IMG/VR virus record: IMGVR_UViG_3300043608_000028
Span: 1 to 56,707 of that record
From: a virus
Taxonomy: Duplodnaviria; Caudoviricetes
Length of the DNA: 56,707 nucleotides
Reading direction: 5' to 3' (one strand)
Part shown: positions 1 to 56,707 of the stretch, piece by piece
Layout: every line of letters begins with the position of its first letter
How positions within the stretch are numbered: the stretch's first letter is position 1
Translations under genes and position numbers: made by a program
The notes under the pieces: model-generated
Seen by the model: the letters and a program-made list of their open reading frames with translations, nothing else
What the model was told of the DNA's origin: nothing
The model's database searches: none

Positions 1-127
1 TCGGGGATCAAGTACGGCTGGATCACGCCGGGCAAGAACCCGCCGAAGACGCTGGCCCTCGAGTTGGCGCAGCCGTCGCGTGCGGTTCGGAACCTGAGCC
101 TTCCCTTCCGCGCCTACGACGGGATCT
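1..127. repeat. 127-bp terminal direct repeat (assembly overlap), left copy
   Basis: Identical to 56581-56707; 127 is a common assembler k-mer length; a gene reads through the join. Confidence 0.97.
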
Positions 128-381
128 GGCTCGACCAACTCTACGAGTGGTTCGTCAAGCGGTGCCGGGCCGCGCGGGAGAAGGTAGTCATTGCAATCCC
201 CGAGTTGGAACCAGGACTGGACGCAGACGGTAACCCGCACCCTGGTCCGAGGCTGGTTGTGCACGGCAGCTTCGACGGGGCTCGTGGCTACGCGCTCAGC
301 AGCCCCGGGATCCAGGACCTCGAAGCGATCCAGATCATCGAGGACGCCTTCCCGAAGCCCGTGAAGGGCGAGAGCATCTGA
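1..381 (+). CDS. C-terminal part of the tail-tip protein starting at 55642 (wraps the origin, 439 aa in total)
   Basis: 56581-55642=939, so position 1 is in frame with ATG 55642; open to TGA at 381. Confidence 0.85.
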   Translation, partial: SGIKYGWITPGKNPPKTLALELAQPSRAVRNLSLPFRAYDGIWLDQLYEWFVKRCRAAREKVVIAIPELEPGLDADGNPHPGPRLVVHGSFDGARGYALSSPGIQDLEAIQIIEDAFPKPVKGESI

Positions 382-559
382 AGCCAGCCGCTCGCCTTGA
401 TCCTCCTGGGTCCGCGGTCGTGGGGTTCCTCGACGAATGGAAGGATGGCTGGCGCGGGCTGACTCCCGAGGTGTCCGCGTTGAACCGGCGGGCGATGCAG
501 AGGCAGATCCTCACGCTGATCGCGTCCGGTGGGAAGACGGTCGGGAAGGGCGAGAGCCC

Positions 560-904
560 CTAGCGGCGCCTATCGTGGTAGACCAAGCGCCAGTCTCTCT
601 CCTCCGCGATTGTCTCTTCGCGAAATTTCGGCGAGGTGTAGTAGGGGATCGTCTCGAGGCGGCGAGCGCTCAGCGGCTTCAGGCAGGGAATGCTGCGCCT
701 ATTCGGCCAGCGAAGGCCGCGCTCTTTGGAGACTTTCTCCCAAGTCGTGCGGAGTTTTCCTTTCGGGAGTGCGCCATCAAAGGAGTGGGCGAAAACCAGC
801 ATGAAGTCCTGTGCCGGACGATCGATCGCCGTTTTGCACGTGCGGCATACCCTGGCCCCTTCCGCATAGCACGAGCAGGTAAAGCAGTGGGTCTTAGCGC
901 TCAC
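560..904 (-). CDS. hypothetical protein with N-terminal Cys cluster (CFTC...CRTC)
   Basis: GTG at 904 overlaps the stop of the 1164-901 gene (GTGA coupling); 3' part of ORF 560..1213. Confidence 0.55.
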   Translation of the reverse strand: MSAKTHCFTCSCYAEGARVCRTCKTAIDRPAQDFMLVFAHSFDGALPKGKLRTTWEKVSKERGLRWPNRRSIPCLKPLSARRLETIPYYTSPKFREETIAEERDWRLVYHDRRR

Positions 905-1164
905 GAGGTGAATCCTGCCCGCTGCGAGCAGCGAGCGCAACCGAAGTCCACGCGCCCGGTGGCCCGCGACTTCGTGCTGCGCAGGCTCGGCGGGATCTCC
1001 ACCCACCGATGCCCGATCAGCGAGCAAGGGAAGCCGTCCGCCAAGGCGTCGAACGTCTCGCGGGTCGCGCGGATCGCCAAGCCGGCGCCACTGGCGCGCA
1101 GGACGCGCCCCGTCCGGTCGGTGCGACGCCGCTCGCGGCTTCGTAGTTGGGGTTGGGTCTGCAT
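901..1164 (-). CDS. small hypothetical protein with CxxxGHxW...CxxC zinc-ribbon-like motif
   Basis: GGAGG RBS 5 nt before ATG; CSLIGHRW and CARC motifs. Confidence 0.65.
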   Translation of the reverse strand: MQTQPQLRSRERRRTDRTGRVLRASGAGLAIRATRETFDALADGFPCSLIGHRWVEIPPSLRSTKSRATGRVDFGCARCSQRAGFTS

Positions 1165-1178
1165 GGCTGCCTCCTGAT

Positions 1179-1201
1179 GTGGCAGGTAGGGTGGCAGGTT
1201 C
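1179..1201 (+). promoter_or_regulatory. putative integrase arm-type sites (2x GTGGCAGGT)
   Basis: Direct repeats at 1179-1187 and 1191-1199; third copy at 1387-1397 on the other side of the att core. Confidence 0.65.
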
Positions 1202-1302
1202 GATCACGCACAACTATGAATCTCTGGCGCGTGAAACCAGTGCGAACCATGACAATCAGGCGAAAGAATAACGTCCTGCTCGTCCAGGAACGCCACGTTT
1301 CT

Positions 1303-1328
1303 GGTTCGATTCCCACCCGCTTCCGCCA
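1303..1328 (+). other. attP core = 3' end of tRNA-Sec (GGTTCGATTCCCACCCGCTTCCGCCA)
   Basis: T-loop TTCGATT, 5-nt T-stem strand CCCAC, 8-nt acceptor strand CCGCTTCC, G discriminator and CCA give the 8/5 fold of bacterial tRNA-Sec; 5' part absent; 23 nt from the integrase stop. Confidence 0.85.
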
Positions 1329-1351
1329 CTATGTTGTTGCCTGTACTAACG

Positions 1352-2467
1352 TTAGCCTGCTGCGCGACGTCTGGAAATACGCGATGGTGGCAGGTTCACC
1401 ATGCGCACCTTGCGTCCCTTGGGCTGCGCCCCCACGAAAGCGGCCGTCCGGATCACGGCCTCCCGCACGTCCTGCTCGTCCACGATGTTGTACCGATCGA
1501 ACGTGGAGCGCGTCCGGTGCCCCGAGATCTTCATGGCGACGCCCGTCTCGATTCCCGCCCTCACCATGTTGCGTAGCGCCGTCCTGCGGAGATCGTAGGG
1601 CACCAGGCCGGGGCTTAGGCGCGCTACCTTGAGCGCCGCCTTCCAGAGCTTGGAGAAGTCGAGGACCGGCTGGCCTGCGAGCCCCTTCGACGTGCGGTGG
1701 AAGACGAGCAGGCAGTCCAGGCGGCGGGCCTTCCATCGCCGGTCAACGATCTGCCGTAGGGGGCCCTCGAGTGCGAGCACGCGCCCTCGCCGGATCTTCG
1801 CCGCGCGCGGGTCGAGGTTCAGCGTCCAGGCCTCCCGGTCCACCATCTCCCAGGTGAGTTGTCGGATCTCGCCCGGACGCATCCCCGTCCAGTAGAACCA
1901 CTCCACGAAGTCACGGACGTCGGGGTCCTCGATCCGTTTCCGGAGCGCCTGGAAGTCGGCGCGCGAGATGAACCCCTGGCGAGCGTTGCTCACCTTCAGC
2001 AGCGGGATGTGCGGGACGGCCCGGACCCGGGGGGGCGTCCGACGAGCTGCAAGCCGGAACGCCTGGCGGAGGCCCTCGCATCTCCGGTTGACGGTGGCGG
2101 GCGCGGCCCCCGCCTTCAGCCACGCTTCCTGCGCCCGCTCCACCATGGCGGTGTCGAGGTGGCTGGCGCGGGAGGCGCCGAGCCGCTCGCGCACGGCCTT
2201 CATGTGGGACGTCACCTTCGGGGCGGAAGCCGCACCCTTCACGCGGAGGTGGACCAGGAGATCGTCGAGCAGATCGTCCACGGTCGCCCGTCGCTCGGCC
2301 GGGGCGAGGTACTGGCCGCGGTCCTTCGCGCGGCGGAGCTGGACGAGGCGCTTCTTTGCCTGCTCCTCGTCCGCGGTGTGGAGCGACTCCCGGACCCGGC
2401 GCCCGTCCGTGAACGTGCAGGCCCACCAGACGCCGCGACGCTGGTAGATGTAGCCGTCACCGCGCAT
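1352..2467 (-). CDS. int: tyrosine recombinase / phage integrase
   Basis: TGMRPGE, YDLRR, SGH and FDRY catalytic motifs; N-terminal arm-binding-like region MRGDGYIYQRRG; start moved to ATG 2467. Confidence 0.95.
   Translation of the reverse strand: MRGDGYIYQRRGVWWACTFTDGRRVRESLHTADEEQAKKRLVQLRRAKDRGQYLAPAERRATVDDLLDDLLVHLRVKGAASAPKVTSHMKAVRERLGASRASHLDTAMVERAQEAWLKAGAAPATVNRRCEGLRQAFRLAARRTPPRVRAVPHIPLLKVSNARQGFISRADFQALRKRIEDPDVRDFVEWFYWTGMRPGEIRQLTWEMVDREAWTLNLDPRAAKIRRGRVLALEGPLRQIVDRRWKARRLDCLLVFHRTSKGLAGQPVLDFSKLWKAALKVARLSPGLVPYDLRRTALRNMVRAGIETGVAMKISGHRTRSTFDRYNIVDEQDVREAVIRTAAFVGAQPKGRKVRMVNLPPSRISRRRAAG
1387..1397 (+). promoter_or_regulatory. putative integrase arm-type site GTGGCAGGTTC
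   Basis: 11/11 match to 1191-1201; lies inside the 3' end of int. Confidence 0.6.
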
Positions 2468-2484
2468 CGCGATTTCCGAGGGGG

Positions 2485-2955
2485 CTACTTCTTCTCGCCG
2501 CCGCCCATTTGCTTCTGCGCTTCCTCGTCCTGGAAGGTGATCGGCTTGCCGGTCCTGGCCTTGAGGACAGCGAGCACCGTCCGGATGTCGTCCTTGCTGA
2601 ACTCCAGGACCGCCGTCTGGTCGGCCGCCGTCGCGTCCTTCCAGGCCAGGGTGACGTAGTGCTTCCGCGACTTGCCGAAGAGCGCGAGGGGCGACAGGAA
2701 AATCGCTGTCTTCACGCGGCGCCCCGCCTTCTGCCCGTATTCCACCTCTTCGATGGAAGCCCACGGGATGATGATCGGCGAGCCTTCCTTCGGCTTCGGC
2801 GTGAGAACGACCGTGTCGGTCAGTTGGGTGTTGGCGGTCAGCTCTGTCTTGGCCTTGAGCTGCATGGTGCCGCCGAGGTAGGTCGCCTTCCCTTTGTCTA
2901 CGGCGAAGGCGGGAACGGCAAGGGCAACGACGAGAACGGCTGTCAGCGTCTTCAT
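2485..2955 (-). CDS. exported protein (signal peptide) in the lysogeny operon
   Basis: MKTLTAVLVVALAVPAFA|VDK signal peptide; GGAGG RBS. Confidence 0.85.
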   Translation of the reverse strand: MKTLTAVLVVALAVPAFAVDKGKATYLGGTMQLKAKTELTANTQLTDTVVLTPKPKEGSPIIIPWASIEEVEYGQKAGRRVKTAIFLSPLALFGKSRKHYVTLAWKDATAADQTAVLEFSKDDIRTVLAVLKARTGKPITFQDEEAQKQMGGGEKK

Positions 2956-3208
2956 CTTCAACCTCCTGTCGGCCGGGAGGGCGACCGAGGTAATTACGTG
3001 TTGCGTGTGGCCCGAAGCCTACACCCTAACGATCAAACGAAACCAGACACGGGAAGCGAGTACGAGACTTCACGCGGAACACAACCAATTGGGCGGCGAC
3101 AAAGTTGAGGCGGACTGGTCCTGCTGGTACCCCTCTTGCCTGCATGCTGCCGTGCTCGGGCGGCGCTGATCCCTCCAGCGGCCGTCGAGCTTGGGGGTGG
3201 CCATGGCG

Positions 3209-3367
3209 TCAGGCCCCGCGCTTCTTCTTTGGGAGGTGCCCCTCAAGGGCGGCGATCACGATGGCCTGATTCGAGGAGTCCTCGTCCAGGGCCTTCTGGC
3301 GGAGCCGTTTGAGCAACTCCGCTGGCACCCTGACCGAGAGCATCTTCTCAGCCTTCTTCTCCGGCAT
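3209..3367 (-). CDS. Arc/CopG-like ribbon-helix-helix protein, candidate repressor
   Basis: KMLSVRVPAELLKRLRQKA...SSNQAIVIAALE RHH pattern; GGAGG RBS; divergent from the early operon. Confidence 0.8.
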   Translation of the reverse strand: MPEKKAEKMLSVRVPAELLKRLRQKALDEDSSNQAIVIAALEGHLPKKKRGA

Positions 3368-3428
3368 TGGCAACCTCCGAGTCGGAAGGCTATCACCGGG
3401 GCCGCCATCATGCAAGCAACTTTCACAG

Positions 3429-3458
3429 TTGACACGCATGCATGTCTACATGTAGGCT
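3429..3458 (+). promoter_or_regulatory. early rightward sigma70-type promoter with overlapping palindromes
   Basis: TTGACA (3429-34), 18 nt, TAGGCT (3453-58); CTACATGTAG palindrome 3446-55; ATG 7 nt after the -10 with no RBS (probably leaderless). Confidence 0.65.
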
Positions 3459-3465
3459 TCAGGGA

Positions 3466-3999
3466 ATGAGCGCGCCGGCCCTGGTATCGAAGGCAGACAT
3501 CCGGAGGGCGCTCGAGATGTGGCGTGGCGTGGTTGCCGATGCGGCCCGCGCCGTCGCGATTTCAGAGACAGCCTTTCGTAAGCGAATGAAAGCAATGGGG
3601 ATCGGTCAGGAGGCGCTCCTTTTTTTGCGCTCTCCCAACCATCGCACCCAACCACAACCAACCATGCCCATCGAAACCCCACCTGTAGCCACCAAAGGCC
3701 ACAACCATTCAGGATCGCCCAACCGTCCGCCGAAAACTTCGGCCCGAAACTATCCAAGGCCAGTCGAATCTCCTACCTTGCCGAGCGTGAGCACGGATGT
3801 GGTGGTGAAGCGGGCTCCGGCAAGACCGCCGAAGTTGCGCCCCGAACAGGTGGACGTCCTGCGAGAAGCAAGGATCGACATCAACTTCAAGACCAGGGGC
3901 GACGAGACAGAAGAGGACGTGCTGCACCGCTTCTTCGCAGAGGCATTTCCCGATTGGCTGAAGCGCACCCTTGGCCGCGAGAAGAAGGAGAAGGCGTGA
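3466..3999 (+). CDS. DNA-binding protein with N-terminal Fis-type HTH, at the Cro position
   Basis: IRRALEMWRGVVADAARAVAISETAFRKRMKAMGI resembles Fis/NtrC HTH; Pro-rich linker; helical C-terminal domain. Confidence 0.7.
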   Translation: MSAPALVSKADIRRALEMWRGVVADAARAVAISETAFRKRMKAMGIGQEALLFLRSPNHRTQPQPTMPIETPPVATKGHNHSGSPNRPPKTSARNYPRPVESPTLPSVSTDVVVKRAPARPPKLRPEQVDVLREARIDINFKTRGDETEEDVLHRFFAEAFPDWLKRTLGREKKEKA

Positions 4000-4313
4000 C
4001 GGTGACCGCCTACATCCTCCTCGCCGACCAGCTCGACGCGCAGGCCGCCCTCGCCGAGGAGCAGGCCCGGACCCTTCGCGCGCAGGCCGCAGCGTGCCGA
4101 GAGCTGAACACGCGCCCCGCCACGTCGAAGGTGGTGGACATGGGACCGCGCACGCTGACGGTGGCGGACGCCGCTGCTCGGCTGGCCTGCTCTAAGAGCC
4201 AGGTTCGCCGGCTCGTCCACGAGGGCGAGTTGCACGTGGTGCGGATCACGAAGCGCGCCTTTCGCGTCACCGAGGCGGATGTGGTGGCGCTCATTCGACG
4301 GAGGACCGCGTGA
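3996..4313 (+). CDS. excisionase-like HTH protein (HTH_17/MerR-like)
   Basis: LTVADAAARLACSKSQVRRLVHEGELHVVRI...FRVTEADV; GTGA overlap. Confidence 0.8.
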   Translation: MTVTAYILLADQLDAQAALAEEQARTLRAQAAACRELNTRPATSKVVDMGPRTLTVADAAARLACSKSQVRRLVHEGELHVVRITKRAFRVTEADVVALIRRRTA

Positions 4314-4546
4314 TGCCCGCCATGATCGTCCGTTGCGCCTGGTGCAAGGCGGACATGGGGACGAAGCCCTGCGAGCCGTACCAGCACGGTCAGGTCTCGC
4401 ACGGCATGTGCCCTGCGTGCGAGTCGAACTGGTGGGCCACTCATCGTGTCGAGGGGAGAGCGCAGGCGGTGCTCCCTCCGGAGCGGAGAGGCGGTGATCC
4501 AGCTTTTGCCGCCTGCGTTCCCCTCTCGACGCTGGAGGCTGCATGA
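4310..4546 (+). CDS. small zinc-finger protein (CAWC...SHGMCPAC)
   Basis: CxxC...HxxCxxC; coupled start and stop. Confidence 0.7.
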   Translation: MMPAMIVRCAWCKADMGTKPCEPYQHGQVSHGMCPACESNWWATHRVEGRAQAVLPPERRGGDPAFAACVPLSTLEAA

Positions 4547-5427
4547 ACGAATGGGCCGGCAAGACTCCGACCGCCGACCAATGGCGCGACATCCTGGAGA
4601 AGCACGCGCGGTGGCTGAGCGGTAGCGAAGGCGGAACGCGCGCGGTCCTCACGCGCGCGGTCCTCACGGGCGCGGTCCTCACGGGCGCGGACCTCACGGG
4701 CGCGGTCCTCACGCGCGCGGACCTCACGCGCGCGGTCCTCACGCGCGCGGTCCTCAGGGACGCGGTCCTCACGGGCGCGGTCCTCACGCGCGCGGTCCTC
4801 ACGGGCGCGGTCCTCACGGGCGCGGACCTCACGGGCGCGGTCCTCACGGGCGCGGTCCTCAGGGACGCGGACCTCACGCGCGCGGTCCTCACGGGCGCGG
4901 ACCTCACGCGCGCGGTCCTCACGGGCGCGGTCCTCACGGGCGCGGTCCTCACGCGCGCGGTCCTCACGCGCGCGGTCCTCACGCGCGCGGTCCTCACGCG
5001 CGCGGACCTCACGCGCGCGGTCCTCACGCGCGCGGACCTCACGCGCGCGGTCCTCACGCGCGCGGTCCTCAGGGACGCGGACCTCAGGCCGATCCGTGAC
5101 GACCTCTGGGCCGTCCTGTCTTCCGCACCGGCCGAGGCCGCCGCTCTCCGCGCCGCTCTGGTTGCTGGCACCGTGGACGGCTCCACCTACGAGGGGCCGT
5201 GCGCCTGCCTCGTTGGCACTCTGGCCAAGGCGAGGGGCTGCCGCTACGACGCCATCCCCGGTCTGGCCCCGAACGGTGGCCGCCCGGCCGAACACTTCTT
5301 CCTGTCGATTCGGAAGGGCGATACGCCAGAGACGAGCCAGGCCGCGAAGATCGCGTTGGCGTGGGTGGACGACTGGCTTGGTCGGATGCGTGCGGCATTC
5401 GGTCACGCGGATGGGGTGAGCGCATGA
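4543..5427 (+). CDS. pentapeptide repeat protein
   Basis: 30 A[VD]L[TR]x repeats; ILEKHARWL leader typical of phage pentapeptide proteins; C-terminal CACLVG domain. Confidence 0.95.
   Translation: MNEWAGKTPTADQWRDILEKHARWLSGSEGGTRAVLTRAVLTGAVLTGADLTGAVLTRADLTRAVLTRAVLRDAVLTGAVLTRAVLTGAVLTGADLTGAVLTGAVLRDADLTRAVLTGADLTRAVLTGAVLTGAVLTRAVLTRAVLTRAVLTRADLTRAVLTRADLTRAVLTRAVLRDADLRPIRDDLWAVLSSAPAEAAALRAALVAGTVDGSTYEGPCACLVGTLAKARGCRYDAIPGLAPNGGRPAEHFFLSIRKGDTPETSQAAKIALAWVDDWLGRMRAAFGHADGVSA
4642..5091 (+). repeat. 30 x 15-bp coding tandem repeat GCG G(T/A)C CTC A(C/G)G (C/G)(G/A)C
   Basis: Exact 15-bp period over 450 bp. Confidence 0.95.
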
Positions 5428-5924
5428 AGAAGAAGAAGAAGGCGAAGAAGGTGGCGAAGCGGACGCCGAGGAAGCTCACGCTCCTCCTCCCCTGCACAGC
5501 CGACGTGGCGTCCTTCGCGCGGCGGTTTGGATTCTCCACGCAGCAGGGCGTCTCGGGCGAGTACGTGGTCGTACCGCGCGGTTCCACTGCCGCTGGTGTC
5601 GCGCGGGGGATTCGCGAAGCCATGGAACGGGAGCGCCGGGACGCCGCAAGAATCGCTGCCCGCGAGGCGGCCAAACGTGTCGCGCTGCGCGACCACTTTG
5701 ACGAAAAGTGGAACCAGGTCGAGGAGTCGGCCTCCGCAATCGCCGCCTCGCTTCGGGCGAATGGGTCGTCGGTCATTGACGAGTTCGTGCGCGTTTTCAA
5801 TCGCGACATCCGAAGAGGTCCCCTCGGCGACGGGCGCATCAAGCAGGACCCGCGCGTCGAGCAGGCTCTCCCGCCAGCGTGGCTCTCGGCCCCGAGCCCC
5901 TACACCCGCGAGGTGGGCCAGTGA
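5424..5924 (+). CDS. hypothetical protein with Lys-rich N-terminus
   Basis: ATGA overlap; fills the operon. Confidence 0.65.
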   Translation: MKKKKKAKKVAKRTPRKLTLLLPCTADVASFARRFGFSTQQGVSGEYVVVPRGSTAAGVARGIREAMERERRDAARIAAREAAKRVALRDHFDEKWNQVEESASAIAASLRANGSSVIDEFVRVFNRDIRRGPLGDGRIKQDPRVEQALPPAWLSAPSPYTREVGQ

Positions 5925-6118
5925 AGCACGCCTTCTCCCCGGAAGCCGAGCGCGATCTCGAGGAGGTTGCGGCCAGGGCTCAGGCGTGGCGTCGCGCCCA
6001 AGCCAGGGCCAAGGCACGGGCCGCGGCGGCCGCCGTCTGGCGATCGGTCTTCGGTGACGTCCTGGTCGTCGCGGTGGCCATCGTCGCCGTCTACCTGATC
6101 CTCTGGGGTGGCCGGTGA
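5921..6118 (+). CDS. small membrane protein
   Basis: GTGA overlap; C-terminal hydrophobic helix. Confidence 0.65.
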   Translation: MKHAFSPEAERDLEEVAARAQAWRRAQARAKARAAAAAVWRSVFGDVLVVAVAIVAVYLILWGGR

Positions 6119-6549
6119 TCGTTGAGATGACGAGGGGCGAGCGGATCACAGGTGAGGAGCCTGCCGCGGGGCGTGCGTCGGCAATTCTGCCGGGCACCCT
6201 GACAGAAGACGCCCCTCGTCTTCTCAGCGATCACCGCGTGCGCATTGCGATCCTCAGCCACGTCGCGGACCAGCACGAGGCCGCGATCGCGCACGCCGCC
6301 ATGACGCTCCGGGACGGGCTCGAGCGGATGGAGGGCCGGATGGAGGGCGTCGCCGCGGCGCGGTCGGTGGTCGCCGTGGCCGAGATGCTTGCCGCGGCTG
6401 TGGAGACGGAGCGGGCCGCCCTCCTGGATCGGCTGAGGGATGCCGCGGCGCTCCTCCGGGCTGGCGTGCGCGTCGAGACCTTCGTGCCCGTGGTTGAGGC
6501 CATCGGCGTTCTTGAGGGCGCCATCGCGTCCCTGGAGTCGAAGGCGTGA
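6115..6549 (+). CDS. hypothetical helical protein
   Basis: Coupled at both ends. Confidence 0.65.
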   Translation: MIVEMTRGERITGEEPAAGRASAILPGTLTEDAPRLLSDHRVRIAILSHVADQHEAAIAHAAMTLRDGLERMEGRMEGVAAARSVVAVAEMLAAAVETERAALLDRLRDAAALLRAGVRVETFVPVVEAIGVLEGAIASLESKA

Positions 6550-6851
6550 GCGCCCGCCTGGTCGCTTCGAGTCCGACCACCACGGCGCGCGTCCGCCTCC
6601 GCCTGGTGCCCCGCTACGCGCCGTCTCCTGTAGAGCTGCCCGATCCCGAGGCCCACGGCGAGGAGGACCGCGCCAGCATGTGGGTGCTCGGCTGGTTCGC
6701 CATCGCGTTCATGGGGGCGCTCGTCCTGATGGGGCTGTGGTTCGGGGCCCGCCGGCTGCACGAGGCGAACCCTGCGCTCAGCGCTGCGCTGTGGATGACG
6801 GTCATCAACGTCTTCCTGCTGTACGTCGTCGCGAAGGCGGCCAGCCGGTGA
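6546..6851 (+). CDS. membrane protein (2 TM)
   Basis: Two hydrophobic helices; GTGA overlaps. Confidence 0.7.
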   Translation: MSARLVASSPTTTARVRLRLVPRYAPSPVELPDPEAHGEEDRASMWVLGWFAIAFMGALVLMGLWFGARRLHEANPALSAALWMTVINVFLLYVVAKAASR

Positions 6852-7189
6852 GCGCCCCAAAGCCCGGCGCCATCGGCCCCTCGTCCATCGCCCGCATCGC
6901 TGGGAACATCCTGAGCGGGTTCGCCTCGATGCCGGGTCGGATGATCTCCGAGCCAACCAACAACGCGTGGGCCAATGAATCCCTCCGGCTGGCCCGCTAC
7001 ATCGCCGAGAAGGCCGAAGCGCCGGGGGGCGAGAGTCACGTGCCCGAACTCCTGGCCGCCCTGAAGGCCCTGCGAATCGACGCCAATCGCCTCTGCGACC
7101 GAAGCCTCGGAGGCACGTACGAGGATGACTGCCGGCGAGCCATCGCTGGGGCTGACGCCGCCATCGCGAAGGCCGAGGGCCGCTCGTGA
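6848..7189 (+). CDS. hypothetical phage protein
   Basis: PELLAALK...AAIAKAEG C-terminal pattern common in phage early genes; coupled. Confidence 0.7.
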   Translation: MSAPKPGAIGPSSIARIAGNILSGFASMPGRMISEPTNNAWANESLRLARYIAEKAEAPGGESHVPELLAALKALRIDANRLCDRSLGGTYEDDCRRAIAGADAAIAKAEGRS

Positions 7190-8154
7190 GCACTGCGCCC
7201 GCGATCGTGCATTCCGCGCGCGAGCAGTGGCGCCTCGCCAGGCGCGAGCACGTCACCGCTAGCGACTGCGCCGCGATCCTCGGGGTTGACCCCCGCCGCG
7301 GGCCGCTCAGCGTCTACAGCGAGAAGCTGGGGCTCGCCCAGGACGGTGACTCGATTCCCGCCCGGTGGGGCCGGCGGATGCAGGAGGCCATCGTCCTGGG
7401 CTACCGCGAGGAGACCGGCCGCTTCGCCGAGGACCGAGATCCCTACGAGCTGCTGCGCCACCCTGATCTGAAGTGGCTCGGCGCAACGCTCGATGCGACG
7501 ACCGCGGGCAGCCAGTCGAACCCGGCTCCGGTCGCCTGGGAGGACCCCGCGACCTCGCCCGGGAATCCCCTGGAGATCAAGGCAATGGGGGAGTGGCGTC
7601 GCGAGGCCCGCGACGAGGAGATCCCGCTGCCGGCGCAGTGCCAGGTGCAGGTGCAGATGGCGTGCGCCCGCGCCTCTTGGGGTTCGGTGGCCGCTTTCGT
7701 GGGCATCACGAAGCCTGTGCTGTGGGCCGACCTCCCACGGAACGACGCCTTCTTGGCCGCCGCTCTCCCGGTACTGGAGCGGTTCCGCCAGCGCGTGCTC
7801 GCCCGCGATCCTGACCCCGCGTGGGCGGACTCGAAGCCGTCCACGGCCGAGGCAATCAAGCGGCTGTGGCCTGGCGAGAACGGGAAAACGGTCGCCCTGG
7901 ACGGCGAGGCGAACGACCTCATGGATGCGCTTGAGCGGGCGCGCGCGCAGGGTCGCGAGTCGGAGAAGGCGGAGCGCGCGGCCGTGGCTGCGATTCGCCT
8001 CCGCATGGGCGAGGCGTCCTTCGGGGGACCGTTCGGCGACGGCAGCTACATCCGGCAGCACCGCGTCGGCAGGGAAGCGTACGAGGTAGCGGCCACGAGC
8101 TACGTCACGGTTTCGAGGTGGAGGCCGAAGGTGCGGCGGGGAAGGCGCGCATGA
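7186..8154 (+). CDS. YqaJ-like viral recombinase / lambda-type exonuclease
   Basis: WRLARREHVTASDCAAILG, GATLD, LEIK, QVQVQM motifs. Confidence 0.9.
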   Translation: MSTAPAIVHSAREQWRLARREHVTASDCAAILGVDPRRGPLSVYSEKLGLAQDGDSIPARWGRRMQEAIVLGYREETGRFAEDRDPYELLRHPDLKWLGATLDATTAGSQSNPAPVAWEDPATSPGNPLEIKAMGEWRREARDEEIPLPAQCQVQVQMACARASWGSVAAFVGITKPVLWADLPRNDAFLAAALPVLERFRQRVLARDPDPAWADSKPSTAEAIKRLWPGENGKTVALDGEANDLMDALERARAQGRESEKAERAAVAAIRLRMGEASFGGPFGDGSYIRQHRVGREAYEVAATSYVTVSRWRPKVRRGRRA

Positions 8155-8666
8155 GGGCCTTGCGACCGGTGCTCGAACGATTCGAGGAAAAGGTAGAGCG
8201 CGTCACCGACTCCGGTTGTTGGGTCTGGATGGGCGCCCTCTCGATCGGCGGCTACGGAAAGTTCCTCGTGGACGGCCGCCTCATCTACGTCCACCGCTTC
8301 ACCTACGAGACCTGGCGCGGGCCGATCCCCGCGGGGCTCGTCCTGGACCACGTCTGCCGTGTCCGCTGCTGCTGCAGTCCCTGGCATGTCAGAGCGGTCA
8401 CGCAGCGGGAGAACGCCGTCCACAACAGCCTGAGCATGGCCGCCGTCCACAGCGCGAAGGATCGCTGCGGCAAGTGCGGCGGCGAGTACGCGATGCGGAA
8501 GGATCGAAACGCGCGCCGGTGTCCCCGCTGCGAGGCCCAGAAGTGCCTGAGCTATCGCCAGCGCAACCTCGAGCGACTTCGAGCCTACGACCGCGAGCGC
8601 AACAAGGCGGGACGCCGTCAGGCCCAGCCAACCACTTCAGAAGGAGCAGAAAGCCATGGCAACTGA
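8151..8666 (+). CDS. HNH homing endonuclease
   Basis: SGCWVWMG, GYG, VHRFTYE, LDHVCRVRCCCSPWH, TQREN. Confidence 0.9.
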   Translation: MRALRPVLERFEEKVERVTDSGCWVWMGALSIGGYGKFLVDGRLIYVHRFTYETWRGPIPAGLVLDHVCRVRCCCSPWHVRAVTQRENAVHNSLSMAAVHSAKDRCGKCGGEYAMRKDRNARRCPRCEAQKCLSYRQRNLERLRAYDRERNKAGRRQAQPTTSEGAESHGN

Positions 8667-9543
8667 GACCCCCGCACGCCCAGCGGAAGTCGTCGCGCCC
8701 ACCCAAGATCCGCCCGCCCCCTTGCCGGCCGTGATCCCGAAGGCGCCGGCCTCCACGCCCGTGGCCTTCGATGCTGACGACCCGATCTCCCTCTACATGA
8801 ACAGCGGCATCTTCGAGCAGCTCCAGCGGGTGGCGAAGATGATGGCGAAGGCCAACCTGGTTCCGGCCCACCTTCGCGGGGACGAAAAGATCGCCGACTG
8901 CTTCCTCGTCGCGGCCCAGGCGTTTCGCTGGAGGATGGATCCCTTCTCGGTTGCGCAGCACACCTTCGTCACCCAGGGGAAGCTCGGCTACGAGGGCAAG
9001 CTGATCGCGGGCCTCATCAACGCGAGCGGCCGGCTGCAGGCGAACCTGAAGCCGATCTACTCCGGTGCCCGCGGGACACCGGACCGCGCGGTCCGCATCG
9101 TCGGCCGCATCAAGGGCGAGGCCGAGGACCGCGAGATCGAAGGCACAGTCAAGGACTGGAAGACCAACAACGAGAAGTGGTCGACCATGCCGGACCAGAT
9201 GCTCGTGTACCGCGGCGCCCGCGAGTGGGCGCGGCGGCACATGCCCGAGGTCATGCTCGGGATCCAGGCCGACGAGGAGGTGGCTGAAACGGTGGCCCTC
9301 CAACCGCAGGCCGATGGATCCTTCGCGGCCCCCCGGACCCTGGAAGCGCTGACCGAGAAGCTGCAGGCGGCCGAGACGGCCGCCTGCGCCCACCCCAGGG
9401 TCACGGCCGACATCCTGGCCTCCGTGCCGGTCGGCCAGAAGTGGGCCTGCTCCGACTGCGGCGCCTCGCTGGACGGCACGAAGCAGGCAGACGGCCCGAA
9501 GGCCGACGAGAAGAAGGGCCGGCAGTCGAGGCTGGGCGAGTAG
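8656..9543 (+). CDS. RecT/Red-beta-like single-strand annealing protein
   Basis: VPAHLRG..ADC, MDPFSVAQ, GKLGYEGKL, W..MPDQML.YR..REWAR..PEV; downstream of YqaJ. Confidence 0.85.
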   Translation: MATETPARPAEVVAPTQDPPAPLPAVIPKAPASTPVAFDADDPISLYMNSGIFEQLQRVAKMMAKANLVPAHLRGDEKIADCFLVAAQAFRWRMDPFSVAQHTFVTQGKLGYEGKLIAGLINASGRLQANLKPIYSGARGTPDRAVRIVGRIKGEAEDREIEGTVKDWKTNNEKWSTMPDQMLVYRGAREWARRHMPEVMLGIQADEEVAETVALQPQADGSFAAPRTLEALTEKLQAAETAACAHPRVTADILASVPVGQKWACSDCGASLDGTKQADGPKADEKKGRQSRLGE

Positions 9544-9546
9544 GCG

Positions 9547-11187
9547 ATGGGCCGCCGCGCCGCCGCTACCGCCACCGCCGCCCTGCCCCTGGAGGCCCCC
9601 GCCGCGGCCGCCATAGTAGCGCCCGGGCCCGACCCCAACCGGCTCCGCCTCCACCGCCTCACCGTCAAGGGCTACGCCGGGTTCGGGGACGAGCCGGCCA
9701 GCTTCGACTTCGACCCCGCGGTGACGATCCTCCGAGGCCAGAACGCCTCCCGGAAGAGCAGCATCCTGGCGGCTATCCGCTGCGGACTCGGGATCGAGCG
9801 CATCGCCGCCAGCCGTCGCGCCCACATTGACGGGGCCGACGGCTCCCACCTGGTGCCCGAGATCGAGCTCTGGCTCCAGGGGGCTGACCGGGAGGTGCAC
9901 CTGCGCCGCCGCGGTGACGGCAGCCCCGAGGTCAGGGAGCGGGTGGGGGAGGACTGGCGCCAGGTCCCGCGCGGCGCCGAGTACCTGCGCGACCTCGTGG
10001 ATGCCCAAGGCGCCGTGCCCGCCACCTTCCTGCAGGCCTCGACCGACGAGCGGGCCACGATCCTGCTCGAGGCCCTCGAGCTCCCCGGCTACACCCGCGC
10101 CGACGCCATGGCCCGGGCGGAGCTGGTCGCCTTCCGGCTGCCGCCGATCCCCGACGGGCTCCACCCTTTGGAGGACATCGAGGAGGTCATCAAGGCGGTG
10201 GCCTCGGCACGCACCGAGGTCGGGCGCCAGCGGGAGACCGAGCACCAGACCGCGAAGAAGCTCCTGTCCGGAATCCCGGCCCAGGCCCCGGGCGACGTCG
10301 CCGCGGAGATCACCCGGGTCGAGGGGGAGACGGATGCCCAGGCCAGCGAGCTGGCCTGGGCCGAGGCCGAGGCCGACGCTGGGGAGCGGGCAACCGTGGC
10401 CACCGCCCGACAGACGCACGAGGCCGAGGAGACCAGGGTCAAGGACCGGTTCAAGGCGGAGGCCGACCGCGTCCGGTCCAGCCACGCCGAACGCGTGGCC
10501 GAGTGGCGGGCCGAGCTCGAGCGCCGCATCAAGGAGGACCTCGCCGCGAGCGATCGCGCTGTCGAGACCCTGCGCGAGGACTCCGAGAAGCAGCTCGAGT
10601 CCACGGACGCGGCCAGGGACGCCGTCATCTCCCAGGCCGGGCTCACCAGAGCGGAGGCCCGGGCCCGACACGAGTCGGCCCGAAAGGAGCTGGCCGCCGG
10701 CCGGGAGAAGCTGGCCGCCCTCCGAGCCCAGCAGCAGGCCGTCGAGACCGACCGCCACGTCCGCACCCAGGCGAAGGACTCCTCCGACAAGGCGGCCGCC
10801 CACGAGAAGCGGTGGAACGAGCTCACCGAGGCGATCGAAGCCCTGCGCCGCTACGCCGTGGAGCTGGCCGGGAGCCTGCCGATCAAGGGGCTCGAGGTCC
10901 GCTACGACGAGAAGGGCAAGCGCGTGGTCCTCCTCGACAAGGTCCCGCTCGACCAGGTCAACGACGGGCGCCTGCAAGAGCTGGCCGACGAAGTGTCGCT
11001 GCTCCACGCGGCTGCGCGTGGGACGTCGCGCCCCTACCTGCCCATCGTCCTGGTGGATTGGCTGGAGCGGGTGGACGAGGCGCGGCGCGCGGCCCACCTC
11101 CGCGGCCTGTCGGAGCGCGGCGCCCAGGTCGTCGCGGCCGTGGTGGGCGAGGGCCCGCTGCAGGTCGTCCACGGAGCCGCGGCGTGA
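9547..11187 (+). CDS. SMC/Rad50-like ABC-type ATPase with coiled coil
   Basis: Walker A-like GQNASRKSS, long coiled coil, Walker B/D-loop IVLVDWLERVD. Confidence 0.8.
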   Translation: MGRRAAATATAALPLEAPAAAAIVAPGPDPNRLRLHRLTVKGYAGFGDEPASFDFDPAVTILRGQNASRKSSILAAIRCGLGIERIAASRRAHIDGADGSHLVPEIELWLQGADREVHLRRRGDGSPEVRERVGEDWRQVPRGAEYLRDLVDAQGAVPATFLQASTDERATILLEALELPGYTRADAMARAELVAFRLPPIPDGLHPLEDIEEVIKAVASARTEVGRQRETEHQTAKKLLSGIPAQAPGDVAAEITRVEGETDAQASELAWAEAEADAGERATVATARQTHEAEETRVKDRFKAEADRVRSSHAERVAEWRAELERRIKEDLAASDRAVETLREDSEKQLESTDAARDAVISQAGLTRAEARARHESARKELAAGREKLAALRAQQQAVETDRHVRTQAKDSSDKAAAHEKRWNELTEAIEALRRYAVELAGSLPIKGLEVRYDEKGKRVVLLDKVPLDQVNDGRLQELADEVSLLHAAARGTSRPYLPIVLVDWLERVDEARRAAHLRGLSERGAQVVAAVVGEGPLQVVHGAAA

Positions 11188-11501
11188 CCCCCGCCGACTT
11201 CCCGGAGGCGAACCGCAACCTCACGAAGCCCGCGGGGATGACCGACGCGGAGTGCGGGTCACTTCCCACGTTCAACGACGGCCGGACTTGCATCTCCCGG
11301 TGGCGGATGACCTGGCGCGAGCGCCTCCTGGCCCTGCTGACGGGCGACGTCTGGCTCGGCGTGCTCTCGGGTCACACGCAGCCGCCCGTCTGGCTCGCAG
11401 TGAAGCGCCCGTTCGAGGGTTCATGGCGGTGGCGCATGCAGCATGGGGATCTGCGCCACGGCTTGCTCGCCCGCGTTCTGCGCCGCCTGGGGGTCGCATG
11501 A
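11184..11501 (+). CDS. conserved-type hypothetical phage protein
   Basis: FPEAN..L..P.GM...ECGSLP...ISRW..TWRERL..L..G.VWL.V....QPPV; GTGA overlap. Confidence 0.75.
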   Translation: MTPADFPEANRNLTKPAGMTDAECGSLPTFNDGRTCISRWRMTWRERLLALLTGDVWLGVLSGHTQPPVWLAVKRPFEGSWRWRMQHGDLRHGLLARVLRRLGVA

Positions 11502-11710
11502 CCGCCGCGGACGTCGATCCATACGGCAAGCTCCTCGGGCAGGCCGAGCGGATCGCGGACGCGGCGCAAGCCTTCAGCAACGCGGCCAGGTCAGACACGA
11601 CCAACCGCGAGCGGGCTCGGCTCCTGAATGCACTTGAGGGCCTCTGCCAGACGACGCGCAGCGTCCTTCAGGAATACGCCGACACGCAGAACCGGAAGGC
11701 CGAGGCGTGA
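11498..11710 (+). CDS. hypothetical protein
   Basis: ATGA overlap; helical. Confidence 0.6.
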   Translation: MTAADVDPYGKLLGQAERIADAAQAFSNAARSDTTNRERARLLNALEGLCQTTRSVLQEYADTQNRKAEA

Positions 11711-11813
11711 CGGGCTACGGTCTCATGCGCATCCGGCAAAGCTCGGCCACCGGAGTGGTCGGCTCGTTCTGGCCGCCCCACCGTCGTAGCGGCTTCGGGC
11801 CACGCACGCTCCT

Positions 11814-12164
11814 GTGCGGCCGGAGGCGTCGGTCAAGGAAGCGGGCGAAGCGGTGACCCACGCGACCATCATCCGGCGCGGGATGTTCGCCCTGGCCTGC
11901 CTCCTTGCCTTCTTCCTGGGCGCGGGCTGGGGGGTCTGGATGTCCCGCCGCGAGGTGGTGCTGGCGGCCCAACGGGAGAACCGGGTCCTCACGATGCTGT
12001 CCCAGCACGACGCCCTGGTCCGGCAGGCCACGTGCGCGGTGGCCCTCGTCGGTCCGCCGTCGCACACCTGGTGGGCGGAGCGGCGGAAGTGGGCGGGGCA
12101 CCTCCCGCTCCGCCCTGAGTGTTTCGGAGAGCCGGCCTGTGCCGGCGTGGAGGGCTGCTCGTGA
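11814..12164 (+). CDS. membrane-anchored hypothetical protein
   Basis: TM segment FALACLLAFFLGAGWGVW; start uncertain. Confidence 0.55.
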   Translation: MRPEASVKEAGEAVTHATIIRRGMFALACLLAFFLGAGWGVWMSRREVVLAAQRENRVLTMLSQHDALVRQATCAVALVGPPSHTWWAERRKWAGHLPLRPECFGEPACAGVEGCS

Positions 12165-12400
12165 GCACACCGGCGAAACCACACCCCTCGACTCTCTGCG
12201 CGGCCGCGACGATCGCTGACCACGCAGAGGAGATCAAGAAGCTCTTCAACGAACCGGTCTTCGTCACCGTCGTGGTCCGTAACCCAGCTCACCCCGACGG
12301 ATCCCGTGACGTGGTGGTCAGCCGCGACAACTGGACCCAGGTCCGCGACGCCGTGGAGGCATTGCTCCTCAGCACGGGCGCCTCGGCAGCCACCGTATGA
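12161..12400 (+). CDS. hypothetical protein
   Basis: Coupled at both ends. Confidence 0.65.
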   Translation: MSTPAKPHPSTLCAAATIADHAEEIKKLFNEPVFVTVVVRNPAHPDGSRDVVVSRDNWTQVRDAVEALLLSTGASAATV

Positions 12401-14220
12401 AGAAGCTGCTGATCTCCGACGAGCTGTCCCTCCCCATCGAGGCCGCGACTCAGACCTTCCTCGTCGTCGGCAAGCGCGGGAGCGGGAAGACGAACACGGC
12501 CGCTCGCATCGTCGAGCAGCTCCTTGCCGCCAAGGTACCGGTCGTGGTCCTCGACCCGGTCGACGCGTGGTGGGGCCTCAAGGCGTCGCGCGACGGGAAG
12601 GGCGCGGGCCATTCCGTCTACGTCTTCGGCGGACGGCATGCGGACCTCCCGCTCGAGGCCGGTGCCGGCGCCCTCATCGCGGACTTCCTCTGTGAGCACC
12701 AAGCGTCGATGGTCCTCTCGTGCAAGCACCTCTCGGGCTTGGAGCGCAGCCGCTTCATGGTCGACTTCACGATGGCGGTCTACAGGAAGTGGACCAAGGG
12801 CGTCCTGCACCTCGTCCTCGAGGAGGCCCACGAGCTGGCCCCGCAGGCGCCGCCCAAGGGCGAGAAGGCCGAGGAGATGCTCGGCGCCTTCAAGCGGCTG
12901 TGGAAGCTGGGCCGCTCCACGGGGATCGGTGGCACGGCAGTGACCCAGAGGCCGGCCTCCCTCCATAAGGACATCACCACGCAGTCGGAGATCCTGGTCG
13001 TCCACCGAACGATCGGACCGCAGGACGTCGCGGCCGTCCGGCAGTGGATCAAGTACCACGACCAGGGGGAAGAGATCCTCCCCGAGCTTGCCACCCTGAA
13101 GACAGGCGAGGCCTTCGTCTGGGCCCCCGAGTTCCCGGAGGAGAAACCGATCGGCCTGGTCCGCACCCGCGTGCAACTCCGCGAGACCTACGACTCCGCC
13201 TCGACGCCCAAGCACGGCGAGCAGCGCGGCGAGCCGAATGATCTGGCGCCCGTGGACCTGGAACGGCTGCGCGTGAAGATGGCCGCGACGATCGAGCGCG
13301 CGAAAAGCGAGGACCCGAAGGAGCTCCGCAAGCGGATCGTCGAGCTCGAGAAGTCCCTGCGCCTCGCGAAAGAGGCGGTGCCGATCCCCGAGGTCGAGCA
13401 CAAGGTTGTCGAGGTTCCGGTCCTCAAGCCGGCCGACCTGAAGCGCCTGGAGGTCCTGGTCGCCCGCGTCGAAAAGGCACAGGCCGCAGACGCCGTGCTC
13501 TCGGAGAAGGCCAACGTCACCGCCGATCGCCTGGCCACAGCATTCAACGCAGTCTCGGTGGAGCTCACCAACCTCCGCCACCAGCTCGCCCGGGGAGCCA
13601 CCTCTCCCCAACCGGTCCCGCAAGCCGTGCCCACCGGCGCACACGCGCCATCAGGGGCGGGCGGCCGCTCTGCGTTTACACGCACGGCGCCACCGTCCGC
13701 CCCCCCGCCTTCGAGTGGCAACGGTAGCGACCTCGCCCCCGCACGCCAGAAGATCCTGAACGCCCTCGCGTTCCTCGCCGGGATCGGCGTCGACCGCGGG
13801 GACAAGACCCAGGTTGCACTGCTCGCCGGAGTCAGCCCCACGAGCGGGGGCTACTTCAACAACTTGGGGGCGCTCCGTAGCGCGGGGCTCATCCACTACC
13901 CGGGGCCGAGCATGCTGGGCCTGACCGAAGCCGGAGCGGCGCTTGCATCTCACGATGGTGTTCCGACAACGGCGGAGGAGCTGCATCGCGCGCTCGCCGG
14001 CCGGCTTGCACCTGCGAAGTGGAAGATCCTCAACGAGCTGATCGGCTCGTATCCAGAGGCTGTTCCCAAGCACGAGCTCGCCGAGCGCATCGGAGTCAGC
14101 GCGACGTCAGGCGGGTATTTCAACAACCTGGGGTCCCTGCGTTCTCTCGGGTTGCTCCAGTACCCTGCGCCTGGTCAGGTCGTGGCCACGCCCGTGCTCT
14201 TTCTCGGGGAGCGGGCATGA
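12397..14220 (+). CDS. HerA/FtsK-superfamily ATPase (DUF87-like) with two C-terminal winged-helix repeats
   Basis: GKRGSGKT, VVLDP, LEEAHE, GR..GIG...TQRPA; duplicated TSGGYFNNLG.LRS.GL. Confidence 0.85.
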   Translation: MKKLLISDELSLPIEAATQTFLVVGKRGSGKTNTAARIVEQLLAAKVPVVVLDPVDAWWGLKASRDGKGAGHSVYVFGGRHADLPLEAGAGALIADFLCEHQASMVLSCKHLSGLERSRFMVDFTMAVYRKWTKGVLHLVLEEAHELAPQAPPKGEKAEEMLGAFKRLWKLGRSTGIGGTAVTQRPASLHKDITTQSEILVVHRTIGPQDVAAVRQWIKYHDQGEEILPELATLKTGEAFVWAPEFPEEKPIGLVRTRVQLRETYDSASTPKHGEQRGEPNDLAPVDLERLRVKMAATIERAKSEDPKELRKRIVELEKSLRLAKEAVPIPEVEHKVVEVPVLKPADLKRLEVLVARVEKAQAADAVLSEKANVTADRLATAFNAVSVELTNLRHQLARGATSPQPVPQAVPTGAHAPSGAGGRSAFTRTAPPSAPPPSSGNGSDLAPARQKILNALAFLAGIGVDRGDKTQVALLAGVSPTSGGYFNNLGALRSAGLIHYPGPSMLGLTEAGAALASHDGVPTTAEELHRALAGRLAPAKWKILNELIGSYPEAVPKHELAERIGVSATSGGYFNNLGSLRSLGLLQYPAPGQVVATPVLFLGERA

Positions 14221-14444
14221 TGGGCGCCAGCCACAAGGTCCCACCACCAGCGTCGCCGACGACGCGGGCCCTAGCCTACGAGGCGGAGAACGCGGCCCAC
14301 GGACTGGCCCCCTCCTGGCGAGTCGCCCTGCTCATGCGCTTGTCCCGTGACCTCCACGCCGTGGCCGATTCGGGGCGTGAGATGGCGGAGGAGGGGCTTC
14401 GCACGGCGCGGCACCTGATCGGCCTGGTCGGGGGCGGACGGTGA
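14217..14444 (+). CDS. hypothetical protein
   Basis: ATGA and GTGA overlaps. Confidence 0.55.
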   Translation: MMGASHKVPPPASPTTRALAYEAENAAHGLAPSWRVALLMRLSRDLHAVADSGREMAEEGLRTARHLIGLVGGGR

Positions 14445-16432
14445 GGGGCCTCCTCGCGCCCCGCCAGACGGAAGTCCGCCACTTCCATCTTTTCTGTGGG
14501 CTTGGCGGTGGAGCGCGCGGGTTCAACGCAGGCCGAGCGAAGGTGGGCCACGCCGAGGCCTCGTTCCGGTGCATCGGCGGCGTGGACTCAGACCCCGCCG
14601 CGATCAGGGACTTCGGGCGCCTGGCTGGCGTCCCGGGCACAGTGCTCGACCTGTTCGACCGCCCGCAATACCGTGGGTTCCACCAGCAGGATCCGCCCGA
14701 GGGTTGGCGGGAAGCCGGGCCCGACGACATCCGGCGGGCCGCGGGAGGCGAACGCCCCCACATCGTCTTCGGTTCGGCGCCCTGCAAGGGCTTCTCGGGC
14801 CTGCTCTCTTCGGAGCGCGCCGGGGGCGAGCGGTACCAGGCGCTGAACCAGCTCGCCATCCGCGGGCTGTGGCTGGCGCTCGAGGCCTGGAGCTCCGACC
14901 CGCCCGAGTTCTTCCTGTGGGAGAACGTCCCCCGCATCGCGACCCGCGGGCGCCAAGTCCTCGACCAGATGATCCGGCTCCTCGAGACCTACGGCTACGC
15001 GGTGGCCGAGACCACCCACGACTGTGGTGAGCTGGGCAACCTGGCACAGAGCCGGAAGCGGTTCCTCTTGGTGGCGCGCCACCGGGAGAAGGTTCCGCCA
15101 TTCCTGTACGAGCCGGCGAAGCGACCCCTTCGCGGCGTGGGCGAGGTCATCGGGGCCTTCCCGCTACCGGGAGATCCAGCGGCCGGGCCCATGCATCGGA
15201 TGCGAGAGCTCCAGTGGAAGACCTGGGTGCGGCTCGCGTTCGTCGAGGCCGGAGGCGACTGGCGATCCCTGGAAAAGCTGCGCATCATCGGCGGCCACCT
15301 CGCCGACTTCGGGATCGCGCCCGCCAAGGAGTGGCACCGAGGGACCCTTGGGGTCTGCCCCTGGGAGGAGCCTGCCGGCACCGTCACCGGCGCCGCGATG
15401 CCCACCACCGGCCCCTTCTCCGTGGCCGATCCTCGCGTTCCCTCGGGCTCCGGCGAGTACTCGCAGCTCGGCGTCACCGCCTGGGACCGGCCGTCCGGCT
15501 CGGTCACGGGGCAGTCGGCGCCCGGCGGTGGCCGGTATGCCGTGGCCGACCCGCGGTGCGCGTGGCACCCGGGGGCCTACCGAAACAAGCTGAAGGTGGT
15601 CGGCTGGGACCGCGCCTCTGGTGCGGTGATCGGTGCGCGCGGGCCGGATGCCGGCGCCCCGTCGGTCGCGGATCCACGCCTGGGCCACGGGCCTCGCGGG
15701 CCCCACTTCAACAACGTCTACCGGGTCATCCGCTTCGACCAGCCTGCGCCCACGGTCACCGCCGGCACGTCGCCCTCGAGCGGGGGCCTGGCCGTGGCGG
15801 ACCCACGCGCGGGGACTCACTGGCAGGGGAAGGGGAAGTACCGGGTCACCAAGTACGAGGACCCCGCGGGCACTGTGATCGCGGCGAGCACCACCGGGAA
15901 TGGCGCCTTCGCCGTCGCGGATCCCCGCTCGAACCTCGGCGGCGGCGCTTGGCCGAGCGCGGGTGGCGCCTACGGGGTCATCCCCTGGGCCGCCCCCTCT
16001 GGCGCCGTGGGCGCGAGAGCGGGGCACGACAACGGCCGGTACAACGTGGCCGACCCGCGCGTGGACGCTCGCTGCGCCGAGGTTCTTGCCACTGACCTAG
16101 CCCTGCCTGCGGCCGAGGCCCGACTCGTGGCCGTGATCCGGGCCCTCGACGGGACCTGGCACCGACCCTTCACCACCCTCGAGCTGGCCGCCCTGCAGGG
16201 GCTCGTGGAAGCCGGTGAGGAGCTGGAGCTCGCGGGCACCGCCGACTCGCACTGGCGTGAGCGGATCGGCAACGCAGTCCCCGGTCCCGCCGCGGCCGCG
16301 ATTGCCTCCGTCATGGGGACGACCCTTCTGCTGGCCTGGGCTGGGGAGACGTTCGCCCTCGGCTCGACCCCCATCTGGGTGCGGCCGATCGCGGTGGCGC
16401 TTTCGGTGGCCCAGCCGGAGAGCATCTCGTGA
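14441..16432 (+). CDS. C5 DNA cytosine methyltransferase with repeated variable region
   Basis: LFCGLGG (I), SAPCKGFS (IV), WENV (VI), QSRKR (VIII), IGNAVP (X). Confidence 0.92.
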   Translation: MRGLLAPRQTEVRHFHLFCGLGGGARGFNAGRAKVGHAEASFRCIGGVDSDPAAIRDFGRLAGVPGTVLDLFDRPQYRGFHQQDPPEGWREAGPDDIRRAAGGERPHIVFGSAPCKGFSGLLSSERAGGERYQALNQLAIRGLWLALEAWSSDPPEFFLWENVPRIATRGRQVLDQMIRLLETYGYAVAETTHDCGELGNLAQSRKRFLLVARHREKVPPFLYEPAKRPLRGVGEVIGAFPLPGDPAAGPMHRMRELQWKTWVRLAFVEAGGDWRSLEKLRIIGGHLADFGIAPAKEWHRGTLGVCPWEEPAGTVTGAAMPTTGPFSVADPRVPSGSGEYSQLGVTAWDRPSGSVTGQSAPGGGRYAVADPRCAWHPGAYRNKLKVVGWDRASGAVIGARGPDAGAPSVADPRLGHGPRGPHFNNVYRVIRFDQPAPTVTAGTSPSSGGLAVADPRAGTHWQGKGKYRVTKYEDPAGTVIAASTTGNGAFAVADPRSNLGGGAWPSAGGAYGVIPWAAPSGAVGARAGHDNGRYNVADPRVDARCAEVLATDLALPAAEARLVAVIRALDGTWHRPFTTLELAALQGLVEAGEELELAGTADSHWRERIGNAVPGPAAAAIASVMGTTLLLAWAGETFALGSTPIWVRPIAVALSVAQPESIS

Positions 16433-19026
16433 CGGCTGCTGCCCGGGTAGCGGAATACCGCCGCTTCCTTGAAGCGAAGGTGGTGTCCGCCCCCGTGCGC
16501 GGCTTCGAGATCTCCGAAGCCGACGTCAACCCCGCGTGCAAGCCGCACGTCAGGGCGATCGTCCGGCGGATGGTGCAGCTCGGCCGTGCCGGCTGCTTCT
16601 CCCGGTTCGGCCTGCAGAAGACCACCACCCAACTCGAGGTGGTGAGGCTGACCCGGGAGCGGGCCGGTGGCCGCGGCCTGATCGTCTGCCCCCTGGGCGT
16701 GCGCCAGGAGTTCCGCCGGGACGCGCTCGAGGTCCTGGGCTGGAAGCCGGCGCCGAAGTTCATCCGCTTCACCGAGGAGGCCGAGGACCCAGCGGGGATC
16801 TACCTCACCAACTACGAGACCGTGCGCGAGTGCAAGCTCGACCCCGAGGCCTTCACGGTGGCCTCGCTGGACGAGGCCGCGGTCCTGCGAGGGTTCGGCG
16901 GGACGAAGACCTTCCGCGAGTTCATGGCTCTCTTCGCGGGGGATGACCGGAGCGGCGTGCGCACCCGCGGCGTGCCGTACCGGTTCGTGGCCACGGCCAC
17001 GCCCTCGCCGAATGAATACATCGAGCTGCTGGCGTACGCCGCCTACCTGGACGTGATGGACGTCTCGGCCGCGAAGACCAGGTTCTTCAAGAGGGACTCC
17101 ACGAAGGCTGACCACCTGACCCTCCACCCCCACAAGCAGGAGGAGTTCTGGCTGTGGGTGGCGTCGTGGGCGATCTTCCTGCAGCGGCCGTCCGACCTGG
17201 GCCCCGAGTACTCCGACGCGGGATACATCCTCCCGCCGCTCGAGGTTCGGTGGCACGAGGTGGCGACGGACCACCGCGGCGCCGGCAACGAGCGCGACGG
17301 CCAGGCCCGGCTCTACAAGAACGCGGCCCTCGGGGTGCAGGAGGCCGCGCGCGAGAAGCGGGAGAGCCTGCCCGCCCGCCTGGCCAAGCTGATGGAGCTG
17401 CGGGCGGAGGATCCAGCCGCGCACCGGATCCTCTGGCACGACCTGGAGGCCGAGCGCGAGGCGATCGAGGCCGCGATCCCGGGTGTCACCAGCGTGTACG
17501 GCTCCCAGCGCCTGGAGGAGCGGGAGCGGGCGGTGGCGGCCTTTGCCGACGGGGAGGTGCAGGAGCTGGCGGGCAAGCCGGTGATGCTGGGCGCCGGCAC
17601 CAACCTCCAGCGCCACTGCTCGTGGGCGATCTTCCTCGGCATCGGTTTCAAGTTCGCGGACTTCATTCAGGCCATCCACCGGCTACAGCGGTACGGCCAG
17701 GAGCGGCCCGTGCGCCTCGACCTGATCTACACCGAGGCCGAGCGCGAGGTCCGCCGGGTGCTGGAGGAGAAGTGGCGCCAGCACGAGATCCTCGTCGAGA
17801 ACATGTCCGCGATCATCCGCCAGTACGGCCTGGCGCACGCGGCCCTCGCCGGCGGGCTGTCGCGGTCGATGGGGGTGGAGCGGCGGGAGGCCTCGGGCGA
17901 GGGCTACCGGCTCGTCAACAACGACACCGTCCTGGAGCTGCTCGAGGGCCCCCCGATCGACGAGGGCAGCGTCGGCCTGGTGCTGACCTCCATCCCGTTC
18001 GCGCACCAGTACGAATACAGCCCCAGCTTCAACGACTTCGGCCACACCGACGACTTCGCCCACTTCTGGCGGCAGATGGACTTCCTCACCCCAGAGCTCC
18101 TCCGGGTCCTGATGCCTGGGCGGGTGGCCGCGGTGCACGTGAAGGACCGGATCACCCCGGGGGGCATCAACGGCTTCGGGTTTCAGACCGTCCACCCCCT
18201 GAGCGACGAGTGCGTGGCCCACTTCACGAAGCACGGGTTCGCCTTCCTCGGCCGCAAGACGGTGGTGACGGACGTCGTGCGTGAAAACGCACAGACCTAT
18301 CGGCTTGGCTGGACCGAGCAATGCAAGGACGGGAGCCGGATGGGGGCAGGCCTCCCCGAATACGTGCTCCTGTTCCGGAAGCCCCAGACCGACCGCGGTC
18401 GCGGCTTCGCCGACCTGCCGGTGGTGAAGGCGAAGGACGAGTACTCGCGCGGTCGCTGGCAGTTCGACGCCCACGGGTTCACCCGCAGCAGCGGGGACCG
18501 GCCCATCTCCATCCAGGACCTGAAGGGCCTGACGCACGCCCAGGTCTTCAAGCTCTTCCGGAAGTACTCGCTGACCCGGGTCTACGACTTCGAGCGCGAC
18601 GTGAAGATCGCCGAGTGGCTGGACAAGAAGGGGATGCTGCCCCCCTCGTTCATGCTGCTCCAGCCCCAGAGCTGGCACCCGGATGTCTGGACCGACATCA
18701 CCAGGATGCGGACCCTCAACACCATGCAGGTGGCGAAGGGCGCCGAGACCCACCTGTGCCCCATCCAGTTCGACCTGGTGGACCGCTTGGTAACTCAGTT
18801 CACGATGCCGGGCGAGCTCGTATTCGACCCCTTCTCGGGCCTGGGGACCGTGCCCTACTGCTCCGTCAAGCTGAAGCGGCGAGGCCTCGGCGTCGAGCTC
18901 AACACCCGGTACTGGGCCGAGGGCGCGGCCTACTGCGAGGCGGCCGCTCGCCAGGTGGCCATGCCCACCCTCTTCGACGTGCTCGACCAGGACGATGAGC
19001 CCGCCCTCACCGAGGCCAGCGCGTGA
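16429..19026 (+). CDS. SNF2-like helicase domain fused to an N4/N6 DNA methyltransferase
   Basis: FGLQKT, LDEA, ATATPSPN, QAIHRLQRYGQ; then LTSIPF, HLCP, DPFSGLGT. Confidence 0.9.
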   Translation: MTAAARVAEYRRFLEAKVVSAPVRGFEISEADVNPACKPHVRAIVRRMVQLGRAGCFSRFGLQKTTTQLEVVRLTRERAGGRGLIVCPLGVRQEFRRDALEVLGWKPAPKFIRFTEEAEDPAGIYLTNYETVRECKLDPEAFTVASLDEAAVLRGFGGTKTFREFMALFAGDDRSGVRTRGVPYRFVATATPSPNEYIELLAYAAYLDVMDVSAAKTRFFKRDSTKADHLTLHPHKQEEFWLWVASWAIFLQRPSDLGPEYSDAGYILPPLEVRWHEVATDHRGAGNERDGQARLYKNAALGVQEAAREKRESLPARLAKLMELRAEDPAAHRILWHDLEAEREAIEAAIPGVTSVYGSQRLEERERAVAAFADGEVQELAGKPVMLGAGTNLQRHCSWAIFLGIGFKFADFIQAIHRLQRYGQERPVRLDLIYTEAEREVRRVLEEKWRQHEILVENMSAIIRQYGLAHAALAGGLSRSMGVERREASGEGYRLVNNDTVLELLEGPPIDEGSVGLVLTSIPFAHQYEYSPSFNDFGHTDDFAHFWRQMDFLTPELLRVLMPGRVAAVHVKDRITPGGINGFGFQTVHPLSDECVAHFTKHGFAFLGRKTVVTDVVRENAQTYRLGWTEQCKDGSRMGAGLPEYVLLFRKPQTDRGRGFADLPVVKAKDEYSRGRWQFDAHGFTRSSGDRPISIQDLKGLTHAQVFKLFRKYSLTRVYDFERDVKIAEWLDKKGMLPPSFMLLQPQSWHPDVWTDITRMRTLNTMQVAKGAETHLCPIQFDLVDRLVTQFTMPGELVFDPFSGLGTVPYCSVKLKRRGLGVELNTRYWAEGAAYCEAAARQVAMPTLFDVLDQDDEPALTEASA

Positions 19027-19793
19027 GCGTCACCTCGATCGAGTGGACGGACCGAACCTGGAATCCGGTGCGTGGATGCAGCCGGCGCTTCGGCCGATTG
19101 GTCGTCGTCGGCTGGGGCGGCTGGGGAGGTACCGAGGGGAAGCGTAGACGCCGCCTCGAGTGCCTCTGCGATTGCGGCAAGTCTACCAGCACATATCCGT
19201 ATGTCTTGACCGCTGGTGAGAAGCGCTCGTGTGGCTGCCTTTTGCCATACGTTTCGGCGGCCATAGTCGTCGCCATGAACACGCGCCACGGTGAAGCAGG
19301 ACACGGAAGGAACTCACCCGAGTATAAAACGTGGAGGGGCGTCCTGAGTCGTTGTCTGAATCCGAATGGCGCCGGCTATTGGGATTACGGCGGACGCGGC
19401 ATCGGCGTGTGCGATCGGTGGAGAAAGTCGTACGTGGCCTTCCTGGATGACATGGGTCGCAGGCCGTCTCCGCGGCACACGATCGACAGGATCGACAACT
19501 CGAAGAGCTACGAGCCAGGCAACTGCCGGTGGGCGACGAAGAAGCAACAGGCGCGCAACCGGCGCAGTACGGTCTGGCTTGAAGTAGACGGGCTGCGCCT
19601 GAGCGCCGCTGAATGGTCAGAGCGAACTGGGATCCCGATCTCGGTGATTCGCGGTCGTCTGCGCAACCGCTGGGACCATCGCCGCGTCCTCACGGAACCG
19701 ATCACCGATCCAAGCGCCCGCGGCCGGCGCGGTGGCGCCGCGTCTGGCGCAGCTCGTCGCCAGCGATCCAGCACCTGGAGTCTGCCCCAATGA
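19023..19793 (+). CDS. HNH-type endonuclease with a DUF5131 (Gp37/Gp68)-like N-terminal peptide
   Basis: SIEWTDRTWNPVRGC then RFGRLVV, CLCDCG, SCGC, YGGRGI.VCDRW, TIDRIDN, YEPGNCRWAT. Confidence 0.85.
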   Translation: MSVTSIEWTDRTWNPVRGCSRRFGRLVVVGWGGWGGTEGKRRRRLECLCDCGKSTSTYPYVLTAGEKRSCGCLLPYVSAAIVVAMNTRHGEAGHGRNSPEYKTWRGVLSRCLNPNGAGYWDYGGRGIGVCDRWRKSYVAFLDDMGRRPSPRHTIDRIDNSKSYEPGNCRWATKKQQARNRRSTVWLEVDGLRLSAAEWSERTGIPISVIRGRLRNRWDHRRVLTEPITDPSARGRRGGAASGAARRQRSSTWSLPQ

Positions 19794-20734
19794 AGGGTCC
19801 CTCACCCGCCTTCCAGTTCTACCCCAAGGACTGGCTCTCCGACGCTCGCGTGAAGGCCATGACCTTCGAAGAGAAGGGGGTCTACATCGACCTCCTCTCG
19901 GTCTACTGGATCGAGGACGGCCTGCCTACGGACCCGGCGCGCCTCTCTCGCCTGCTCGGAATCGAGGCCAAACGCTTCGCCCGGGTGTGGCCGGCCATCG
20001 CCGCGTGCTTCGGAACCCAGGGCGAGACCCTCACCCAGAAGCGGCTCGAGGCGGAGAAGGCCAAGCAGCTCGCGTTCCGACGCCAACAGTCCGAAAAGGG
20101 GAAGAAAGGCGGTAAGCCTAGGCGTATCAATAAAGATAGAAAGCCACGGGTTAACCGTAGCTTTGATTTGGTTAAGCCGGACCAAAGCCTCTCTGTTTCC
20201 GTTCCCGTTTCCGTTCCCAGTTCTCTATCGCATTCGCTCTTCACGGACACGGACCTCCCCGCACCAGGCATTCCCGAATCGCTACCAGCAACGGCCACGG
20301 CAACGACCTTCGCGCCTGACGGCGCGGGGTCGGCGGGGGCTGAAGCGGGCAAGCCAGGGAACGGGCCGTGGTCGCGGGAGGCGTGCGACGACTGGGTTGA
20401 TCGCTTCACGGGCTCTGCCCCGGGCGGCCGGATCGGCGCCGCGCTGAAACCCCTGGTGCATCGGTTCGGGTGGGGAACCGTGCGCGAGGCGTGGAGGCGC
20501 TACCTGGCCGAGAAGGAACCCGACTTCGCGAGTGCCCAGGACTTCGCGTCGAAGTTCGGGGAGTGGTCGGCGCCCGCGGCTATCGGTACGGGGCAGGCGA
20601 TCGTGGCTCGAGGTGCCGGACCCGGTGCGCCATCGCGCGCCCGGTTCGCGGCGGATCGCATCGACGAGAAAGTTGCCGAGGGTGTCGAGCGTGCGCGGAT
20701 CGAGCGTGTGCTGGGCGGCGGAGGCGCGAAGTGA
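19790..20734 (+). CDS. YdaU/DUF1376-like replication initiator
   Basis: PAFQFYPKDWLSD, EEKGVYIDLL, LTQKRLE; AT-rich internal linker. Confidence 0.85.
   Translation: MKGPSPAFQFYPKDWLSDARVKAMTFEEKGVYIDLLSVYWIEDGLPTDPARLSRLLGIEAKRFARVWPAIAACFGTQGETLTQKRLEAEKAKQLAFRRQQSEKGKKGGKPRRINKDRKPRVNRSFDLVKPDQSLSVSVPVSVPSSLSHSLFTDTDLPAPGIPESLPATATATTFAPDGAGSAGAEAGKPGNGPWSREACDDWVDRFTGSAPGGRIGAALKPLVHRFGWGTVREAWRRYLAEKEPDFASAQDFASKFGEWSAPAAIGTGQAIVARGAGPGAPSRARFAADRIDEKVAEGVERARIERVLGGGGAK
20095..20240. other. candidate replication origin inside the initiator gene
   Basis: AT-rich island with repeated AAGCC/GGTTAA and TTTCCGTTCCC x2, at the usual lambdoid ori position. Confidence 0.5.
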
Positions 20735-21318
20735 AGGCGGACGAGTTCGAGGCCGGGTGGACGGTGCTCCAGGCCATGCTGCAATTCCCGGTTTCGGATG
20801 CCGCTCGGGCCGCCTACTCGGTCGCGCTGTCCGGGCTGCCAGACGGAGCATTCGCGGCAGCGGTGCGAAGCCTCGTCGCGTCGCCTGATTGGGACCCGAA
20901 GACGTTGCCCACGGTGGCCGAGGTCCGGGAGGAGGCGCTCTCAATCCAGGCCGGGGCGAAACGCGGGCGACCCTACATCGCGGGGACCAACATCCCACTC
21001 TCCGCGGTGCTGGACGGAACGGCTGATCTCGGCGCCGTGGACGCCGACCCAAACGTCGGCCGAGCCTCGGCGGCCGTGGTCCTGGGCGGCGCCGCACAGC
21101 CTCGGGCGCTGGGGCCTGGCTCCATGGGTCACGCCCTGGCCCTGCGTGCCGCTGGCGACCAGGACGAGGCCCGGGCGCGTGCTGCCCGCAAGGCGCCGGA
21201 GCTCACGCCGGACGAGTGGGAGCGTCGCCGCGCGGAGCTGCTCCGGCAGGGCGACGAGCTATTGGGACCCGACGAAGCCGAGGCGGCGAAAGCTGCGACC
21301 GGAGGGCGGAATGGGTAG
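20731..21318 (+). CDS. putative helicase loader/inhibitor (G39P-like N-terminus)
   Basis: Follows the initiator; L..LPD.AF.AAV......LPTVAEVRE. Confidence 0.55.
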   Translation: MKADEFEAGWTVLQAMLQFPVSDAARAAYSVALSGLPDGAFAAAVRSLVASPDWDPKTLPTVAEVREEALSIQAGAKRGRPYIAGTNIPLSAVLDGTADLGAVDADPNVGRASAAVVLGGAAQPRALGPGSMGHALALRAAGDQDEARARAARKAPELTPDEWERRRAELLRQGDELLGPDEAEAAKAATGGRNG

Positions 21319-21589
21319 GCGGAAGCCCGAGCCTGGCTACTCGAACCAGAGCGCACCCGCGACGCAGGAGCCTCGCCGCGAGCACGTTCAAGAGCCGGTG
21401 TTCCGGTCCGTGGCCGAGACGCTCTTCTGGCGCGATGCGGTGAGGGCGCGTCAGCCGGGCGAGGACGTAGTCGTGTGGGCCGAGCGGATGAAGGCGGAGC
21501 GAGGGCGGATGGAGTTCGCAGACCAGGCACCGCCGCAACCGTCGCAGGAGCGGATGCAGTACGGGCCGGGCGCGGACGACGACGTCTGA
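21311..21589 (+). CDS. hypothetical protein
   Basis: GGAGG RBS; overlaps upstream stop. Confidence 0.55.
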   Translation: MGRRKPEPGYSNQSAPATQEPRREHVQEPVFRSVAETLFWRDAVRARQPGEDVVVWAERMKAERGRMEFADQAPPQPSQERMQYGPGADDDV

Positions 21590-21603
21590 AAGGGAGACAG
21601 CGA

Positions 21604-22284
21604 ATGGCGAAGGTGAAGGCGGTCTCGTATCGGCTGATCAAGCCCGACTCGGACGAGGGTAACAAGCTCTATCCGGTGATGAACCACCTCGTGGAGAAGT
21701 GGCACGAGGAGCTACGGCAGGCGCGGATAGCGCTTGCCTGGTCCTACGCGTGGAAGGAGGACGCGGACGGGCGCGTCGTCCTCGGACGGATGAAACTCGC
21801 GACCGATCTCGACCGAGAGCTGCACCGGTTCGACATCGTGATTCTGCTCAATCGCGAGTTCGTCGAGAGCGAGCGCGTCAAGCCGGAGCAGGTCGAGGCG
21901 CTGATCGACCACGAGCTGACCCACGCGACCGTCAAGCTCGATGACCACGGGGAGCCTCTTCGCGACGAGCGCGACCGCATCGTCTACCGCGCCCGCAAGC
22001 ACGACCTGGAGGAGTTCTCGGAGATCGTCCGCCGTCACGGGATCTACAAGCGTGACCTCGAAGACTTCGCGAAGGCGGTGCTCTCGAACCAGACGAGCCT
22101 TCTGGATCCCGAGCCGGCGCCGGGCTTGATCGACGCCCTGGCCAACATCGCCCCCAGGCGGGGATCGGGAATCGCATCGGTTGAGTTCTCGAGTCTAGGT
22201 CACGAGACCGTCCGGCTTACCGCCGAAGCCGGCCGCCGGCTTCGGGCCAAGGCGCGCGGCCTTCGCGACGTGGGGTCAAATTGA
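21604..22284 (+). CDS. putative phage metallopeptidase
   Basis: ALIDHELTH (HExxH) and HDLEEF motifs. Confidence 0.85.
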   Translation: MAKVKAVSYRLIKPDSDEGNKLYPVMNHLVEKWHEELRQARIALAWSYAWKEDADGRVVLGRMKLATDLDRELHRFDIVILLNREFVESERVKPEQVEALIDHELTHATVKLDDHGEPLRDERDRIVYRARKHDLEEFSEIVRRHGIYKRDLEDFAKAVLSNQTSLLDPEPAPGLIDALANIAPRRGSGIASVEFSSLGHETVRLTAEAGRRLRAKARGLRDVGSN

Positions 22285-22745
22285 TACCGACAATCGTCGA
22301 GCGCGCCACGCTCCCGCTCCACCGGATCGCTTTCGAGATGCCGTACCTCCTGCCCTCGGCCGCCAACCTCCGCGAGCACTGGCGGAGAAGGGCCGCGCGC
22401 GTCAGATCGGAGCGAGCCACGACCGCGGCCGCGGCGCGTGCGTGGGATGCGCCACGGGTTCCGTTCCCGCTCGTCGTCACCATCACTCGGGTTGCGCCAC
22501 GGATGCTCGACTCCGACAACGCGGCGTCGGCGGCGAAGGCGGTTCGCGACGGGATTGCCGACGCCCTCGGGGTGGACGATAGCAATCCTCTCGTCTTGTG
22601 GCGTTACTCGCAGGAAAAGGGGCGGCCCGCGGTCCGAGTGGAGATCGAAACGGACCGCATGGAGGAGAGCCCAGTAGATGGCTTGCAACTGGGGACACGG
22701 CACCTTCGACGTGAGCAAGGCTCGCAGTCGAGGCTTGCCCGATGA
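22281..22745 (+). CDS. RusA-like Holliday junction resolvase
   Basis: VTITR..PR.LDSDN....K.VRDGIADALGVDD. Confidence 0.75.
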   Translation: MIPTIVERATLPLHRIAFEMPYLLPSAANLREHWRRRAARVRSERATTAAAARAWDAPRVPFPLVVTITRVAPRMLDSDNAASAAKAVRDGIADALGVDDSNPLVLWRYSQEKGRPAVRVEIETDRMEESPVDGLQLGTRHLRREQGSQSRLAR

Positions 22746-23122
22746 CCGACCCAACCAACCCCACCCCCGAAGCCCGCCTGAAGCTCCTACAAGACGCCGT
22801 GAACGAGAACGACCTACCGTGCTTGCCCTCGTGTACCTCACTGGCCCATGCGGAGGGGTGCCAAGGCATGAGCATGACCGCCTCTTTCGCTCTGGCCAAG
22901 CAGCGTCTCCAGCGCGCGAATGAGCTACTACGGGAGTGCAAGGCAGCCATCGAAGACCTGATGTGCGATCCGTCATGGGTCGTCCTACACAACCACGGCT
23001 GGAAGGTGCTTCGCGAGATGCCGCCCAGAATCGAGGCCCACCTCTCCGAAGCCGAGCCCGCCACAGCCGAGGGGGAGAGGTGGCGCAAAAACGTCTTGCC
23101 ATGCCAGGAGCCCCGCCCCTGA
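22742..23122 (+). CDS. hypothetical protein
   Basis: ATGA overlap. Confidence 0.55.
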   Translation: MTDPTNPTPEARLKLLQDAVNENDLPCLPSCTSLAHAEGCQGMSMTASFALAKQRLQRANELLRECKAAIEDLMCDPSWVVLHNHGWKVLREMPPRIEAHLSEAEPATAEGERWRKNVLPCQEPRP

Positions 23123-23373
23123 GTCACCGCCTCCTCCAGGAAGAGCTGGACCGCCTGCTCGCCGCCGGCTGTCCCCAGGAGCACGTCTCGGCTGTTCTTG
23201 GCAGGTGGGCCGACTTCGCCGAGTCGTGCCGGGTGCTGGCCATCCGCAAGGCAGGCCACCGCGGAAACGACGAGTTGACCTTCCGCCTCCGGTCCTCCGC
23301 GGGCCGGCAGCTCATGCCCGAGGAGATGGAGGCGCCCAAGGGGTCTCCGCTCTTGACGCCGGAGCCATCGTAG
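23101..23373 (+). CDS. hypothetical protein, last early gene
   Basis: 3' part of ORF 22936..23373; start uncertain. Confidence 0.5.
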   Translation: MPGAPPLSHRLLQEELDRLLAAGCPQEHVSAVLGRWADFAESCRVLAIRKAGHRGNDELTFRLRSSAGRQLMPEEMEAPKGSPLLTPEPS

Positions 23374-23466
23374 GCGCAGAATCCCCGTGTCGCACCCCGG
23401 TCTGGGCCGCCTGAATTGACAGGCAGGCCGGGAACAAGCCGGTAGCCCAGAGCAGCATCTCCCCAC

Positions 23467-23517
23467 GGCGACCCGGCAAACCTTGTTCGCGAGGTTTGCC
23501 GCGTTGCTCGTGTCGCC
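23467..23517 (+). promoter_or_regulatory. stem-loop upstream of the lysis/late operon
   Basis: CGGCAAACCTTG-TTCG-CGAGGTTTGCCG (23474-23501) inside outer GGCGAC/GTCGCC. Confidence 0.6.
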
Positions 23518-23544
23518 AGCCAAGCTCCCAAGCCCGGGCGCCGC

Positions 23545-23979
23545 GTGAGCCGGGAGATTCCCGGCCACGCCAGCCGGGATCCGCAGCGCCTCTGTCCCTG
23601 CGTCCGCGAGAAGTTCCACGCGCTACAGGATGCCGCCATCGAGCGCGGCATCCTCACCAGGACCGTCGAGACGCTGCGCGACGACGCCCGGCAGGCCCAC
23701 TACATCTCGATCGGAACGAGCTGGACGACGCGAAGCCTCCACCTACCCCAGCCTCCTAACGGGCTGGCGCTCGCCTTCGACGTCGTGCCGACCGACTACG
23801 TGCTCATGAAGTCGTGGAACCCCGCGGGCCCGTTCTGGCGCGAGCTCGGCCAGATCGGGAAGGCACTCGGCCTGCTCTGGGGTGGCGACTGGCAGAGCAC
23901 GCCCGACAGGCCGCACTTCGAGCTGAAGAAGTGCCAGTGCGCAGCCCCGCCCCCGAAAGCTGAGGAGTCCATCGCGTGA
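23545..23979 (+). CDS. endolysin, M15-family (L-Ala-D-Glu-type) peptidase
   Basis: TLR...RQ, SLH, ALAFD, WGGDW, DRPHFE. Confidence 0.9.
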   Translation: MSREIPGHASRDPQRLCPCVREKFHALQDAAIERGILTRTVETLRDDARQAHYISIGTSWTTRSLHLPQPPNGLALAFDVVPTDYVLMKSWNPAGPFWRELGQIGKALGLLWGGDWQSTPDRPHFELKKCQCAAPPPKAEESIA

Positions 23980-24449
23980 GGTCTGCGCTTCTGGGGCTGG
24001 TGCTGGGCCCCGGCCTCGTGGCCCTCGCTCAGGCGCCAGCGGTCCCGCCAGAGGCGGACGACTGGCTGAAGGTGGGAGGAGCGATCGTCACGGTGACAGG
24101 CACCGTCCTGACCGCCCGCCATCTCGCCGAGCAGGCAAAGGCGAAGGCGGAGGACGCCAAGCTCACCGCGATGGCTGCCGATCAGCGGGCATCAGCCATC
24201 GGCAGCAAGGTAGACGATCTGCGCCGCGAGCTGAACGACGAGCGCGACCGCGTCACGCAACTGACGACCGAACAGCGGCGCGACCAGCAGGAGATCACGC
24301 GGCTCCGCGACCTCCGGCACAACTACATCGACCAGGAGCTGAGCCCGCGGCTTCAGAGGTTCGAGAACGGCGTCGAGGAGGTCCAGGAACGATTCGGGGC
24401 GCGTCTCGCGGTAGTCGAGGCCCTGGTCCGAACGGCACGGAGCGAGTGA
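23976..24449 (+). CDS. membrane coiled-coil protein (holin- or spanin-like)
   Basis: Signal-like N-terminus, second hydrophobic segment, long coiled coil; follows the endolysin. Confidence 0.6.
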   Translation: MRSALLGLVLGPGLVALAQAPAVPPEADDWLKVGGAIVTVTGTVLTARHLAEQAKAKAEDAKLTAMAADQRASAIGSKVDDLRRELNDERDRVTQLTTEQRRDQQEITRLRDLRHNYIDQELSPRLQRFENGVEEVQERFGARLAVVEALVRTARSE

Positions 24450-24778
24450 GGAACGGAGAGCGTGTGCCCGAGACCAAACGCCGGTACGTGCGAAAGAAGG
24501 TAACGGTGAGCGCACTCGCGGCCGTACAGGAGGAGCACGGAAAGCGCCTGGTCGATCTCGAGAGGTTGCCGGTCAGGATGAAGCGGCTCCTCCACGACTT
24601 CGAGCGGCTGCGGGAGGACGTGACGGAACCGCTCGGCGTCTTGGGCCTGCACCAGCGGGCGGCGACCCGGGTGCAACTTGCCATCGCCGAGAAGCTCGGC
24701 GTCGAAGTCGCTGCCGCCGACCTCGATCGACTGCATAAGCCGCTCCCCGGCGAGCCGTCCTTCCCGGTGAAGCTGTGA
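24446..24778 (+). CDS. hypothetical protein
   Basis: Coupled at both ends. Confidence 0.6.
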   Translation: MRNGERVPETKRRYVRKKVTVSALAAVQEEHGKRLVDLERLPVRMKRLLHDFERLREDVTEPLGVLGLHQRAATRVQLAIAEKLGVEVAAADLDRLHKPLPGEPSFPVKL

Positions 24779-26253
24779 TGGGGAGGTGGACGCTCGTCTC
24801 CTTCGCCCTCGCGTTCGCCGCGTGTGCTGGCAACCCGGATCCCTGCGGCATCCTACCCTGCAGGCCGCAGGGCACCTGCCCGGCCGGGGAAGACTGGCGG
24901 TTCCGCACCGGGGGTGACGATCCCGGCTGGCACTGCGTGCCCGTCACCCCTCCCACGACGACGACCACTACCACGACAACCACGCTTCCCCCGCCCCCCC
25001 CAGCCCCATCGCCGGTCTGCAGCCCGGGGGACACGTGCGGCTGCTGGCATCGACCTCCGGGCCAGGAGTGGCAGCAACTCCCGCCCTGCCAGGCGCCGCC
25101 GCCCGTTGATCCGATCGACCCGCCGCCGCCCGGGGACGTGGCGAAGGCCGACGGCTTCACGTTCCAGATCCTGGCCGAGTCGCGAGCGGGCTCGACCGCA
25201 TTCTTCGTCACGGCGGTACCCGTCATGGATGGTCGGCCGGTGAAGCCGAAGGATCGCCTGGCCTCGGCCGGACGTGTCGGCTGGGCCTCGACCGGATGCA
25301 TCTCCCCGAGCGAGCCGAAGGTCTTCAAGGGCTGGGGCGGAGCGGCCATCGACGAGAGCGCCTACCTCGGACCCGTGCTCAACTGGATCAGCAAGAAGGC
25401 GACGGAATGCACGGCCATCGGGAAGCCGAACAAGAGCGTGAGGTTTACGTCCTGCGCTCTCGGCAAGGCGTGGCGCATCGACTTCCCGAGTCAAGCCATC
25501 GTGGAGGTGGCGCCGGGCCCGTGCGAGTTTCCGCGCGCCACGCCGCCGCCGCCCTCGAGCGGGGTGAAGTGGAACGAGAGCGAGGCGCCCGGCAGCGCAC
25601 GCGAGGTGTGCGGCAAGGCGACGCCGAAGCACCTGGCCGCCGTGCTGGCCACGCTCAAGGGCGAGCCGCCGACCACCACGGAGAGCGAGGCCACCTTCTA
25701 CGCGCGGATCTGCCCGCGGGTCCGCGCCGCGCTGCCTGGCTGCGATTGCGCGATGTACGCCGAGGAGCTGGCCGTCGCGTGCGACAGCTCGCGCAGCGAG
25801 AACTACGACGTGCTCGCGTGGGGGTCGGAGATCCAGGCGAACCGGCTGCGCACGGGCGAGGGCACCTACCAGACGACGTGCGCGCCGGCTTCAAGATCGG
25901 CCGACATCGGAGACGTGGCCGCCCCGCCCCCCTCCGGCTCGTACCCCCGCCCCGTCTTCCAGGTGCGGGCCAAGGTCCACGTCCCCGCGGCGCAGCGGCC
26001 CGATGGGCGAGCCGTGCTCGATGCGGTGGCGCTCTCGTGCGGGGAGAACCCCGACTTCCCCGGGCGGCAGTGCTGGCCTTCGTGCGGGCCGGAAGGCTCA
26101 GCCGGCCGTGAGGAGTGCGACCGTGCCCTCGCCGTGAAGTGGGAAGGCGGGGACGAGCACCCGAGCAACCCGTGGCTGCGCCTGGTGCGGCCCGGCCAGA
26201 GGGCGCGCGTGTGCGTCGGGGTCCCGTGCTCCGACTGGGTGCCCGGCCGATGA
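24778..26253 (+). CDS. Cys-rich multidomain lipoprotein with Thr/Pro linkers
   Basis: MGRWTLVSFALAFAA-C lipobox; poly-T and poly-P linkers; more than 20 Cys. Confidence 0.8.
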   Translation: MGRWTLVSFALAFAACAGNPDPCGILPCRPQGTCPAGEDWRFRTGGDDPGWHCVPVTPPTTTTTTTTTTLPPPPPAPSPVCSPGDTCGCWHRPPGQEWQQLPPCQAPPPVDPIDPPPPGDVAKADGFTFQILAESRAGSTAFFVTAVPVMDGRPVKPKDRLASAGRVGWASTGCISPSEPKVFKGWGGAAIDESAYLGPVLNWISKKATECTAIGKPNKSVRFTSCALGKAWRIDFPSQAIVEVAPGPCEFPRATPPPPSSGVKWNESEAPGSAREVCGKATPKHLAAVLATLKGEPPTTTESEATFYARICPRVRAALPGCDCAMYAEELAVACDSSRSENYDVLAWGSEIQANRLRTGEGTYQTTCAPASRSADIGDVAAPPPSGSYPRPVFQVRAKVHVPAAQRPDGRAVLDAVALSCGENPDFPGRQCWPSCGPEGSAGREECDRALAVKWEGGDEHPSNPWLRLVRPGQRARVCVGVPCSDWVPGR

Positions 26254-26582
26254 TCGAGACGGTCGTGACCGTCGGCCTGTTCGGCGCCCTGATCCTCTGG
26301 CTGCTCTGGCCCCGGTGGGCGCCGACTTCGTGGCTGAAGTCGGCCCGCGCCTACTTCATCCGCAAGGGCTTTGAGAACTCCGAGCAGCTCGTGGCCGCTG
26401 AACTCAACCGCCGGAACTGGTGGTGGGGCCGGGTAGGCCCGTTCGACGCGGATGGCTGGTGGCGGCGTGCGCAGCCGCCGGCTGTCGATAGCGACGCCCG
26501 CACGCCGAGGAGTCTGTGGCTCGCGCTCGCGGTGGCGGCGCTAATCGGCGCCGCCCTCTGCGGGCCGATGGTCATCCCATGA
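26250..26582 (+). CDS. membrane protein (2 TM)
   Basis: N- and C-terminal hydrophobic helices; ATGA overlaps. Confidence 0.65.
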   Translation: MIETVVTVGLFGALILWLLWPRWAPTSWLKSARAYFIRKGFENSEQLVAAELNRRNWWWGRVGPFDADGWWRRAQPPAVDSDARTPRSLWLALAVAALIGAALCGPMVIP

Positions 26583-26833
26583 GCCCCGACCTCTACGAGC
26601 CGCTCCCGGGCATCCGACGCTTTCGCGAGCTGGAGATAGACGCGGCCATCGAGAAGGCCCTGGCCACCGTGCCCGACGGGGTGAACGGCGCCGCTGTCGC
26701 CTACGCCACCACGGAGGGGGCGCGCCTGGCCGTCGCAGGCCGGCTCGGCCACCAGTGGTCGATCGTCGTGGCCGCGGCCAGTGATTGGAGCGGCGAGCTC
26801 GAGGGCGAGGCCGCGGTCCGGTTCACCTGGTAG
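26579..26833 (+). CDS. hypothetical protein with beta-rich C-terminus ending in Trp
   Basis: ATGA overlap; alternating strands ending VRFTW. Confidence 0.6.
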   Translation: MSPDLYEPLPGIRRFRELEIDAAIEKALATVPDGVNGAAVAYATTEGARLAVAGRLGHQWSIVVAAASDWSGELEGEAAVRFTW

Positions 26834-26844
26834 GGGAGGCGAGG

Positions 26845-27243
26845 ATGGGAAAGGTCACGATCGTCGAGGGCTTCAAGTCGTCCCCGGGCTGGCGCAGCGC
26901 CGCGATGCTGCTGCTCCTGGTCCTCGAGGGCATCGCGAAGTCGCTGGGCTTCGAGGCGGGCCCCTTGTTCTTCATCGTGCGCAGCGGCTTCGGTGTCCTC
27001 GGGGTCAGCCCAACCGAAGCGACGGCCCTCAACATCGACCCCGAGCAGCTCGTCGTCGGCCTGACCTCCCTCTGGTTTGCGCTCTCGAGGCTCTGGTCGG
27101 TCTACAAGGAGCGCAGGGCCATCGCCGCAGCGAAGGCGGCCGCGGAGCTCGCGGCTGCTTCTGCCGATGCCGCCGCCGCCACCGCCACCGCTGCGGCGCT
27201 GGCACCGATCGCCCTCCCGCCACCGCCCGAGGCCAAGGAGTAG
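26845..27243 (+). CDS. holin-like membrane protein
   Basis: GGAGG RBS; 2-3 hydrophobic segments; Ala-rich tail. Confidence 0.6.
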   Translation: MGKVTIVEGFKSSPGWRSAAMLLLLVLEGIAKSLGFEAGPLFFIVRSGFGVLGVSPTEATALNIDPEQLVVGLTSLWFALSRLWSVYKERRAIAAAKAAAELAAASADAAAATATAAALAPIALPPPPEAKE

Positions 27244-27246
27244 GAA

Positions 27247-27705
27247 GTGATCCGCCTCGGGGCCCTGGTCGCCTTCGCCGTCACCCTCACCGCCTGCGGT
27301 GGCGGGGGAGGTGGCCGCCGTCCGCCCCAGCCGCCCAGGCCTCCCGTCGAGGTCCGCCCCTACTTCGACTGGTACGGGGCCGACGCGGGGCCGGAGCGCC
27401 GGCAGTACGCGATCGACGCCGCGAACCAGGTCGCCGCCTGCGTGGGCGTGGACCCTCGCGCCGTCTTCCACGACCACGTCGTCTACGTGTTCGACACCCC
27501 GTTCGCGTGCGGCGAGCAGGGGCCGTCCTGTGGCTGCTCGACCTACCTGACCCAGATCCAGATCGTCGTGGACGCGCCCTGCGACTACCGCGTGGGCATG
27601 GCCACCGAGCTCTTGCACCAGGTCCTCTGGTTCAACCGCGAGAACACGGGCTACGACTCGCCGCGGTGGCGGCTGGTCGAGGAAGGGGGTTGCCGGTGGT
27701 GGTGA
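27247..27705 (+). CDS. lipoprotein
   Basis: MIRLGALVAFAVTLTA-C-GGGGGG lipobox; several Cys; ATELLHQVL. Confidence 0.8.
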   Translation: MIRLGALVAFAVTLTACGGGGGGRRPPQPPRPPVEVRPYFDWYGADAGPERRQYAIDAANQVAACVGVDPRAVFHDHVVYVFDTPFACGEQGPSCGCSTYLTQIQIVVDAPCDYRVGMATELLHQVLWFNRENTGYDSPRWRLVEEGGCRWW

Positions 27706-29387
27706 GAACGCCCGATACCCTCTGCCCGAACTGCGCCGTACGCGCGGGCGCCGCGGTCCCCCATTGGCAAGGCTACGGCTCCTGCTGCGATGGCTGCCGC
27801 GCGATCCGGATCATCCGCTTCCGGCCGCTAACCCCGGCCCCGCTGCCAGTTCCTCGTGTAAACGAGCTGGCGGCCTGCGCCACCGTCCAGGCCGTTGACG
27901 AGCTGCTTGATCGCCTTGTGGCCCTCCCGGCATCCCGTGGGACGAAGCGACGGTGGCTGCGCGTGGCCAGCGAGCGAAAGCTCGCGCTGCAGGTGGTGGT
28001 GCTCCTCCTTGTGGCCGCCTCTTGCGGTGGACTGGCCATCGCAGCGCAAGCCCCGACTCCCGTGCCCTGCGCCGCCGTCGTGGCCGTCGAAGGGCAGACG
28101 CCCCTCTGCTACCCGAAGCCAGCGCCGACCCCCACCCCTCCGCCCGCGTGCGTGCCCCAGCTCGACCGCGGCGTGGTGGTCGACAAGTGCGCCCACCCCA
28201 TGACGGCCGCCGCCGAGCTGGCCGTGGGCGAGTCGCGGATCGACGCCGAGCTTGGCGGCAAGGTCACGCGCATCACCGCAGTCCCGAAGAGCCGCGGCGC
28301 GAACGCCATCGCGAAGCCCGTCTACTCGACCATGCCCGCCTGGACCGCGCCCGACGCCAACGGCAAGCGTCAGATCATGTTTTGGGTCCGGGAGGATGGC
28401 TGGTACCTGGCCGAGGACGAGGCCCCGCACAAGGTCGTGAAAAAGCTGCCGATCGGGGACCCTTGGCCGAGCGACATCGAGCACCTGTGGCCCCACCGCA
28501 CGCGGCGGGTGATCCAGTACACGACCATGAACGGGAAGACCTCCGCGGGCGTGGCGGGGAGGCAGCAGCTCGTCGAGATGGACATCGACACCGGCGCAAA
28601 GACCGTGCTCGTGGACTTCACGGCCCCCGCCTGCTCTTCGGAGCTGTCCTTAGGAAACGACCCGTCTCCGCCTTCCGCCGACGGGAGCATCCTTGGCCTG
28701 GAGTGCATCGGGACGGTGAACGGCCAGCCGGGGCAGAAGGTGAAACTCTCGTTCGACGTCGCGCAAAAGAAGGTCTTGGGCTACTTGGTGCGAAACACCA
28801 CGCCGAACGCCCCGAGCCCCACGCACAGCGGGAAGCGATTCTACTTCGACGGCCAGTCCTGGAATCAGGGGCTCACCGAGTTCTTCTCGATGGGCCTGGC
28901 CGTGGTGCACGAGCATTCCGGCAACGTCACCCTGCGCGACGGGTCGGAGTGGTACGTGGCGCCGGATTTCAGCGGCTCAGCGGACCGCGGCAACCTCGTG
29001 ATGACGAGCCTCGACTCCCCTGGCGTGGCCAAGCGCGTCGTCCTCGGTCCCGCGGCCGGGTACGGGGACACGGTCTGGAGCAAGACGCACGTCTCCTGCC
29101 TCGCCTACGACAACCCGGGATGGTGCGCGGTCTCGATCGTCGGCAACCCCGACGGGCAGGGCATCCTGTCGAACGAGATCGTCTTCGTGGACCTGAACCC
29201 GGGCGGGAAGGTCTACCGCATGGCCCACCACCGCTCCGCGGCGGGGGAGGCCGGGGGCGAGGGCTACTGGGGCGAGCCCCACGTGGTCATCAGCCCTGAC
29301 GGGACGAAGGCCATCTTCGGCAGCGACCTCGGCAAGAGCATCGCGACAGGCGGCAGCGTGGACACGTACCTGGTGGAGTTTCCGTAG
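27702..29387 (+). CDS. exported or membrane-anchored beta-propeller (TolB/oligogalacturonate-lyase-like C-terminus)
   Basis: RMAHHRS...YWGEPHVVISPDGTKAIFGSD; internal hydrophobic signal-like segment; start uncertain (27702 or about 27963). Confidence 0.7.
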   Translation: MRTPDTLCPNCAVRAGAAVPHWQGYGSCCDGCRAIRIIRFRPLTPAPLPVPRVNELAACATVQAVDELLDRLVALPASRGTKRRWLRVASERKLALQVVVLLLVAASCGGLAIAAQAPTPVPCAAVVAVEGQTPLCYPKPAPTPTPPPACVPQLDRGVVVDKCAHPMTAAAELAVGESRIDAELGGKVTRITAVPKSRGANAIAKPVYSTMPAWTAPDANGKRQIMFWVREDGWYLAEDEAPHKVVKKLPIGDPWPSDIEHLWPHRTRRVIQYTTMNGKTSAGVAGRQQLVEMDIDTGAKTVLVDFTAPACSSELSLGNDPSPPSADGSILGLECIGTVNGQPGQKVKLSFDVAQKKVLGYLVRNTTPNAPSPTHSGKRFYFDGQSWNQGLTEFFSMGLAVVHEHSGNVTLRDGSEWYVAPDFSGSADRGNLVMTSLDSPGVAKRVVLGPAAGYGDTVWSKTHVSCLAYDNPGWCAVSIVGNPDGQGILSNEIVFVDLNPGGKVYRMAHHRSAAGEAGGEGYWGEPHVVISPDGTKAIFGSDLGKSIATGGSVDTYLVEFP

Positions 29388-29389
29388 CC

Positions 29390-31078
29390 GTGGGACGCCA
29401 TAGCCCAGCCTCCCGTGCCTTCGCCCTCGCCGTCCTGGCCCTCTTGGCAGCACTCCCGGCGGATGCGGCGGCGCGCAACCTGATTCGGCCGCGGGCGCGG
29501 TCCCCGATCCTCACGCCGCTGCGCAAACCGCTCGCGCTTCGGGCGGCTCTCTTCGCATTGCGACCCGATCAGATCGACTACAAGCCGGCGCCTCCCGCTG
29601 GTGGTGGCACTCCAGGTGGGGCGGACCTGCAAGTCCAGTTCAACAGCGCGGGGGCGTTTGGAGGGGACCCCGGCCTCACCTACAACGCCGGGACCGACAC
29701 GCTCTCTGCCGGATCGGTCGCCCTAGGCGGGTTCACGTCCACCCTGACGTCTTCAGCCAACGGGGCCTTTCGGTTCAGCGGCACGAGCACGACCCTCTCT
29801 GGCGTTGCGGGCACGGCGGATCACAGCCTTTTCGTTCTTGGAGTGGACGTCTCGACTGCGGCCGCCGCTGGTAGCGTCTTCGTGCGCGGCGGCGCGGCGG
29901 GAGGAACATCGAACGACGCCGGCGATGTCGAGGTGCGCGGCGGTGCCAGCTCGGTCTCTGGCGTCGCAGGTGGAAGCGCCAGCCTATTCGGCGGCTCTAC
30001 ATCCGGATCGGCCGATACGGGAGGGAGCGTCAGCATCGCGGGCGGGGCGGGGTCAGCCCTAGGCGGCTCGGTCTTCATCAACCGCGGCTCCGGCGGAGCG
30101 AGCGTCACCGTCATCAACGGTGCCGGACAGGGCGTAGCCAACTCCTTCGTGTTCGACTCGACGGGGTCAATCGTCGTGGAGGGCGCGACGGCCGACGCGG
30201 ACGAGTTCACCCTCGCGATCGGCGACCCAACAGCCGACGTTACGGCAACGATCACGGCGACGGCCACGAATACCTCGTTCGACCTCTCCGGCGGTCACTG
30301 GAATTTTCCCGACCGCCTGACCATCGGTGAATACCTGGACGAGAACGACGCGAACGAGTCGACGCTGCTCATCCGCAAGACCACGGGCTACGTGGCCATC
30401 CACGGCTCCGGCGGGGCGTCCGACATGTTCACGGCGATCGGCACCCGCAACGACCTCGAAGCGGACGGCTCCGGGGTCAGCCAATCCGGTATCGGGATGC
30501 TGGCCTACGGCTCGGCCATCGGAGGGACCCTCTACGGGCAGAGCCGCAACAACCTGGTCGCGCTGCTATCCGAGGGTCCCCAGAACACCGGGCTCGTCAT
30601 CGGCACGGGCGGGCAGGGCGGGACCGGCCCCGTCACCATCGGCACCGAGGACGCCAATGGAGAGTACCCAAAGGCGTTCTTCTACCACGGCGCCAAGGCT
30701 CTTACGGATGGGTCTGCGGTCGAGTTCGTGGAGATCGGCATCCCAAGCAACAGTGTCACGGGCGGGACCATCGACTACTTCTTCTATGCCGTCAGTGTCT
30801 CGGGCCTTCAATCCGTTTCGGGGACGCTATGGTTCACCGCGGTCAACCTCGCCGGCACCGAGACTTGCACGGTAGGCAACACGGCCGGCGTGGACCTCAT
30901 CGGGATCGCCGCGGTGTCGTCGGGGACGCTCTCGGGCTCATTCGCGTGCGTGGTCGGGCTAACGGATGTGATCAGGATTTCGCTCAACGCCAACACCTCA
31001 TTCGCCTCGACGGCCATTTTCGAGGTCCGTTGGACCGGCTACAAGCTCGCCGGGTTCGGGAAGTTCACTCCACTGTGA
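29390..31078 (+). CDS. signal-peptide protein with tail-fibre-like Gly/Ser/Thr-rich modules
   Basis: AFALAVLALLAALPADA signal; PGGADLQVQFNSAGAFGG and EGATAD..E..L...DPTAD fibre-type motifs. Confidence 0.8.
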   Translation: MGRHSPASRAFALAVLALLAALPADAAARNLIRPRARSPILTPLRKPLALRAALFALRPDQIDYKPAPPAGGGTPGGADLQVQFNSAGAFGGDPGLTYNAGTDTLSAGSVALGGFTSTLTSSANGAFRFSGTSTTLSGVAGTADHSLFVLGVDVSTAAAAGSVFVRGGAAGGTSNDAGDVEVRGGASSVSGVAGGSASLFGGSTSGSADTGGSVSIAGGAGSALGGSVFINRGSGGASVTVINGAGQGVANSFVFDSTGSIVVEGATADADEFTLAIGDPTADVTATITATATNTSFDLSGGHWNFPDRLTIGEYLDENDANESTLLIRKTTGYVAIHGSGGASDMFTAIGTRNDLEADGSGVSQSGIGMLAYGSAIGGTLYGQSRNNLVALLSEGPQNTGLVIGTGGQGGTGPVTIGTEDANGEYPKAFFYHGAKALTDGSAVEFVEIGIPSNSVTGGTIDYFFYAVSVSGLQSVSGTLWFTAVNLAGTETCTVGNTAGVDLIGIAAVSSGTLSGSFACVVGLTDVIRISLNANTSFASTAIFEVRWTGYKLAGFGKFTPL

Positions 31079-31095
31079 GGGGGGAGCATCGGCCC

Positions 31096-32046
31096 ATGAA
31101 GCGCATAGTCCTCCTCGCCCTGAGCTCCCTGGCCTCCTGCGGCTGGAGCCCGGCCTTCGCCGGAGCGCCGCTGATCCGTCCCCGCGCCAAGTCGCCCGTC
31201 TTGGTGCCCCTGGTCAAGCCCCTGGCCGTCCGCGCCGCCCTCTTCTCGCTCCGGCCGGACCAGATCGACTACAAGCCAGCTCCGCCGAGCGGAGGCGGCC
31301 TGACCCCTGGGGCCTCGCCGGTGGGTTCGGCTACGAACTGCCTGCTCTACGCCGACGGCTCCAGCGTCCTGCAGTGCGCGGCCACCGAGGCGGGCTACGA
31401 CGGGACGATCGTGCTCGGGGACAAGGTCGGCCTGCGCGACTCGTCCGGGTCCGACACCTTCCGCTTCGCGGCCGGAAACCACCTCGCGAGCCGCGAGATG
31501 ACTGTCACGGTCAACGTGGCCAACATCGACCTCGACTTCGGGGCGCAGGGGATCCAGCTCACCGCAGGCGCCGGCACCGGGTTCGCCTACCGCCGCTCGA
31601 CCACCACGCAGATCAACTACGACGCCTCCAGCAGGCTGGCGATACCGAGCGCCGCCACCTTCGTCTGGTCGAGCACGTCGGACGCCGCGTCCGGGTCCTA
31701 CGACACCGGCCTCGCGCGCAATGCCGCGGGCGTCATCAGGGCGAGCGCCGGCGGGGCTGAGATCCGCGGCTTCCTCGGGGGAGGCGCCGCCGTGGCCTCC
31801 GCAGCGGCTCTGCCCGTGCCTACAGGCCGCGTCTTCCACGTCACCGGGACGACCAACGTCACCTCGATCACCTCGACCAACTTCGCGGCGGGCGCGGTGA
31901 TCACCCTGATCTTCGACGACGTGCTCACCTTCACGGACGGCAACAACCTCGTCCTCGCCGGGAACTTCGTGACCACCACCTCAGACGTAATCACGCTGGT
32001 CTACGACGGGACCAATTGGTACGAGACAAGCAGGAGCGTCAACTGA
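31096..32046 (+). CDS. signal-peptide protein with tail-fibre-like modules
   Basis: MKRIVLLALSSLASCGWSPAFA signal; DTGLARNAAG; C-terminal VTGTTNVTSIT...LVYDGTNWYE domain. Confidence 0.8.
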   Translation: MKRIVLLALSSLASCGWSPAFAGAPLIRPRAKSPVLVPLVKPLAVRAALFSLRPDQIDYKPAPPSGGGLTPGASPVGSATNCLLYADGSSVLQCAATEAGYDGTIVLGDKVGLRDSSGSDTFRFAAGNHLASREMTVTVNVANIDLDFGAQGIQLTAGAGTGFAYRRSTTTQINYDASSRLAIPSAATFVWSSTSDAASGSYDTGLARNAAGVIRASAGGAEIRGFLGGGAAVASAAALPVPTGRVFHVTGTTNVTSITSTNFAAGAVITLIFDDVLTFTDGNNLVLAGNFVTTTSDVITLVYDGTNWYETSRSVN

Positions 32047-32498
32047 TGCGAAAGATTCTCTGCGGGTACGCCTTCCTCCTCGCCGCGTCCTCGGCTTCCG
32101 CCCAGGAGGTCTACTCGCTGACGGCGTCAGCCGGCCAGGTCGCCCAGCACGACCGCGACCGTGCCGCGAGGAACAGGCAGACCTGCCAACAGCTCGCGTT
32201 GGCGGTGACCTGCACGCAAGCCCAAGCTTGCACGGCGGCCTCGGCCCCCGGGGGATCCGGGTGCAGCGCGGCCCAGGCTCGAGGGGCAGGCGTCCGCATC
32301 TACCCCGCGACGTTGGCCGGTCGCGAGGAGTTCCTGACCTTCGACATCGTGGCACCTGAGTTCCAGCGCCGCGTCGCGGCAGCATCGGCGGACGAGAAGA
32401 AGGCGGTCTGCTCCTGGTTCGTCGCCCAGAACACCGCAACCCAGAACGCGGAGTGCGCCAAGTGGGGCCTCCTCGACGGCTGCAACCCTTGCCAGTGA
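32046..32498 (+). CDS. small secreted protein with 8 Cys in the mature part
   Basis: MRKILCGYAFLLAASSASA|QEV; TGATG overlap. Confidence 0.8.
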   Translation: MRKILCGYAFLLAASSASAQEVYSLTASAGQVAQHDRDRAARNRQTCQQLALAVTCTQAQACTAASAPGGSGCSAAQARGAGVRIYPATLAGREEFLTFDIVAPEFQRRVAAASADEKKAVCSWFVAQNTATQNAECAKWGLLDGCNPCQ

Positions 32499-32509
32499 GG
32501 AGGACTTCG

Positions 32510-32884
32510 ATGCGACGCGCCCTCTCGTTCCTTGTTCTTGCCCTGGCCCTCGCCAGTTCGGCAAGCGCCACCTTCACCGGGAAGACCGTGTCCGTCACCG
32601 CCACGGCGCAGACCATCAGCTTCGGCGGGACCAACCATGCTCGCGTGGCCGTGACCGTGATCAACGACGGCGCCGACACCGTCGTCTTCCGCCTCTACGC
32701 CTGCGGCGAGACCGTGGTGCCGGTGGTCTTCGCAGACGGCGCGACAGATGCGGTCACGCTCAAGATCAACGAATCGGTCGGCCCAGACCACAACCCCAGG
32801 ACTCAGGGCGGGATCGCGTGGTGCGCGATGACAATCATCGCGGACACCGGCGACACCGCGACGGTCCGGCTGATGTATGAGTAG
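32510..32884 (+). CDS. small secreted beta-sandwich protein
   Basis: MRRALSFLVLALALASSASA|TFT; GGAGGA RBS; all-beta pattern. Confidence 0.8.
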   Translation: MRRALSFLVLALALASSASATFTGKTVSVTATAQTISFGGTNHARVAVTVINDGADTVVFRLYACGETVVPVVFADGATDAVTLKINESVGPDHNPRTQGGIAWCAMTIIADTGDTATVRLMYE

Positions 32885-33146
32885 CGCCTACACGCCGCGG
32901 CATCCGCTTCGCCTCGGTGCCGGGCCAGCGCCTGGTCTTCGGGTCGTCGGGCGAATCCGCGTCACGATCCTGAGCAACGGCCAGGCGCAGTTCGAGGCCA
33001 AGCGCACTGCCGGCCTCGACAAGAGTCTGATGATCAAGACGCTGCGCGCGCTGTCGGCCAAGATGGAGCGCGAGGAAGACAGCAGCCTCCTCGGCCCCAC
33101 GGGCGAGACGCTCGTCACCGAGGCACGGCTCGGGGACATGGGATGA
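32877..33146 (+). CDS. hypothetical protein
   Basis: Overlaps the upstream stop. Confidence 0.55.
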   Translation: MSSAYTPRHPLRLGAGPAPGLRVVGRIRVTILSNGQAQFEAKRTAGLDKSLMIKTLRALSAKMEREEDSSLLGPTGETLVTEARLGDMG

Positions 33147-33179
33147 AGACCACCCACGACTACTGGCTGGATTGCTGAA

Positions 33180-33665
33180 GTGCCGGCTCGCTCCGCAAAG
33201 CCCTGCTCGCGCCCAGGCTGCCCGAACCTCTCCACGGGTGGCCCGTGCTCGTCCTGCGCCAAGGCCCACGACCAGGACCGCGGCACCTCGACCCAGAGGG
33301 GCTACGGCGCCGACCACAGGAAGCGTCGCGCTCGATGCCTCGACGACTACCCCATCTGCCCCGACCCCTTCGGCCTCCACCCTGGCCAGGTGCGGCCCTC
33401 CACCGTGGCCGACCACTGGCTGGCGAAGTCGGCCGGCGGGGCTGACGCGCAGGAGAACTACACGGGCCTCTGTGACGCGCCCTGCCACCAGCACAAGCGC
33501 CAGCGCGAGGCGCGCGGACTGTTCGAGCATGGCCCCCGCCCTGCGTTTACACGAAGAGGGGAATGGGAGTCCGAATCTCTACCGCCCCAGGCCCCAGGAA
33601 CCGCGCGTGGTCATGAAAATGTGCCCTACGGGTTGGGGACTTCGCCTACGGGTGGGGATGGCTGA
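33180..33665 (+). CDS. packaging-associated HNH endonuclease (HK97 gp74-like position)
   Basis: PCSRPGCP, RGYG, VADH, GG....N..GLC..CH..K; directly before terS. Confidence 0.85.
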   Translation: MPARSAKPCSRPGCPNLSTGGPCSSCAKAHDQDRGTSTQRGYGADHRKRRARCLDDYPICPDPFGLHPGQVRPSTVADHWLAKSAGGADAQENYTGLCDAPCHQHKRQREARGLFEHGPRPAFTRRGEWESESLPPQAPGTARGHENVPYGLGTSPTGGDG

Positions 33666-34198
33666 TGCCTGGACCCCCACCGAAGGCCGCGCGCCTGCGC
33701 CAGCGGACGAACAAAGTCTCGACGACCGCGACCCTGCCCCCGGACGGCCATGTCCCGACCCGCGAGATGCCGCCGCTGCCGGTGCGGGAGTGCCGCCCCT
33801 GCGATGGCGTCGGGAAGTTCAAGGCTGAAGGGGCGAAGCAGCCGACGCCCTGCACCTCGTGTGCGGGCTCAGGGGTTTGGGATTGGCACGAGCGGACGCA
33901 GGCGATGTGGGCGCGGCTGTGGCGCTCGCCAATGGCGGGCGAGTACGTCGAGGCCGACATCGACAGGGCATTCATCATGGCCGACCTGGTGGACCGCTAC
34001 TGGTGGGGCGAGACCGAGCTGGCCGCGGAGATCCGGCTCCAGGGCCAGTGCTTCGGCACGTCCCCGCTTGACCGGCGCCGGCTTCAGTGGGAGATCGGGA
34101 AGGTCGAAGAGCAGGCGAAGCGACGGCCGCCGCAGGAAGCTCCGGCGGGCCGAGGCAAGCGTCGCGCGCCGCTCAGCTACCTGAGGGCGGTCAAGTGA
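33665..34198 (+). CDS. terS: terminase small subunit
   Basis: MPGPPPK, W..LW.SP.A, AEIRL....FG.SPLDRRRLQWEI; precedes terL. Confidence 0.85.
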   Translation: MPGPPPKAARLRQRTNKVSTTATLPPDGHVPTREMPPLPVRECRPCDGVGKFKAEGAKQPTPCTSCAGSGVWDWHERTQAMWARLWRSPMAGEYVEADIDRAFIMADLVDRYWWGETELAAEIRLQGQCFGTSPLDRRRLQWEIGKVEEQAKRRPPQEAPAGRGKRRAPLSYLRAVK

Positions 34199-35847
34199 TC
34201 ATCTGCGTCCCAGAGATCGAGCCGCCGAAGAAGGCGTGGCCATCGCTCGGCCCGCAGGTCGTGGAGTTCATCGAGGCGAACCTCGTCTTCGGCCCTGGCG
34301 ATCTGCGCGGCATGCCGGCCCGAGTGGACGACGAGAAGCGCGACCTGATCCACCGAGCCTACGAGGTTTACCCAAAGAGTCACGCCCTCGCGGGTCGGCG
34401 CCGCTTCAAGCGAGTCGCCTGGAGCCTGCGGAAGGGGAGCGCGAAGACCGAGTTGGCGGCATGGATTGCGGCGTGCGAGCTCAGCGACCGGGCTCCGGTG
34501 CGCACCATCGGCTGGGAAGGAAAGAAGCCCGTCGGCGGGCCCGTCTCCGACCCCTACATTCCCATGATGGCCTACACCGAGGACCAGTCTGAAGAGCTGG
34601 CCTACGGAGCCCTGCGCGTGATCCTTGAGAACAGCGAGATCGCGAGCGATTTCGACATCGGTCTAGACCGAATCATGCGTGTCCGTGGTGACGGCAAGGC
34701 TGAGGCCGTGGCCTCGGCGCCGAACAGCAATGACGGGGCTCGCACGACCTGGCAGCACTTCGACGAATCTCACCGGATGACGCTGCCCCGGATCAAGCAG
34801 GCGCACCAGGCCATGCTCGCCAACACCCCCAAGCGCAAACTCGCGGATGCATGGAGCCTGGAGACCACGACTGCTTTTTCTCCAGGGGAAATGAGCGTTG
34901 CCGAGGACACCTGGGGCTACGCGCAGGAGATCCTGGAGGGGAAGAAGAAGGACGCCAAGCTGTTCTTCTTTCACCGCCAAGCATCGACCGAGCATGACCT
35001 CACGACGAAGAAGGGCCTCCGCGCCGCCATCGCGGAGGCATCCGGCCCCGTGGCGGAGTGGTCGGATCTTGCCGGGATCGAGGACCAGTTTGCAGACCCC
35101 ACCCGGGATCGGACCTATCTCGAGCGCGTCTGGCTGAACCGTCCGACGCGGTCGGCGGATACCGCTTTCGACTCGACGCGGTGGGCAGCGCTGGCGAAGC
35201 CTCACCTCGTCCCGAAGAGAGCCGCCATCACGCTTGGCTTCGATGGTTCCCGTTCCATCGACGCGACCGGGCTCGTGGGGACCGAGATCGTCACCGGCTA
35301 CCAGTGGGTGCTCGGCGTCTGGGAGCGGCCGGCCAACGTGAAGGACTGGAAGGTTCCAGTAGCCGAGGTCAACGCACTGGTCGAGCACGCCTTTGCTTAT
35401 TGGGATGTCTGGCGCCTCTACGCCGACCCGCCCTACTGGGAGGACGTAATCGCCGAGTGGATGGCGAAGCACAACCCGGAGGAGATCGCCGAAGCCCGCG
35501 TCGTGAAGTGGTATACGGCCAGCTCCAACGCCAGGAAGATGGCCTCCGCCGTCCTGGCCTACGCCAACGCGATCTCGCAGGAGGACGTGCAGGCGGCCGC
35601 GCTCTCGCACGACGGGAACGAGGCCTTCGCCCGGCACATCGCGAACGCCCACAAGCGATCCTCGCAGCTCAAGGACGAAAGGGGCGTCCCGATGTGGACG
35701 ATCCAGAAGGAGCGACCCGACTCGCCGAAGAAGATCGACCTCGCCATGGCGGGGATCTTGTCGTGGCAGGCGCGAATGGATGCGCGCGCCCTCGGCGTGG
35801 GGAATGCCCCTCCGAAGCAGAGCTACAAGGTGGAGTTCGCAGGATGA
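34195..35847 (+). CDS. terL: terminase large subunit
   Basis: RKGSAKTE, FDESH, LGFDGS..IDAT, KKIDLAMA. Confidence 0.95.
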   Translation: MIICVPEIEPPKKAWPSLGPQVVEFIEANLVFGPGDLRGMPARVDDEKRDLIHRAYEVYPKSHALAGRRRFKRVAWSLRKGSAKTELAAWIAACELSDRAPVRTIGWEGKKPVGGPVSDPYIPMMAYTEDQSEELAYGALRVILENSEIASDFDIGLDRIMRVRGDGKAEAVASAPNSNDGARTTWQHFDESHRMTLPRIKQAHQAMLANTPKRKLADAWSLETTTAFSPGEMSVAEDTWGYAQEILEGKKKDAKLFFFHRQASTEHDLTTKKGLRAAIAEASGPVAEWSDLAGIEDQFADPTRDRTYLERVWLNRPTRSADTAFDSTRWAALAKPHLVPKRAAITLGFDGSRSIDATGLVGTEIVTGYQWVLGVWERPANVKDWKVPVAEVNALVEHAFAYWDVWRLYADPPYWEDVIAEWMAKHNPEEIAEARVVKWYTASSNARKMASAVLAYANAISQEDVQAAALSHDGNEAFARHIANAHKRSSQLKDERGVPMWTIQKERPDSPKKIDLAMAGILSWQARMDARALGVGNAPPKQSYKVEFAG

Positions 35848-36026
35848 AGGGCATCGGAGCGTGGCTAGCCGCCCAGCGGTTCGACCTCCTGGCTCTCGCC
35901 GGCGCTGGATCGCTTGGCGGCGGCGTCTGGGCGCAGTGGGGGCAGCCCTGGGCGTGGATGCTGTGGGGCGTCCTGGCCCTGGCGGTGTTCGTGAATCACG
36001 GCTTGAGCCTTCGGAGGGGGGCCTAG
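35844..36026 (+). CDS. small membrane protein between terL and portal
   Basis: Two hydrophobic segments; common gene at this position. Confidence 0.7.
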   Translation: MKGIGAWLAAQRFDLLALAGAGSLGGGVWAQWGQPWAWMLWGVLALAVFVNHGLSLRRGA

Positions 36027-37712
36027 ATGGGCATGCTCACCGAGTCCTTTGCGCCCCGAGCTCAGGCCAGCGCCGGAGCCGGCCCGATCGACGAGTTCTG
36101 GTACCGCGACATCTCCGGCTACCTGGCCGAGACCGGCTCCTCCGGGATCGGCCTATCCGCCGAGACGATCCTGAACTGCTCGACCGTGCTGGCCGCGGTT
36201 CGGTTCCGTGGGGACTCCTGGGCGATGTGCCCGCCGGCCACCTTCCGAAAGACGCCCAGTGGCCGACAGGAGGACCCCACGCACTATTCCCAGCGCGTGC
36301 TCCGGAAGCCGAACACGTGGCAGACCGGGAACCGCTGGCGGCACCTCAACGGCGTCTGGATGGCGACGTGGGGGAACGCCTACAACGAGATCGTCGCGGG
36401 CGCCTCCACGTTCGCGAAGGAACTGCGACCGTTGCATCCGTCGCGCTGCCGCGTCGCGGACCAGAGGTCTGACGGGACCCTGGTCTATCGCTACGAGCCG
36501 GCCGGCGAGGACGCGCGCACGCTTGGCCAGGAGAAGGTGCTGCACTTCAGGGACCTGAGCACGGACGGGCTCAGCGGCGTGCCGATGTACAAGCTGATCC
36601 GGAACGTGGTGGGGATCGCACTCCTGGCAGAGCGGCATGCATCGACGTTCCTGCGCAAGGGTGCCCGATCGGCCGGGGTTATCGTCCCGGATCGACCGCT
36701 CGCTCCAGAGGAAAGGTCCGACCTCATCGACTCCATCAATAAAGGCTTCGGCGGAGTCCAGAACAGCGGGACCTACGGGCTACTGCCGCACGGCGTCAAG
36801 CTCGAAGAGGCCCCTACCTCGACGAACCGCGACGGCCAGGTGCTCGAGATCGGCGACCAGGTCGTCCGGGCGCTGCTTCAATTCATGGGGGTTCCCGGAG
36901 TCGTCGTGGGGTTTGCCGACAAGACGGCGACCTACGCCAGCGCCAAGGAGTTCTTCGAGAGCGGCGGGATCAAGCACTGCGTGCTCCCGATCCTGTCGAA
37001 TGTCGAAGCCGAGGAGGATGCCGCCCTGCTCGTTGAGGGCGATGGGCGCTTCATCAAGCATAACCTCGACGTCCTGCTCCGGGCCAACACGATCGACCGC
37101 TTCAGCGCGCTCTTTAAGGCCGTGGGTGGCCCCTGGATGACCGTCAACGAGGCGCGGCGGGTCGAGGACATGAACGAGGACCCGGATCCCCGCCACGACG
37201 AGATCCTCACGCCCGCGAACATGTCACCGCGTGACGATCCGGAGCCGGACGACGAGCCTGGCGCCCAGCCGCCCGTCCCGAACCCGATCGAGCCGGAGCC
37301 GGAGGGGGAGATGCGCCGTCCGACCGTGGCCCCGAAGGCGCTGAAGCCGGCGCCGCCGGAGTCCGAGGACGAGCAGGCGGCGCGGGCCAAGCTCCTGGCC
37401 GAGCAGTTCGCGCTCGACGCTGCTGCTCGGGTCGTCCGGCGAGAGATCGCTGCCGTGAAGGGGCCGAACGGCGGCGGCGCCGCGGTGAAGTACGCGAAAG
37501 ACCCGGAGAAGTGGCGCGCCTGGGCGCTCGACTGGTACGCCAAGCACGAGAGCCACGTGGCCGAGACGCTCCACATCCCAGCGGAAGCGGCCCGCGCCTA
37601 CGCGACGGCCCAGCGGGACGCCCTCCTGGCCGGCGGTGTGGCCGTGGTTGAGACGTGGGAAGAAACCGTGCCGCACCGGCTGGCGGCCCTGGTATTGGAG
37701 GGGACATGCTGA
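36027..37712 (+). CDS. portal protein (HK97 family) with C-terminal extension
   Basis: KPN.WQT, GNAY, PLHPSR, VLHFR, DGLSG, WMTVNEARRVEDM. Confidence 0.95.
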   Translation: MGMLTESFAPRAQASAGAGPIDEFWYRDISGYLAETGSSGIGLSAETILNCSTVLAAVRFRGDSWAMCPPATFRKTPSGRQEDPTHYSQRVLRKPNTWQTGNRWRHLNGVWMATWGNAYNEIVAGASTFAKELRPLHPSRCRVADQRSDGTLVYRYEPAGEDARTLGQEKVLHFRDLSTDGLSGVPMYKLIRNVVGIALLAERHASTFLRKGARSAGVIVPDRPLAPEERSDLIDSINKGFGGVQNSGTYGLLPHGVKLEEAPTSTNRDGQVLEIGDQVVRALLQFMGVPGVVVGFADKTATYASAKEFFESGGIKHCVLPILSNVEAEEDAALLVEGDGRFIKHNLDVLLRANTIDRFSALFKAVGGPWMTVNEARRVEDMNEDPDPRHDEILTPANMSPRDDPEPDDEPGAQPPVPNPIEPEPEGEMRRPTVAPKALKPAPPESEDEQAARAKLLAEQFALDAAARVVRREIAAVKGPNGGGAAVKYAKDPEKWRAWALDWYAKHESHVAETLHIPAEAARAYATAQRDALLAGGVAVVETWEETVPHRLAALVLEGTC

Positions 37713-38749
37713 GCCTCATCGACAAGATCGCCGGGCGCCCGTGGGCCGTGGATGGCCGTCTCGCCGCCCAGGTGCGCGCCATCGTCGTCCGGGACGGGTT
37801 CAGCGGCCTCCGGGCCCTGGCCGAGCTCAAGGGCGGGATCCATGCCTTCGACGAGGACGAGCGGAACGAGCGCCAGGCGGCGCGCCGCGGTGGCGGCCGC
37901 CAGCGTGCCGGCGGAATCGCCGTCGTCCGGGTGATCGGCACCATGACCCAGCGGGCCGAAGTCATCAACAGCGTGGAGACGCGCTCCACGGCATCCGTAG
38001 CCGAGGAAGTAGCGGAGGCCGTTGCCGACTCGGAAGTCGATGCCGTGGTGCTCGAGATCGACAGCCCCGGCGGCGAGGTGTTCGGAGTCCCCGAGGCTTG
38101 GGCCGCGATCCGCGCCGCGGCGAAGCAGAAGCCCGTCGTCGCCTCCGCGAACAGCCTGATGGCCTCTGCCGCCCTCTACGTGGCGTCCGCGGCCTCCGAA
38201 ATTTGGGTGACGCCGTCAGGCGAGGTGGGATCGGTCGGGGTCTACGCCCTGCACGTGGACGCCTCCAAGGCCCTCGAGGACATGGGCGAGAAGTGGGAGT
38301 TCGTCGAGGCCGACGACTCGCCCTACAAGGTAGAGGGGAATCCCGCAGCCCCGCTGTCCGTGGAGGGTAGGGCGCAGATCAAGAAGGCGGTGAACCGCTA
38401 CATGGGCTACTTCGTGCGCGACCTCGCAAAGGGGCGCGGCGTCAGTGAGCACCACGTCAAGGAGAAGTTCGGCAAGGGCCGGATGCTGGGTCCTGAGGAG
38501 GCCGTGGCGGCGCGCCTGGTGGACCGGGTGGGCACCCTCGAGCAGGCGATCCGCCGGGCCGGTGAGATGGCAACGGAGCGGCGCCGCGGCGCGGCCCTGC
38601 CGGCGGCCGAGGTGGATGCGCCCGAGGTCACGGCCGAGGCGCCCGAGGCGCCCGCAGCGCCACCTACGGCGCCGGTCGTGGACGCGGCGGGGGAGCTGGA
38701 GGCCAGGTCTCGGGCAGCCGCGCTGGAGGCCCTGCGGGGCAGCCTGTAG
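37706..38749 (+). CDS. S49-family head maturation protease
   Basis: IDSPGG, MASAALYVAS, VGSVGV, GLVD-like RLVDRVG. Confidence 0.92.
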   Translation: MLSLIDKIAGRPWAVDGRLAAQVRAIVVRDGFSGLRALAELKGGIHAFDEDERNERQAARRGGGRQRAGGIAVVRVIGTMTQRAEVINSVETRSTASVAEEVAEAVADSEVDAVVLEIDSPGGEVFGVPEAWAAIRAAAKQKPVVASANSLMASAALYVASAASEIWVTPSGEVGSVGVYALHVDASKALEDMGEKWEFVEADDSPYKVEGNPAAPLSVEGRAQIKKAVNRYMGYFVRDLAKGRGVSEHHVKEKFGKGRMLGPEEAVAARLVDRVGTLEQAIRRAGEMATERRRGAALPAAEVDAPEVTAEAPEAPAAPPTAPVVDAAGELEARSRAAALEALRGSL

Positions 38750-38756
38750 GCCCGCC

Positions 38757-39035
38757 ATGACCCGCCAGGAGATCCTCGACCGGCTGGAAGACCCAGCCCC
38801 CATGACCCAGACCGAGCTCGGGGAGATGATCCACTACACGCTGCCCACGATCCGGAAGCTGATCGCGCAGGACGACATCCAGACGGTGGGCATCGCCGGG
38901 CTGCGAAACCGCCGCATCCCGATCTCCGAGGTGCGACGCATCCTCGCTGAGCTTCGAATGCTCCAGGATCCGGTGGAAAAAGTGGCGTTGACTGAAAAAA
39001 TGGGAAGGACACCCTTGCGCGCGGTGAGCGCGTAG
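38757..39035 (+). CDS. small excisionase/MerR-like HTH protein in the head operon
   Basis: MTQTELGEMIHYTLPTIRKLIAQDDIQTV.....RRIPISEVRRIL. Confidence 0.7.
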   Translation: MTRQEILDRLEDPAPMTQTELGEMIHYTLPTIRKLIAQDDIQTVGIAGLRNRRIPISEVRRILAELRMLQDPVEKVALTEKMGRTPLRAVSA

Positions 39036-39044
39036 CCCTACCCT
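39015..39044 (+). promoter_or_regulatory. possible capsid promoter TTGCGC-18-TACCCT
   Basis: sigma70-like spacing ahead of a 160-nt leader. Confidence 0.35.
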
Positions 39045-39120
39045 CCAAGACGTAGACGACAGGGCCACCGCCCAAAGGCGCGAAGGCCCGCCACGGCCCG
39101 CGAAAAGGCTGCCTCCCACG

Positions 39121-39173
39121 AGAGCGCTGAGCGGGTACCGAGAAATCGAGTTCTCGGTGCCAGCCAGCGCTCT
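39121..39173 (+). promoter_or_regulatory. long hairpin in the major capsid leader
   Basis: AGAGCGCTG/CAGCGCTCT outer and GGTACCGAGAA/TTCTCGGTGCC inner stems, then TTCTGCGTT. Confidence 0.65.
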
Positions 39174-39204
39174 TTCTGCGTTGCCGGGCACCCAGGAGGT
39201 TGCG

Positions 39205-40677
39205 ATGGCCGTGAAGATCAACGAGCTCAAGGAAGCACTCATCGACGCGAAGGCGACCGTCCGGAGCAACGAGAAGTCGCTCGACACGCTGCTCGCCGAG
39301 CAGGCCGCGGCCAAGGGCGCGTACACCGGCCTCCTCAAGAAGCAGGCCGAAGGCAAGCTGGACAAGGACGCGGAACCGCAGCTCGCGGAGGCGGAGAAGG
39401 CCTTCCAGGTCTTCGAAGGTCGGATCTCGGCGGCCCGCAAGCTGGTCGCCAGCGCCAAGGACGAAGTCGCCGAGGCCGAGAAGGCGGTCATGGCCGAGGA
39501 GAAGCGGCTGGAGGCCGAGGACAAGACCCTGGCCGAGAACCCCTCGGGCCGGATCGCGGTCGCCGTACCCAACGCGGCGAAGGACCCGAAGCGCGGATTC
39601 GAAAGCCACAAGGACTACCTGAGCGCCGTCATGCGCTACGGGGCCTCCGGCGGGCGGGTCTACGACGACCGGCTCAAGCCGCTGGCCACCGTGCGCGTGA
39701 TCGGGTTCGGATCCGATCAGGGCAAGGGCCCCTTCGCGACGGCCGGCTCCGACGAGCAGGGTGTCTACAGCGACCCGCACGGCGGCTTCCTGGTCCCGGT
39801 GGGCGTGGCCCCCGGGATCATGTCGGTCGCGCCCGAGGACGACCCGCTGGCGGGCCTCATCACGAACATCCCGATGATGGCCCCGACTGTGAAGATGAAC
39901 GCCCGCGTGGACAAGGACCACTCCACCAGCGTCAGCGGGGGCCTGACCGTCACCCGCAAGCCGGAGACGGTGGACGCCAGCTCGAGCCGGATGAGCTTCG
40001 AGCAGATCACCATGACGGCGCACGACGAGTTCGGTCTCGCGTTCGCCTCGGAGCAGGTCCTTCAGGACTCGCCCCAGTCCTTCGTCGCCATCCTGCAGGC
40101 GGGCTTCCGCGACGAGTACGTCGCCGCGGCGATGAACGAGCGGATCAACGGGACCGGGGTCGGGGAGCGGCTGGGGGTCCTCAACAGCCCCTGCCTCATC
40201 AGCGTGTCGAAGGAAGTGGGCCAGGCGGCCGCGACGATCACCAAGGAGAACATCGACAAGATGGAGGCGCGGTCCTGGAAATACAGCCGCGCGGCATGGC
40301 TCGCGAACCACAACACCCGGCCCCAGCTCAAGAGCCTGGTGCAGGTCGTGGGCGCGGGCGGAAACGCGGTTCCCTACTTCGCGTTCAACGCGGCCGGCGG
40401 TGGCGAGACGCTCTCCGGTCGGCCGATCTTCTTCACCGAGTTCGCGAAGACGCTCGGCACCGTGGGCGACCTGATCCTCGGCGTCTGGTCCGAATACCTC
40501 GAAGGCCAGTACCAGAGCGAGCAGTACGCGGAATCGATCCACGTGCGGTTCGCCGCGGCGGAGCGGGCGTTCCGCTTCTACCGACGGAACGACGGGCAGC
40601 CGTGGTGGAGGTCCGCGCTCACCCCCAAGAACGGCTCCACGCTGTCGCCGTTCGTGGCCCTGGCGACCCGGGCGTAG
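39205..40677 (+). CDS. major capsid protein (HK97 fold) with N-terminal coiled-coil scaffold
   Basis: GGFLVP, INGTGVGE.LG, TLSGRPI, GDLILG, R.DGQPW, SPFVAL; GGAGG RBS. Confidence 0.95.
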   Translation: MAVKINELKEALIDAKATVRSNEKSLDTLLAEQAAAKGAYTGLLKKQAEGKLDKDAEPQLAEAEKAFQVFEGRISAARKLVASAKDEVAEAEKAVMAEEKRLEAEDKTLAENPSGRIAVAVPNAAKDPKRGFESHKDYLSAVMRYGASGGRVYDDRLKPLATVRVIGFGSDQGKGPFATAGSDEQGVYSDPHGGFLVPVGVAPGIMSVAPEDDPLAGLITNIPMMAPTVKMNARVDKDHSTSVSGGLTVTRKPETVDASSSRMSFEQITMTAHDEFGLAFASEQVLQDSPQSFVAILQAGFRDEYVAAAMNERINGTGVGERLGVLNSPCLISVSKEVGQAAATITKENIDKMEARSWKYSRAAWLANHNTRPQLKSLVQVVGAGGNAVPYFAFNAAGGGETLSGRPIFFTEFAKTLGTVGDLILGVWSEYLEGQYQSEQYAESIHVRFAAAERAFRFYRRNDGQPWWRSALTPKNGSTLSPFVALATRA

Positions 40678-40704
40678 GCCACAGGCAAAGAAGGAGCTGA
40701 TCGA

Positions 40705-41139
40705 ATGACCGCCACCTACAACCACCTCAAGAGCCGGATGGTCGTGCGCACTTACGCGGACGACCCCGCAGACGCGACCGTCGCCAGGAAGATCGCCTGG
40801 GTACCGATGGGCGAGCGCTTCCTGGCCCTGGCCACCCTGATCTCGGGGACCGGAATCCTGACCTTCAAGATCTTCGCGGGGACCGACTCCTCGGGGGCCG
40901 GAGCCACCGTGGTCAAGGCCCACGCCGATCCGACCGTGGCCGATGCCGCGGGCGACCAGGTGACCCTGGAGGTCTCGGCCGAAGAGGTCAAGGCCGCGCT
41001 CTCCGGCGCCACCCACGTCTCCGTCGAGATGGACAACGACGTAAACAGCGACATCAACGCGGTGACTTACGTCATGGACGGCGCGCTGGCCGGTGGTCGC
41101 TTCCAGTTCGACGGGCTCACCGCGGACGTGATCGCGTAG
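40705..41139 (+). CDS. probable capsid decoration/cement protein
   Basis: Small beta-rich protein directly after the MCP; AAGGAG RBS. Confidence 0.6.
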   Translation: MTATYNHLKSRMVVRTYADDPADATVARKIAWVPMGERFLALATLISGTGILTFKIFAGTDSSGAGATVVKAHADPTVADAAGDQVTLEVSAEEVKAALSGATHVSVEMDNDVNSDINAVTYVMDGALAGGRFQFDGLTADVIA

Positions 41140-41153
41140 TTCTTTCGCTCACC

Positions 41154-41183
41154 CCCGCCGGGTCGGTAGGCGCGCCCGGCGGG
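41154..41183 (+). terminator. GC stem-loop after the capsid genes (terminator or mRNA stabiliser)
   Basis: CCCGCCGGG...CCCGGCGGG; no clear U-tract. Confidence 0.45.
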
Positions 41184-41226
41184 AAACAGGTCAGCGCCAT
41201 ACACAGGTCAACGAAAGGAACCCTGA

Positions 41227-42159
41227 ATGGCACGCACGGCACTCTTCGCACGAACCCAGCCCGGCGGTCTCGCCACGGTGGACGATCTCGGGGAACATCC
41301 GGGCGAGATCCTCTTCGTCCACAGCGGGACCGGCGTCAACCAGGCCGGGGGCGGCCGTAGTCTGGACGCACCCCTCGCAACCGTCGACTACGCCATCGGC
41401 CTCTGCACCGCGAACAAGGGCGACGTGATCTACGTCCTGCCCGGACACGCGGAGAGCTTCAGCGCCGCGGACGGGTTCGACGTGGACGTCGCCGGCGTGA
41501 AGGTGATCGGCCTCGGCTGGGGCTCCCAGCGGCCCACATTCACGTTCGCCGACACCGACGCCACGGTCGCCATCGGGGCCGCCAGCGTCTGGCTGCAGAA
41601 TCTCCGCTTCGTCGCCGGGCTCTCCGCGGTCGTTGTGGGGGTAAACGTCGAAGCCGCCGGCGTGGCCTGCACCATCAAGGACTGCGAGTGGTACTGGGGC
41701 GGGACCACGGGCTGGGACTTCCTCCAGTCCTTGAACATCAACGTGGGCGCGCACCGTGCCACCGTCGAGGGCTGCAAGTTCCTCGCGGAGCCGGCGGTGG
41801 CCGGCGCCTCGACCGCGATCCAGCTCGTCGGTGCCGTCCACAACGTGACCGTGGAACGGTGCCAGTTCATGGGCGACTACTCGCTGGCCTGCATGAGCGC
41901 GATCACGACCCTCTCCCAGCACCTGATCTTCAAGGACAACCTGGTCCACAACACGGACGCGGGGGAGCCCTATCTCGAGGTCATCACCGGGACGACCGGG
42001 ATCATCACGGGAACCCGCGGCCAGGCCGGCGGCGCGACGGTCGCGGCGAACGCCGTTGCGGACGCCATGTCCCACTGCGAGAACTTCGTCACCAATACGA
42101 CCGGGACGATCGCGATCGTCAAGGGTGCGGGCGGCTCGCCGGCGCTGGACGCCGACTGA
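41227..42159 (+). CDS. parallel beta-helix (pectin-lyase-like) virion protein, possibly a head spike
   Basis: PLATVDYAIGLCTANKGDVIYVLPGHAE; repeated V.xxC.F rungs; no signal peptide. Confidence 0.7.
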   Translation: MARTALFARTQPGGLATVDDLGEHPGEILFVHSGTGVNQAGGGRSLDAPLATVDYAIGLCTANKGDVIYVLPGHAESFSAADGFDVDVAGVKVIGLGWGSQRPTFTFADTDATVAIGAASVWLQNLRFVAGLSAVVVGVNVEAAGVACTIKDCEWYWGGTTGWDFLQSLNINVGAHRATVEGCKFLAEPAVAGASTAIQLVGAVHNVTVERCQFMGDYSLACMSAITTLSQHLIFKDNLVHNTDAGEPYLEVITGTTGIITGTRGQAGGATVAANAVADAMSHCENFVTNTTGTIAIVKGAGGSPALDAD

Positions 42160-42179
42160 GAGCCTGAGTAGGCATCGGG

Positions 42180-42806
42180 TTGTGGAAGCTCTCTCTCATC
42201 ACGCCGGCCGGGGCGGAACCGCTCGACCTGACCACCGAGGTCAAGCAGCAGCTCCGCCTCGAGACGGCGGAGATGGAAGCCCAGGCGGCGGTCCTGGCCG
42301 CGTACATCGCGGCAGCTCGGCGCAACTGCGAGAACGACACCGGGCGCCAGCTAATCGAGGCGACGTGGGACCTCATCATGGATTGCTGGACCGAAGCGGG
42401 GATCTACCGCTGCGAGAACGGAATCGAGCGGTTGCGGCTCCCGAAGCCTCCAGTCTCGGCCATCACCCACGTCAAGTACCGGGACACGGCGGGCGTCGAG
42501 CAGACCTGGGCAGCGTCGAACTACATCACGTTCCTGCCGGCCGGGGAGACCGCGGCCCGCGCCGAGATTGCGCTGGCCTACGGGGCGTTTTGGCCCACGC
42601 TCCAGGCTCGGGCGCAGGCGGTGACCATCCGCTTCGTGACCGGCTACGGCGCTGCCTACTCCGACGCGCCCAAGGCACTCCGTGCCGGAATGCTCCTGCA
42701 CGTCGCCGAGATGTACGAGCGGCGCTCGGAAGCGACCATCGGCACCATCCAGTCCACCAACGCGCTAACGGCGGAGAAGCTCTGGTGGCCGTTCAGGACG
42801 TGGTGA
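42180..42806 (+). CDS. head-tail adaptor (gp6/gp15-like)
   Basis: EPLDL.EVK.QLR, IAAAR..CE..TGR.L, V.IRF..GYG, P..LR...LL.VA..YE.R. Confidence 0.9.
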   Translation: MWKLSLITPAGAEPLDLTTEVKQQLRLETAEMEAQAAVLAAYIAAARRNCENDTGRQLIEATWDLIMDCWTEAGIYRCENGIERLRLPKPPVSAITHVKYRDTAGVEQTWAASNYITFLPAGETAARAEIALAYGAFWPTLQARAQAVTIRFVTGYGAAYSDAPKALRAGMLLHVAEMYERRSEATIGTIQSTNALTAEKLWWPFRTW

Positions 42807-42809
42807 CCG

Positions 42810-43157
42810 ATGGACTCCGGCAAGCGCGACAAGCTGATCAGCATCGAGCAGGCCGTCTCCACGCAGGATCCGGTCTCCGGCACCGAGTCCCTGGACTGGC
42901 ACGAGATGGCGCGCCCCTGGGCGAACGTGCGCACGCCGAACGGGTCGGAGGTGTTCCGGGCGGAGCAGCAGGTCGCGAAGGTGAACGCGATCTTCAACGT
43001 CCGTTTCCGCGAGGACGTCACGCCCACCGAGACCTTCCGCATCGTCTACGAGGGGCGCACGTACGACATCACGGCCGTGGTGCAGCCGCTGGGGGCGGCG
43101 CGGCGGACCGAGATCGAGCTCTACGGGTTCGCCCGGGCGGAAGCGCCCCCGGAGTGA
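42810..43157 (+). CDS. head closure / stopper (SPP1 gp16-like)
   Basis: GKRDKLISIEQ, WA.V...G.E, VRFR.DV, RI.Y.GR.YDI. Confidence 0.9.
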   Translation: MDSGKRDKLISIEQAVSTQDPVSGTESLDWHEMARPWANVRTPNGSEVFRAEQQVAKVNAIFNVRFREDVTPTETFRIVYEGRTYDITAVVQPLGAARRTEIELYGFARAEAPPE

Positions 43158-43161
43158 CGGC

Positions 43162-43578
43162 ATGATCCCCGAGTACGCCCTTCGCGCCGCGCTCCTGGCC
43201 GACGCCGGGATCGCAGCCCTCGTTGGCACGCGGATCTACCAGCACGACGAGGTGCCCCAGGCGAAGCCCGCGCCCGCGGTGAACACTCCCTACATCACCC
43301 TGCAGCGGATCTCGACGAGGCCCGGACTCCTGACCCTGGACCGCGACGAGGCCCTGGGCGGCCCCCGCATCCAGTTCAACTGCGTCGCGGCGACCGGCCA
43401 CGCGGCCCGGCTGCTGGCGACCCTGGTGCACGGCTTCTTCGTCGGCGGCTACGCTGAGCCCGGGATGAACCTCGCACGATTTGACGGGCGTCGCGACCCC
43501 GGCCGGGACGAAGAGACCGGGCTGTTCCTGTCGCAGATCGACGTCCTGGTGACGCTTGCCGCGGCAGAGGCCGCGTAA
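43162..43578 (+). CDS. tail terminator (DUF3168-like)
   Basis: LLAD..IAALVGTRIY....PQ, PYIT.QRIS, RIQF. Confidence 0.85.
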   Translation: MIPEYALRAALLADAGIAALVGTRIYQHDEVPQAKPAPAVNTPYITLQRISTRPGLLTLDRDEALGGPRIQFNCVAATGHAARLLATLVHGFFVGGYAEPGMNLARFDGRRDPGRDEETGLFLSQIDVLVTLAAAEAA

Positions 43579-43591
43579 GGAGAAGGACCCC

Positions 43592-44170
43592 ATGAAGAAG
43601 AGCCTTTACCGCTACGCCGCGCTGGCCGGCATCCTGGCCCTCGCCGTCGGCCTCGTCCAGGTCGGTTACGCCGCGACGACCACCGCCAACGTCAAGGTCC
43701 AGTCCAGCATCCGCGCCCAGGCCACCGGGACACCCGACATCGGCAGCCTGTCCTTCGACATCGGCACCGCCGGGGTCTCCTCGATCGACTTCACCAACGG
43801 GAGCGGATCCGGGGCCATCAACAAGATGTTCGTGGACACGGCGGCGACCACCACGAGCTACGACCTGGACGCCGGCTCCATGCTCGACCCCGCCGGGGCG
43901 GCGGTCACGTTCTCGCGCATCGCTTACGTCCGGATCATCCCCAACACGGCCAACGCCGCCGTGATCACGGTCGGCGGCGACTTCATCTTGACCAAGTACC
44001 TGTCGGGCTGGGTGGACGACGCGCTCGTCATCCCGGTCCACCTGCTGGGCCGCTTCGAGTTCCTAGCCCCCAACGCGACCGGCGTGGCCGTCACCGCCAC
44101 CACAGGAGACGTCATCACGGTCACGGTGTCCGGGTCCGAGGGTTATACGATAGTGATTTTTGGGTCGTAA
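43592..44170 (+). CDS. virion-type beta-rich protein with an N-terminal signal peptide, between terminator and tail tube
   Basis: MKKSLYRYAALAGILALAVGLVQVGYA|ATT; AAGGAG/AAGGA RBS; NGSGSG.IN..F.D...YDL.AG...DP.G..VTFSRI. Confidence 0.75.
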   Translation: MKKSLYRYAALAGILALAVGLVQVGYAATTTANVKVQSSIRAQATGTPDIGSLSFDIGTAGVSSIDFTNGSGSGAINKMFVDTAATTTSYDLDAGSMLDPAGAAVTFSRIAYVRIIPNTANAAVITVGGDFILTKYLSGWVDDALVIPVHLLGRFEFLAPNATGVAVTATTGDVITVTVSGSEGYTIVIFGS

Positions 44171-44204
44171 TCCGGTGGCCCGCTCGAATTAGGAGGAAGG
44201 ACTC

Positions 44205-44624
44205 ATGGCGAAGCAGCTAGGCTACCGATCGGTCGCGGTTCGAGGGGTCACGGAGATCCCCGGCATCGCCTCCATCACCGCACCCACGGCGACGCGCGAC
44301 GAGGTGGACGTCACCGACCTGAACTCCGCCGACTTCGAGCGCGAGCAGCTTCTCGGGTTCAAGAGCCGGAACAACGCGATTTACGACGGTTTCTACAACG
44401 TCGGGAACGCGGTCCACGAGCAGCTCGAGGAGGACTACAACGACGGCCTCTCGACGCCCGAGGCCTGGGGGCACCGGATCCGCCACAACGACACCGGCGT
44501 CGTGCAGCGGACCTACGACTACAGCGGGACGATCTTCGCCTGCGACGTGGGCCCGCTGGCCACCGAGGAAGGGATCGCCCTCCACATCGAGATCAAGACC
44601 ACCGGCACCATCACGATCTCGTGA
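44205..44624 (+). CDS. tail tube (major tail) protein
   Basis: ITAP..TRDEVDVTDLNS...RE...G.K; ends IKTTGTIT; GGAGG RBS. Confidence 0.85.
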   Translation: MAKQLGYRSVAVRGVTEIPGIASITAPTATRDEVDVTDLNSADFEREQLLGFKSRNNAIYDGFYNVGNAVHEQLEEDYNDGLSTPEAWGHRIRHNDTGVVQRTYDYSGTIFACDVGPLATEEGIALHIEIKTTGTITIS

Positions 44625-45094
44625 AGCTGGAGATCGAAGCTCCGCCGGACGCTACCCCGTTTCGCTCGAGAGGCCGCGAGTGCTACCTGTACCTGGGCGC
44701 GCTGGAGATGCGCGCCCTTCAGCGGGAGTGGGGACTCACGCGCGCGGTGTCCGACCAGGCGCAGGACTGGGCGCGGAAGCAGGTGGAGTTTTCGCAGCGT
44801 CTGGAGGGCGCCACCTTCGAGGACAAGATCGCCGTGCTGAAGCACGGGCTCTCCCGGTGGGCGAAGGCGGCGGGCCTGGAGCTGACCGACGAAACGGCGG
44901 CCGAAGTGCTCGACGGCATCGAGCGCACCGATGGGAAACCTGCCGGCGCCTCGGGCCGCATCCTCCGCATCCAGACCTTGCACCAGCAGTTCCTGGCCGA
45001 CTGCTTCGGGGGCGACGTGGAGGACGACGGCGGCCCAAAAGAGACCTCGACGAGCTCGAGCGAGCCCGCCTCTTCGACCCCGAACGGATCGTAG
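44621..45094 (+). CDS. tail assembly chaperone (gpG-like)
   Basis: Follows the tail tube; slippery C CCA AAA near its end. Confidence 0.8.
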   Translation: MKLEIEAPPDATPFRSRGRECYLYLGALEMRALQREWGLTRAVSDQAQDWARKQVEFSQRLEGATFEDKIAVLKHGLSRWAKAAGLELTDETAAEVLDGIERTDGKPAGASGRILRIQTLHQQFLADCFGGDVEDDGGPKETSTSSSEPASSTPNGS

Positions 45095-45471
45095 CCCAGG
45101 GGGTCCGGGTGGGACTCTCTCTCTCCGAAGCCTGGCTGACCTCACCACGGTCGCTGAGCATCGTCACGAAGGCTAAGCACGAAGCCTCGCTCGACGAGCT
45201 GGAGCAGAAGATCCACGCGTCCTACGCAACGATCTGGTTCCACCACCAGAAGAAGCTCGGCCATCAACAGCTCCAGAAGATGCTGCCACAGCGGAAGCGG
45301 CCGGGCGGCGGGGCGCCGCGGGCCCTGACGATGGAGGAGGAGATCGCCCGTCAGGATGCCTGGGCCAACGGGATCAATCGGCGCATCGCCAGGGCAGAAA
45401 AGCAGCGGCTCCATCAGGAGGCCAAGGCTGCAAGCAAGGCGGCGCGCCGGAGCGAGAGGGGGCGTCCGTGA
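45034..45471 (+). CDS. -1 frameshift extension of the chaperone (gpT-like)
   Basis: -1 frame open from 45034-45040 to 45471, no own start; GLSLSEAW..SPRSL typical of gpT-like regions. Confidence 0.75.
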   Translation, partial: PKRDLDELERARLFDPERIVAQGVRVGLSLSEAWLTSPRSLSIVTKAKHEASLDELEQKIHASYATIWFHHQKKLGHQQLQKMLPQRKRPGGGAPRALTMEEEIARQDAWANGINRRIARAEKQRLHQEAKAASKAARRSERGRP

Positions 45472-45887
45472 TCACGGTCAAGGTCACAGGCGAGGACGCC
45501 ATCACGAAGTATCTCGCGCGGCTGCGTGAGCAGCTCTCCCAGGCCAATGCCGAGGCGGATCTCTTGGTGGCGGTGCAGCCCATGGTCCAGGCGGCGGAGG
45601 CCAACGTGGGGACGGGCCCTCCCTCGATCCACCTCAAGGAGAACGTGACGGCCGCCCCGGACCCCGCGCACGCGAAGTCTGAGGGCTGGGTGGCTTCGGT
45701 GGCCGTTGGCGCCGGGCGTGTCCCGAAGATCGGGGAAATCTTCTACGGGAGGTTCCTGGAGTTCGGGACCGTGAAGCAGGCGGCCCGGCCCTGGCTGCGT
45801 CCTGCTTTCGATACGACGCGCGTGGCCGTGACCCGCCGACTCGCGGCGCTCCTGGCGAAGCGCGTCAGGGCGGCGGGGAGGAAGTAG
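45468..45887 (+). CDS. HK97 gp10-like tail component
   Basis: FYGRFLEFGTVKQAARPWLRPAFD. Confidence 0.9.
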   Translation: MITVKVTGEDAITKYLARLREQLSQANAEADLLVAVQPMVQAAEANVGTGPPSIHLKENVTAAPDPAHAKSEGWVASVAVGAGRVPKIGEIFYGRFLEFGTVKQAARPWLRPAFDTTRVAVTRRLAALLAKRVRAAGRK

Positions 45888-48800
45888 TGGCCGACGAAAT
45901 CATCGCCGGCCAAAAGATTCAGATCGGCCTGGAGACGGGCCAGTTTGAGACGAAGGGGATCCGTCTCGAGGCCCAGGCGAAGAAGATCACCGAGGCCTTC
46001 AACAGCATTTCCGGGCTGAAGGCCGACCAGAAGCTCCAGGAGATCCAGAAGGCGGTCGAACGCCTGGGCGGCGTTGCGAACCTCAGCCAGCCCCAGGTAG
46101 CGCGTCTTCGGGGCGAACTGGACAAGCTGGCCAAGGCCGGGGCCACGATCCCGAAGACCCTGAAGCTCCCGGAGCTGCCGAAGCTGGCGGGGCCCACAGG
46201 TCTCGAGAAGTTCACCTCGGCGCTCGGGCAGGACGCCAGCGGCAAGGTCCAGGGCCTGGCGACGTCCCTGGGTCCGCTAGGGAGCGCGATCTCGGCAATC
46301 GGCCCGGCGGGCATAGCGGCCGGGGCTGGCCTCGCGGTGTTCGGAGGCGCCGCCGGCCTCGCCGGCGCGGCCATCGTCGACTTCTCGGTGGAGTCGGTGA
46401 AGGCCCTCACCGCCTTCGCGGACAAGATCACAGGCCTCGACAAGACGACCCAGCTCGGGGTCGAGACGGTGCAGCGGTTCGCCGCGGCCGCGGCTTCGAC
46501 GGGGGTCCCGATCGAGAGCGTCTCCGGGGCCATCGTCAAGCTGCAGCAAAACATCGCGCAGGGCGACGACACCTTCAAGCGGCTCGGCCTGTCGCTGGAG
46601 GCCCTGAAGAAGGCGAACCCGGCCGAGCAGTTCGACCAGGTGGCCAAGGCCATTCTCTCCATCAAGGATCCGGCGCAGCAGCAGCAGGCCGCGCTGGAAG
46701 CGTTCGGGGGCACCGGGAAGGAAGTGCTCGCCGCGCTCCGTTCCGGGTTCCTGGAAACGGCCGCGGCGGCGAAGGACGTCATCCCGGCCGAGACGATCGC
46801 GCGGGCGAAGGAGCTGAGCGACAAGATCGAGGCGCTGGGCCAGGTCGTCGACTTCGCCAAGGTGTCCTTCGGCGCCATGCTCGCGGAGACGGGCCTGCTC
46901 GATCAGGCGTTCCTGATCCTGCTCGACGCCATCGGCGCCAGCCTGGCCGTGTTCGAGCAGACGGGGGTGATCTTCATCCAGGTGGCGGGCGAGGCCGCCC
47001 AGCTCGACCTGGGGATCGACGCCCTCGCGAAGACTTTCCAGGCGCTTCGGGATGCCCTCACGAATCCCCTACAGGCCGGGGCCATCTTCACCTCGCTGAA
47101 GAAAGAGCTCGCCGACATCTCGGGCCAGATCAAGGCGCTGCCGAAGGTGGTGGCCGAGTCGCAGGCGTCGTTCCGTGCCGGCGTGGCCAAGTTCGGCCAG
47201 GGCGCGGGGTCGATCGCGACCCGGGCCATCGGCGGAGCAGGAGGTCCGGCCACTGGGGATCGCACGTTCACATCCAAGCAGGAGACAGAGCGCGCCGAAG
47301 CGGAAGCAAAGAAGCTCGGGGACGCCAGGAAAAAGGCTGCCGACGAGGCAGAGGCCGCGGAACAGCGCTACATCAAGGCGGTCTTCCAGGGTGCGGAAAT
47401 CACCAACAAGGCGCGCGAGGCTCGCGAGAAGGCGGCCCTCGCCCTTGAGTCGAAGCTCACGGGCGGCGGGTCAGATGCCAACCTCAAGAGCGCTGAACTG
47501 CAGGCGCAGCTCATCGACAGCCTGAGCGTCGCCGCGAAGGATGCAGAGGGTAACCTGCGTCCTATCGGGGACGTGCTGTCCGAGATCAGCACGAAACTGG
47601 CCGGGCTCGGCACGTCGCTGCCGCAGGATCAGATTCAGAACCTCGTCCAAGAGTTCGACAAGTTGCGCCAAGCCGGGGCAGATGTACCGCAAGGCCTCGG
47701 GGCTATCTCGGATCAGCTCAACCAGCTCGCTTTCGAGGATGCGGCCAGAAAGACAGAAGCGCTGCAGACCGAGATGATCGAGCTGTTCAAGGTGATGGCG
47801 TCCGTTGGCCAAGGTCCGTTGGCTGGACTTTCAGGAGACGCTATTGATGTGTTCTTCGGGAAGATCCCGGAGAGCGTGCAGGAATCGAAGAAGGCCACCA
47901 TCGACTGGCGCGGATCTCTCCAGGACCTCGCCAACCTGGCGCAGACCCTTCCGGGCATCTTCGGTAAAGCCCTCGGTGGATTGCTGTCCGGTGTCGCTGG
48001 CATCGGTGGCGCCCTCAAGAATCTGAAGGGCTCGTTCTCCGGCGGGCTCGGTGGAATCGGTGGCGCCCTCACCGGCAAGCAGGGGATCGGTGCCCTCTTC
48101 GGCTCCCTGGGCCAGGTCGGCGCGATCGCCGGGGCCGCGTTCGGTATCGGGAAGACCCTGGTCTCCGGCATCAAGAAGCTGTTTGGTGGCGAGAGCGAAG
48201 CCTCGAAGGCGGCCAAGGCCGGCGGGAAGATTCTCGGGAAGTCCGTGTCCGAGGAGATGGCGAAGGAGGTGCTCGCCCGCGCGAAGGAAACGGGGAAGTC
48301 GGTCGCTGCCGTCTTTGAAGAGATCAAGCGCAACGAGAAATTCGCGGCGGAGAGCGAGCGTTTCCAGCAGCGCGGCCAGGCCCTGGAGCAGGCGACGACC
48401 GCGGTTCAAGGGATCCTTCGTCCGGAGGACAAGGAGAAAGGGCTCGTCGCTGGCTTCAAGATCGGCGGCGCCGCCGAGGCTCAGGCGCGGATCTTCACGG
48501 CTACATTCTGGGCGACGGTCGCGCAGAAGGGGATCGCAGCGGCGGCTGACGCCTTCCAGCAGTCCTTCGAAGTCCTGAGCACGATTTCGCCTACCCTTGC
48601 AGCACCACTCGCGCACATCTTCGACCTGCTCACCCCGAAGGAGGGTGAGGGCAGCACGGCATTCCGTGATGCCGCCGAAGGTGCCGGGGAGTTGGCTAGG
48701 ACGCTGTCGGGGCTAGCTGCTTCCGGGTTCCTCACGACGCAGTCATTCGGTGATTTCGGGATAGCCGCCAAAGCCGCCTTCGATCAGGCCGTGGCCGGTG

Positions 48801-49513
48801 GCGCAAACAGCAACGACGCACTGCTCGCCATCGCTCCTCTGCTCGCCAACATCCAACGCATCCACCAGGGAACGGGGATCGCGATCGACGCGGAAACGCA
48901 GGCCCTCATCGACCAGGCGCAAACTGCCGGGATCGCATTCCCGGTAGACCCGATGCTCGCGGTGCTTGACGTCTTGAAGGAAGTCCTGGACACACTCAAG
49001 CAGATCGGCGGCATCGAGGTCACGCCGAAGATCAACGTCCCCAACGTCCCCGGCTCCGGGGGCGGTGGCGGTGGGCCCCAGTTCGCTACCGGCGGCATCG
49101 GCCGTTTCGACCGGCGAGGCACGACGGCCAGGCTGCACGGGCTCGAAGCCATCGTCCCCCTGGACAAGCCCGGCGACGCCCTCCGCGTCTTCCGGCAAAT
49201 CGCCGGCATTCGCCCGGATCTGTTCGCCCAAAGCATCCGCGCCCTGGTCGCATCCTCCCCAGCCCTGCGCGTGCCGTCGTTCGACACCGGCGGTATCGGC
49301 AACTTCGACACCGGCGGGTCGTCCGCCGGCGGAGGCGGCGGCTTCGGAACAACGGTCGGACCGGTCAACATCACGCTCGCGCCGACCGTCAACGTCCCGC
49401 CCGGGGGTGGCGATCCCGAGGCCATCGGCCAGGCCGTGGCCGGGGCCATCCGTCAGGAGGTGCCCGCCATCATGGACGAGCTGGAACGCACCGTCAGGAG
49501 GTTCGCGGCATGA
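45887..49513 (+). CDS. tape measure protein
   Basis: 1208 aa Ala/Gly-rich helical protein; FATGG and FDTGG motifs; C-terminal VNITLAPTVNV. Confidence 0.92.
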   Translation: MADEIIAGQKIQIGLETGQFETKGIRLEAQAKKITEAFNSISGLKADQKLQEIQKAVERLGGVANLSQPQVARLRGELDKLAKAGATIPKTLKLPELPKLAGPTGLEKFTSALGQDASGKVQGLATSLGPLGSAISAIGPAGIAAGAGLAVFGGAAGLAGAAIVDFSVESVKALTAFADKITGLDKTTQLGVETVQRFAAAAASTGVPIESVSGAIVKLQQNIAQGDDTFKRLGLSLEALKKANPAEQFDQVAKAILSIKDPAQQQQAALEAFGGTGKEVLAALRSGFLETAAAAKDVIPAETIARAKELSDKIEALGQVVDFAKVSFGAMLAETGLLDQAFLILLDAIGASLAVFEQTGVIFIQVAGEAAQLDLGIDALAKTFQALRDALTNPLQAGAIFTSLKKELADISGQIKALPKVVAESQASFRAGVAKFGQGAGSIATRAIGGAGGPATGDRTFTSKQETERAEAEAKKLGDARKKAADEAEAAEQRYIKAVFQGAEITNKAREAREKAALALESKLTGGGSDANLKSAELQAQLIDSLSVAAKDAEGNLRPIGDVLSEISTKLAGLGTSLPQDQIQNLVQEFDKLRQAGADVPQGLGAISDQLNQLAFEDAARKTEALQTEMIELFKVMASVGQGPLAGLSGDAIDVFFGKIPESVQESKKATIDWRGSLQDLANLAQTLPGIFGKALGGLLSGVAGIGGALKNLKGSFSGGLGGIGGALTGKQGIGALFGSLGQVGAIAGAAFGIGKTLVSGIKKLFGGESEASKAAKAGGKILGKSVSEEMAKEVLARAKETGKSVAAVFEEIKRNEKFAAESERFQQRGQALEQATTAVQGILRPEDKEKGLVAGFKIGGAAEAQARIFTATFWATVAQKGIAAAADAFQQSFEVLSTISPTLAAPLAHIFDLLTPKEGEGSTAFRDAAEGAGELARTLSGLAASGFLTTQSFGDFGIAAKAAFDQAVAGGANSNDALLAIAPLLANIQRIHQGTGIAIDAETQALIDQAQTAGIAFPVDPMLAVLDVLKEVLDTLKQIGGIEVTPKINVPNVPGSGGGGGGPQFATGGIGRFDRRGTTARLHGLEAIVPLDKPGDALRVFRQIAGIRPDLFAQSIRALVASSPALRVPSFDTGGIGNFDTGGSSAGGGGGFGTTVGPVNITLAPTVNVPPGGGDPEAIGQAVAGAIRQEVPAIMDELERTVRRFAA

Positions 49514-50163
49514 GCCTGGTGGCGTTCGCTTCGACATCCATCGACGACAACGAGACCTCTCTCGTCAACTACGTCGAGGGAGCCGTCTTCATCGCCACGA
49601 TGGACGGTTCCGCCTTGGGCGCCGGGAACGTGCTCACCCTCGAAGCCAGGACCCAGGTGAATCAGGACTCCGGCGTCGTGGTGCACACGCTTGGAACGAT
49701 CAACGGGGCGACCCCGGCAGACCCGGCCTGCATTCGCCTCGGGCCAATCGTGACCAAGGAGGCGCTCGAACTGGTCGCCTACCTGGACGACGCGGTGGTG
49801 GTGGACTGCCCCTGGAAGCTCCAGCAGAAGGGCCGCGTGTCCACCGTGGAGAACGGGGAGGGCACGCTCACTGCGCCGCTGGCCGAGGACTCGCTCGTGA
49901 GCGTGCCCTACGGCGGCACATTCGTCCTGCTCGTGGACCTTTCCGCAATGCAGGCCGGGGACGATGTGGAGCTGCGTCTCAAGGCGAAGGCGGGCGGCCC
50001 CGACTCTACGGCGGTCGTCGTGGTCTACGAGCTCTTCGAGGACGTGCAGACAAACAAGATCGCGCAGCTCTGGATCGACGTGGACGAGAGCGTGGAGGCC
50101 ACGCTCGAGCAGAGTGCGGGGTCGGCAAGGAGCTTCCCGTGGGCAGTGGTCAAGGTCGGATGA
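49510..50163 (+). CDS. structural protein with two tandem related beta domains
   Basis: D.SA..AG....L...PW pattern occurs twice; ATGA overlap. Confidence 0.65.
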   Translation: MSLVAFASTSIDDNETSLVNYVEGAVFIATMDGSALGAGNVLTLEARTQVNQDSGVVVHTLGTINGATPADPACIRLGPIVTKEALELVAYLDDAVVVDCPWKLQQKGRVSTVENGEGTLTAPLAEDSLVSVPYGGTFVLLVDLSAMQAGDDVELRLKAKAGGPDSTAVVVVYELFEDVQTNKIAQLWIDVDESVEATLEQSAGSARSFPWAVVKVG

Positions 50164-51359
50164 CGCGCGTCGCCTTCGCTGTCTCGCTCGCGCTTCTCGC
50201 CGCGCGGGCGGATGCCCAGTCCTGGCAGGCCGCCGCGGCCCGGCTCCGCGCCATGCTCGCCCAGCACGCAGCCGGACCGCATCACCCGACGTGCGTGGCT
50301 TCGGGCGCGGACCATGCGGCGGGGATGGTCCCGGACCCGGGGGCCTCGGCCGGGACCACGAAATTCCTCCGCGAGGACTGCACCTGGCAGGTCCCAGCCG
50401 GCGGAGGCGGGGGCGTTTCCGACGGCGACAAGGGGGATATCACCGTCACCGGTTCCGGGGCAACCTGGACAATCGACGGCGACGTCATCACGTTCGCGAA
50501 CATCCAGACTATCGCGACGGACCGCCTGCTCGGGCGAGACACCGCGGCCACCGGGGACGTGGAGGAGATCTCCCTCGGCGGCGGCCTGGAGTTCAGCGGT
50601 TCGACCAGCATCCAACGATCCGCTCTAACAGGCGACGTCACCGCCACCGCCGGCAGCAACACCACGACCGTCGTGGACGATTCACATGCCCACACGGGGG
50701 CTACCATCTCCGCCCTCGACGCTGCCGACACCACGGCGGGGACCTTCGCTGACGCCCGCGTGGACGGGTCCCTTGAGGCCGATGAGCTTGCCCTGGCCGG
50801 CGACGTGGACGGGACGGCGAACGCGAACGACCTGGACGAGGCCGCCGTCGAGAGCGAGCTGGAGAGCGTTCTCGACCTAGCCGACCTGCAGGGCGCGCTC
50901 ACCCCAGCCAAGGGCGGGACCGGGGACGACACAAGCGGGTCAACGGGGGTGCCTCGGATCGCGTCCGGGAACTGGACGTACGACGGCGGGGTCTCCCACC
51001 TCGCGGCCTCTACGTCGTCGGACCTCCGCGGGGTCCTCTCCGACGACGTAGGTACGGGCGGGGCCATGTTCGGGCTCATCTCCACGATGGCCGATGACCT
51101 GTCCTGCACAGGCTCCCAGGTGGTACGCCGGAACGCTGGCGACACCGCCTTCGAGTGCGCCACGCCTGCTGCGGGTGGGGGATACGCCACGGTCCAAGAA
51201 GAGGGCGGCGCCCTGACGCAACGGACCATCCTCAACTTCCTCGGGTCCTCGATCACGTGCGTGGACGACGGATCCACCAAGACGAACTGCACAATCACTG
51301 GCGGTGGGGGCGGGCTCGATCACCCTGCCGTGATGAGCCGTGCCAGCCTCACCTTCTAG
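50160..51359 (+). CDS. tail-fibre-like protein with N-terminal signal peptide
   Basis: MTRVAFAVSLALLAARADA|QSW; AGMVPDPG...KFLREDCTW, VSDGDKGDITV.GSG..WTID, LTGDVT, VQEEG..LTQR..LNF.G. Confidence 0.8.
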   Translation: MTRVAFAVSLALLAARADAQSWQAAAARLRAMLAQHAAGPHHPTCVASGADHAAGMVPDPGASAGTTKFLREDCTWQVPAGGGGGVSDGDKGDITVTGSGATWTIDGDVITFANIQTIATDRLLGRDTAATGDVEEISLGGGLEFSGSTSIQRSALTGDVTATAGSNTTTVVDDSHAHTGATISALDAADTTAGTFADARVDGSLEADELALAGDVDGTANANDLDEAAVESELESVLDLADLQGALTPAKGGTGDDTSGSTGVPRIASGNWTYDGGVSHLAASTSSDLRGVLSDDVGTGGAMFGLISTMADDLSCTGSQVVRRNAGDTAFECATPAAGGGYATVQEEGGALTQRTILNFLGSSITCVDDGSTKTNCTITGGGGGLDHPAVMSRASLTF

Positions 51360-51366
51360 GAGGTCC

Positions 51367-52629
51367 ATGCGCCGAATCCTCGCCAGTCTCGCAGTCCTGG
51401 CCCTGGTGGTCGCCTCCCCGCCGTCCGCACGCGCCAACTCGCTCCTGCTGGACGCGACCACGAAGAGCCTGGAGATGGAGACCTCCGCGGCGGTCTCCAC
51501 GGACTACGTGGTGAGCTACGCCGACCACACGTCCTCGGCGTTCACCCCCGGCACGAATCAAGGGAACGTGGCCACGGCCACGACGACGGCGATTCTCGCC
51601 GCCCCCGGAGCCTCCACGCAGCGTCAGGTCAAGTGGATCAGCGTGCGCAACAGGGGCACGGCCGCGCAGACCGTCACGCTGAAGCTGGACGTTTCGGCCA
51701 CCGAATACCATGTGGGACCAGCGGTCACGCTCGGCGCCGGTGAGGCCCTGCGCGTCGATGCCGGCGGCGCTCTCACCATCTACGATGCGGCCGGGCGGCG
51801 GAAGGAACAGGCGACTGAGATCAGCGGCTACTCGGGCCGCGCCTTCGAGTGGCTCAAGATCGGGACCGCCTCGGAAGCGGTCGGCGTCCAGTACGCCTAC
51901 CTCAAGGACAGCGGCACCCCGGGGGCCTGGGTCCCCGGGACTCCCGGGCTGAACGGCGCGACGACGAGTTGCGATTCCGCGGCCGGCGCTGCGGTCGCAG
52001 GGGCGCCGGTCATACCGAACCCGGCGACCGGGGGCTGGTACCTATCGTCGATGCGGAGCGCGGCCAGCGTCGTCCACATGCTGCTGGTTGCCGACCTGCA
52101 GTGGTACAACACCGGCATCGCAGTCACGACGACGACGGCGCAGAACATCACGTTCCCCGGACCCATCTCGCGCGACGACAACGGAGCTGCTCTCGGCCAG
52201 GGCGTGCAGGCCGCGATCTACGTCACGACGGCCACGACGAATGCTGGCGCCGTGACGAATACGACGCTCAGCTACACCGACCAAAGCAACAACGCCGGCA
52301 ACACTGCGACGATCGCCAGCTTCCCAGCCACGGCGGTCGCTGGGACATTCGTGCCCTTCCAGCTCGCGGCCGGCGACACCGGGATCCGGTCCATCCAGAG
52401 CGTCACCTTGGGCACGAGCTACGCGGCCGGCGCCGTCTCGCTCGTCGCGTTCAAGAGCCTCGCTGCCGTCCCGAACCCTATCGTCAACGCGGGCGGAATC
52501 CTGAGCGACGGGACGCCCTGGAATCCAGGGATCAGGATGTACAACGGGACGTGCTTGTTCCCTCGCTACATCTCGAGCGCCACCACGGCGACGACGATGA
52601 CCGGCGTCGGCGCCTACATGGAGCGGTAA
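51367..52629 (+). CDS. tail-associated protein with N-terminal signal peptide
   Basis: MRRILASLAVLALVVASPPSARA|NSL; TATTT.I.AAP.ASTQRQVK.ISVRN; LAAGDTGIRSIQSVTL; GGAGG RBS. Confidence 0.8.
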   Translation: MRRILASLAVLALVVASPPSARANSLLLDATTKSLEMETSAAVSTDYVVSYADHTSSAFTPGTNQGNVATATTTAILAAPGASTQRQVKWISVRNRGTAAQTVTLKLDVSATEYHVGPAVTLGAGEALRVDAGGALTIYDAAGRRKEQATEISGYSGRAFEWLKIGTASEAVGVQYAYLKDSGTPGAWVPGTPGLNGATTSCDSAAGAAVAGAPVIPNPATGGWYLSSMRSAASVVHMLLVADLQWYNTGIAVTTTTAQNITFPGPISRDDNGAALGQGVQAAIYVTTATTNAGAVTNTTLSYTDQSNNAGNTATIASFPATAVAGTFVPFQLAAGDTGIRSIQSVTLGTSYAAGAVSLVAFKSLAAVPNPIVNAGGILSDGTPWNPGIRMYNGTCLFPRYISSATTATTMTGVGAYMER

Positions 52630-52636
52630 GGGAGCC

Positions 52637-55600
52637 GTGCTTCTCCACGCCCTGTTCGATCCGGACCCGGCTCCGCTGTGGGCCCGTTCCTTCCTGCGCG
52701 CGCTGGAGGATGGCTTCCCCGTAGACACGGCTTTCGGGGTGCTCAGCCTGGAGGATCTCGAGGACGCCGACGGGAACGTGCCTCACCTCTCCGACGTCGA
52801 GGCCTCCGACGAGGATCTCGGCGCTGTCCAGGCGGTGATCCGGCGCTGGCCTCGCGGCCTGCTCCTCGGGTTCGACCCATCCTGCTACCGGCTCCCGCTG
52901 CCCTCCTACGAGATCGACGCGGAGGACCCCGAGGGGGCCCTGGCCGCAATCCTGACGGGCGCCACCGGGCGAGCCGCCTACAACACCAGGGTACGGATCA
53001 GGCTGGGGCACCTGGCTGTCACCTCGGCCATGTGGCCCACGGTCTGGCGCGGAATCCTGGCCGACTGGGGATCGCCGGAACAGAACGTGCTGCGCCTGGT
53101 CTGCCGCCATGACTCGGGCTGGCTCGAGGCGCCCCTGGCGAAGCACCGTGTCCGCGCTGGCGACTTCCCTCATGCTCACCTGAGCGCGCGCGGGGCCGTG
53201 CTGCCCGTGGCTGTAGGCACCTTCGACGCCCGCGCCACGACGGGTACGGGCGCGGTCCCCTGCCTCTACCTGGACACCCGGTCCACGGAGCGGCTCTTCG
53301 CCCCCCAACTCGGAGTCGCCCATGCGATCCCCCGGGTCTACCTGAATGGCACGCTGGCGGAGGAGGCCACCGACTACGACCTCGCGGCGGAGACGATCGC
53401 GGGCTTCGACTTCCGCACGATCCGCTGGCTCTCCGACCCGGGCGCTGATCCCGAGGTGTGGTGCGACCTCACCGGACTGGAGGACGTGGGCGACGGATCC
53501 GGGCGGCCGATCCAGACGCTGGCCCACCAGCTCCGGCACCTCCTCGTGAACTTCGGCTTCTCCGACTGGCGGTCCGGGGCATGGACCGATCCGGCCACGG
53601 CCCCCCTCAATCTCGGGACCTGGGAGGACGTCGGCCACGAGCTCGCCGCGAACCGGATGCGGCCGCGCGGCCGCGCCAACAACTGGACCCAGGGCCGGCG
53701 GACCGCCCTCCTGGTGGATACCGACGCGCGGGCCCTGGACGTGCTGAACCGGGCGGCCCTCGGGGCCGGCTTCTATCCATACTGGGACGAGGAGGGGCGT
53801 CTCGCCGTGGCCATGGTCAGCCACCGCACGGCCCGCGTCTTCTTCGAGGGCTCCCACTGGATCCGCGACGAGGACGTGCTCGGCGGCGAGGTCAGCCAGG
53901 TTCCCGCGAAGCAGAGGCTCCGAGACGAGTTCTCGACGCCGCCCTCGCTCGTCGCCGACCCCACGGTCAGTCACGACGCCGCCGAGGAGATTCCCTTCCC
54001 GTGGGCCGATCAGCCGATCCACGAGGCGGACCTCGTGCCCTACGAGACCACGAACGAGTCCGCGGCCTGGACGACGACGAGCCCGGGCGACCCCCACCAG
54101 GAGATCGACGATCCGCCCTACGTCCCGGATGACGCCACGACCCGGGCAACATGGGACGCGGCCTCGGCAACGGGCACGTTCCGGGTCCGGGCCCGATGGG
54201 CGGACCTGCCGCAGATGCCCGCGGGGCACTCCATCGCGGCAGTCTCCCTGCACTGGCGCGCCCGCTACGACCCGAACGGGGGCGGGACGCACACGATGAA
54301 GGCGGGCGTCTGGATCGGTGGCGCCGCCTTCTACAGCGCCGCGGGCGACCGGACCCTGACGACGTCATGGGTGGACTACGAAGACCTCTTCCTGCTCAAC
54401 CCCGACACGGCCGCGGCCTGGGATATGGCCGACCTGGGGCCGGACCTCCTCGAGCTGATCGTCTCCGCCACGCACACGGCCAGCCAGGACAAGCCGGAGA
54501 TCACGCAGCTCTTCGCGCGGGTCTACCTGGTCGCCGAAGGAGCAGCGGGGGACCTGGTGCGCGAGCGGCTCACGCGGGAGCTTCTGCTGGGCCGTCGGCC
54601 GCCCCTGATCACCGAGGCGATCGTGGGGCTCCACCGCGCCGCCATGGCCCCGGGCGATCCCTGCTCGGTCTCCGCGGTGACAGTGGTCGCCCCGGAGCAG
54701 TCCCCGGTCGGGACCGATGGCTGGGGGGTGGAGACGTGGCAGCGCCACCCACACGTGATGGCCGCCCGGTACCTGGACCTGGGCGAGAAACGCGCGCTGC
54801 TGCGCATGGTGGATGCTCGAGACCTCGTGGTCCCGATGTGGGAGGTTGACCGCGCCCTGGCCATCGCTCCCCAGGCCCAGGGCGTGGCCAGGATGGGGGC
54901 TTGGAGGGCGGGCCGCGCCGGGCAGCCCGGTGGCCGCCGCTTCTCCAGGCCCACGGACTCAGACGGGGACCCCACGGGGATCGACTCCATGACGGGGCCG
55001 AACGGGGACACCGTCTCGATCCCCGCGGACACCGAACGCTACAGCGCCGCCGGCAACCTTCTCATCGCGGCTCAGAGCGGGGCCGGGCCAGCCCAGGCTG
55101 CCGACAAGCTGCGGTATTCGTGGCACCACGACGCGCAGCCGTGGCCGATCGAGGGTGGCTCCGCGATCCTACACATCGACGCCGGGAGTGGCAGCGCGAA
55201 CGCGGCCATGGGCCTGGGCTCGGACCTGGTGATCGTAGAGAACGGGACCGACATCTTCTTTCGCCGGACCGTCGATGGCGTGGACTATCAGGCGACGATC
55301 GACCTTGCCGGGGCCGGGATCAGCGGCACTCTGATCGTGGGCCTGCGCTGGACGCCGGGCGAGGGCGGCCTTACCAGGCTCGACGCCGACGAGAACGAGG
55401 AGGACGTGCCGCCCTACACGCTCGACCTGTGGGTGCGGCAGGGTAGCCTCACGGCGCGCGCCGTCTCCGTGGTCGCTGTGGCCGGACATGCCTGCGTCCC
55501 TAACGGGAGCGCGAACCCCGCGCTCTGGATGGGCGCCGACCAGGACGGATCCCAGGCCCTCGACGGCGCTTTCCGCTTCCGTCGGGTCTGGCGGTCGCTG

Positions 55601-55645
55601 CTGACCGATGACGAGATGGCGGCGGAGATGGAGGCGCTCGCATGA
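52637..55645 (+). CDS. large tail-tip / hub protein with possible LamG-like C-terminus
   Basis: 1002 aa; position; ends LWMG.D..G...LDG.....RVW.SLLTDDEM. Confidence 0.65.
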   Translation: MLLHALFDPDPAPLWARSFLRALEDGFPVDTAFGVLSLEDLEDADGNVPHLSDVEASDEDLGAVQAVIRRWPRGLLLGFDPSCYRLPLPSYEIDAEDPEGALAAILTGATGRAAYNTRVRIRLGHLAVTSAMWPTVWRGILADWGSPEQNVLRLVCRHDSGWLEAPLAKHRVRAGDFPHAHLSARGAVLPVAVGTFDARATTGTGAVPCLYLDTRSTERLFAPQLGVAHAIPRVYLNGTLAEEATDYDLAAETIAGFDFRTIRWLSDPGADPEVWCDLTGLEDVGDGSGRPIQTLAHQLRHLLVNFGFSDWRSGAWTDPATAPLNLGTWEDVGHELAANRMRPRGRANNWTQGRRTALLVDTDARALDVLNRAALGAGFYPYWDEEGRLAVAMVSHRTARVFFEGSHWIRDEDVLGGEVSQVPAKQRLRDEFSTPPSLVADPTVSHDAAEEIPFPWADQPIHEADLVPYETTNESAAWTTTSPGDPHQEIDDPPYVPDDATTRATWDAASATGTFRVRARWADLPQMPAGHSIAAVSLHWRARYDPNGGGTHTMKAGVWIGGAAFYSAAGDRTLTTSWVDYEDLFLLNPDTAAAWDMADLGPDLLELIVSATHTASQDKPEITQLFARVYLVAEGAAGDLVRERLTRELLLGRRPPLITEAIVGLHRAAMAPGDPCSVSAVTVVAPEQSPVGTDGWGVETWQRHPHVMAARYLDLGEKRALLRMVDARDLVVPMWEVDRALAIAPQAQGVARMGAWRAGRAGQPGGRRFSRPTDSDGDPTGIDSMTGPNGDTVSIPADTERYSAAGNLLIAAQSGAGPAQAADKLRYSWHHDAQPWPIEGGSAILHIDAGSGSANAAMGLGSDLVIVENGTDIFFRRTVDGVDYQATIDLAGAGISGTLIVGLRWTPGEGGLTRLDADENEEDVPPYTLDLWVRQGSLTARAVSVVAVAGHACVPNGSANPALWMGADQDGSQALDGAFRFRRVWRSLLTDDEMAAEMEALA

Positions 55646-56707
55646 TTCTGATCGTCGGCGAGGACTACAACGCGATCGCGGCCGCGGCCCGCAACAACCC
55701 GTCGGCATTCACGGGGACGCCTGGCTTTGATTCCAAGTTCCCGGGGCGGAACGCCTACGACGGGCTCCCGGAGAAATACGTCCGCTGGCTGAAGGGTGTC
55801 GGCGACGGCGCCCAGCGCCGCGGGAAGTTCGACTCGAACCTGCTGAAGAACCCGGGGGCGGAGTCCGGCATGGTGGGTTGGAAGAAGACGGGGACCGTGA
55901 CGTCGTCCACGGACCAGGCCGCCACGGGCACGAAGAGCTTCAAGCTCACCGATGGCAGCCAGGTCTACCCGGCCACCGACATCAAGGTCCGGAGCGGGGA
56001 GTGGTACCGCGTCCAGGCCGCCTTGTTCGGCGCCGGTGCCGGGCTCTATGCCGAGGTCTACGTCCAGGACCGGAAGACCGGGCGTTGGCTCCAGGCTGAC
56101 GGGACGTGGGGCAACGAGACCTTCGTGATCCGCCGCGACACTGCCAGCTTCGCCACGTCGGGACTTTCTTTCCGGGCCGAGACCTACGCGGAGACCGGCC
56201 TCCACCGGACGTCGCTGCGCATCTTCGGCCGCGCCAACGGCGGCACCGTCTACATCGACAACCTGGTCCTCTTCCAGGGGATCAACTTCGTCTCCGACCA
56301 CGGCGTCGGCTTCCCGCGGCGCTTCGCTCCGCTGATCTACTGGTCGGACACCGGGGCGTTCGCCGGGGAAGAGACGCTGCTCTTCACGATGGACCCGCAC
56401 CAGCCCTCCTTCTACAGCTACCAGGAGACGATCGTCTTCCACCGCTGGTACCAGTGGCGCTTCACGATCGACGCGGACGTTGAGGGGCTCGAGCAGCCGA
56501 CGGCGGGAGAGATCGTCTTCGGGCAGGCGATGGAGTTCACGCTGCCGACGTCAGCTCGCGGCTTCTCCTCACGCTTCGGTTCGGGGATCAAGTACGGCTG
56601 GATCACGCCGGGCAAGAACCCGCCGAAGACGCTGGCCCTCGAGTTGGCGCAGCCGTCGCGTGCGGTTCGGAACCTGAGCCTTCCCTTCCGCGCCTACGAC
56701 GGGATCT
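55642..56707 (+). CDS. tail-tip (distal-tail-like) protein with CBM4/9-like insert; continues to 381 across the origin
   Basis: ATGA overlap; NLLKNPGAESG..GW...VYIDNL; open to the end of the window; missing from the ORF track because it wraps. Confidence 0.8.
   Translation, partial: MILIVGEDYNAIAAAARNNPSAFTGTPGFDSKFPGRNAYDGLPEKYVRWLKGVGDGAQRRGKFDSNLLKNPGAESGMVGWKKTGTVTSSTDQAATGTKSFKLTDGSQVYPATDIKVRSGEWYRVQAALFGAGAGLYAEVYVQDRKTGRWLQADGTWGNETFVIRRDTASFATSGLSFRAETYAETGLHRTSLRIFGRANGGTVYIDNLVLFQGINFVSDHGVGFPRRFAPLIYWSDTGAFAGEETLLFTMDPHQPSFYSYQETIVFHRWYQWRFTIDADVEGLEQPTAGEIVFGQAMEFTLPTSARGFSSRFGSGIKYGWITPGKNPPKTLALELAQPSRAVRNLSLPFRAYDGI
56581..56707. repeat. 127-bp terminal direct repeat, right copy
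   Basis: Identical to 1-127. Confidence 0.97.

Follow-up and report, generated by a model that had tools for sequence, protein, structure and literature searches.

A proline-rich 39-residue module behind the predicted signal peptides of two fibre-like proteins of a siphophage

[quoted passage not shown] The secondary RBPs of K1-5/SP6 and of several groups of Klebsiella phages dock via group-specific conserved N-terminal peptides of at least seven residues (PMC6872550). Branched systems include gp46/gp47 of K1-5/K1E/SP6 on the adaptor gp37, those of the KP32-, KP34-, Menlow- and PhiK64-1-group Klebsiella phages, and gp63.1 of G7C on gp66, where the contact surface of gp63.1 is positively charged (PMC6872550). 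Experimental validation has also been reported (PMC13352976).

The window, by which we mean the whole stretch of DNA analysed (56,707 nucleotides), is a complete 56.6-kb siphophage. It encodes two adjacent fibre-like proteins, A and B, which carry the same 39-residue module behind different signal-like N-termini. The features of the locus, all on the + strand, are as follows.

27918..29387, +, gene up489, upstream of A (GC3 frame plot), with two candidate starts, GTG 27918 and GTG 27963
29390..29479, +, signal-peptide-like N-terminus of fibre A (MGRHSPASRAFALAVLALLAALPADAAARN), called from the ORF by a hydrophobicity heuristic; GGTGGAG 12 nt upstream of GTG 29390
29480..29596, +, module copy 1; 39 aa, 8 Pro, 8 K/R against 2 D/E
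29597..29608, +, AGGG hinge of fibre A
29609..31078, +, body of fibre A, opening with a Gly-rich GGADLQVQFNSAGAFGGD fibre motif
31096..31170, +, predicted signal peptide of fibre B (MKRIVLLALSSLASCGWSPAFAGAP), of Sec type (AFA before G) or lipoprotein type (LAS before C); GGGGGGAG 9 nt upstream of ATG 31096
31171..31287, +, module copy 2; 39 aa, 8 Pro, 7 K/R against 2 D/E
31288..31299, +, SGGG hinge of fibre B, where similarity to the nearest relative, P0004, starts (B residue 67)
31300..32046, +, body of fibre B; C-terminal tip domain at about residues 230-316, nt 31783-32043
32046..32498, +, gene C; Cys-rich product of about 150 aa with a predicted signal peptide; its ATG overlaps the stop codon of B
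32510..32884, +, gene D; 124 aa with a predicted signal peptide; last gene before HNH and terminase

The likeness to the branched RBPs lies in a short conserved, group-specific N-terminus ahead of divergent, horizontally exchanged bodies, in the common attachment logic of two different RBPs of one phage, and in the basic character that the module has in common with the positively charged contact surface of the G7C protein. The peptides of the branched systems, however, are the true N-termini of cytoplasmic proteins, whereas here a signal-like segment of 25-30 residues precedes the module, so that neither A nor B presents it at the extreme N-terminus of a cytoplasmic virion protein. The branched systems also possess a T4gp10-like branching domain or adaptor, and Pfam and PHROG scans of 55 window ORFs revealed neither. 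Moreover, the module is longer (39 residues), Pro-rich and an orphan, and its genes lie outside the tail module; a common short N-terminus on divergent bodies is seen here in one within-genome pair. Full-text searches of literature outside subscription journals found an account neither of signal-peptide-bearing tail fibres in tailed phages nor of a post-lysis docking step.

More generally, fibres and tailspikes are described as having a conserved N-terminal anchor and an exchangeable C-terminal specificity part (PMC8262889, PMC12692247). Conserved N-terminal attachment and exchangeable C-terminal specificity are what A and B would have in common with T7 gp17 and the P22 tailspike. The anchors of these two proteins, the latter a head-binding domain, are folded, span roughly 100-150 residues and have no export signal; the module has 39 residues and no confident predicted structure. 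Exported proteins encoded beside tail or lysis genes are also familiar, among them Lom and Bor of lambda, Llp of T5 and Cor of phi80. These too come from signal-peptide or lipoprotein genes of tailed phages near lysis or tail genes, but they are small envelope proteins with no fibre architecture or address peptide, whereas A and B are fibre-like and B has a tip domain. Colicins, finally, have disordered N-terminal translocation domains that bind periplasmic proteins by way of short TolB or TonB boxes. The likeness would be that of an unstructured N-terminal peptide carrying a linear epitope for an envelope partner, possibly with a beta-propeller as receptor (compare the weak lead for up489 below). 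There is no sequence similarity and no recognisable box, and A and B would move outward through Sec rather than inward; the analogy is mechanistic only.

Conservation of the module

The preliminary description had reported two 39-residue stretches identical at 33 positions, and translation reproduced its peptides exactly. When A and B are compared over their whole lengths by BLASTP, the sole match is this N-terminal stretch (E 5e-25). Identity is 10/25 in the signal-peptide part, rises to 33/39 in the module and falls to 10/39, 8/40 and 8/36 in the next three blocks; the next-best ungapped pair of 39-mers between the two proteins reaches 14/39. A six-frame search of the whole record yielded these two copies and no third.

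The DNA of the copies matches at 80 of 117 bases, with a longest identical run of 17 nt. Of the 39 codons, nine are the same in both copies, 24 show synonymous differences and six non-synonymous ones. By the Nei-Gojobori method pS is 0.76, a saturated value beyond Jukes-Cantor correction, against a pN of 0.13. Identical codons (9 of 33) are fewer than the 15-16.5 expected from independent draws (P 0.003-0.009), an apparent synonymous recoding of the copies. The many synonymous differences noted earlier, and the conservation at the protein level read from them, are therefore borne out: the module is under purifying selection at the protein level only.

All eight prolines (8 of 39 residues) and the last 12 residues (RPDQIDYKPAPP) are invariant between the copies, and four of the six substitutions are conservative. 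The module is basic, as had been noted, with a net charge of +5 to +6. Five arginines lie within its first 21 residues. It also contains one short stretch rich in Leu and Ala, the cluster LALRAALFAL, and its invariant C-terminal tail, DQIDYKPAPP, is acidic or neutral. The Gly linker previously described closes both copies, as AGGG in A and SGGG in B.

The fibres and their N-terminal cassettes

Fibre A has 562 residues and fibre B 316. Their signal peptides were called by a heuristic of hydrophobicity and charge and by eye. That of A, of Sec type, would comprise a basic n-region (MGRHSPASR), a hydrophobic h-region (AFALAVLALLAAL) and a small-residue cleavage site (PADA before A); that of B reads MKR, then IVLLALSSLA, and then either LAS before C or AFA before G. 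The LASC sequence resembles a lipobox, and B may therefore be a lipoprotein; as the lipobox cysteine is missing from A, the two do not have lipid anchoring in common. The signal peptide of A hangs on the GTG start at 29390, which is preceded by a GGTGGAG-type site; the public gene call (P0123) begins at TTG 29444, before which there is no such site, and lacks the signal. Every other in-frame start for B lies upstream, inside gene A or overlapping its stop codon.

The last 80-110 or so residues of B, and of B only, are a tail-fibre/tailspike tip domain of the phrog_33904 type (E 7.6e-7), with 231 homologues; the domain is widespread in tail fibres and tailspikes. Foldseek matches in BFVD (probability 1.00, rmsd 2-3 A over 67-96 columns) are the C-termini of phage tail-fibre and pectate-lyase-superfamily proteins, and no match at E <=0.001 was obtained in the PDB. 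A Cys-x13-Cys pair in B recurs in the signal-bearing relatives P0007, P0019 and P0040 and is missing from the signal-less P0004, which suggests that B reaches an oxidising compartment. On supported branches of a tree of the 105-residue tip domain, the association of signal peptide and Cys pair reduces to two independent pairs, a number that confers no statistical power, and a Fisher test of this association is therefore uncorrected for relatedness.

Comparison with relatives locates a boundary at the hinge. P0004 is 71% identical to B over residues 67-316 and unrelated before the hinge; P0007 shares residues 71-219 of B and differs from it at both termini; and P0124 is 75% identical to the C-terminal half of A (residues 250-562) behind a different N-terminus. 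A profile of the B family aligned with the rest of A gives an hhalign probability of 0.2%. Within the reach of this test the two bodies are unrelated, as had been stated earlier of the downstream domains; a shared first fibre unit after the hinge, suspected by eye, is not supported by this value and was dropped. By these comparisons, signal peptide and module form a separate, swappable N-terminal cassette bounded by the Gly hinge. Among the 120 best homologues of B, a short head followed by a GGG run no more than about 30 residues from the (mature) N-terminus occurs in 15 of 46 signal-bearing and 18 of 74 signal-less proteins. Other signal-less homologues have N-termini that we take to be typical tail-fibre starts. 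The module would accordingly sit at the presumed attachment end of B's fibre family.

AF2 models the region of the module in B (residues 25-63) for the most part with pLDDT <50 and as coil, save for a three-residue helix at 55-57; the body reaches 80-93. The low values may merely reflect a lack of alignment depth in this region. Since no confident structure is predicted, the module is probably disordered, and a low pLDDT is what one would expect of a peptide whose folding takes place on a partner.

Genomic setting and distribution

Genes A and B belong to a run of signal-peptide and lipobox genes that lies between the lysis genes and HNH/terminase. The stop codon of up489 lies 2 nt before the start of gene A. 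Its 489-aa product begins with a hydrophobic segment that includes a lipobox-like VAASC, and it also contains a Pro/Thr linker. It belongs to no Pfam or PHROG family and has no PDB match and no relatives in viral contigs; a weak ESM Atlas lead (0.85) points to PL22/PD40 beta-propellers. As a partner of the module it is a candidate only. The small exported proteins encoded after B show no similarity to those that follow the signal-bearing fibre of another locus (L004). The 39-residue module is absent from a third signal-bearing fibre-like gene, which is situated among the tail genes (50160-51359, in the tail module). The endolysin (23545-23979) and a coiled-coil gene (23976-24449) lie about 5-7 kb from A and B. 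That distance, the missing lipobox cysteine of A and the lengths of the two proteins led us to reject an Rz1-like o-spanin, to which a Pro-rich 39-mer might otherwise point; o-spanins are small outer-membrane lipoproteins encoded within or beside the i-spanin gene.

Searches of 1.84 billion representative proteins and of three contig collections turned up no relative of the module, so its conservation rests on one within-genome pair, in which the synonymous excess is present. A local hmmsearch of 145 proteins returned only a weak resemblance in P0095 (QDIQFRPAASAGGG against DQIDYKPAPPAGGG, E 0.29), which we treat as a lead to a possible distant copy rather than as a hit. Shared post-signal modules among paralogues were absent from 29 other loci, most of which have one or two signal-bearing ORFs. 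For the phage itself, blastn against phage records gave no match, and TerL matches on short viral contigs are only 36-37% identical. The closest TerL matches reach 64% identity, on a contig of 2.3 kb, and 66%, over a C-terminal fragment of 53 residues; the TerL searches also yielded two genome-bin fragments, which lack the upstream region. No tRNA genes were found in the window, and the phage encodes its own RecE/RecT-like system.

Possible roles of the module

The reading that we favour, while holding it a little short of an even chance, is that the module serves the two fibre-like proteins as a linear peptide for docking or addressing, tethered by glycines. We infer export, signal cleavage, binding and the partner alike. 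Each fibre would begin with its own signal peptide, removal of which would leave the module as the first 40 or so mature residues. One common partner would recognise it stereospecifically as a linear motif, and both fibres, with their different distal domains, would thereby reach the same site. In this view the glycine hinge is a flexible tether and also a recombination joint for the exchange of bodies. The fibres might encounter the partner at lysis, in the form of a tail or adaptor protein, or it might be an exported protein of the same operon such as up489. The invariant prolines and near-uniform conservation are more in keeping with stereospecific recognition than with a spacer or with generic charge, and a module that carries two unrelated bodies fits an address or docking tag. 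Of the docking, trimerisation or pro-peptide tag proposed in the preliminary description, docking gains from the cassette and the unrelated bodies, and the other two functions have found no support of their own; no link of the module with the capsid protein, the 40705 protein or the tail tube emerged. Because particles assemble in the cytoplasm and both proteins bear export signals, attachment to the virion could take place only at or after lysis.

A more elaborate form of the docking proposal, which we think distinctly unlikely, is that the phage arms itself outside the cytoplasm. Exported, disulfide-bonded fibres would plug via the module into a common phage-encoded socket, giving two interchangeable specificities at one site. 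An adaptor that is itself exported could provide the socket, as could the tail tip once lysis brings it within reach. The copies would have diverged synonymously against deletion by the RecE/RecT-like system, which could otherwise remove the gene between the repeats.

If docking is indeed the role, 39 residues and a glycine hinge would make a compact, transferable tag that brings different host-recognition modules to one site, and a transferable address tag is what modular phage engineering seeks. The position of the module behind an export signal would also afford an experimental handle on the role and meeting place of signal-bearing fibre-like proteins in uncultured phages. Were it merely a linker or a modulator of export, its interest would be local.

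There is a tension between a signal peptide and the export-unfriendly basic region that follows it. Secretion in E. coli is reported to fail when positive charges are introduced into the early mature domain, and arginine and hydrophobic clusters are disfavoured at mature positions 1-33 (PMC5468347). The first 18 mature residues carry +4 in A and +3 in B, breaking the neutral or acidic norm; in 44 other signal-bearing homologues the mean is 0.05 (sd 0.9, maximum +2). These charges, with the five early arginines and the LALRAALFAL cluster, lend some weight to an alternative that we nevertheless consider unlikely, namely that an Arg-rich, partly hydrophobic segment after the signal slows or blocks Sec, or retains the protein at the inner membrane. 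Until the membrane potential collapses at lysis, the fibres would then stay in the cytoplasm or in association with the membrane. Charge and hydrophobicity would suffice for such a brake, however, and 85% identity over 39 residues, the invariant prolines and DQIDYKPAPP would not be needed. The Cys-x13-Cys pair suggests, moreover, that B does reach an oxidising compartment, and the cited rules are those of E. coli, which may not be those of the host.

It is rather improbable that the module is a second-step sorting signal or envelope tether, recognised after Sec by an outer-membrane or cell-wall factor of host or phage (for example a secretion channel, the machinery that exposes lipoproteins at the surface, peptidoglycan or LPS), so that both fibres come to the same envelope location. 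The placement of the genes among signal-peptide and lipobox genes outside the tail module, the lipobox of B and the suitability of a basic module for anionic envelope polymers would all agree with this, and post-signal targeting segments exist elsewhere, as in CsgA N22. Yet no channel, usher or secretin family turned up in the scanned ORFs; lipid anchoring is not common to A and B; and a host-directed signal would be expected to recur in other phages or host proteins, where the searches above found none.

We give very little credence to a pro-peptide cleaved after folding, or to a trimerisation nucleus for the fibre. Fibres are normally trimers, and the module does have a predicted cleavage site on one side and the flexible Gly hinge on the other. 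Its eight prolines, however, leave no stretch longer than 11 residues, which is not enough for a coiled coil; P0004, P0007 and P0124, with the same bodies, fold without it; and neither a protease site nor an intramolecular-chaperone family was detected. Finally, that the module is a functionless relic of duplication or of recent gene conversion is scarcely credible, adjacent and co-oriented though A and B are, because recent conversion predicts near-identical DNA and not 80 matches in 117 bases, in an old neutral duplicate divergence should match that of the flanks (20-26% identical), and pN lies far below pS.

Setting and identity of the two fibre-like genes

The window comprises an entire virus record of 56,707 bases. 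Its first 127 bases recur at the end, and the map is therefore taken to be circular or terminally redundant, with a length of 56,580 bp. The G+C content is about 69%, and the gene order, established with Pfam and PHROGs, is that of a siphophage. The same resources identify RecE/RecT-like recombination genes, two DNA methylases, a helicase and RusA. The distal tail genes cross the record end and reach base 381.

Features assigned with Pfam and PHROGs
23545-23979, M15 endolysin
33180-33665 (+), HNH endonuclease
33665-34198, small terminase
34087-35847, large terminase
36027-37712, portal
37655-38749, S49 head protease
39157-40677, HK97-type capsid protein
42180-43578, connector and tail-completion genes
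45887-49513, tape measure

The fibre-like genes A and B lie between the lysis genes and the HNH and terminase genes, outside the tail module. The HNH gene at 33180-33665 (+) immediately precedes the small terminase, the usual position of a packaging-associated HNH endonuclease; a second gene of this kind (19023-19793, +), which brings the total to two, is found among the replication genes. A pentapeptide-repeat protein (4543-5427, +; PF00805, E 1.6e-49) is encoded by a long array of 15-nt tandem repeats at 4506-5163, with about 90% similarity between copies.

Third-position G+C and frame plots mark the plus frames of the A/B region as the coding ones and the overlapping minus-strand ORFs as high-GC shadows, which are usual in DNA of this composition. 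Gene A (562 aa) begins at GTG 29390, with GGTGGAG 12 nt before it and an upstream stop 2 nt before it; the start of the public gene call P0123, TTG 29444, has no site resembling GGTGGAG and would halve the hydrophobic segment of A. Gene B (316 aa) begins at ATG 31096, preceded at 9 nt by GGGGGGAG; its other in-frame starts are all upstream, either within gene A or across the stop codon of A.

The C-terminal domain of B, 80-110 residues long, occurs in hundreds of phage fibre proteins. It matches phrog_33904, "tail fiber protein" (E 7.6e-7), and in BFVD it matches structurally the C-terminal ends of phage tail-fibre proteins and of members of the pectate-lyase superfamily; no PDB entry matches B at E 0.001 or better, the threshold at which 231 homologous proteins are found. 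In other records the gene for this tip domain follows tape measure and distal tail genes (locus L006) or lies between phrog_399 structural genes (L005), and its signal-peptide form lies between phrog_399 structural genes (L007) or just upstream of terminase (L004). In protein A the Gly-rich shaft starts with QVQFN..GAFGGD, a motif present also in other fibre-like proteins, and the C-terminal half is common to only two database proteins.

The shared module and its silent-site divergence

The two 39-residue translations, at 29480-29596 in A and 31171-31287 in B, agree with those of the preliminary description and are identical at 33 of 39 residues and 80 of 117 bases. They are the only copies found in a six-frame search of the whole record. 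The further claims of that description, that the codons differ at many synonymous positions and that the downstream parts are unrelated, are likewise borne out. Nine codons are identical, 24 differ synonymously and six non-synonymously (pS 0.76, saturated; pN 0.13). BLASTP of the whole proteins aligns the N-terminal stretch only (E 5e-25). Identity is 10/25 in the signal-peptide part and 10/39, 8/40 and 8/36 in three blocks after the module; the best other ungapped 39-mer pair reaches 14/39, and hhalign gives a profile of B's family a probability of 0.2% against the remainder of A. The values of pN and pS, the segment identities and the codon comparison exclude a neutral relic.

Only nine of the 33 conserved residues use the same codon. 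Independent draws for these residues predict 16.6 identical codons from whole-genome usage (P of nine or fewer, 0.0026), 15.8 from local-operon usage (0.0053) and 14.9 from gene-specific usage (0.0092), and the copies therefore differ at silent sites beyond chance, an excess that rules out recent gene conversion between them. Copy 1 favours G-ending codons (19/39, against 29% in the rest of gene A) where copy 2 has C-ending ones (21/39), and the longest identical DNA run is 17 nt. As leads resting on 33 codons, there may have been two separate acquisitions of the module from sources of different codon bias, or, alternatively, selection may have acted against DNA homology between the copies, which are direct repeats at a spacing of 1.7 kb in a genome with RecE/RecT-like genes.

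Each copy contains eight Pro, seven or eight Lys/Arg and two Asp/Glu. Prolines recur every 4-5 residues in the first half; an 11-residue Leu/Ala-rich stretch follows and then the invariant RPDQIDYKPAPP. In an AlphaFold2 model of B (60-row alignment, mean pLDDT 69) the body scores 80-93 and the module, almost all coil, below 50; because the alignment has no depth at the module, this means no confident prediction and nothing more.

The profile search that the preliminary description had proposed gave the module no family. With both copies, HMMER returned a single match among 1.84 billion representatives (E 1.9e-6), a 1050-residue protein repeating FRPDQIDY six times, which was taken as chance; the 45-position profile detects close relatives only, and clustering of the representatives at 50% identity may conceal members; neither A nor B came back from the search. 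A word-indexed search among longer proteins recovered the module in B itself only (1/72 candidates). Pattern scans, which require near-exact words, confirmed none of 59 matches in viral contigs, 383 in metagenome contigs and 341 in one-genome-per-species contigs. At the reach of these close-relative searches, the module is to all appearances an orphan.

The head position and predicted export

A Gly run follows the module, AGGG in A and SGGG in B. From this hinge (residue 67) to its end, B is 71% identical to P0004, which before the hinge has an unrelated 21-residue N-terminus lacking a signal peptide. P0007 has residues 71-219 of B in common, with a different signal peptide and a different C-terminus, and P0124 has residues 250-562 of A behind a different hydrophobic N-terminus. 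These comparisons make the hinge a head/body exchange joint and place the module in a swappable N-terminal cassette. Among the best 120 of the 231 homologues of B, a short head with a GGG run no more than about 30 residues from the (mature) N-terminus occurs in 15 of the 46 signal-bearing proteins and in 18 of the 74 that have no signal. The module fills this position and is three to five times longer than the short heads. In P0095, a homologue of B, residues 18-31, with mature start QDIQFRPAASAGGG, resemble the module end and hinge, DQIDYKPAPPAGGG, at the same place before the first fibre unit (E 0.29 in a local hmmsearch of 145 sequences). The short head of the family may thus be the origin of the last 10 module residues, and the basic 29 residues an addition to it.

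Signal peptides were called by a hydrophobicity and charge heuristic, which flags 46 of those best 120 homologues. A cysteine pair within the tip domain is found in 25 of the 46 and 2 of the 74 others (Fisher P 3.6e-11), and two or more cysteines in the mature part in 41 and 31, respectively (P 1.4e-7), relatedness being ignored in both; a tree-based control had two usable pairs. The two signal-less proteins with the tip-domain pair, P0018 and P0121, lack an initial M and look truncated. The Cys-x13-Cys pair of B is kept in signal-bearing relatives and absent from P0004, its signal-less nearest relative. With relatedness ignored, this enrichment would fit real export to an oxidising compartment.

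The heuristic flags 14 ORFs in the window, two of which (7717-8154 and 19206-19793) are probably false calls. The 12 accepted, nine from 23976 to 32884 and three within the head-tail module (43592-44170, 50160-51359 and 51340-52629), indicate by this heuristic that the genome encodes at least 12 signal or lipobox proteins.

Products with signal, anchor or lipobox N-termini
24775-26253 (+), lipobox protein of 492 aa with 25 cysteines and poly-Thr and poly-Pro linkers
27247-27705 (+), lipobox protein of 152 aa; mature start CGGGGGG, then basic, Pro-rich RRPPQPPRPP, like the module in composition, not in sequence
27918-29387 (+), 489-aa protein with membrane anchor or lipobox and Pro/Thr linker, ending 2 nt before A's start; no Pfam, PHROG or PDB match, a weak ESM Atlas indication (0.85) of oligogalacturonate-lyase (PL22) or PD40 beta-propellers
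43592-44170 (+), signal-peptide-like N-terminus, phrog_22694 (unknown function)
50160-51359 (+), unlisted gene contained in a long spurious ORF (49065-51359); in the tail module, flanked by a 217-aa post-tape-measure gene and another signal-bearing gene; signal peptide MTRVAFAVSLALLAARADAQ, then some 60 residues that include two cysteines, GGGGG hinge and fibre-like body with a weak DUF5907 repeat (E 0.0016); 39-aa module absent
51340-52629 (+), 429-aa orphan with signal-peptide-like N-terminus

Possible roles of the module

The most likely reading, held at somewhat below even odds, is that the module is a shared recognition or address peptide working like known docking peptides, and it would act as such while tethered flexibly to each fibre body. 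Four observations argue for it: strong, near-uniform purifying selection on residues for which no structure is predicted, a place at the family's attachment end, a cassette boundary at the hinge, and two unrelated cargos. The docking tag of the preliminary description gains from selection, hinge and cargos. The nearest known counterpart is found in K1-5/SP6 and several Klebsiella phage groups, whose secondary receptor-binding proteins dock on an adaptor or branching domain through a conserved N-terminal peptide; each group has its own peptide, lengths vary, and the contact in G7C is positively charged (PMC6872550). Unlike K1-5/SP6-type peptides, the module sits behind an export signal and has no relatives in the searches above, no adaptor family is recognisable among the window ORFs scanned in Pfam and PHROGs, and the A and B genes lie outside the tail module; because of these differences it is not filed in that family.

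The module's charge suggests the main rival. Over the first 18 residues after a crude cleavage site the net charge is +4 in A and +3 in B, and in 44 signal-bearing homologues it averages 0.05 (sd 0.9, maximum +2); such a charge is out of line with where an exported protein normally begins. According to PMC5468347, secretion is blocked by positive charges inserted in the early mature domain, and mature positions 1-33 disfavour clusters of arginine or of hydrophobic residues. Given this reported block, the charge is either kept despite a likely cost or is the module's very point, and an export brake or membrane-retention element is an unlikely but leading alternative. A second-step sorting signal or envelope tether is quite improbable, and a pro-peptide or trimer nucleus more improbable still.

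A 1002-aa distal tail protein (52637-55645, +) is very acidic (net -54, pI 4.8) and could conceivably pair electrostatically with the basic module.

Follow-up and report, generated by a model that had tools for sequence, protein, structure and literature searches.

Sec-type leaders on fibre-like and receptor-binding-like late proteins of an HK97-type siphovirus

Tailed phages are thought to assemble in the cytoplasm. Why, then, would a siphovirus place classical secretion signals on a set of late proteins that resemble fibres and receptor-binding proteins, and where would such proteins act? We addressed this question in a window (the whole 56,707-nt stretch of DNA analysed) that represents a complete circular HK97-type siphovirus genome of 56.6 kb. 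As its two ends are identical over 127 nt, the genome length is 56,580 bp; the IMG/VR record has direct terminal repeats and is rated 100% complete. Genes are named by their start positions (Table 1).

Table 1 Features of the window, with the residues at -3/-1 of the predicted cleavage site and the number of cysteines in the mature part of the seven leader-bearing late proteins
Feature	Positions	Strand	Site (-3/-1)	Mature Cys	Remarks
Endolysin (Peptidase_M15_4)	23545..23979	+			leaderless; first gene of the lysis and envelope block
23976 protein, 157 aa	23976..24449	+			adjoins endolysin gene; hydrophobic N-terminus, weak alanine-zipper match
24775 lipobox protein, 492 aa	24775..26253	+			25 cysteines, 24 after the lipid-anchor Cys
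27247 lipobox protein, 152 aa	27247..27705	+			7 cysteines, 6 after the lipid-anchor Cys
27702 gene, 561 aa	27702..29387	+			from frame-specific GC3 and start scan; N-terminal Cys-rich segment, hydrophobic stretch near residue 90
29390 late protein, 562 aa	29390..31078	+	AAA	2	leader ~1-27; QVQFN-type repeats ~66-180; two-Cys C-terminal domain ~430-562
31096 late protein, 316 aa	31096..32046	+	AFA	2	leader; N-module paralogous to 29390; C-terminal end tail-fibre-like
32046 exported protein, 150 aa	32046..32498	+	ASA	8	leader
32510 exported protein, 124 aa	32510..32884	+	ASA	2	leader
Leaderless core genes	33665..43578	+			small and large terminase, portal, S49 protease, major capsid protein, 40705, 41227, adaptor, head closure, tail completion
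43592 protein, 192 aa	43592..44170	+	GYA	0	leader; mature part small jelly-roll, phrog_22694
Leaderless tail core	44205..50163	+			tube-like 44205, chaperone-like 44621, Neck1-like 45468, tape measure 45887-49513, 217-aa protein 49510
50160 fibre-type protein, 399 aa	50160..51359	+	ADA	6	leader; DUF5907-type repeats; start overlaps stop of 49510
51367 protein, 420 aa	51367..52629	+	ARA	2	leader; N-terminal beta-sandwich ~26-140, C-terminal jelly-roll ~154-420
Leaderless distal proteins	52637..56706	+			1002 aa (52637-55645); 439 aa (55642, over the circular junction to 381)
Circular-assembly overlap	56581..56707	.			127-nt repeat, identical to positions 1-127

Leaders on late and lysis-proximal genes

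Sec-type leaders ending in small-x-Ala were found on seven late genes. Consistent with an earlier note on this DNA, which had proposed signal peptides at these starts, all seven combine a basic n-region with zero acidic residues, a hydrophobic core (best 10-residue Kyte-Doolittle mean 2.31-3.04) and a small-x-Ala site. The note had also pointed to ribosome-binding sites or stop-start overlaps; indeed, a Shine-Dalgarno-like motif precedes every one of the seven starts, and 50160 additionally overlaps the preceding stop (ATGA). True starts downstream of the signals, which would have undermined its claim, were not found: in 5/7 genes there is no ATG, GTG or TTG from residue 2 to 12 residues past the site, and in the remaining two an internal start lies only inside the hydrophobic core or downstream and lacks a Shine-Dalgarno motif, leaving no usable internal start for a leaderless isoform.

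The calls were made with one explicit fixed rule plus homolog comparison, not with a trained predictor. Among 48 curated plus-strand genes, the rule picked 10, namely the seven and 23976, 24775 and 27247, whereas in comparison loci without leaders it picked 16/560 (odds ratio 8.9, p = 7.5e-6). As anticipated, the core proteins are free of signals, i.e., terminase, portal, protease, capsid, adaptor, head closure, tail completion, tube, tape measure and 41227 (which has a weak beta-helix match); the same holds for 49510, 52637 and 55642. We infer that the seven N-termini are cleavable Sec signals of the signal peptidase I type, although 31096 could be a lipoprotein, its cleavage type being ambiguous because a lipobox-like LASC is also present. 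The fibre-type motifs quoted in the note were largely recovered (QVQFN, EGATAD and DPTAD in 29390; YDGTNW.E in 31096; FLR.D.TW and DGDKGDITV in 50160), but the exact string PGG..QVQFN..G.FGG was unmatched and 51367 contains none of them.

Four of the late genes stand upstream of the terminase genes, in an uninterrupted run of lysis and envelope proteins (23545-32884). The endolysin-terminase interval is host to accessory envelope genes in other phages. The endolysin lacks a leader and is therefore holin-dependent, so that a holin lesion is needed anyway. Further leaders in this block belong to 23976, possibly a spanin-like or holin-associated envelope protein, and to the lipobox proteins 24775 and 27247. 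These three exported proteins had previously been overlooked, as had the gene at 27702-29387, whose product is probably a membrane protein; domain and profile searches found no family for 24775 or the 27702 product.

Families with and without leaders

Leader-bearing and leaderless homologs coexist in three families (51367, 43592/phrog_22694 and the DUF5907 fibres), and the leader is retained across dozens of homologs although its sequence is not conserved. In the 51367 and 43592 families, leaderless relatives begin within 1-2 residues of the predicted cleavage site, a pattern that the earlier note had proposed to look for.

Among the 120 homologs listed for 51367 (model pLDDT 83.5), 74 have a leader and 46 are leaderless and start at the cleavage site. 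The Cys202 and Cys396 pair occurs in 72/74 leader forms versus 0/46 leaderless ones, an association that corresponds to only ~3 state changes on the tree, the counts being uncorrected for ancestry. Its atlas clusters are 93-97% viral, and in P0153 and P0210 an N-domain of the 51367 type is joined to fibre repeats. As is usual for accessory cassettes, leaderless homologs vary in position: L014 has its copy behind the capsid gene, L006 behind the portal gene.

The 43592 gene is flanked by those for tail completion and the tube, and homologs occupy the same slot beside the major tail protein in L123, L159 and L105. Its match to phrog_22694 (E = 1.1e-14, residues 30-191 on profile 3-167 of 170) begins at the mature residue; 22 of 37 homologs carry a leader, while the other 15 begin at the cleavage site. 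Leader-bearing members were present in 6/80 viral loci. Fold comparison (Z <= 7.8) ruled out a tube fold for 43592.

For 50160, the match to PF19264 (E = 0.0016, 19 bits) is under the 27-bit cut-off, and this domain is carried by most of the 120 listed homologs. Leaders are present in the closest of them (P0122, P0125, P0126, P0128, P0144), while 99/120 are below the leader threshold. A basic proline-rich N-module is common to 29390 and 31096 (48% identity over ~120 residues). Among the 150 best representatives of 29390 relatives, 87 share the C-terminal part, 57 of these with leaders, and the closest atlas clusters are 90-100% viral. The C-terminal end of 31096 matches phrog_33904 'tail fiber protein' (E = 7.6e-7, residues 238-316 on profile 462-542 of 542), and no known family was found for 32046 and 32510 by domain and PHROG searches. 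Cellular adhesins, the source of the mature domains that would have spoken against virion kinship, did not emerge, as the atlas clusters are 90-100% Viruses.

In each of the six leader proteins that contain Cys, the mature part has an even number of cysteines, compared with 4/11 leaderless Cys-containing late proteins of the window (one-sided p = 0.017). The count is likewise even in 16/17 leader proteins of the window, L008 and G002, and in 54/57 leader-bearing relatives of the 29390 C-domain (among the 150 best representatives). These even counts fit the earlier guess of disulfide formation.

Two other phages contain runs of consecutive leader-bearing distal late genes, six in L008 (a Nitrospiraceae prophage) and seven in G002 (a 40-kb viral contig), both downstream of tape measure and hub-like genes. 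In G002, ~8 kb of the 40 kb consists of leader-protein genes, whose products match 'minor tail protein' and 'virion structural/baseplate' PHROGs; beta-helix proteins of both phages match phrog_8469 from just past the leader. The examined stretch of G002 has no obvious leaderless receptor-binding candidate, but the record is rated 51% complete, so such a gene may exist outside it. Leaders were also more frequent among the other genes of leader-bearing loci (17/112) than in leaderless loci (16/560; p = 2e-6), a statistic to which two related loci, L008 and L077, contribute most.

Together, these sequence comparisons support the view that genuine, modular export signals precede mature parts of phage fibre or virion type. 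Because of this modularity, the even cysteine counts, the 51367 Cys pair and the leader runs in two other phages, export to the oxidising periplasm appears very likely.

Docking on the particle or action in the envelope

A virion kinship of the mature parts is indicated by the DUF5907 homologs, phrog_33904, the G002 PHROGs, the 43592 slot, the P0153/P0210 fusions and the viral atlas clusters. As our best guess, we tentatively suggest that the exported proteins dock on particles once the holin opens the inner membrane. This step would fit 43592, 50160 and 51367 best, and the four pre-terminase genes less well. Counting against docking, the phage keeps the leaderless distal proteins 52637 (1002 aa) and 55642 (439 aa), which might suffice to finish the tail in the absence of the exported proteins; domain and PHROG searches found no known family for these two candidate tip or receptor-binding parts.

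Nearly as likely as docking is a late action on the envelope from the periplasm by proteins that never enter the particle. Possible tasks are assisting lysis or release, cleaving or binding envelope glycans, and capturing receptors or their precursors so that neither progeny nor superinfecting phages are lost to the dying cell; their fibre-like domains could then be recycled binding modules. This would agree with the presence of leaderless tip candidates, with the variable positions of the 51367 cassette in leaderless phages and with the continuous run from 23545 to 32884, a layout repeated in L187 (lysozyme-like gene, Cys-rich leader protein, 29390-type leader protein, large terminase). As the four pre-terminase genes lie within this extended block, their products are at least as likely to act outside the virion.

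Precedents for such a role exist, each with differences. T5 Llp and Cor are superinfection-exclusion lipoproteins, and such genes are often near tail genes. Like mEpimmI Lpp, a superinfection-exclusion lipoprotein according to PMC11893012, they are phage-encoded, envelope-targeted and alter receptor availability. However, they are small lipobox proteins without fibre homology, whereas six of our seven lack a lipobox, all have 124-562 aa and four show fibre or virion-family kinship. PMC6834076 presents PBSX XepA as a late jelly-roll protein that crosses the membrane, is not part of mature particles and is proposed to assist lysis or release; PMC1266369, a paper on non-classical secretion, apparently covers it as well. 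XepA and SPbeta YomS, from Bacillus subtilis prophage lytic cassettes, resemble our proteins as late jelly-roll proteins encoded beside tail-fibre and lysis genes, but XepA comes from a monoderm host and stands alone, whereas here a whole block of fibre-type genes is involved. The weak fold resemblance to XepA/YomS (51367, Z = 7.2; 43592, Z = 6.2 for XepA and 5.5 for YomS) indicates fold class only, since all Z values are < 8, and no sequence similarity to XepA was seen for 51367 or 43592. The fOg44 endolysin, P1 Lyz and Rz/Rz1 are also late tailed-phage gene products with N-terminal export or lipoprotein signals that act in the periplasm (exported phage lysis proteins are mentioned in PMC6834076 and PMC3556154). 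Those, however, are lysis enzymes or membrane-fusion proteins, whereas the leader proteins here are fibre, receptor-binding-like and decoration-like modules, and the endolysin is leaderless.

Several observations argue against an exclusively non-virion role. In L008 and G002, six and seven consecutive distal tail-module genes are given to leader proteins, including homologs of PHROGs annotated as minor tail or baseplate and a beta-helix 'tail fibre' that keeps its fibre-type N-terminal region, with no other obvious receptor-binding gene in the examined stretch. Even in distant phages, homologs of 43592 are found at one constant position among the head-tail and tube genes. Moreover, a Sec leader by itself reaches the periplasm only, and receptors are bound at the outer face.

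It is unlikely that the genes are lysogenic-conversion genes ('morons'), i.e., that they encode adhesin- or lectin-like proteins that are expressed from the prophage and displayed or released for the benefit of the host, unrelated to assembly or lysis. The end of the tail module and the lysis-terminase gap are classic moron sites, as exemplified by lambda bor and lom, and the proteins are exported and, by their Cys counts, disulfide-rich. Nevertheless, they share the strand and operon layout of the late genes, and their starts overlap or are closely spaced, with 50160 overlapping the 49510 stop and 32046 directly after 31096. In the atlas, viruses make up 90-100% of their families; the genes scanned (a subset of ORFs) yielded no integrase or lysogeny module, and the family occurs in only 1/301 sampled genomes of G005's class.

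Least probable is that the proteins stay cytoplasmic, with N-termini that are membrane anchors, untranslocated assembly-timing devices or wrong starts: the simple rule behind the calls and the many alternative starts in high-GC genomes leave room for it, but it is opposed by the Shine-Dalgarno motifs or stop-start overlap at leader-including starts, the lack of usable internal starts, leaders conserved as a feature without sequence conservation, leaderless homologs starting next to the predicted site, and even Cys counts and conserved Cys pairs that go with leaders.

A possible route to the particle

Two elements of the docking model are known separately. The pIII and pVIII proteins of filamentous phages are virion proteins that carry Sec leaders and mature outside the cytoplasm before joining the particle; these phages, however, are non-tailed and extruded through the envelope, whereas the phage studied here is of HK97 type with terminase, portal and tape measure. 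In vitro complementation with P22, T4 and lambda demonstrated that tailspikes or fibres bind completed particles as a separate last step, as docking requires, but in those cases both partners are cytoplasmic and there is no export step. We found no description in print of fibre-type proteins of tailed phages that bear export signals.

According to the docking model, Sec leaders would have been grafted onto peripheral virion-type modules, i.e., fibre repeats, receptor-binding-like jelly-rolls and a small jelly-roll encoded beside the tube gene. Late in infection, the proteins would enter the periplasm of a diderm host, lose the leader, which would give them the same N-terminus as their leaderless homologs, and fold with disulfide bonds. 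Meanwhile, capsid, connector, tube, tape measure and tip would follow the usual cytoplasmic assembly. Once the holin breaches the inner membrane, particles may meet and bind the concentrated, oxidised fibre and decoration proteins, similar to tailspikes and fibres added to finished particles in vitro. Because all seven carry classical secretion signals, these fibre-like and receptor-binding-like late proteins probably mature outside the cytoplasm.

Late genes with predicted export leaders

The first and last 127 nt of the window are identical, which indicates a circular assembly with a genome of 56,580 bp; the IMG/VR record carries direct terminal repeats and has a completeness rating of 100%. 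G+C content is ~69% for the whole genome. Nearly every gene is on the plus strand, and a search of the 56,707-nt window for tRNA genes found none. By its predicted gene content, the late region is that of a standard HK97-type siphovirus.

Predicted features of the genome (genes are named by their start coordinate throughout)
Feature	Position	Strand	Basis or remark
Early genes: HTH regulator, pentapeptide-repeat protein, YqaJ exonuclease, RecT, two DNA methyltransferases	left part		
M15 endolysin, leaderless	23545	+	
Small terminase	33665	+	Pfam/PHROGs
Large terminase	34087	+	Pfam/PHROGs
Portal	36027	+	Pfam/PHROGs
S49 protease	37655	+	Pfam/PHROGs
Major capsid protein	39157	+	Pfam/PHROGs
Adaptor	42180	+	Pfam/PHROGs
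Head closure	42810	+	Pfam/PHROGs
Tail completion	43162	+	Pfam/PHROGs
Tube-like protein	44205	+	weak tube matches, Pfam/PHROGs
Neck1-like protein	45468	+	Pfam/PHROGs
Tape measure, 1208 aa	45887	+	Pfam/PHROGs
Last gene, 439 aa	55642, through circular junction to 381	+	

Several features of the genome were observed outside the flagged genes. Inside the pentapeptide-repeat gene (4543-5427), a 15-nt unit is repeated ~33 times in register (4506-5163); the central copies are 90-93% identical to the reference copy, which makes this an unusually regular array in an early gene. Two adjacent large methyltransferase genes (14441-19026; C5-cytosine, 663 aa, and N6/N4, 865 aa) may have an anti-restriction role. 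An alternative-frame ORF at 44680-45471, with a low GC3 of 0.66, overlaps the chaperone-like gene at 44621-45094; a frameshifted chaperone is common in siphoviruses at the place matching 44621-45471.

Leaders, i.e., putative Sec-type N-terminal export signals, were defined by a basic n-region without acidic residues, an uncharged hydrophobic core of 7-15 residues near the N-terminus, and small uncharged residues at -3/-1 (A-x-A type) within ~30 residues of the start. An earlier note on this DNA, made from the sequence alone, had flagged seven late genes as leader-bearing (29390, 31096, 32046, 32510, 43592, 50160, and 51367), and all seven leader starts were recovered. All seven N-termini combine a basic n-region free of acidic residues with a hydrophobic core (10-residue Kyte-Doolittle mean of 2.31-3.04), and the translations give the small-x-Ala sites AAA, AFA, ASA, ASA, GYA, ADA, and ARA, respectively. 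The ribosome-binding sites or stop-start overlaps claimed for most of these starts were also found, with an SD-like motif at 7/7 and an additional overlap with the preceding stop at 50160. One fixed leader rule applied to 48 curated genes returned ten, namely the seven plus 23976, 24775, and 27247; in comparison loci, the rule returned 16 of 560 genes (odds ratio 8.9, p = 7.5e-6). None of the core head and tail genes, which had been described as signal-free, qualified as leader-bearing.

A lipobox was defined as [LVI][ASTVI][GAS]C ending the hydrophobic core. The motif of 27247 is L-T-A-C and that of 24775 is F-A-A-C, in which Phe at the first position departs from the strict pattern. These two lipobox-type proteins (27247-27705 and 24775-26253, the latter 492 aa with 25 cysteines) lie in the lysis-proximal block, and neither matched a Pfam or PHROG family. 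Directly downstream, the 561-aa gene 27702-29387, seen from frame-specific GC3 and absent from the earlier list, overlaps the stop of 27247 with its start; its N-terminus is Cys-rich (zinc-ribbon-like), and a hydrophobic stretch lies near residue 90. Among the flagged genes, 31096 has L-A-S-C plus an A-F-A site downstream, leaving its cleavage type ambiguous, and the other six have no lipobox. In this they differ from Llp/Cor-type superinfection-exclusion proteins, which are small lipoproteins with a lipobox; the flagged set, at 124-562 aa, was not assigned to that class.

Internal starts giving a second, cytoplasmic isoform were also considered and rejected. Five of the seven genes contain no ATG, GTG, or TTG from residue 2 to 12 residues past the site, and in the other two a start codon occurs only within the hydrophobic core or downstream, with no SD motif.

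Leaders as optional modules on phage-type domains

If leaders are modular, relatives should exist that begin at the cleavage site with no signal, as the earlier note had proposed to check. Such relatives exist in the 51367 and 43592 families, where leaderless homologs begin no more than 1-2 residues from the predicted sites. Of 7999 candidates scored in the search with 51367, 1374 proteins passed E <= 1e-3; in the best 120, which were aligned, 74 have a leader and 46 have none, the latter being ~405 aa long with Met and 2-3 aliphatic residues at the predicted cut position. In named genomes, 3/14 loci are leader-bearing: L003 and L004 in Vicinamibacteria and Anaerolineales bins, and L008, a prophage on a 3.16-Mb Nitrospiraceae contig. 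Leaderless loci among the 14 include a Rhodoferax isolate, Rhodobacterales, Casimicrobium, and actinobacterial bins. Six of the best 80 of 253 viral loci carry a leader; the script called nine, of which L042, L043, and L090 were dropped since stops interrupt the upstream stretch, and five loci were unclassified.

For 43592, a leader is present in 22/37 homologs and 15/37 start at the site (6/80 viral loci are leader-bearing); the profile of phrog_22694 begins at the mature residue of 43592. The nearest homologs of 50160 are leader-bearing; of the 120 DUF5907-type proteins listed, 99 fall below the leader threshold. Leaders were found in 73 of the best 150 of 979 representatives of 29390 (E <= 1e-3); within these 150, they occur in 57/87 proteins sharing its C-terminal two-Cys domain versus 8/55 sharing the repeat region only. 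By tblastn, cultured or deposited phages gave only two partial matches to 51367, both in uncultured Caudoviricetes, and no match to 43592, so that no studied phage is available to supply proteomics. Among 301 genomes of the class of genome G005, the 51367 family occurred only in G005 itself, and a check of five related records did not turn up 43592.

The mature domains of the flagged proteins were then compared with known families. Against PF19264 (DUF5907 repeat), 50160 scored 19 bits (E = 0.0016), below the 27-bit Pfam gathering cut-off, and its phmmer homologs (E down to 1e-112) carry PF19264, some with Mtd-N or beta-helix domains among the matches listed. On this evidence, 50160 is a predicted DUF5907-type fibre, a relative of the repeat family and not a scored member. 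Most of the fibre motifs quoted earlier for these proteins are present, including DGDKGDITV in 50160; 51367 lacks all of them, and for one composite motif there is no exact match. The C-terminal 79 residues of 31096 align with the last 81 profile positions of tail fibre phrog_33904 (E = 7.6e-7), and 29390 is 48% identical to 31096 across the first ~120 residues. The nearest atlas clusters of the 29390 C-domain are 90-100% viral, at scores <= 0.90 that make them a lead only. A viral scan with the narrow alignment A4 returned only three loci, apparently one phage. In a 67% G+C phage (L187:3699-8420), a lysozyme-like gene, a 513-aa Cys-rich leader protein, a 29390-type leader protein, and a large terminase follow one another, repeating the lysis-to-terminase layout of the window.

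The model of 51367 (pLDDT 83.5) consists of an N-terminal beta-sandwich and a C-terminal jelly-roll. BFVD matches are uncharacterised Caudovirales proteins (best E = 5.6e-20), and the nearest atlas clusters are 93-97% viral. A wide PDB comparison gave TNF/C1q-like jelly-rolls, among them PRD1 P5, phage 7-7-1 tail fibres, cement proteins, and XepA, all at Z <= 7.7, which indicates fold class only; Foldseek against PDB returned only birnavirus-capsid rows at a TM of about 0.1. Two leaderless natural fusions (P0153 and P0210) join a 51367-type N-domain to DUF5907 fibre repeats. The fusions suggest that this N-domain is an exchangeable anchoring module carrying swappable distal parts. Together with a small protein encoded upstream, the family also forms a two-gene cassette (L014:9524-11185, L006:9578-11185, L008:9369-11206, L184:1853-3687). 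The small partner belongs to phrog_644 in phages without leaders and is phrog_3398-like in phages with them; a leader on the large protein is matched by one on the small protein. In leaderless proteobacterial phages, the 51367 homolog follows the small phrog_644 protein within the head module.

Residues 30-191 of 43592 match positions 3-167 of 170 in phrog_22694 (E = 1.1e-14), a family of unassigned function. Its model is a small jelly-roll (pLDDT 80) whose top matches, at Z <= 7.8, are Ena pilins, a cement protein, and XepA/YomS; Foldseek gave no PDB match at E <= 0.001. A tube-protein identity was not supported, as no tube family was matched in Pfam or PHROGs, the model is a jelly-roll, and the weak tube matches sit in the neighbour 44205. 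Complex prediction of mature 43592 with 44205 (alignments A2 and A5) scored 0.00, which weighs neither for nor against binding. Leaderless relatives in distant phages have kept the slot between connector/terminator genes and the major tail protein. In a related phage (L105:6569-9065), EndoVII-like and HNH endonuclease genes have been inserted between the 43592 homolog, a tube-like gene, and the tape measure. Taken together, the mature domains are of predicted phage origin and not cellular adhesins, a possibility that the earlier note had named against its own reading; the nearest clusters of 51367 and 29390 are 90-100% viral.

Runs of leader genes and paired cysteines

Leaders also occur in runs in other phages. 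The L008 prophage has six consecutive leader genes, the last being the 51367 homolog. G002, a 40-kb viral record with a completeness rating of 51%, has seven consecutive leader genes after the tape measure, a 508-aa hub-like protein, and a 189-aa protein. Relatives of 'minor tail protein' (phrog_553/2106/382) and 'virion structural/baseplate' (phrog_3398) families belong to this run, as does a beta-helix 'tail fibre' whose phrog_8469 match starts just behind the leader. Across loci with G+C >= 0.55, leaders were found on 17/112 other genes at the 8 loci with a leader-bearing homolog versus 16/560 at the 41 loci with a leaderless one (Fisher p = 2e-6, Mann-Whitney p = 0.004), an effect that comes mainly from L008 and L077.

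The mature parts of the seven flagged proteins, in gene order, contain 2, 2, 8, 2, 0, 6, and 2 cysteines, and lipobox proteins 24775 and 27247 have 24 and 6 after the lipid-anchor Cys. Leaderless Cys-containing late proteins have an even count in only 4/11 (one-sided p = 0.017, or 0.0065 including the lipoproteins). Counts in the six leader proteins of L008 are 8, 4, 2, 4, 0, and 2, and in six of G002 10, 2, 4, 5, 2, and 2; the seventh, beta-helix protein of G002, read from an internal Met, has 14. Even counts were thus found in 16/17 proteins (six from the window, five from L008, and six from G002; binomial p = 1.4e-4), which are not all independent since L008 and G002 are related. Within the best 150 of 979 relatives, 54/57 leader-bearing sharers of the 29390 C-domain also have even counts.

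In the 51367 family (best 120 of 1374), Cys202 and Cys396 are both present in 72/74 leader forms, with an even count in 71/74, versus Cys202 in 0/46 and Cys396 in 9/46 leaderless forms (21 even, 25 odd). Because the tree of mature parts shows only three leader-state changes, this association reflects a few old events and offers 2-3 independent contrasts, too few for an ancestry-corrected p value. The independent evidence is therefore the cross-family parity and not the association within this family. These leader-linked cysteine patterns point to oxidative folding. Export to a diderm periplasm with leader cleavage and oxidative folding is thus, as far as sequence can tell, highly probable.

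A possible periplasmic assembly route and its alternatives

In the textbook view, tailed-phage assembly is wholly cytoplasmic. The earlier note proposed that exported fibre and receptor-binding proteins dock on particles after the inner membrane is breached, and we tentatively favour such a two-compartment assembly for some tailed phages of diderm bacteria, while holding it somewhat short of probable. The DNA-filled head, tube, and tip would be built in the cytoplasm, whereas outer fibres, receptor-binding heads, and decoration proteins would pass through Sec and become disulfide-bonded in the periplasm. Only in the brief period following inner-membrane opening by the holin, a lesion that is needed anyway because the endolysin is leaderless, would the exported proteins snap onto particles. 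In vitro, completed particles are able to take up tailspikes and fibres. In genomes, the periplasmic maturation route would be recognisable by consecutive distal tail genes with leaders and by cysteine pairs linked to leaders. Docking is favoured because the exported set appears to comprise peripheral add-on virion modules and never core parts, because fibre-type N-terminal regions persist directly behind the leaders, because 43592 holds a structural-module slot, and because in G002 and L008 export appears to extend to all distal tail proteins.

The chief alternative, that the exported proteins are helpers that stay off the virion, is a substantial but lesser possibility. XepA of PBSX is a late, jelly-roll, exported protein that is absent from particles (PMC6834076). 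XepA reaches Z = 7.2 with 51367, and XepA/YomS reach 6.2/5.5 with 43592, values in a range that the comparison tool rates as common; membership of the XepA/YomS class would also call for a pentameric dumbbell assembly. Four of the seven leader genes lie within the lysis/envelope block, and the leaderless distal proteins 52637 and 55642 are kept and could complete the tail. The tip candidates 52637 and 49510 each gave no match to PDB sequences by phmmer. That the flagged proteins are surface proteins of lysogenic conversion is unlikely, and that the leaders are non-functional is about as unlikely.

Known exported phage proteins include Sec/SAR endolysins, spanins, exclusion lipoproteins, and XepA, and annotation pipelines read a signal peptide as the mark of a non-structural gene. 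Here, gene blocks of fibre, receptor-binding, and minor-tail type bear export signals that are missing from relatives. We found no description of Sec leaders on tailed-phage fibre or virion proteins in open-access papers and bioRxiv. Blocks of Sec-leader fibre, receptor-binding, and minor-tail homologs and the link between leaders and cysteine pairs therefore appear to be new. A recent prophage signal-peptide survey, a soil-prophage CAZyme paper, explicitly left out tail fibres (PMC13507307), and papers on phiCbK and CBB contained nothing of relevance.

The finding would be categorically new if the exported proteins prove to be virion parts. Joining the particle, they would represent a new assembly route, which would explain disulfide-stabilised receptor-binding proteins of environmental phages and alter both the prediction of receptor-binding proteins and their expression for engineering; host prediction would also gain leaders as a usable host-envelope signal. 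If the proteins instead stay off the particle, 10-20% of these phages' genome would be an unrecognised arsenal of exported fibre-like envelope effectors.
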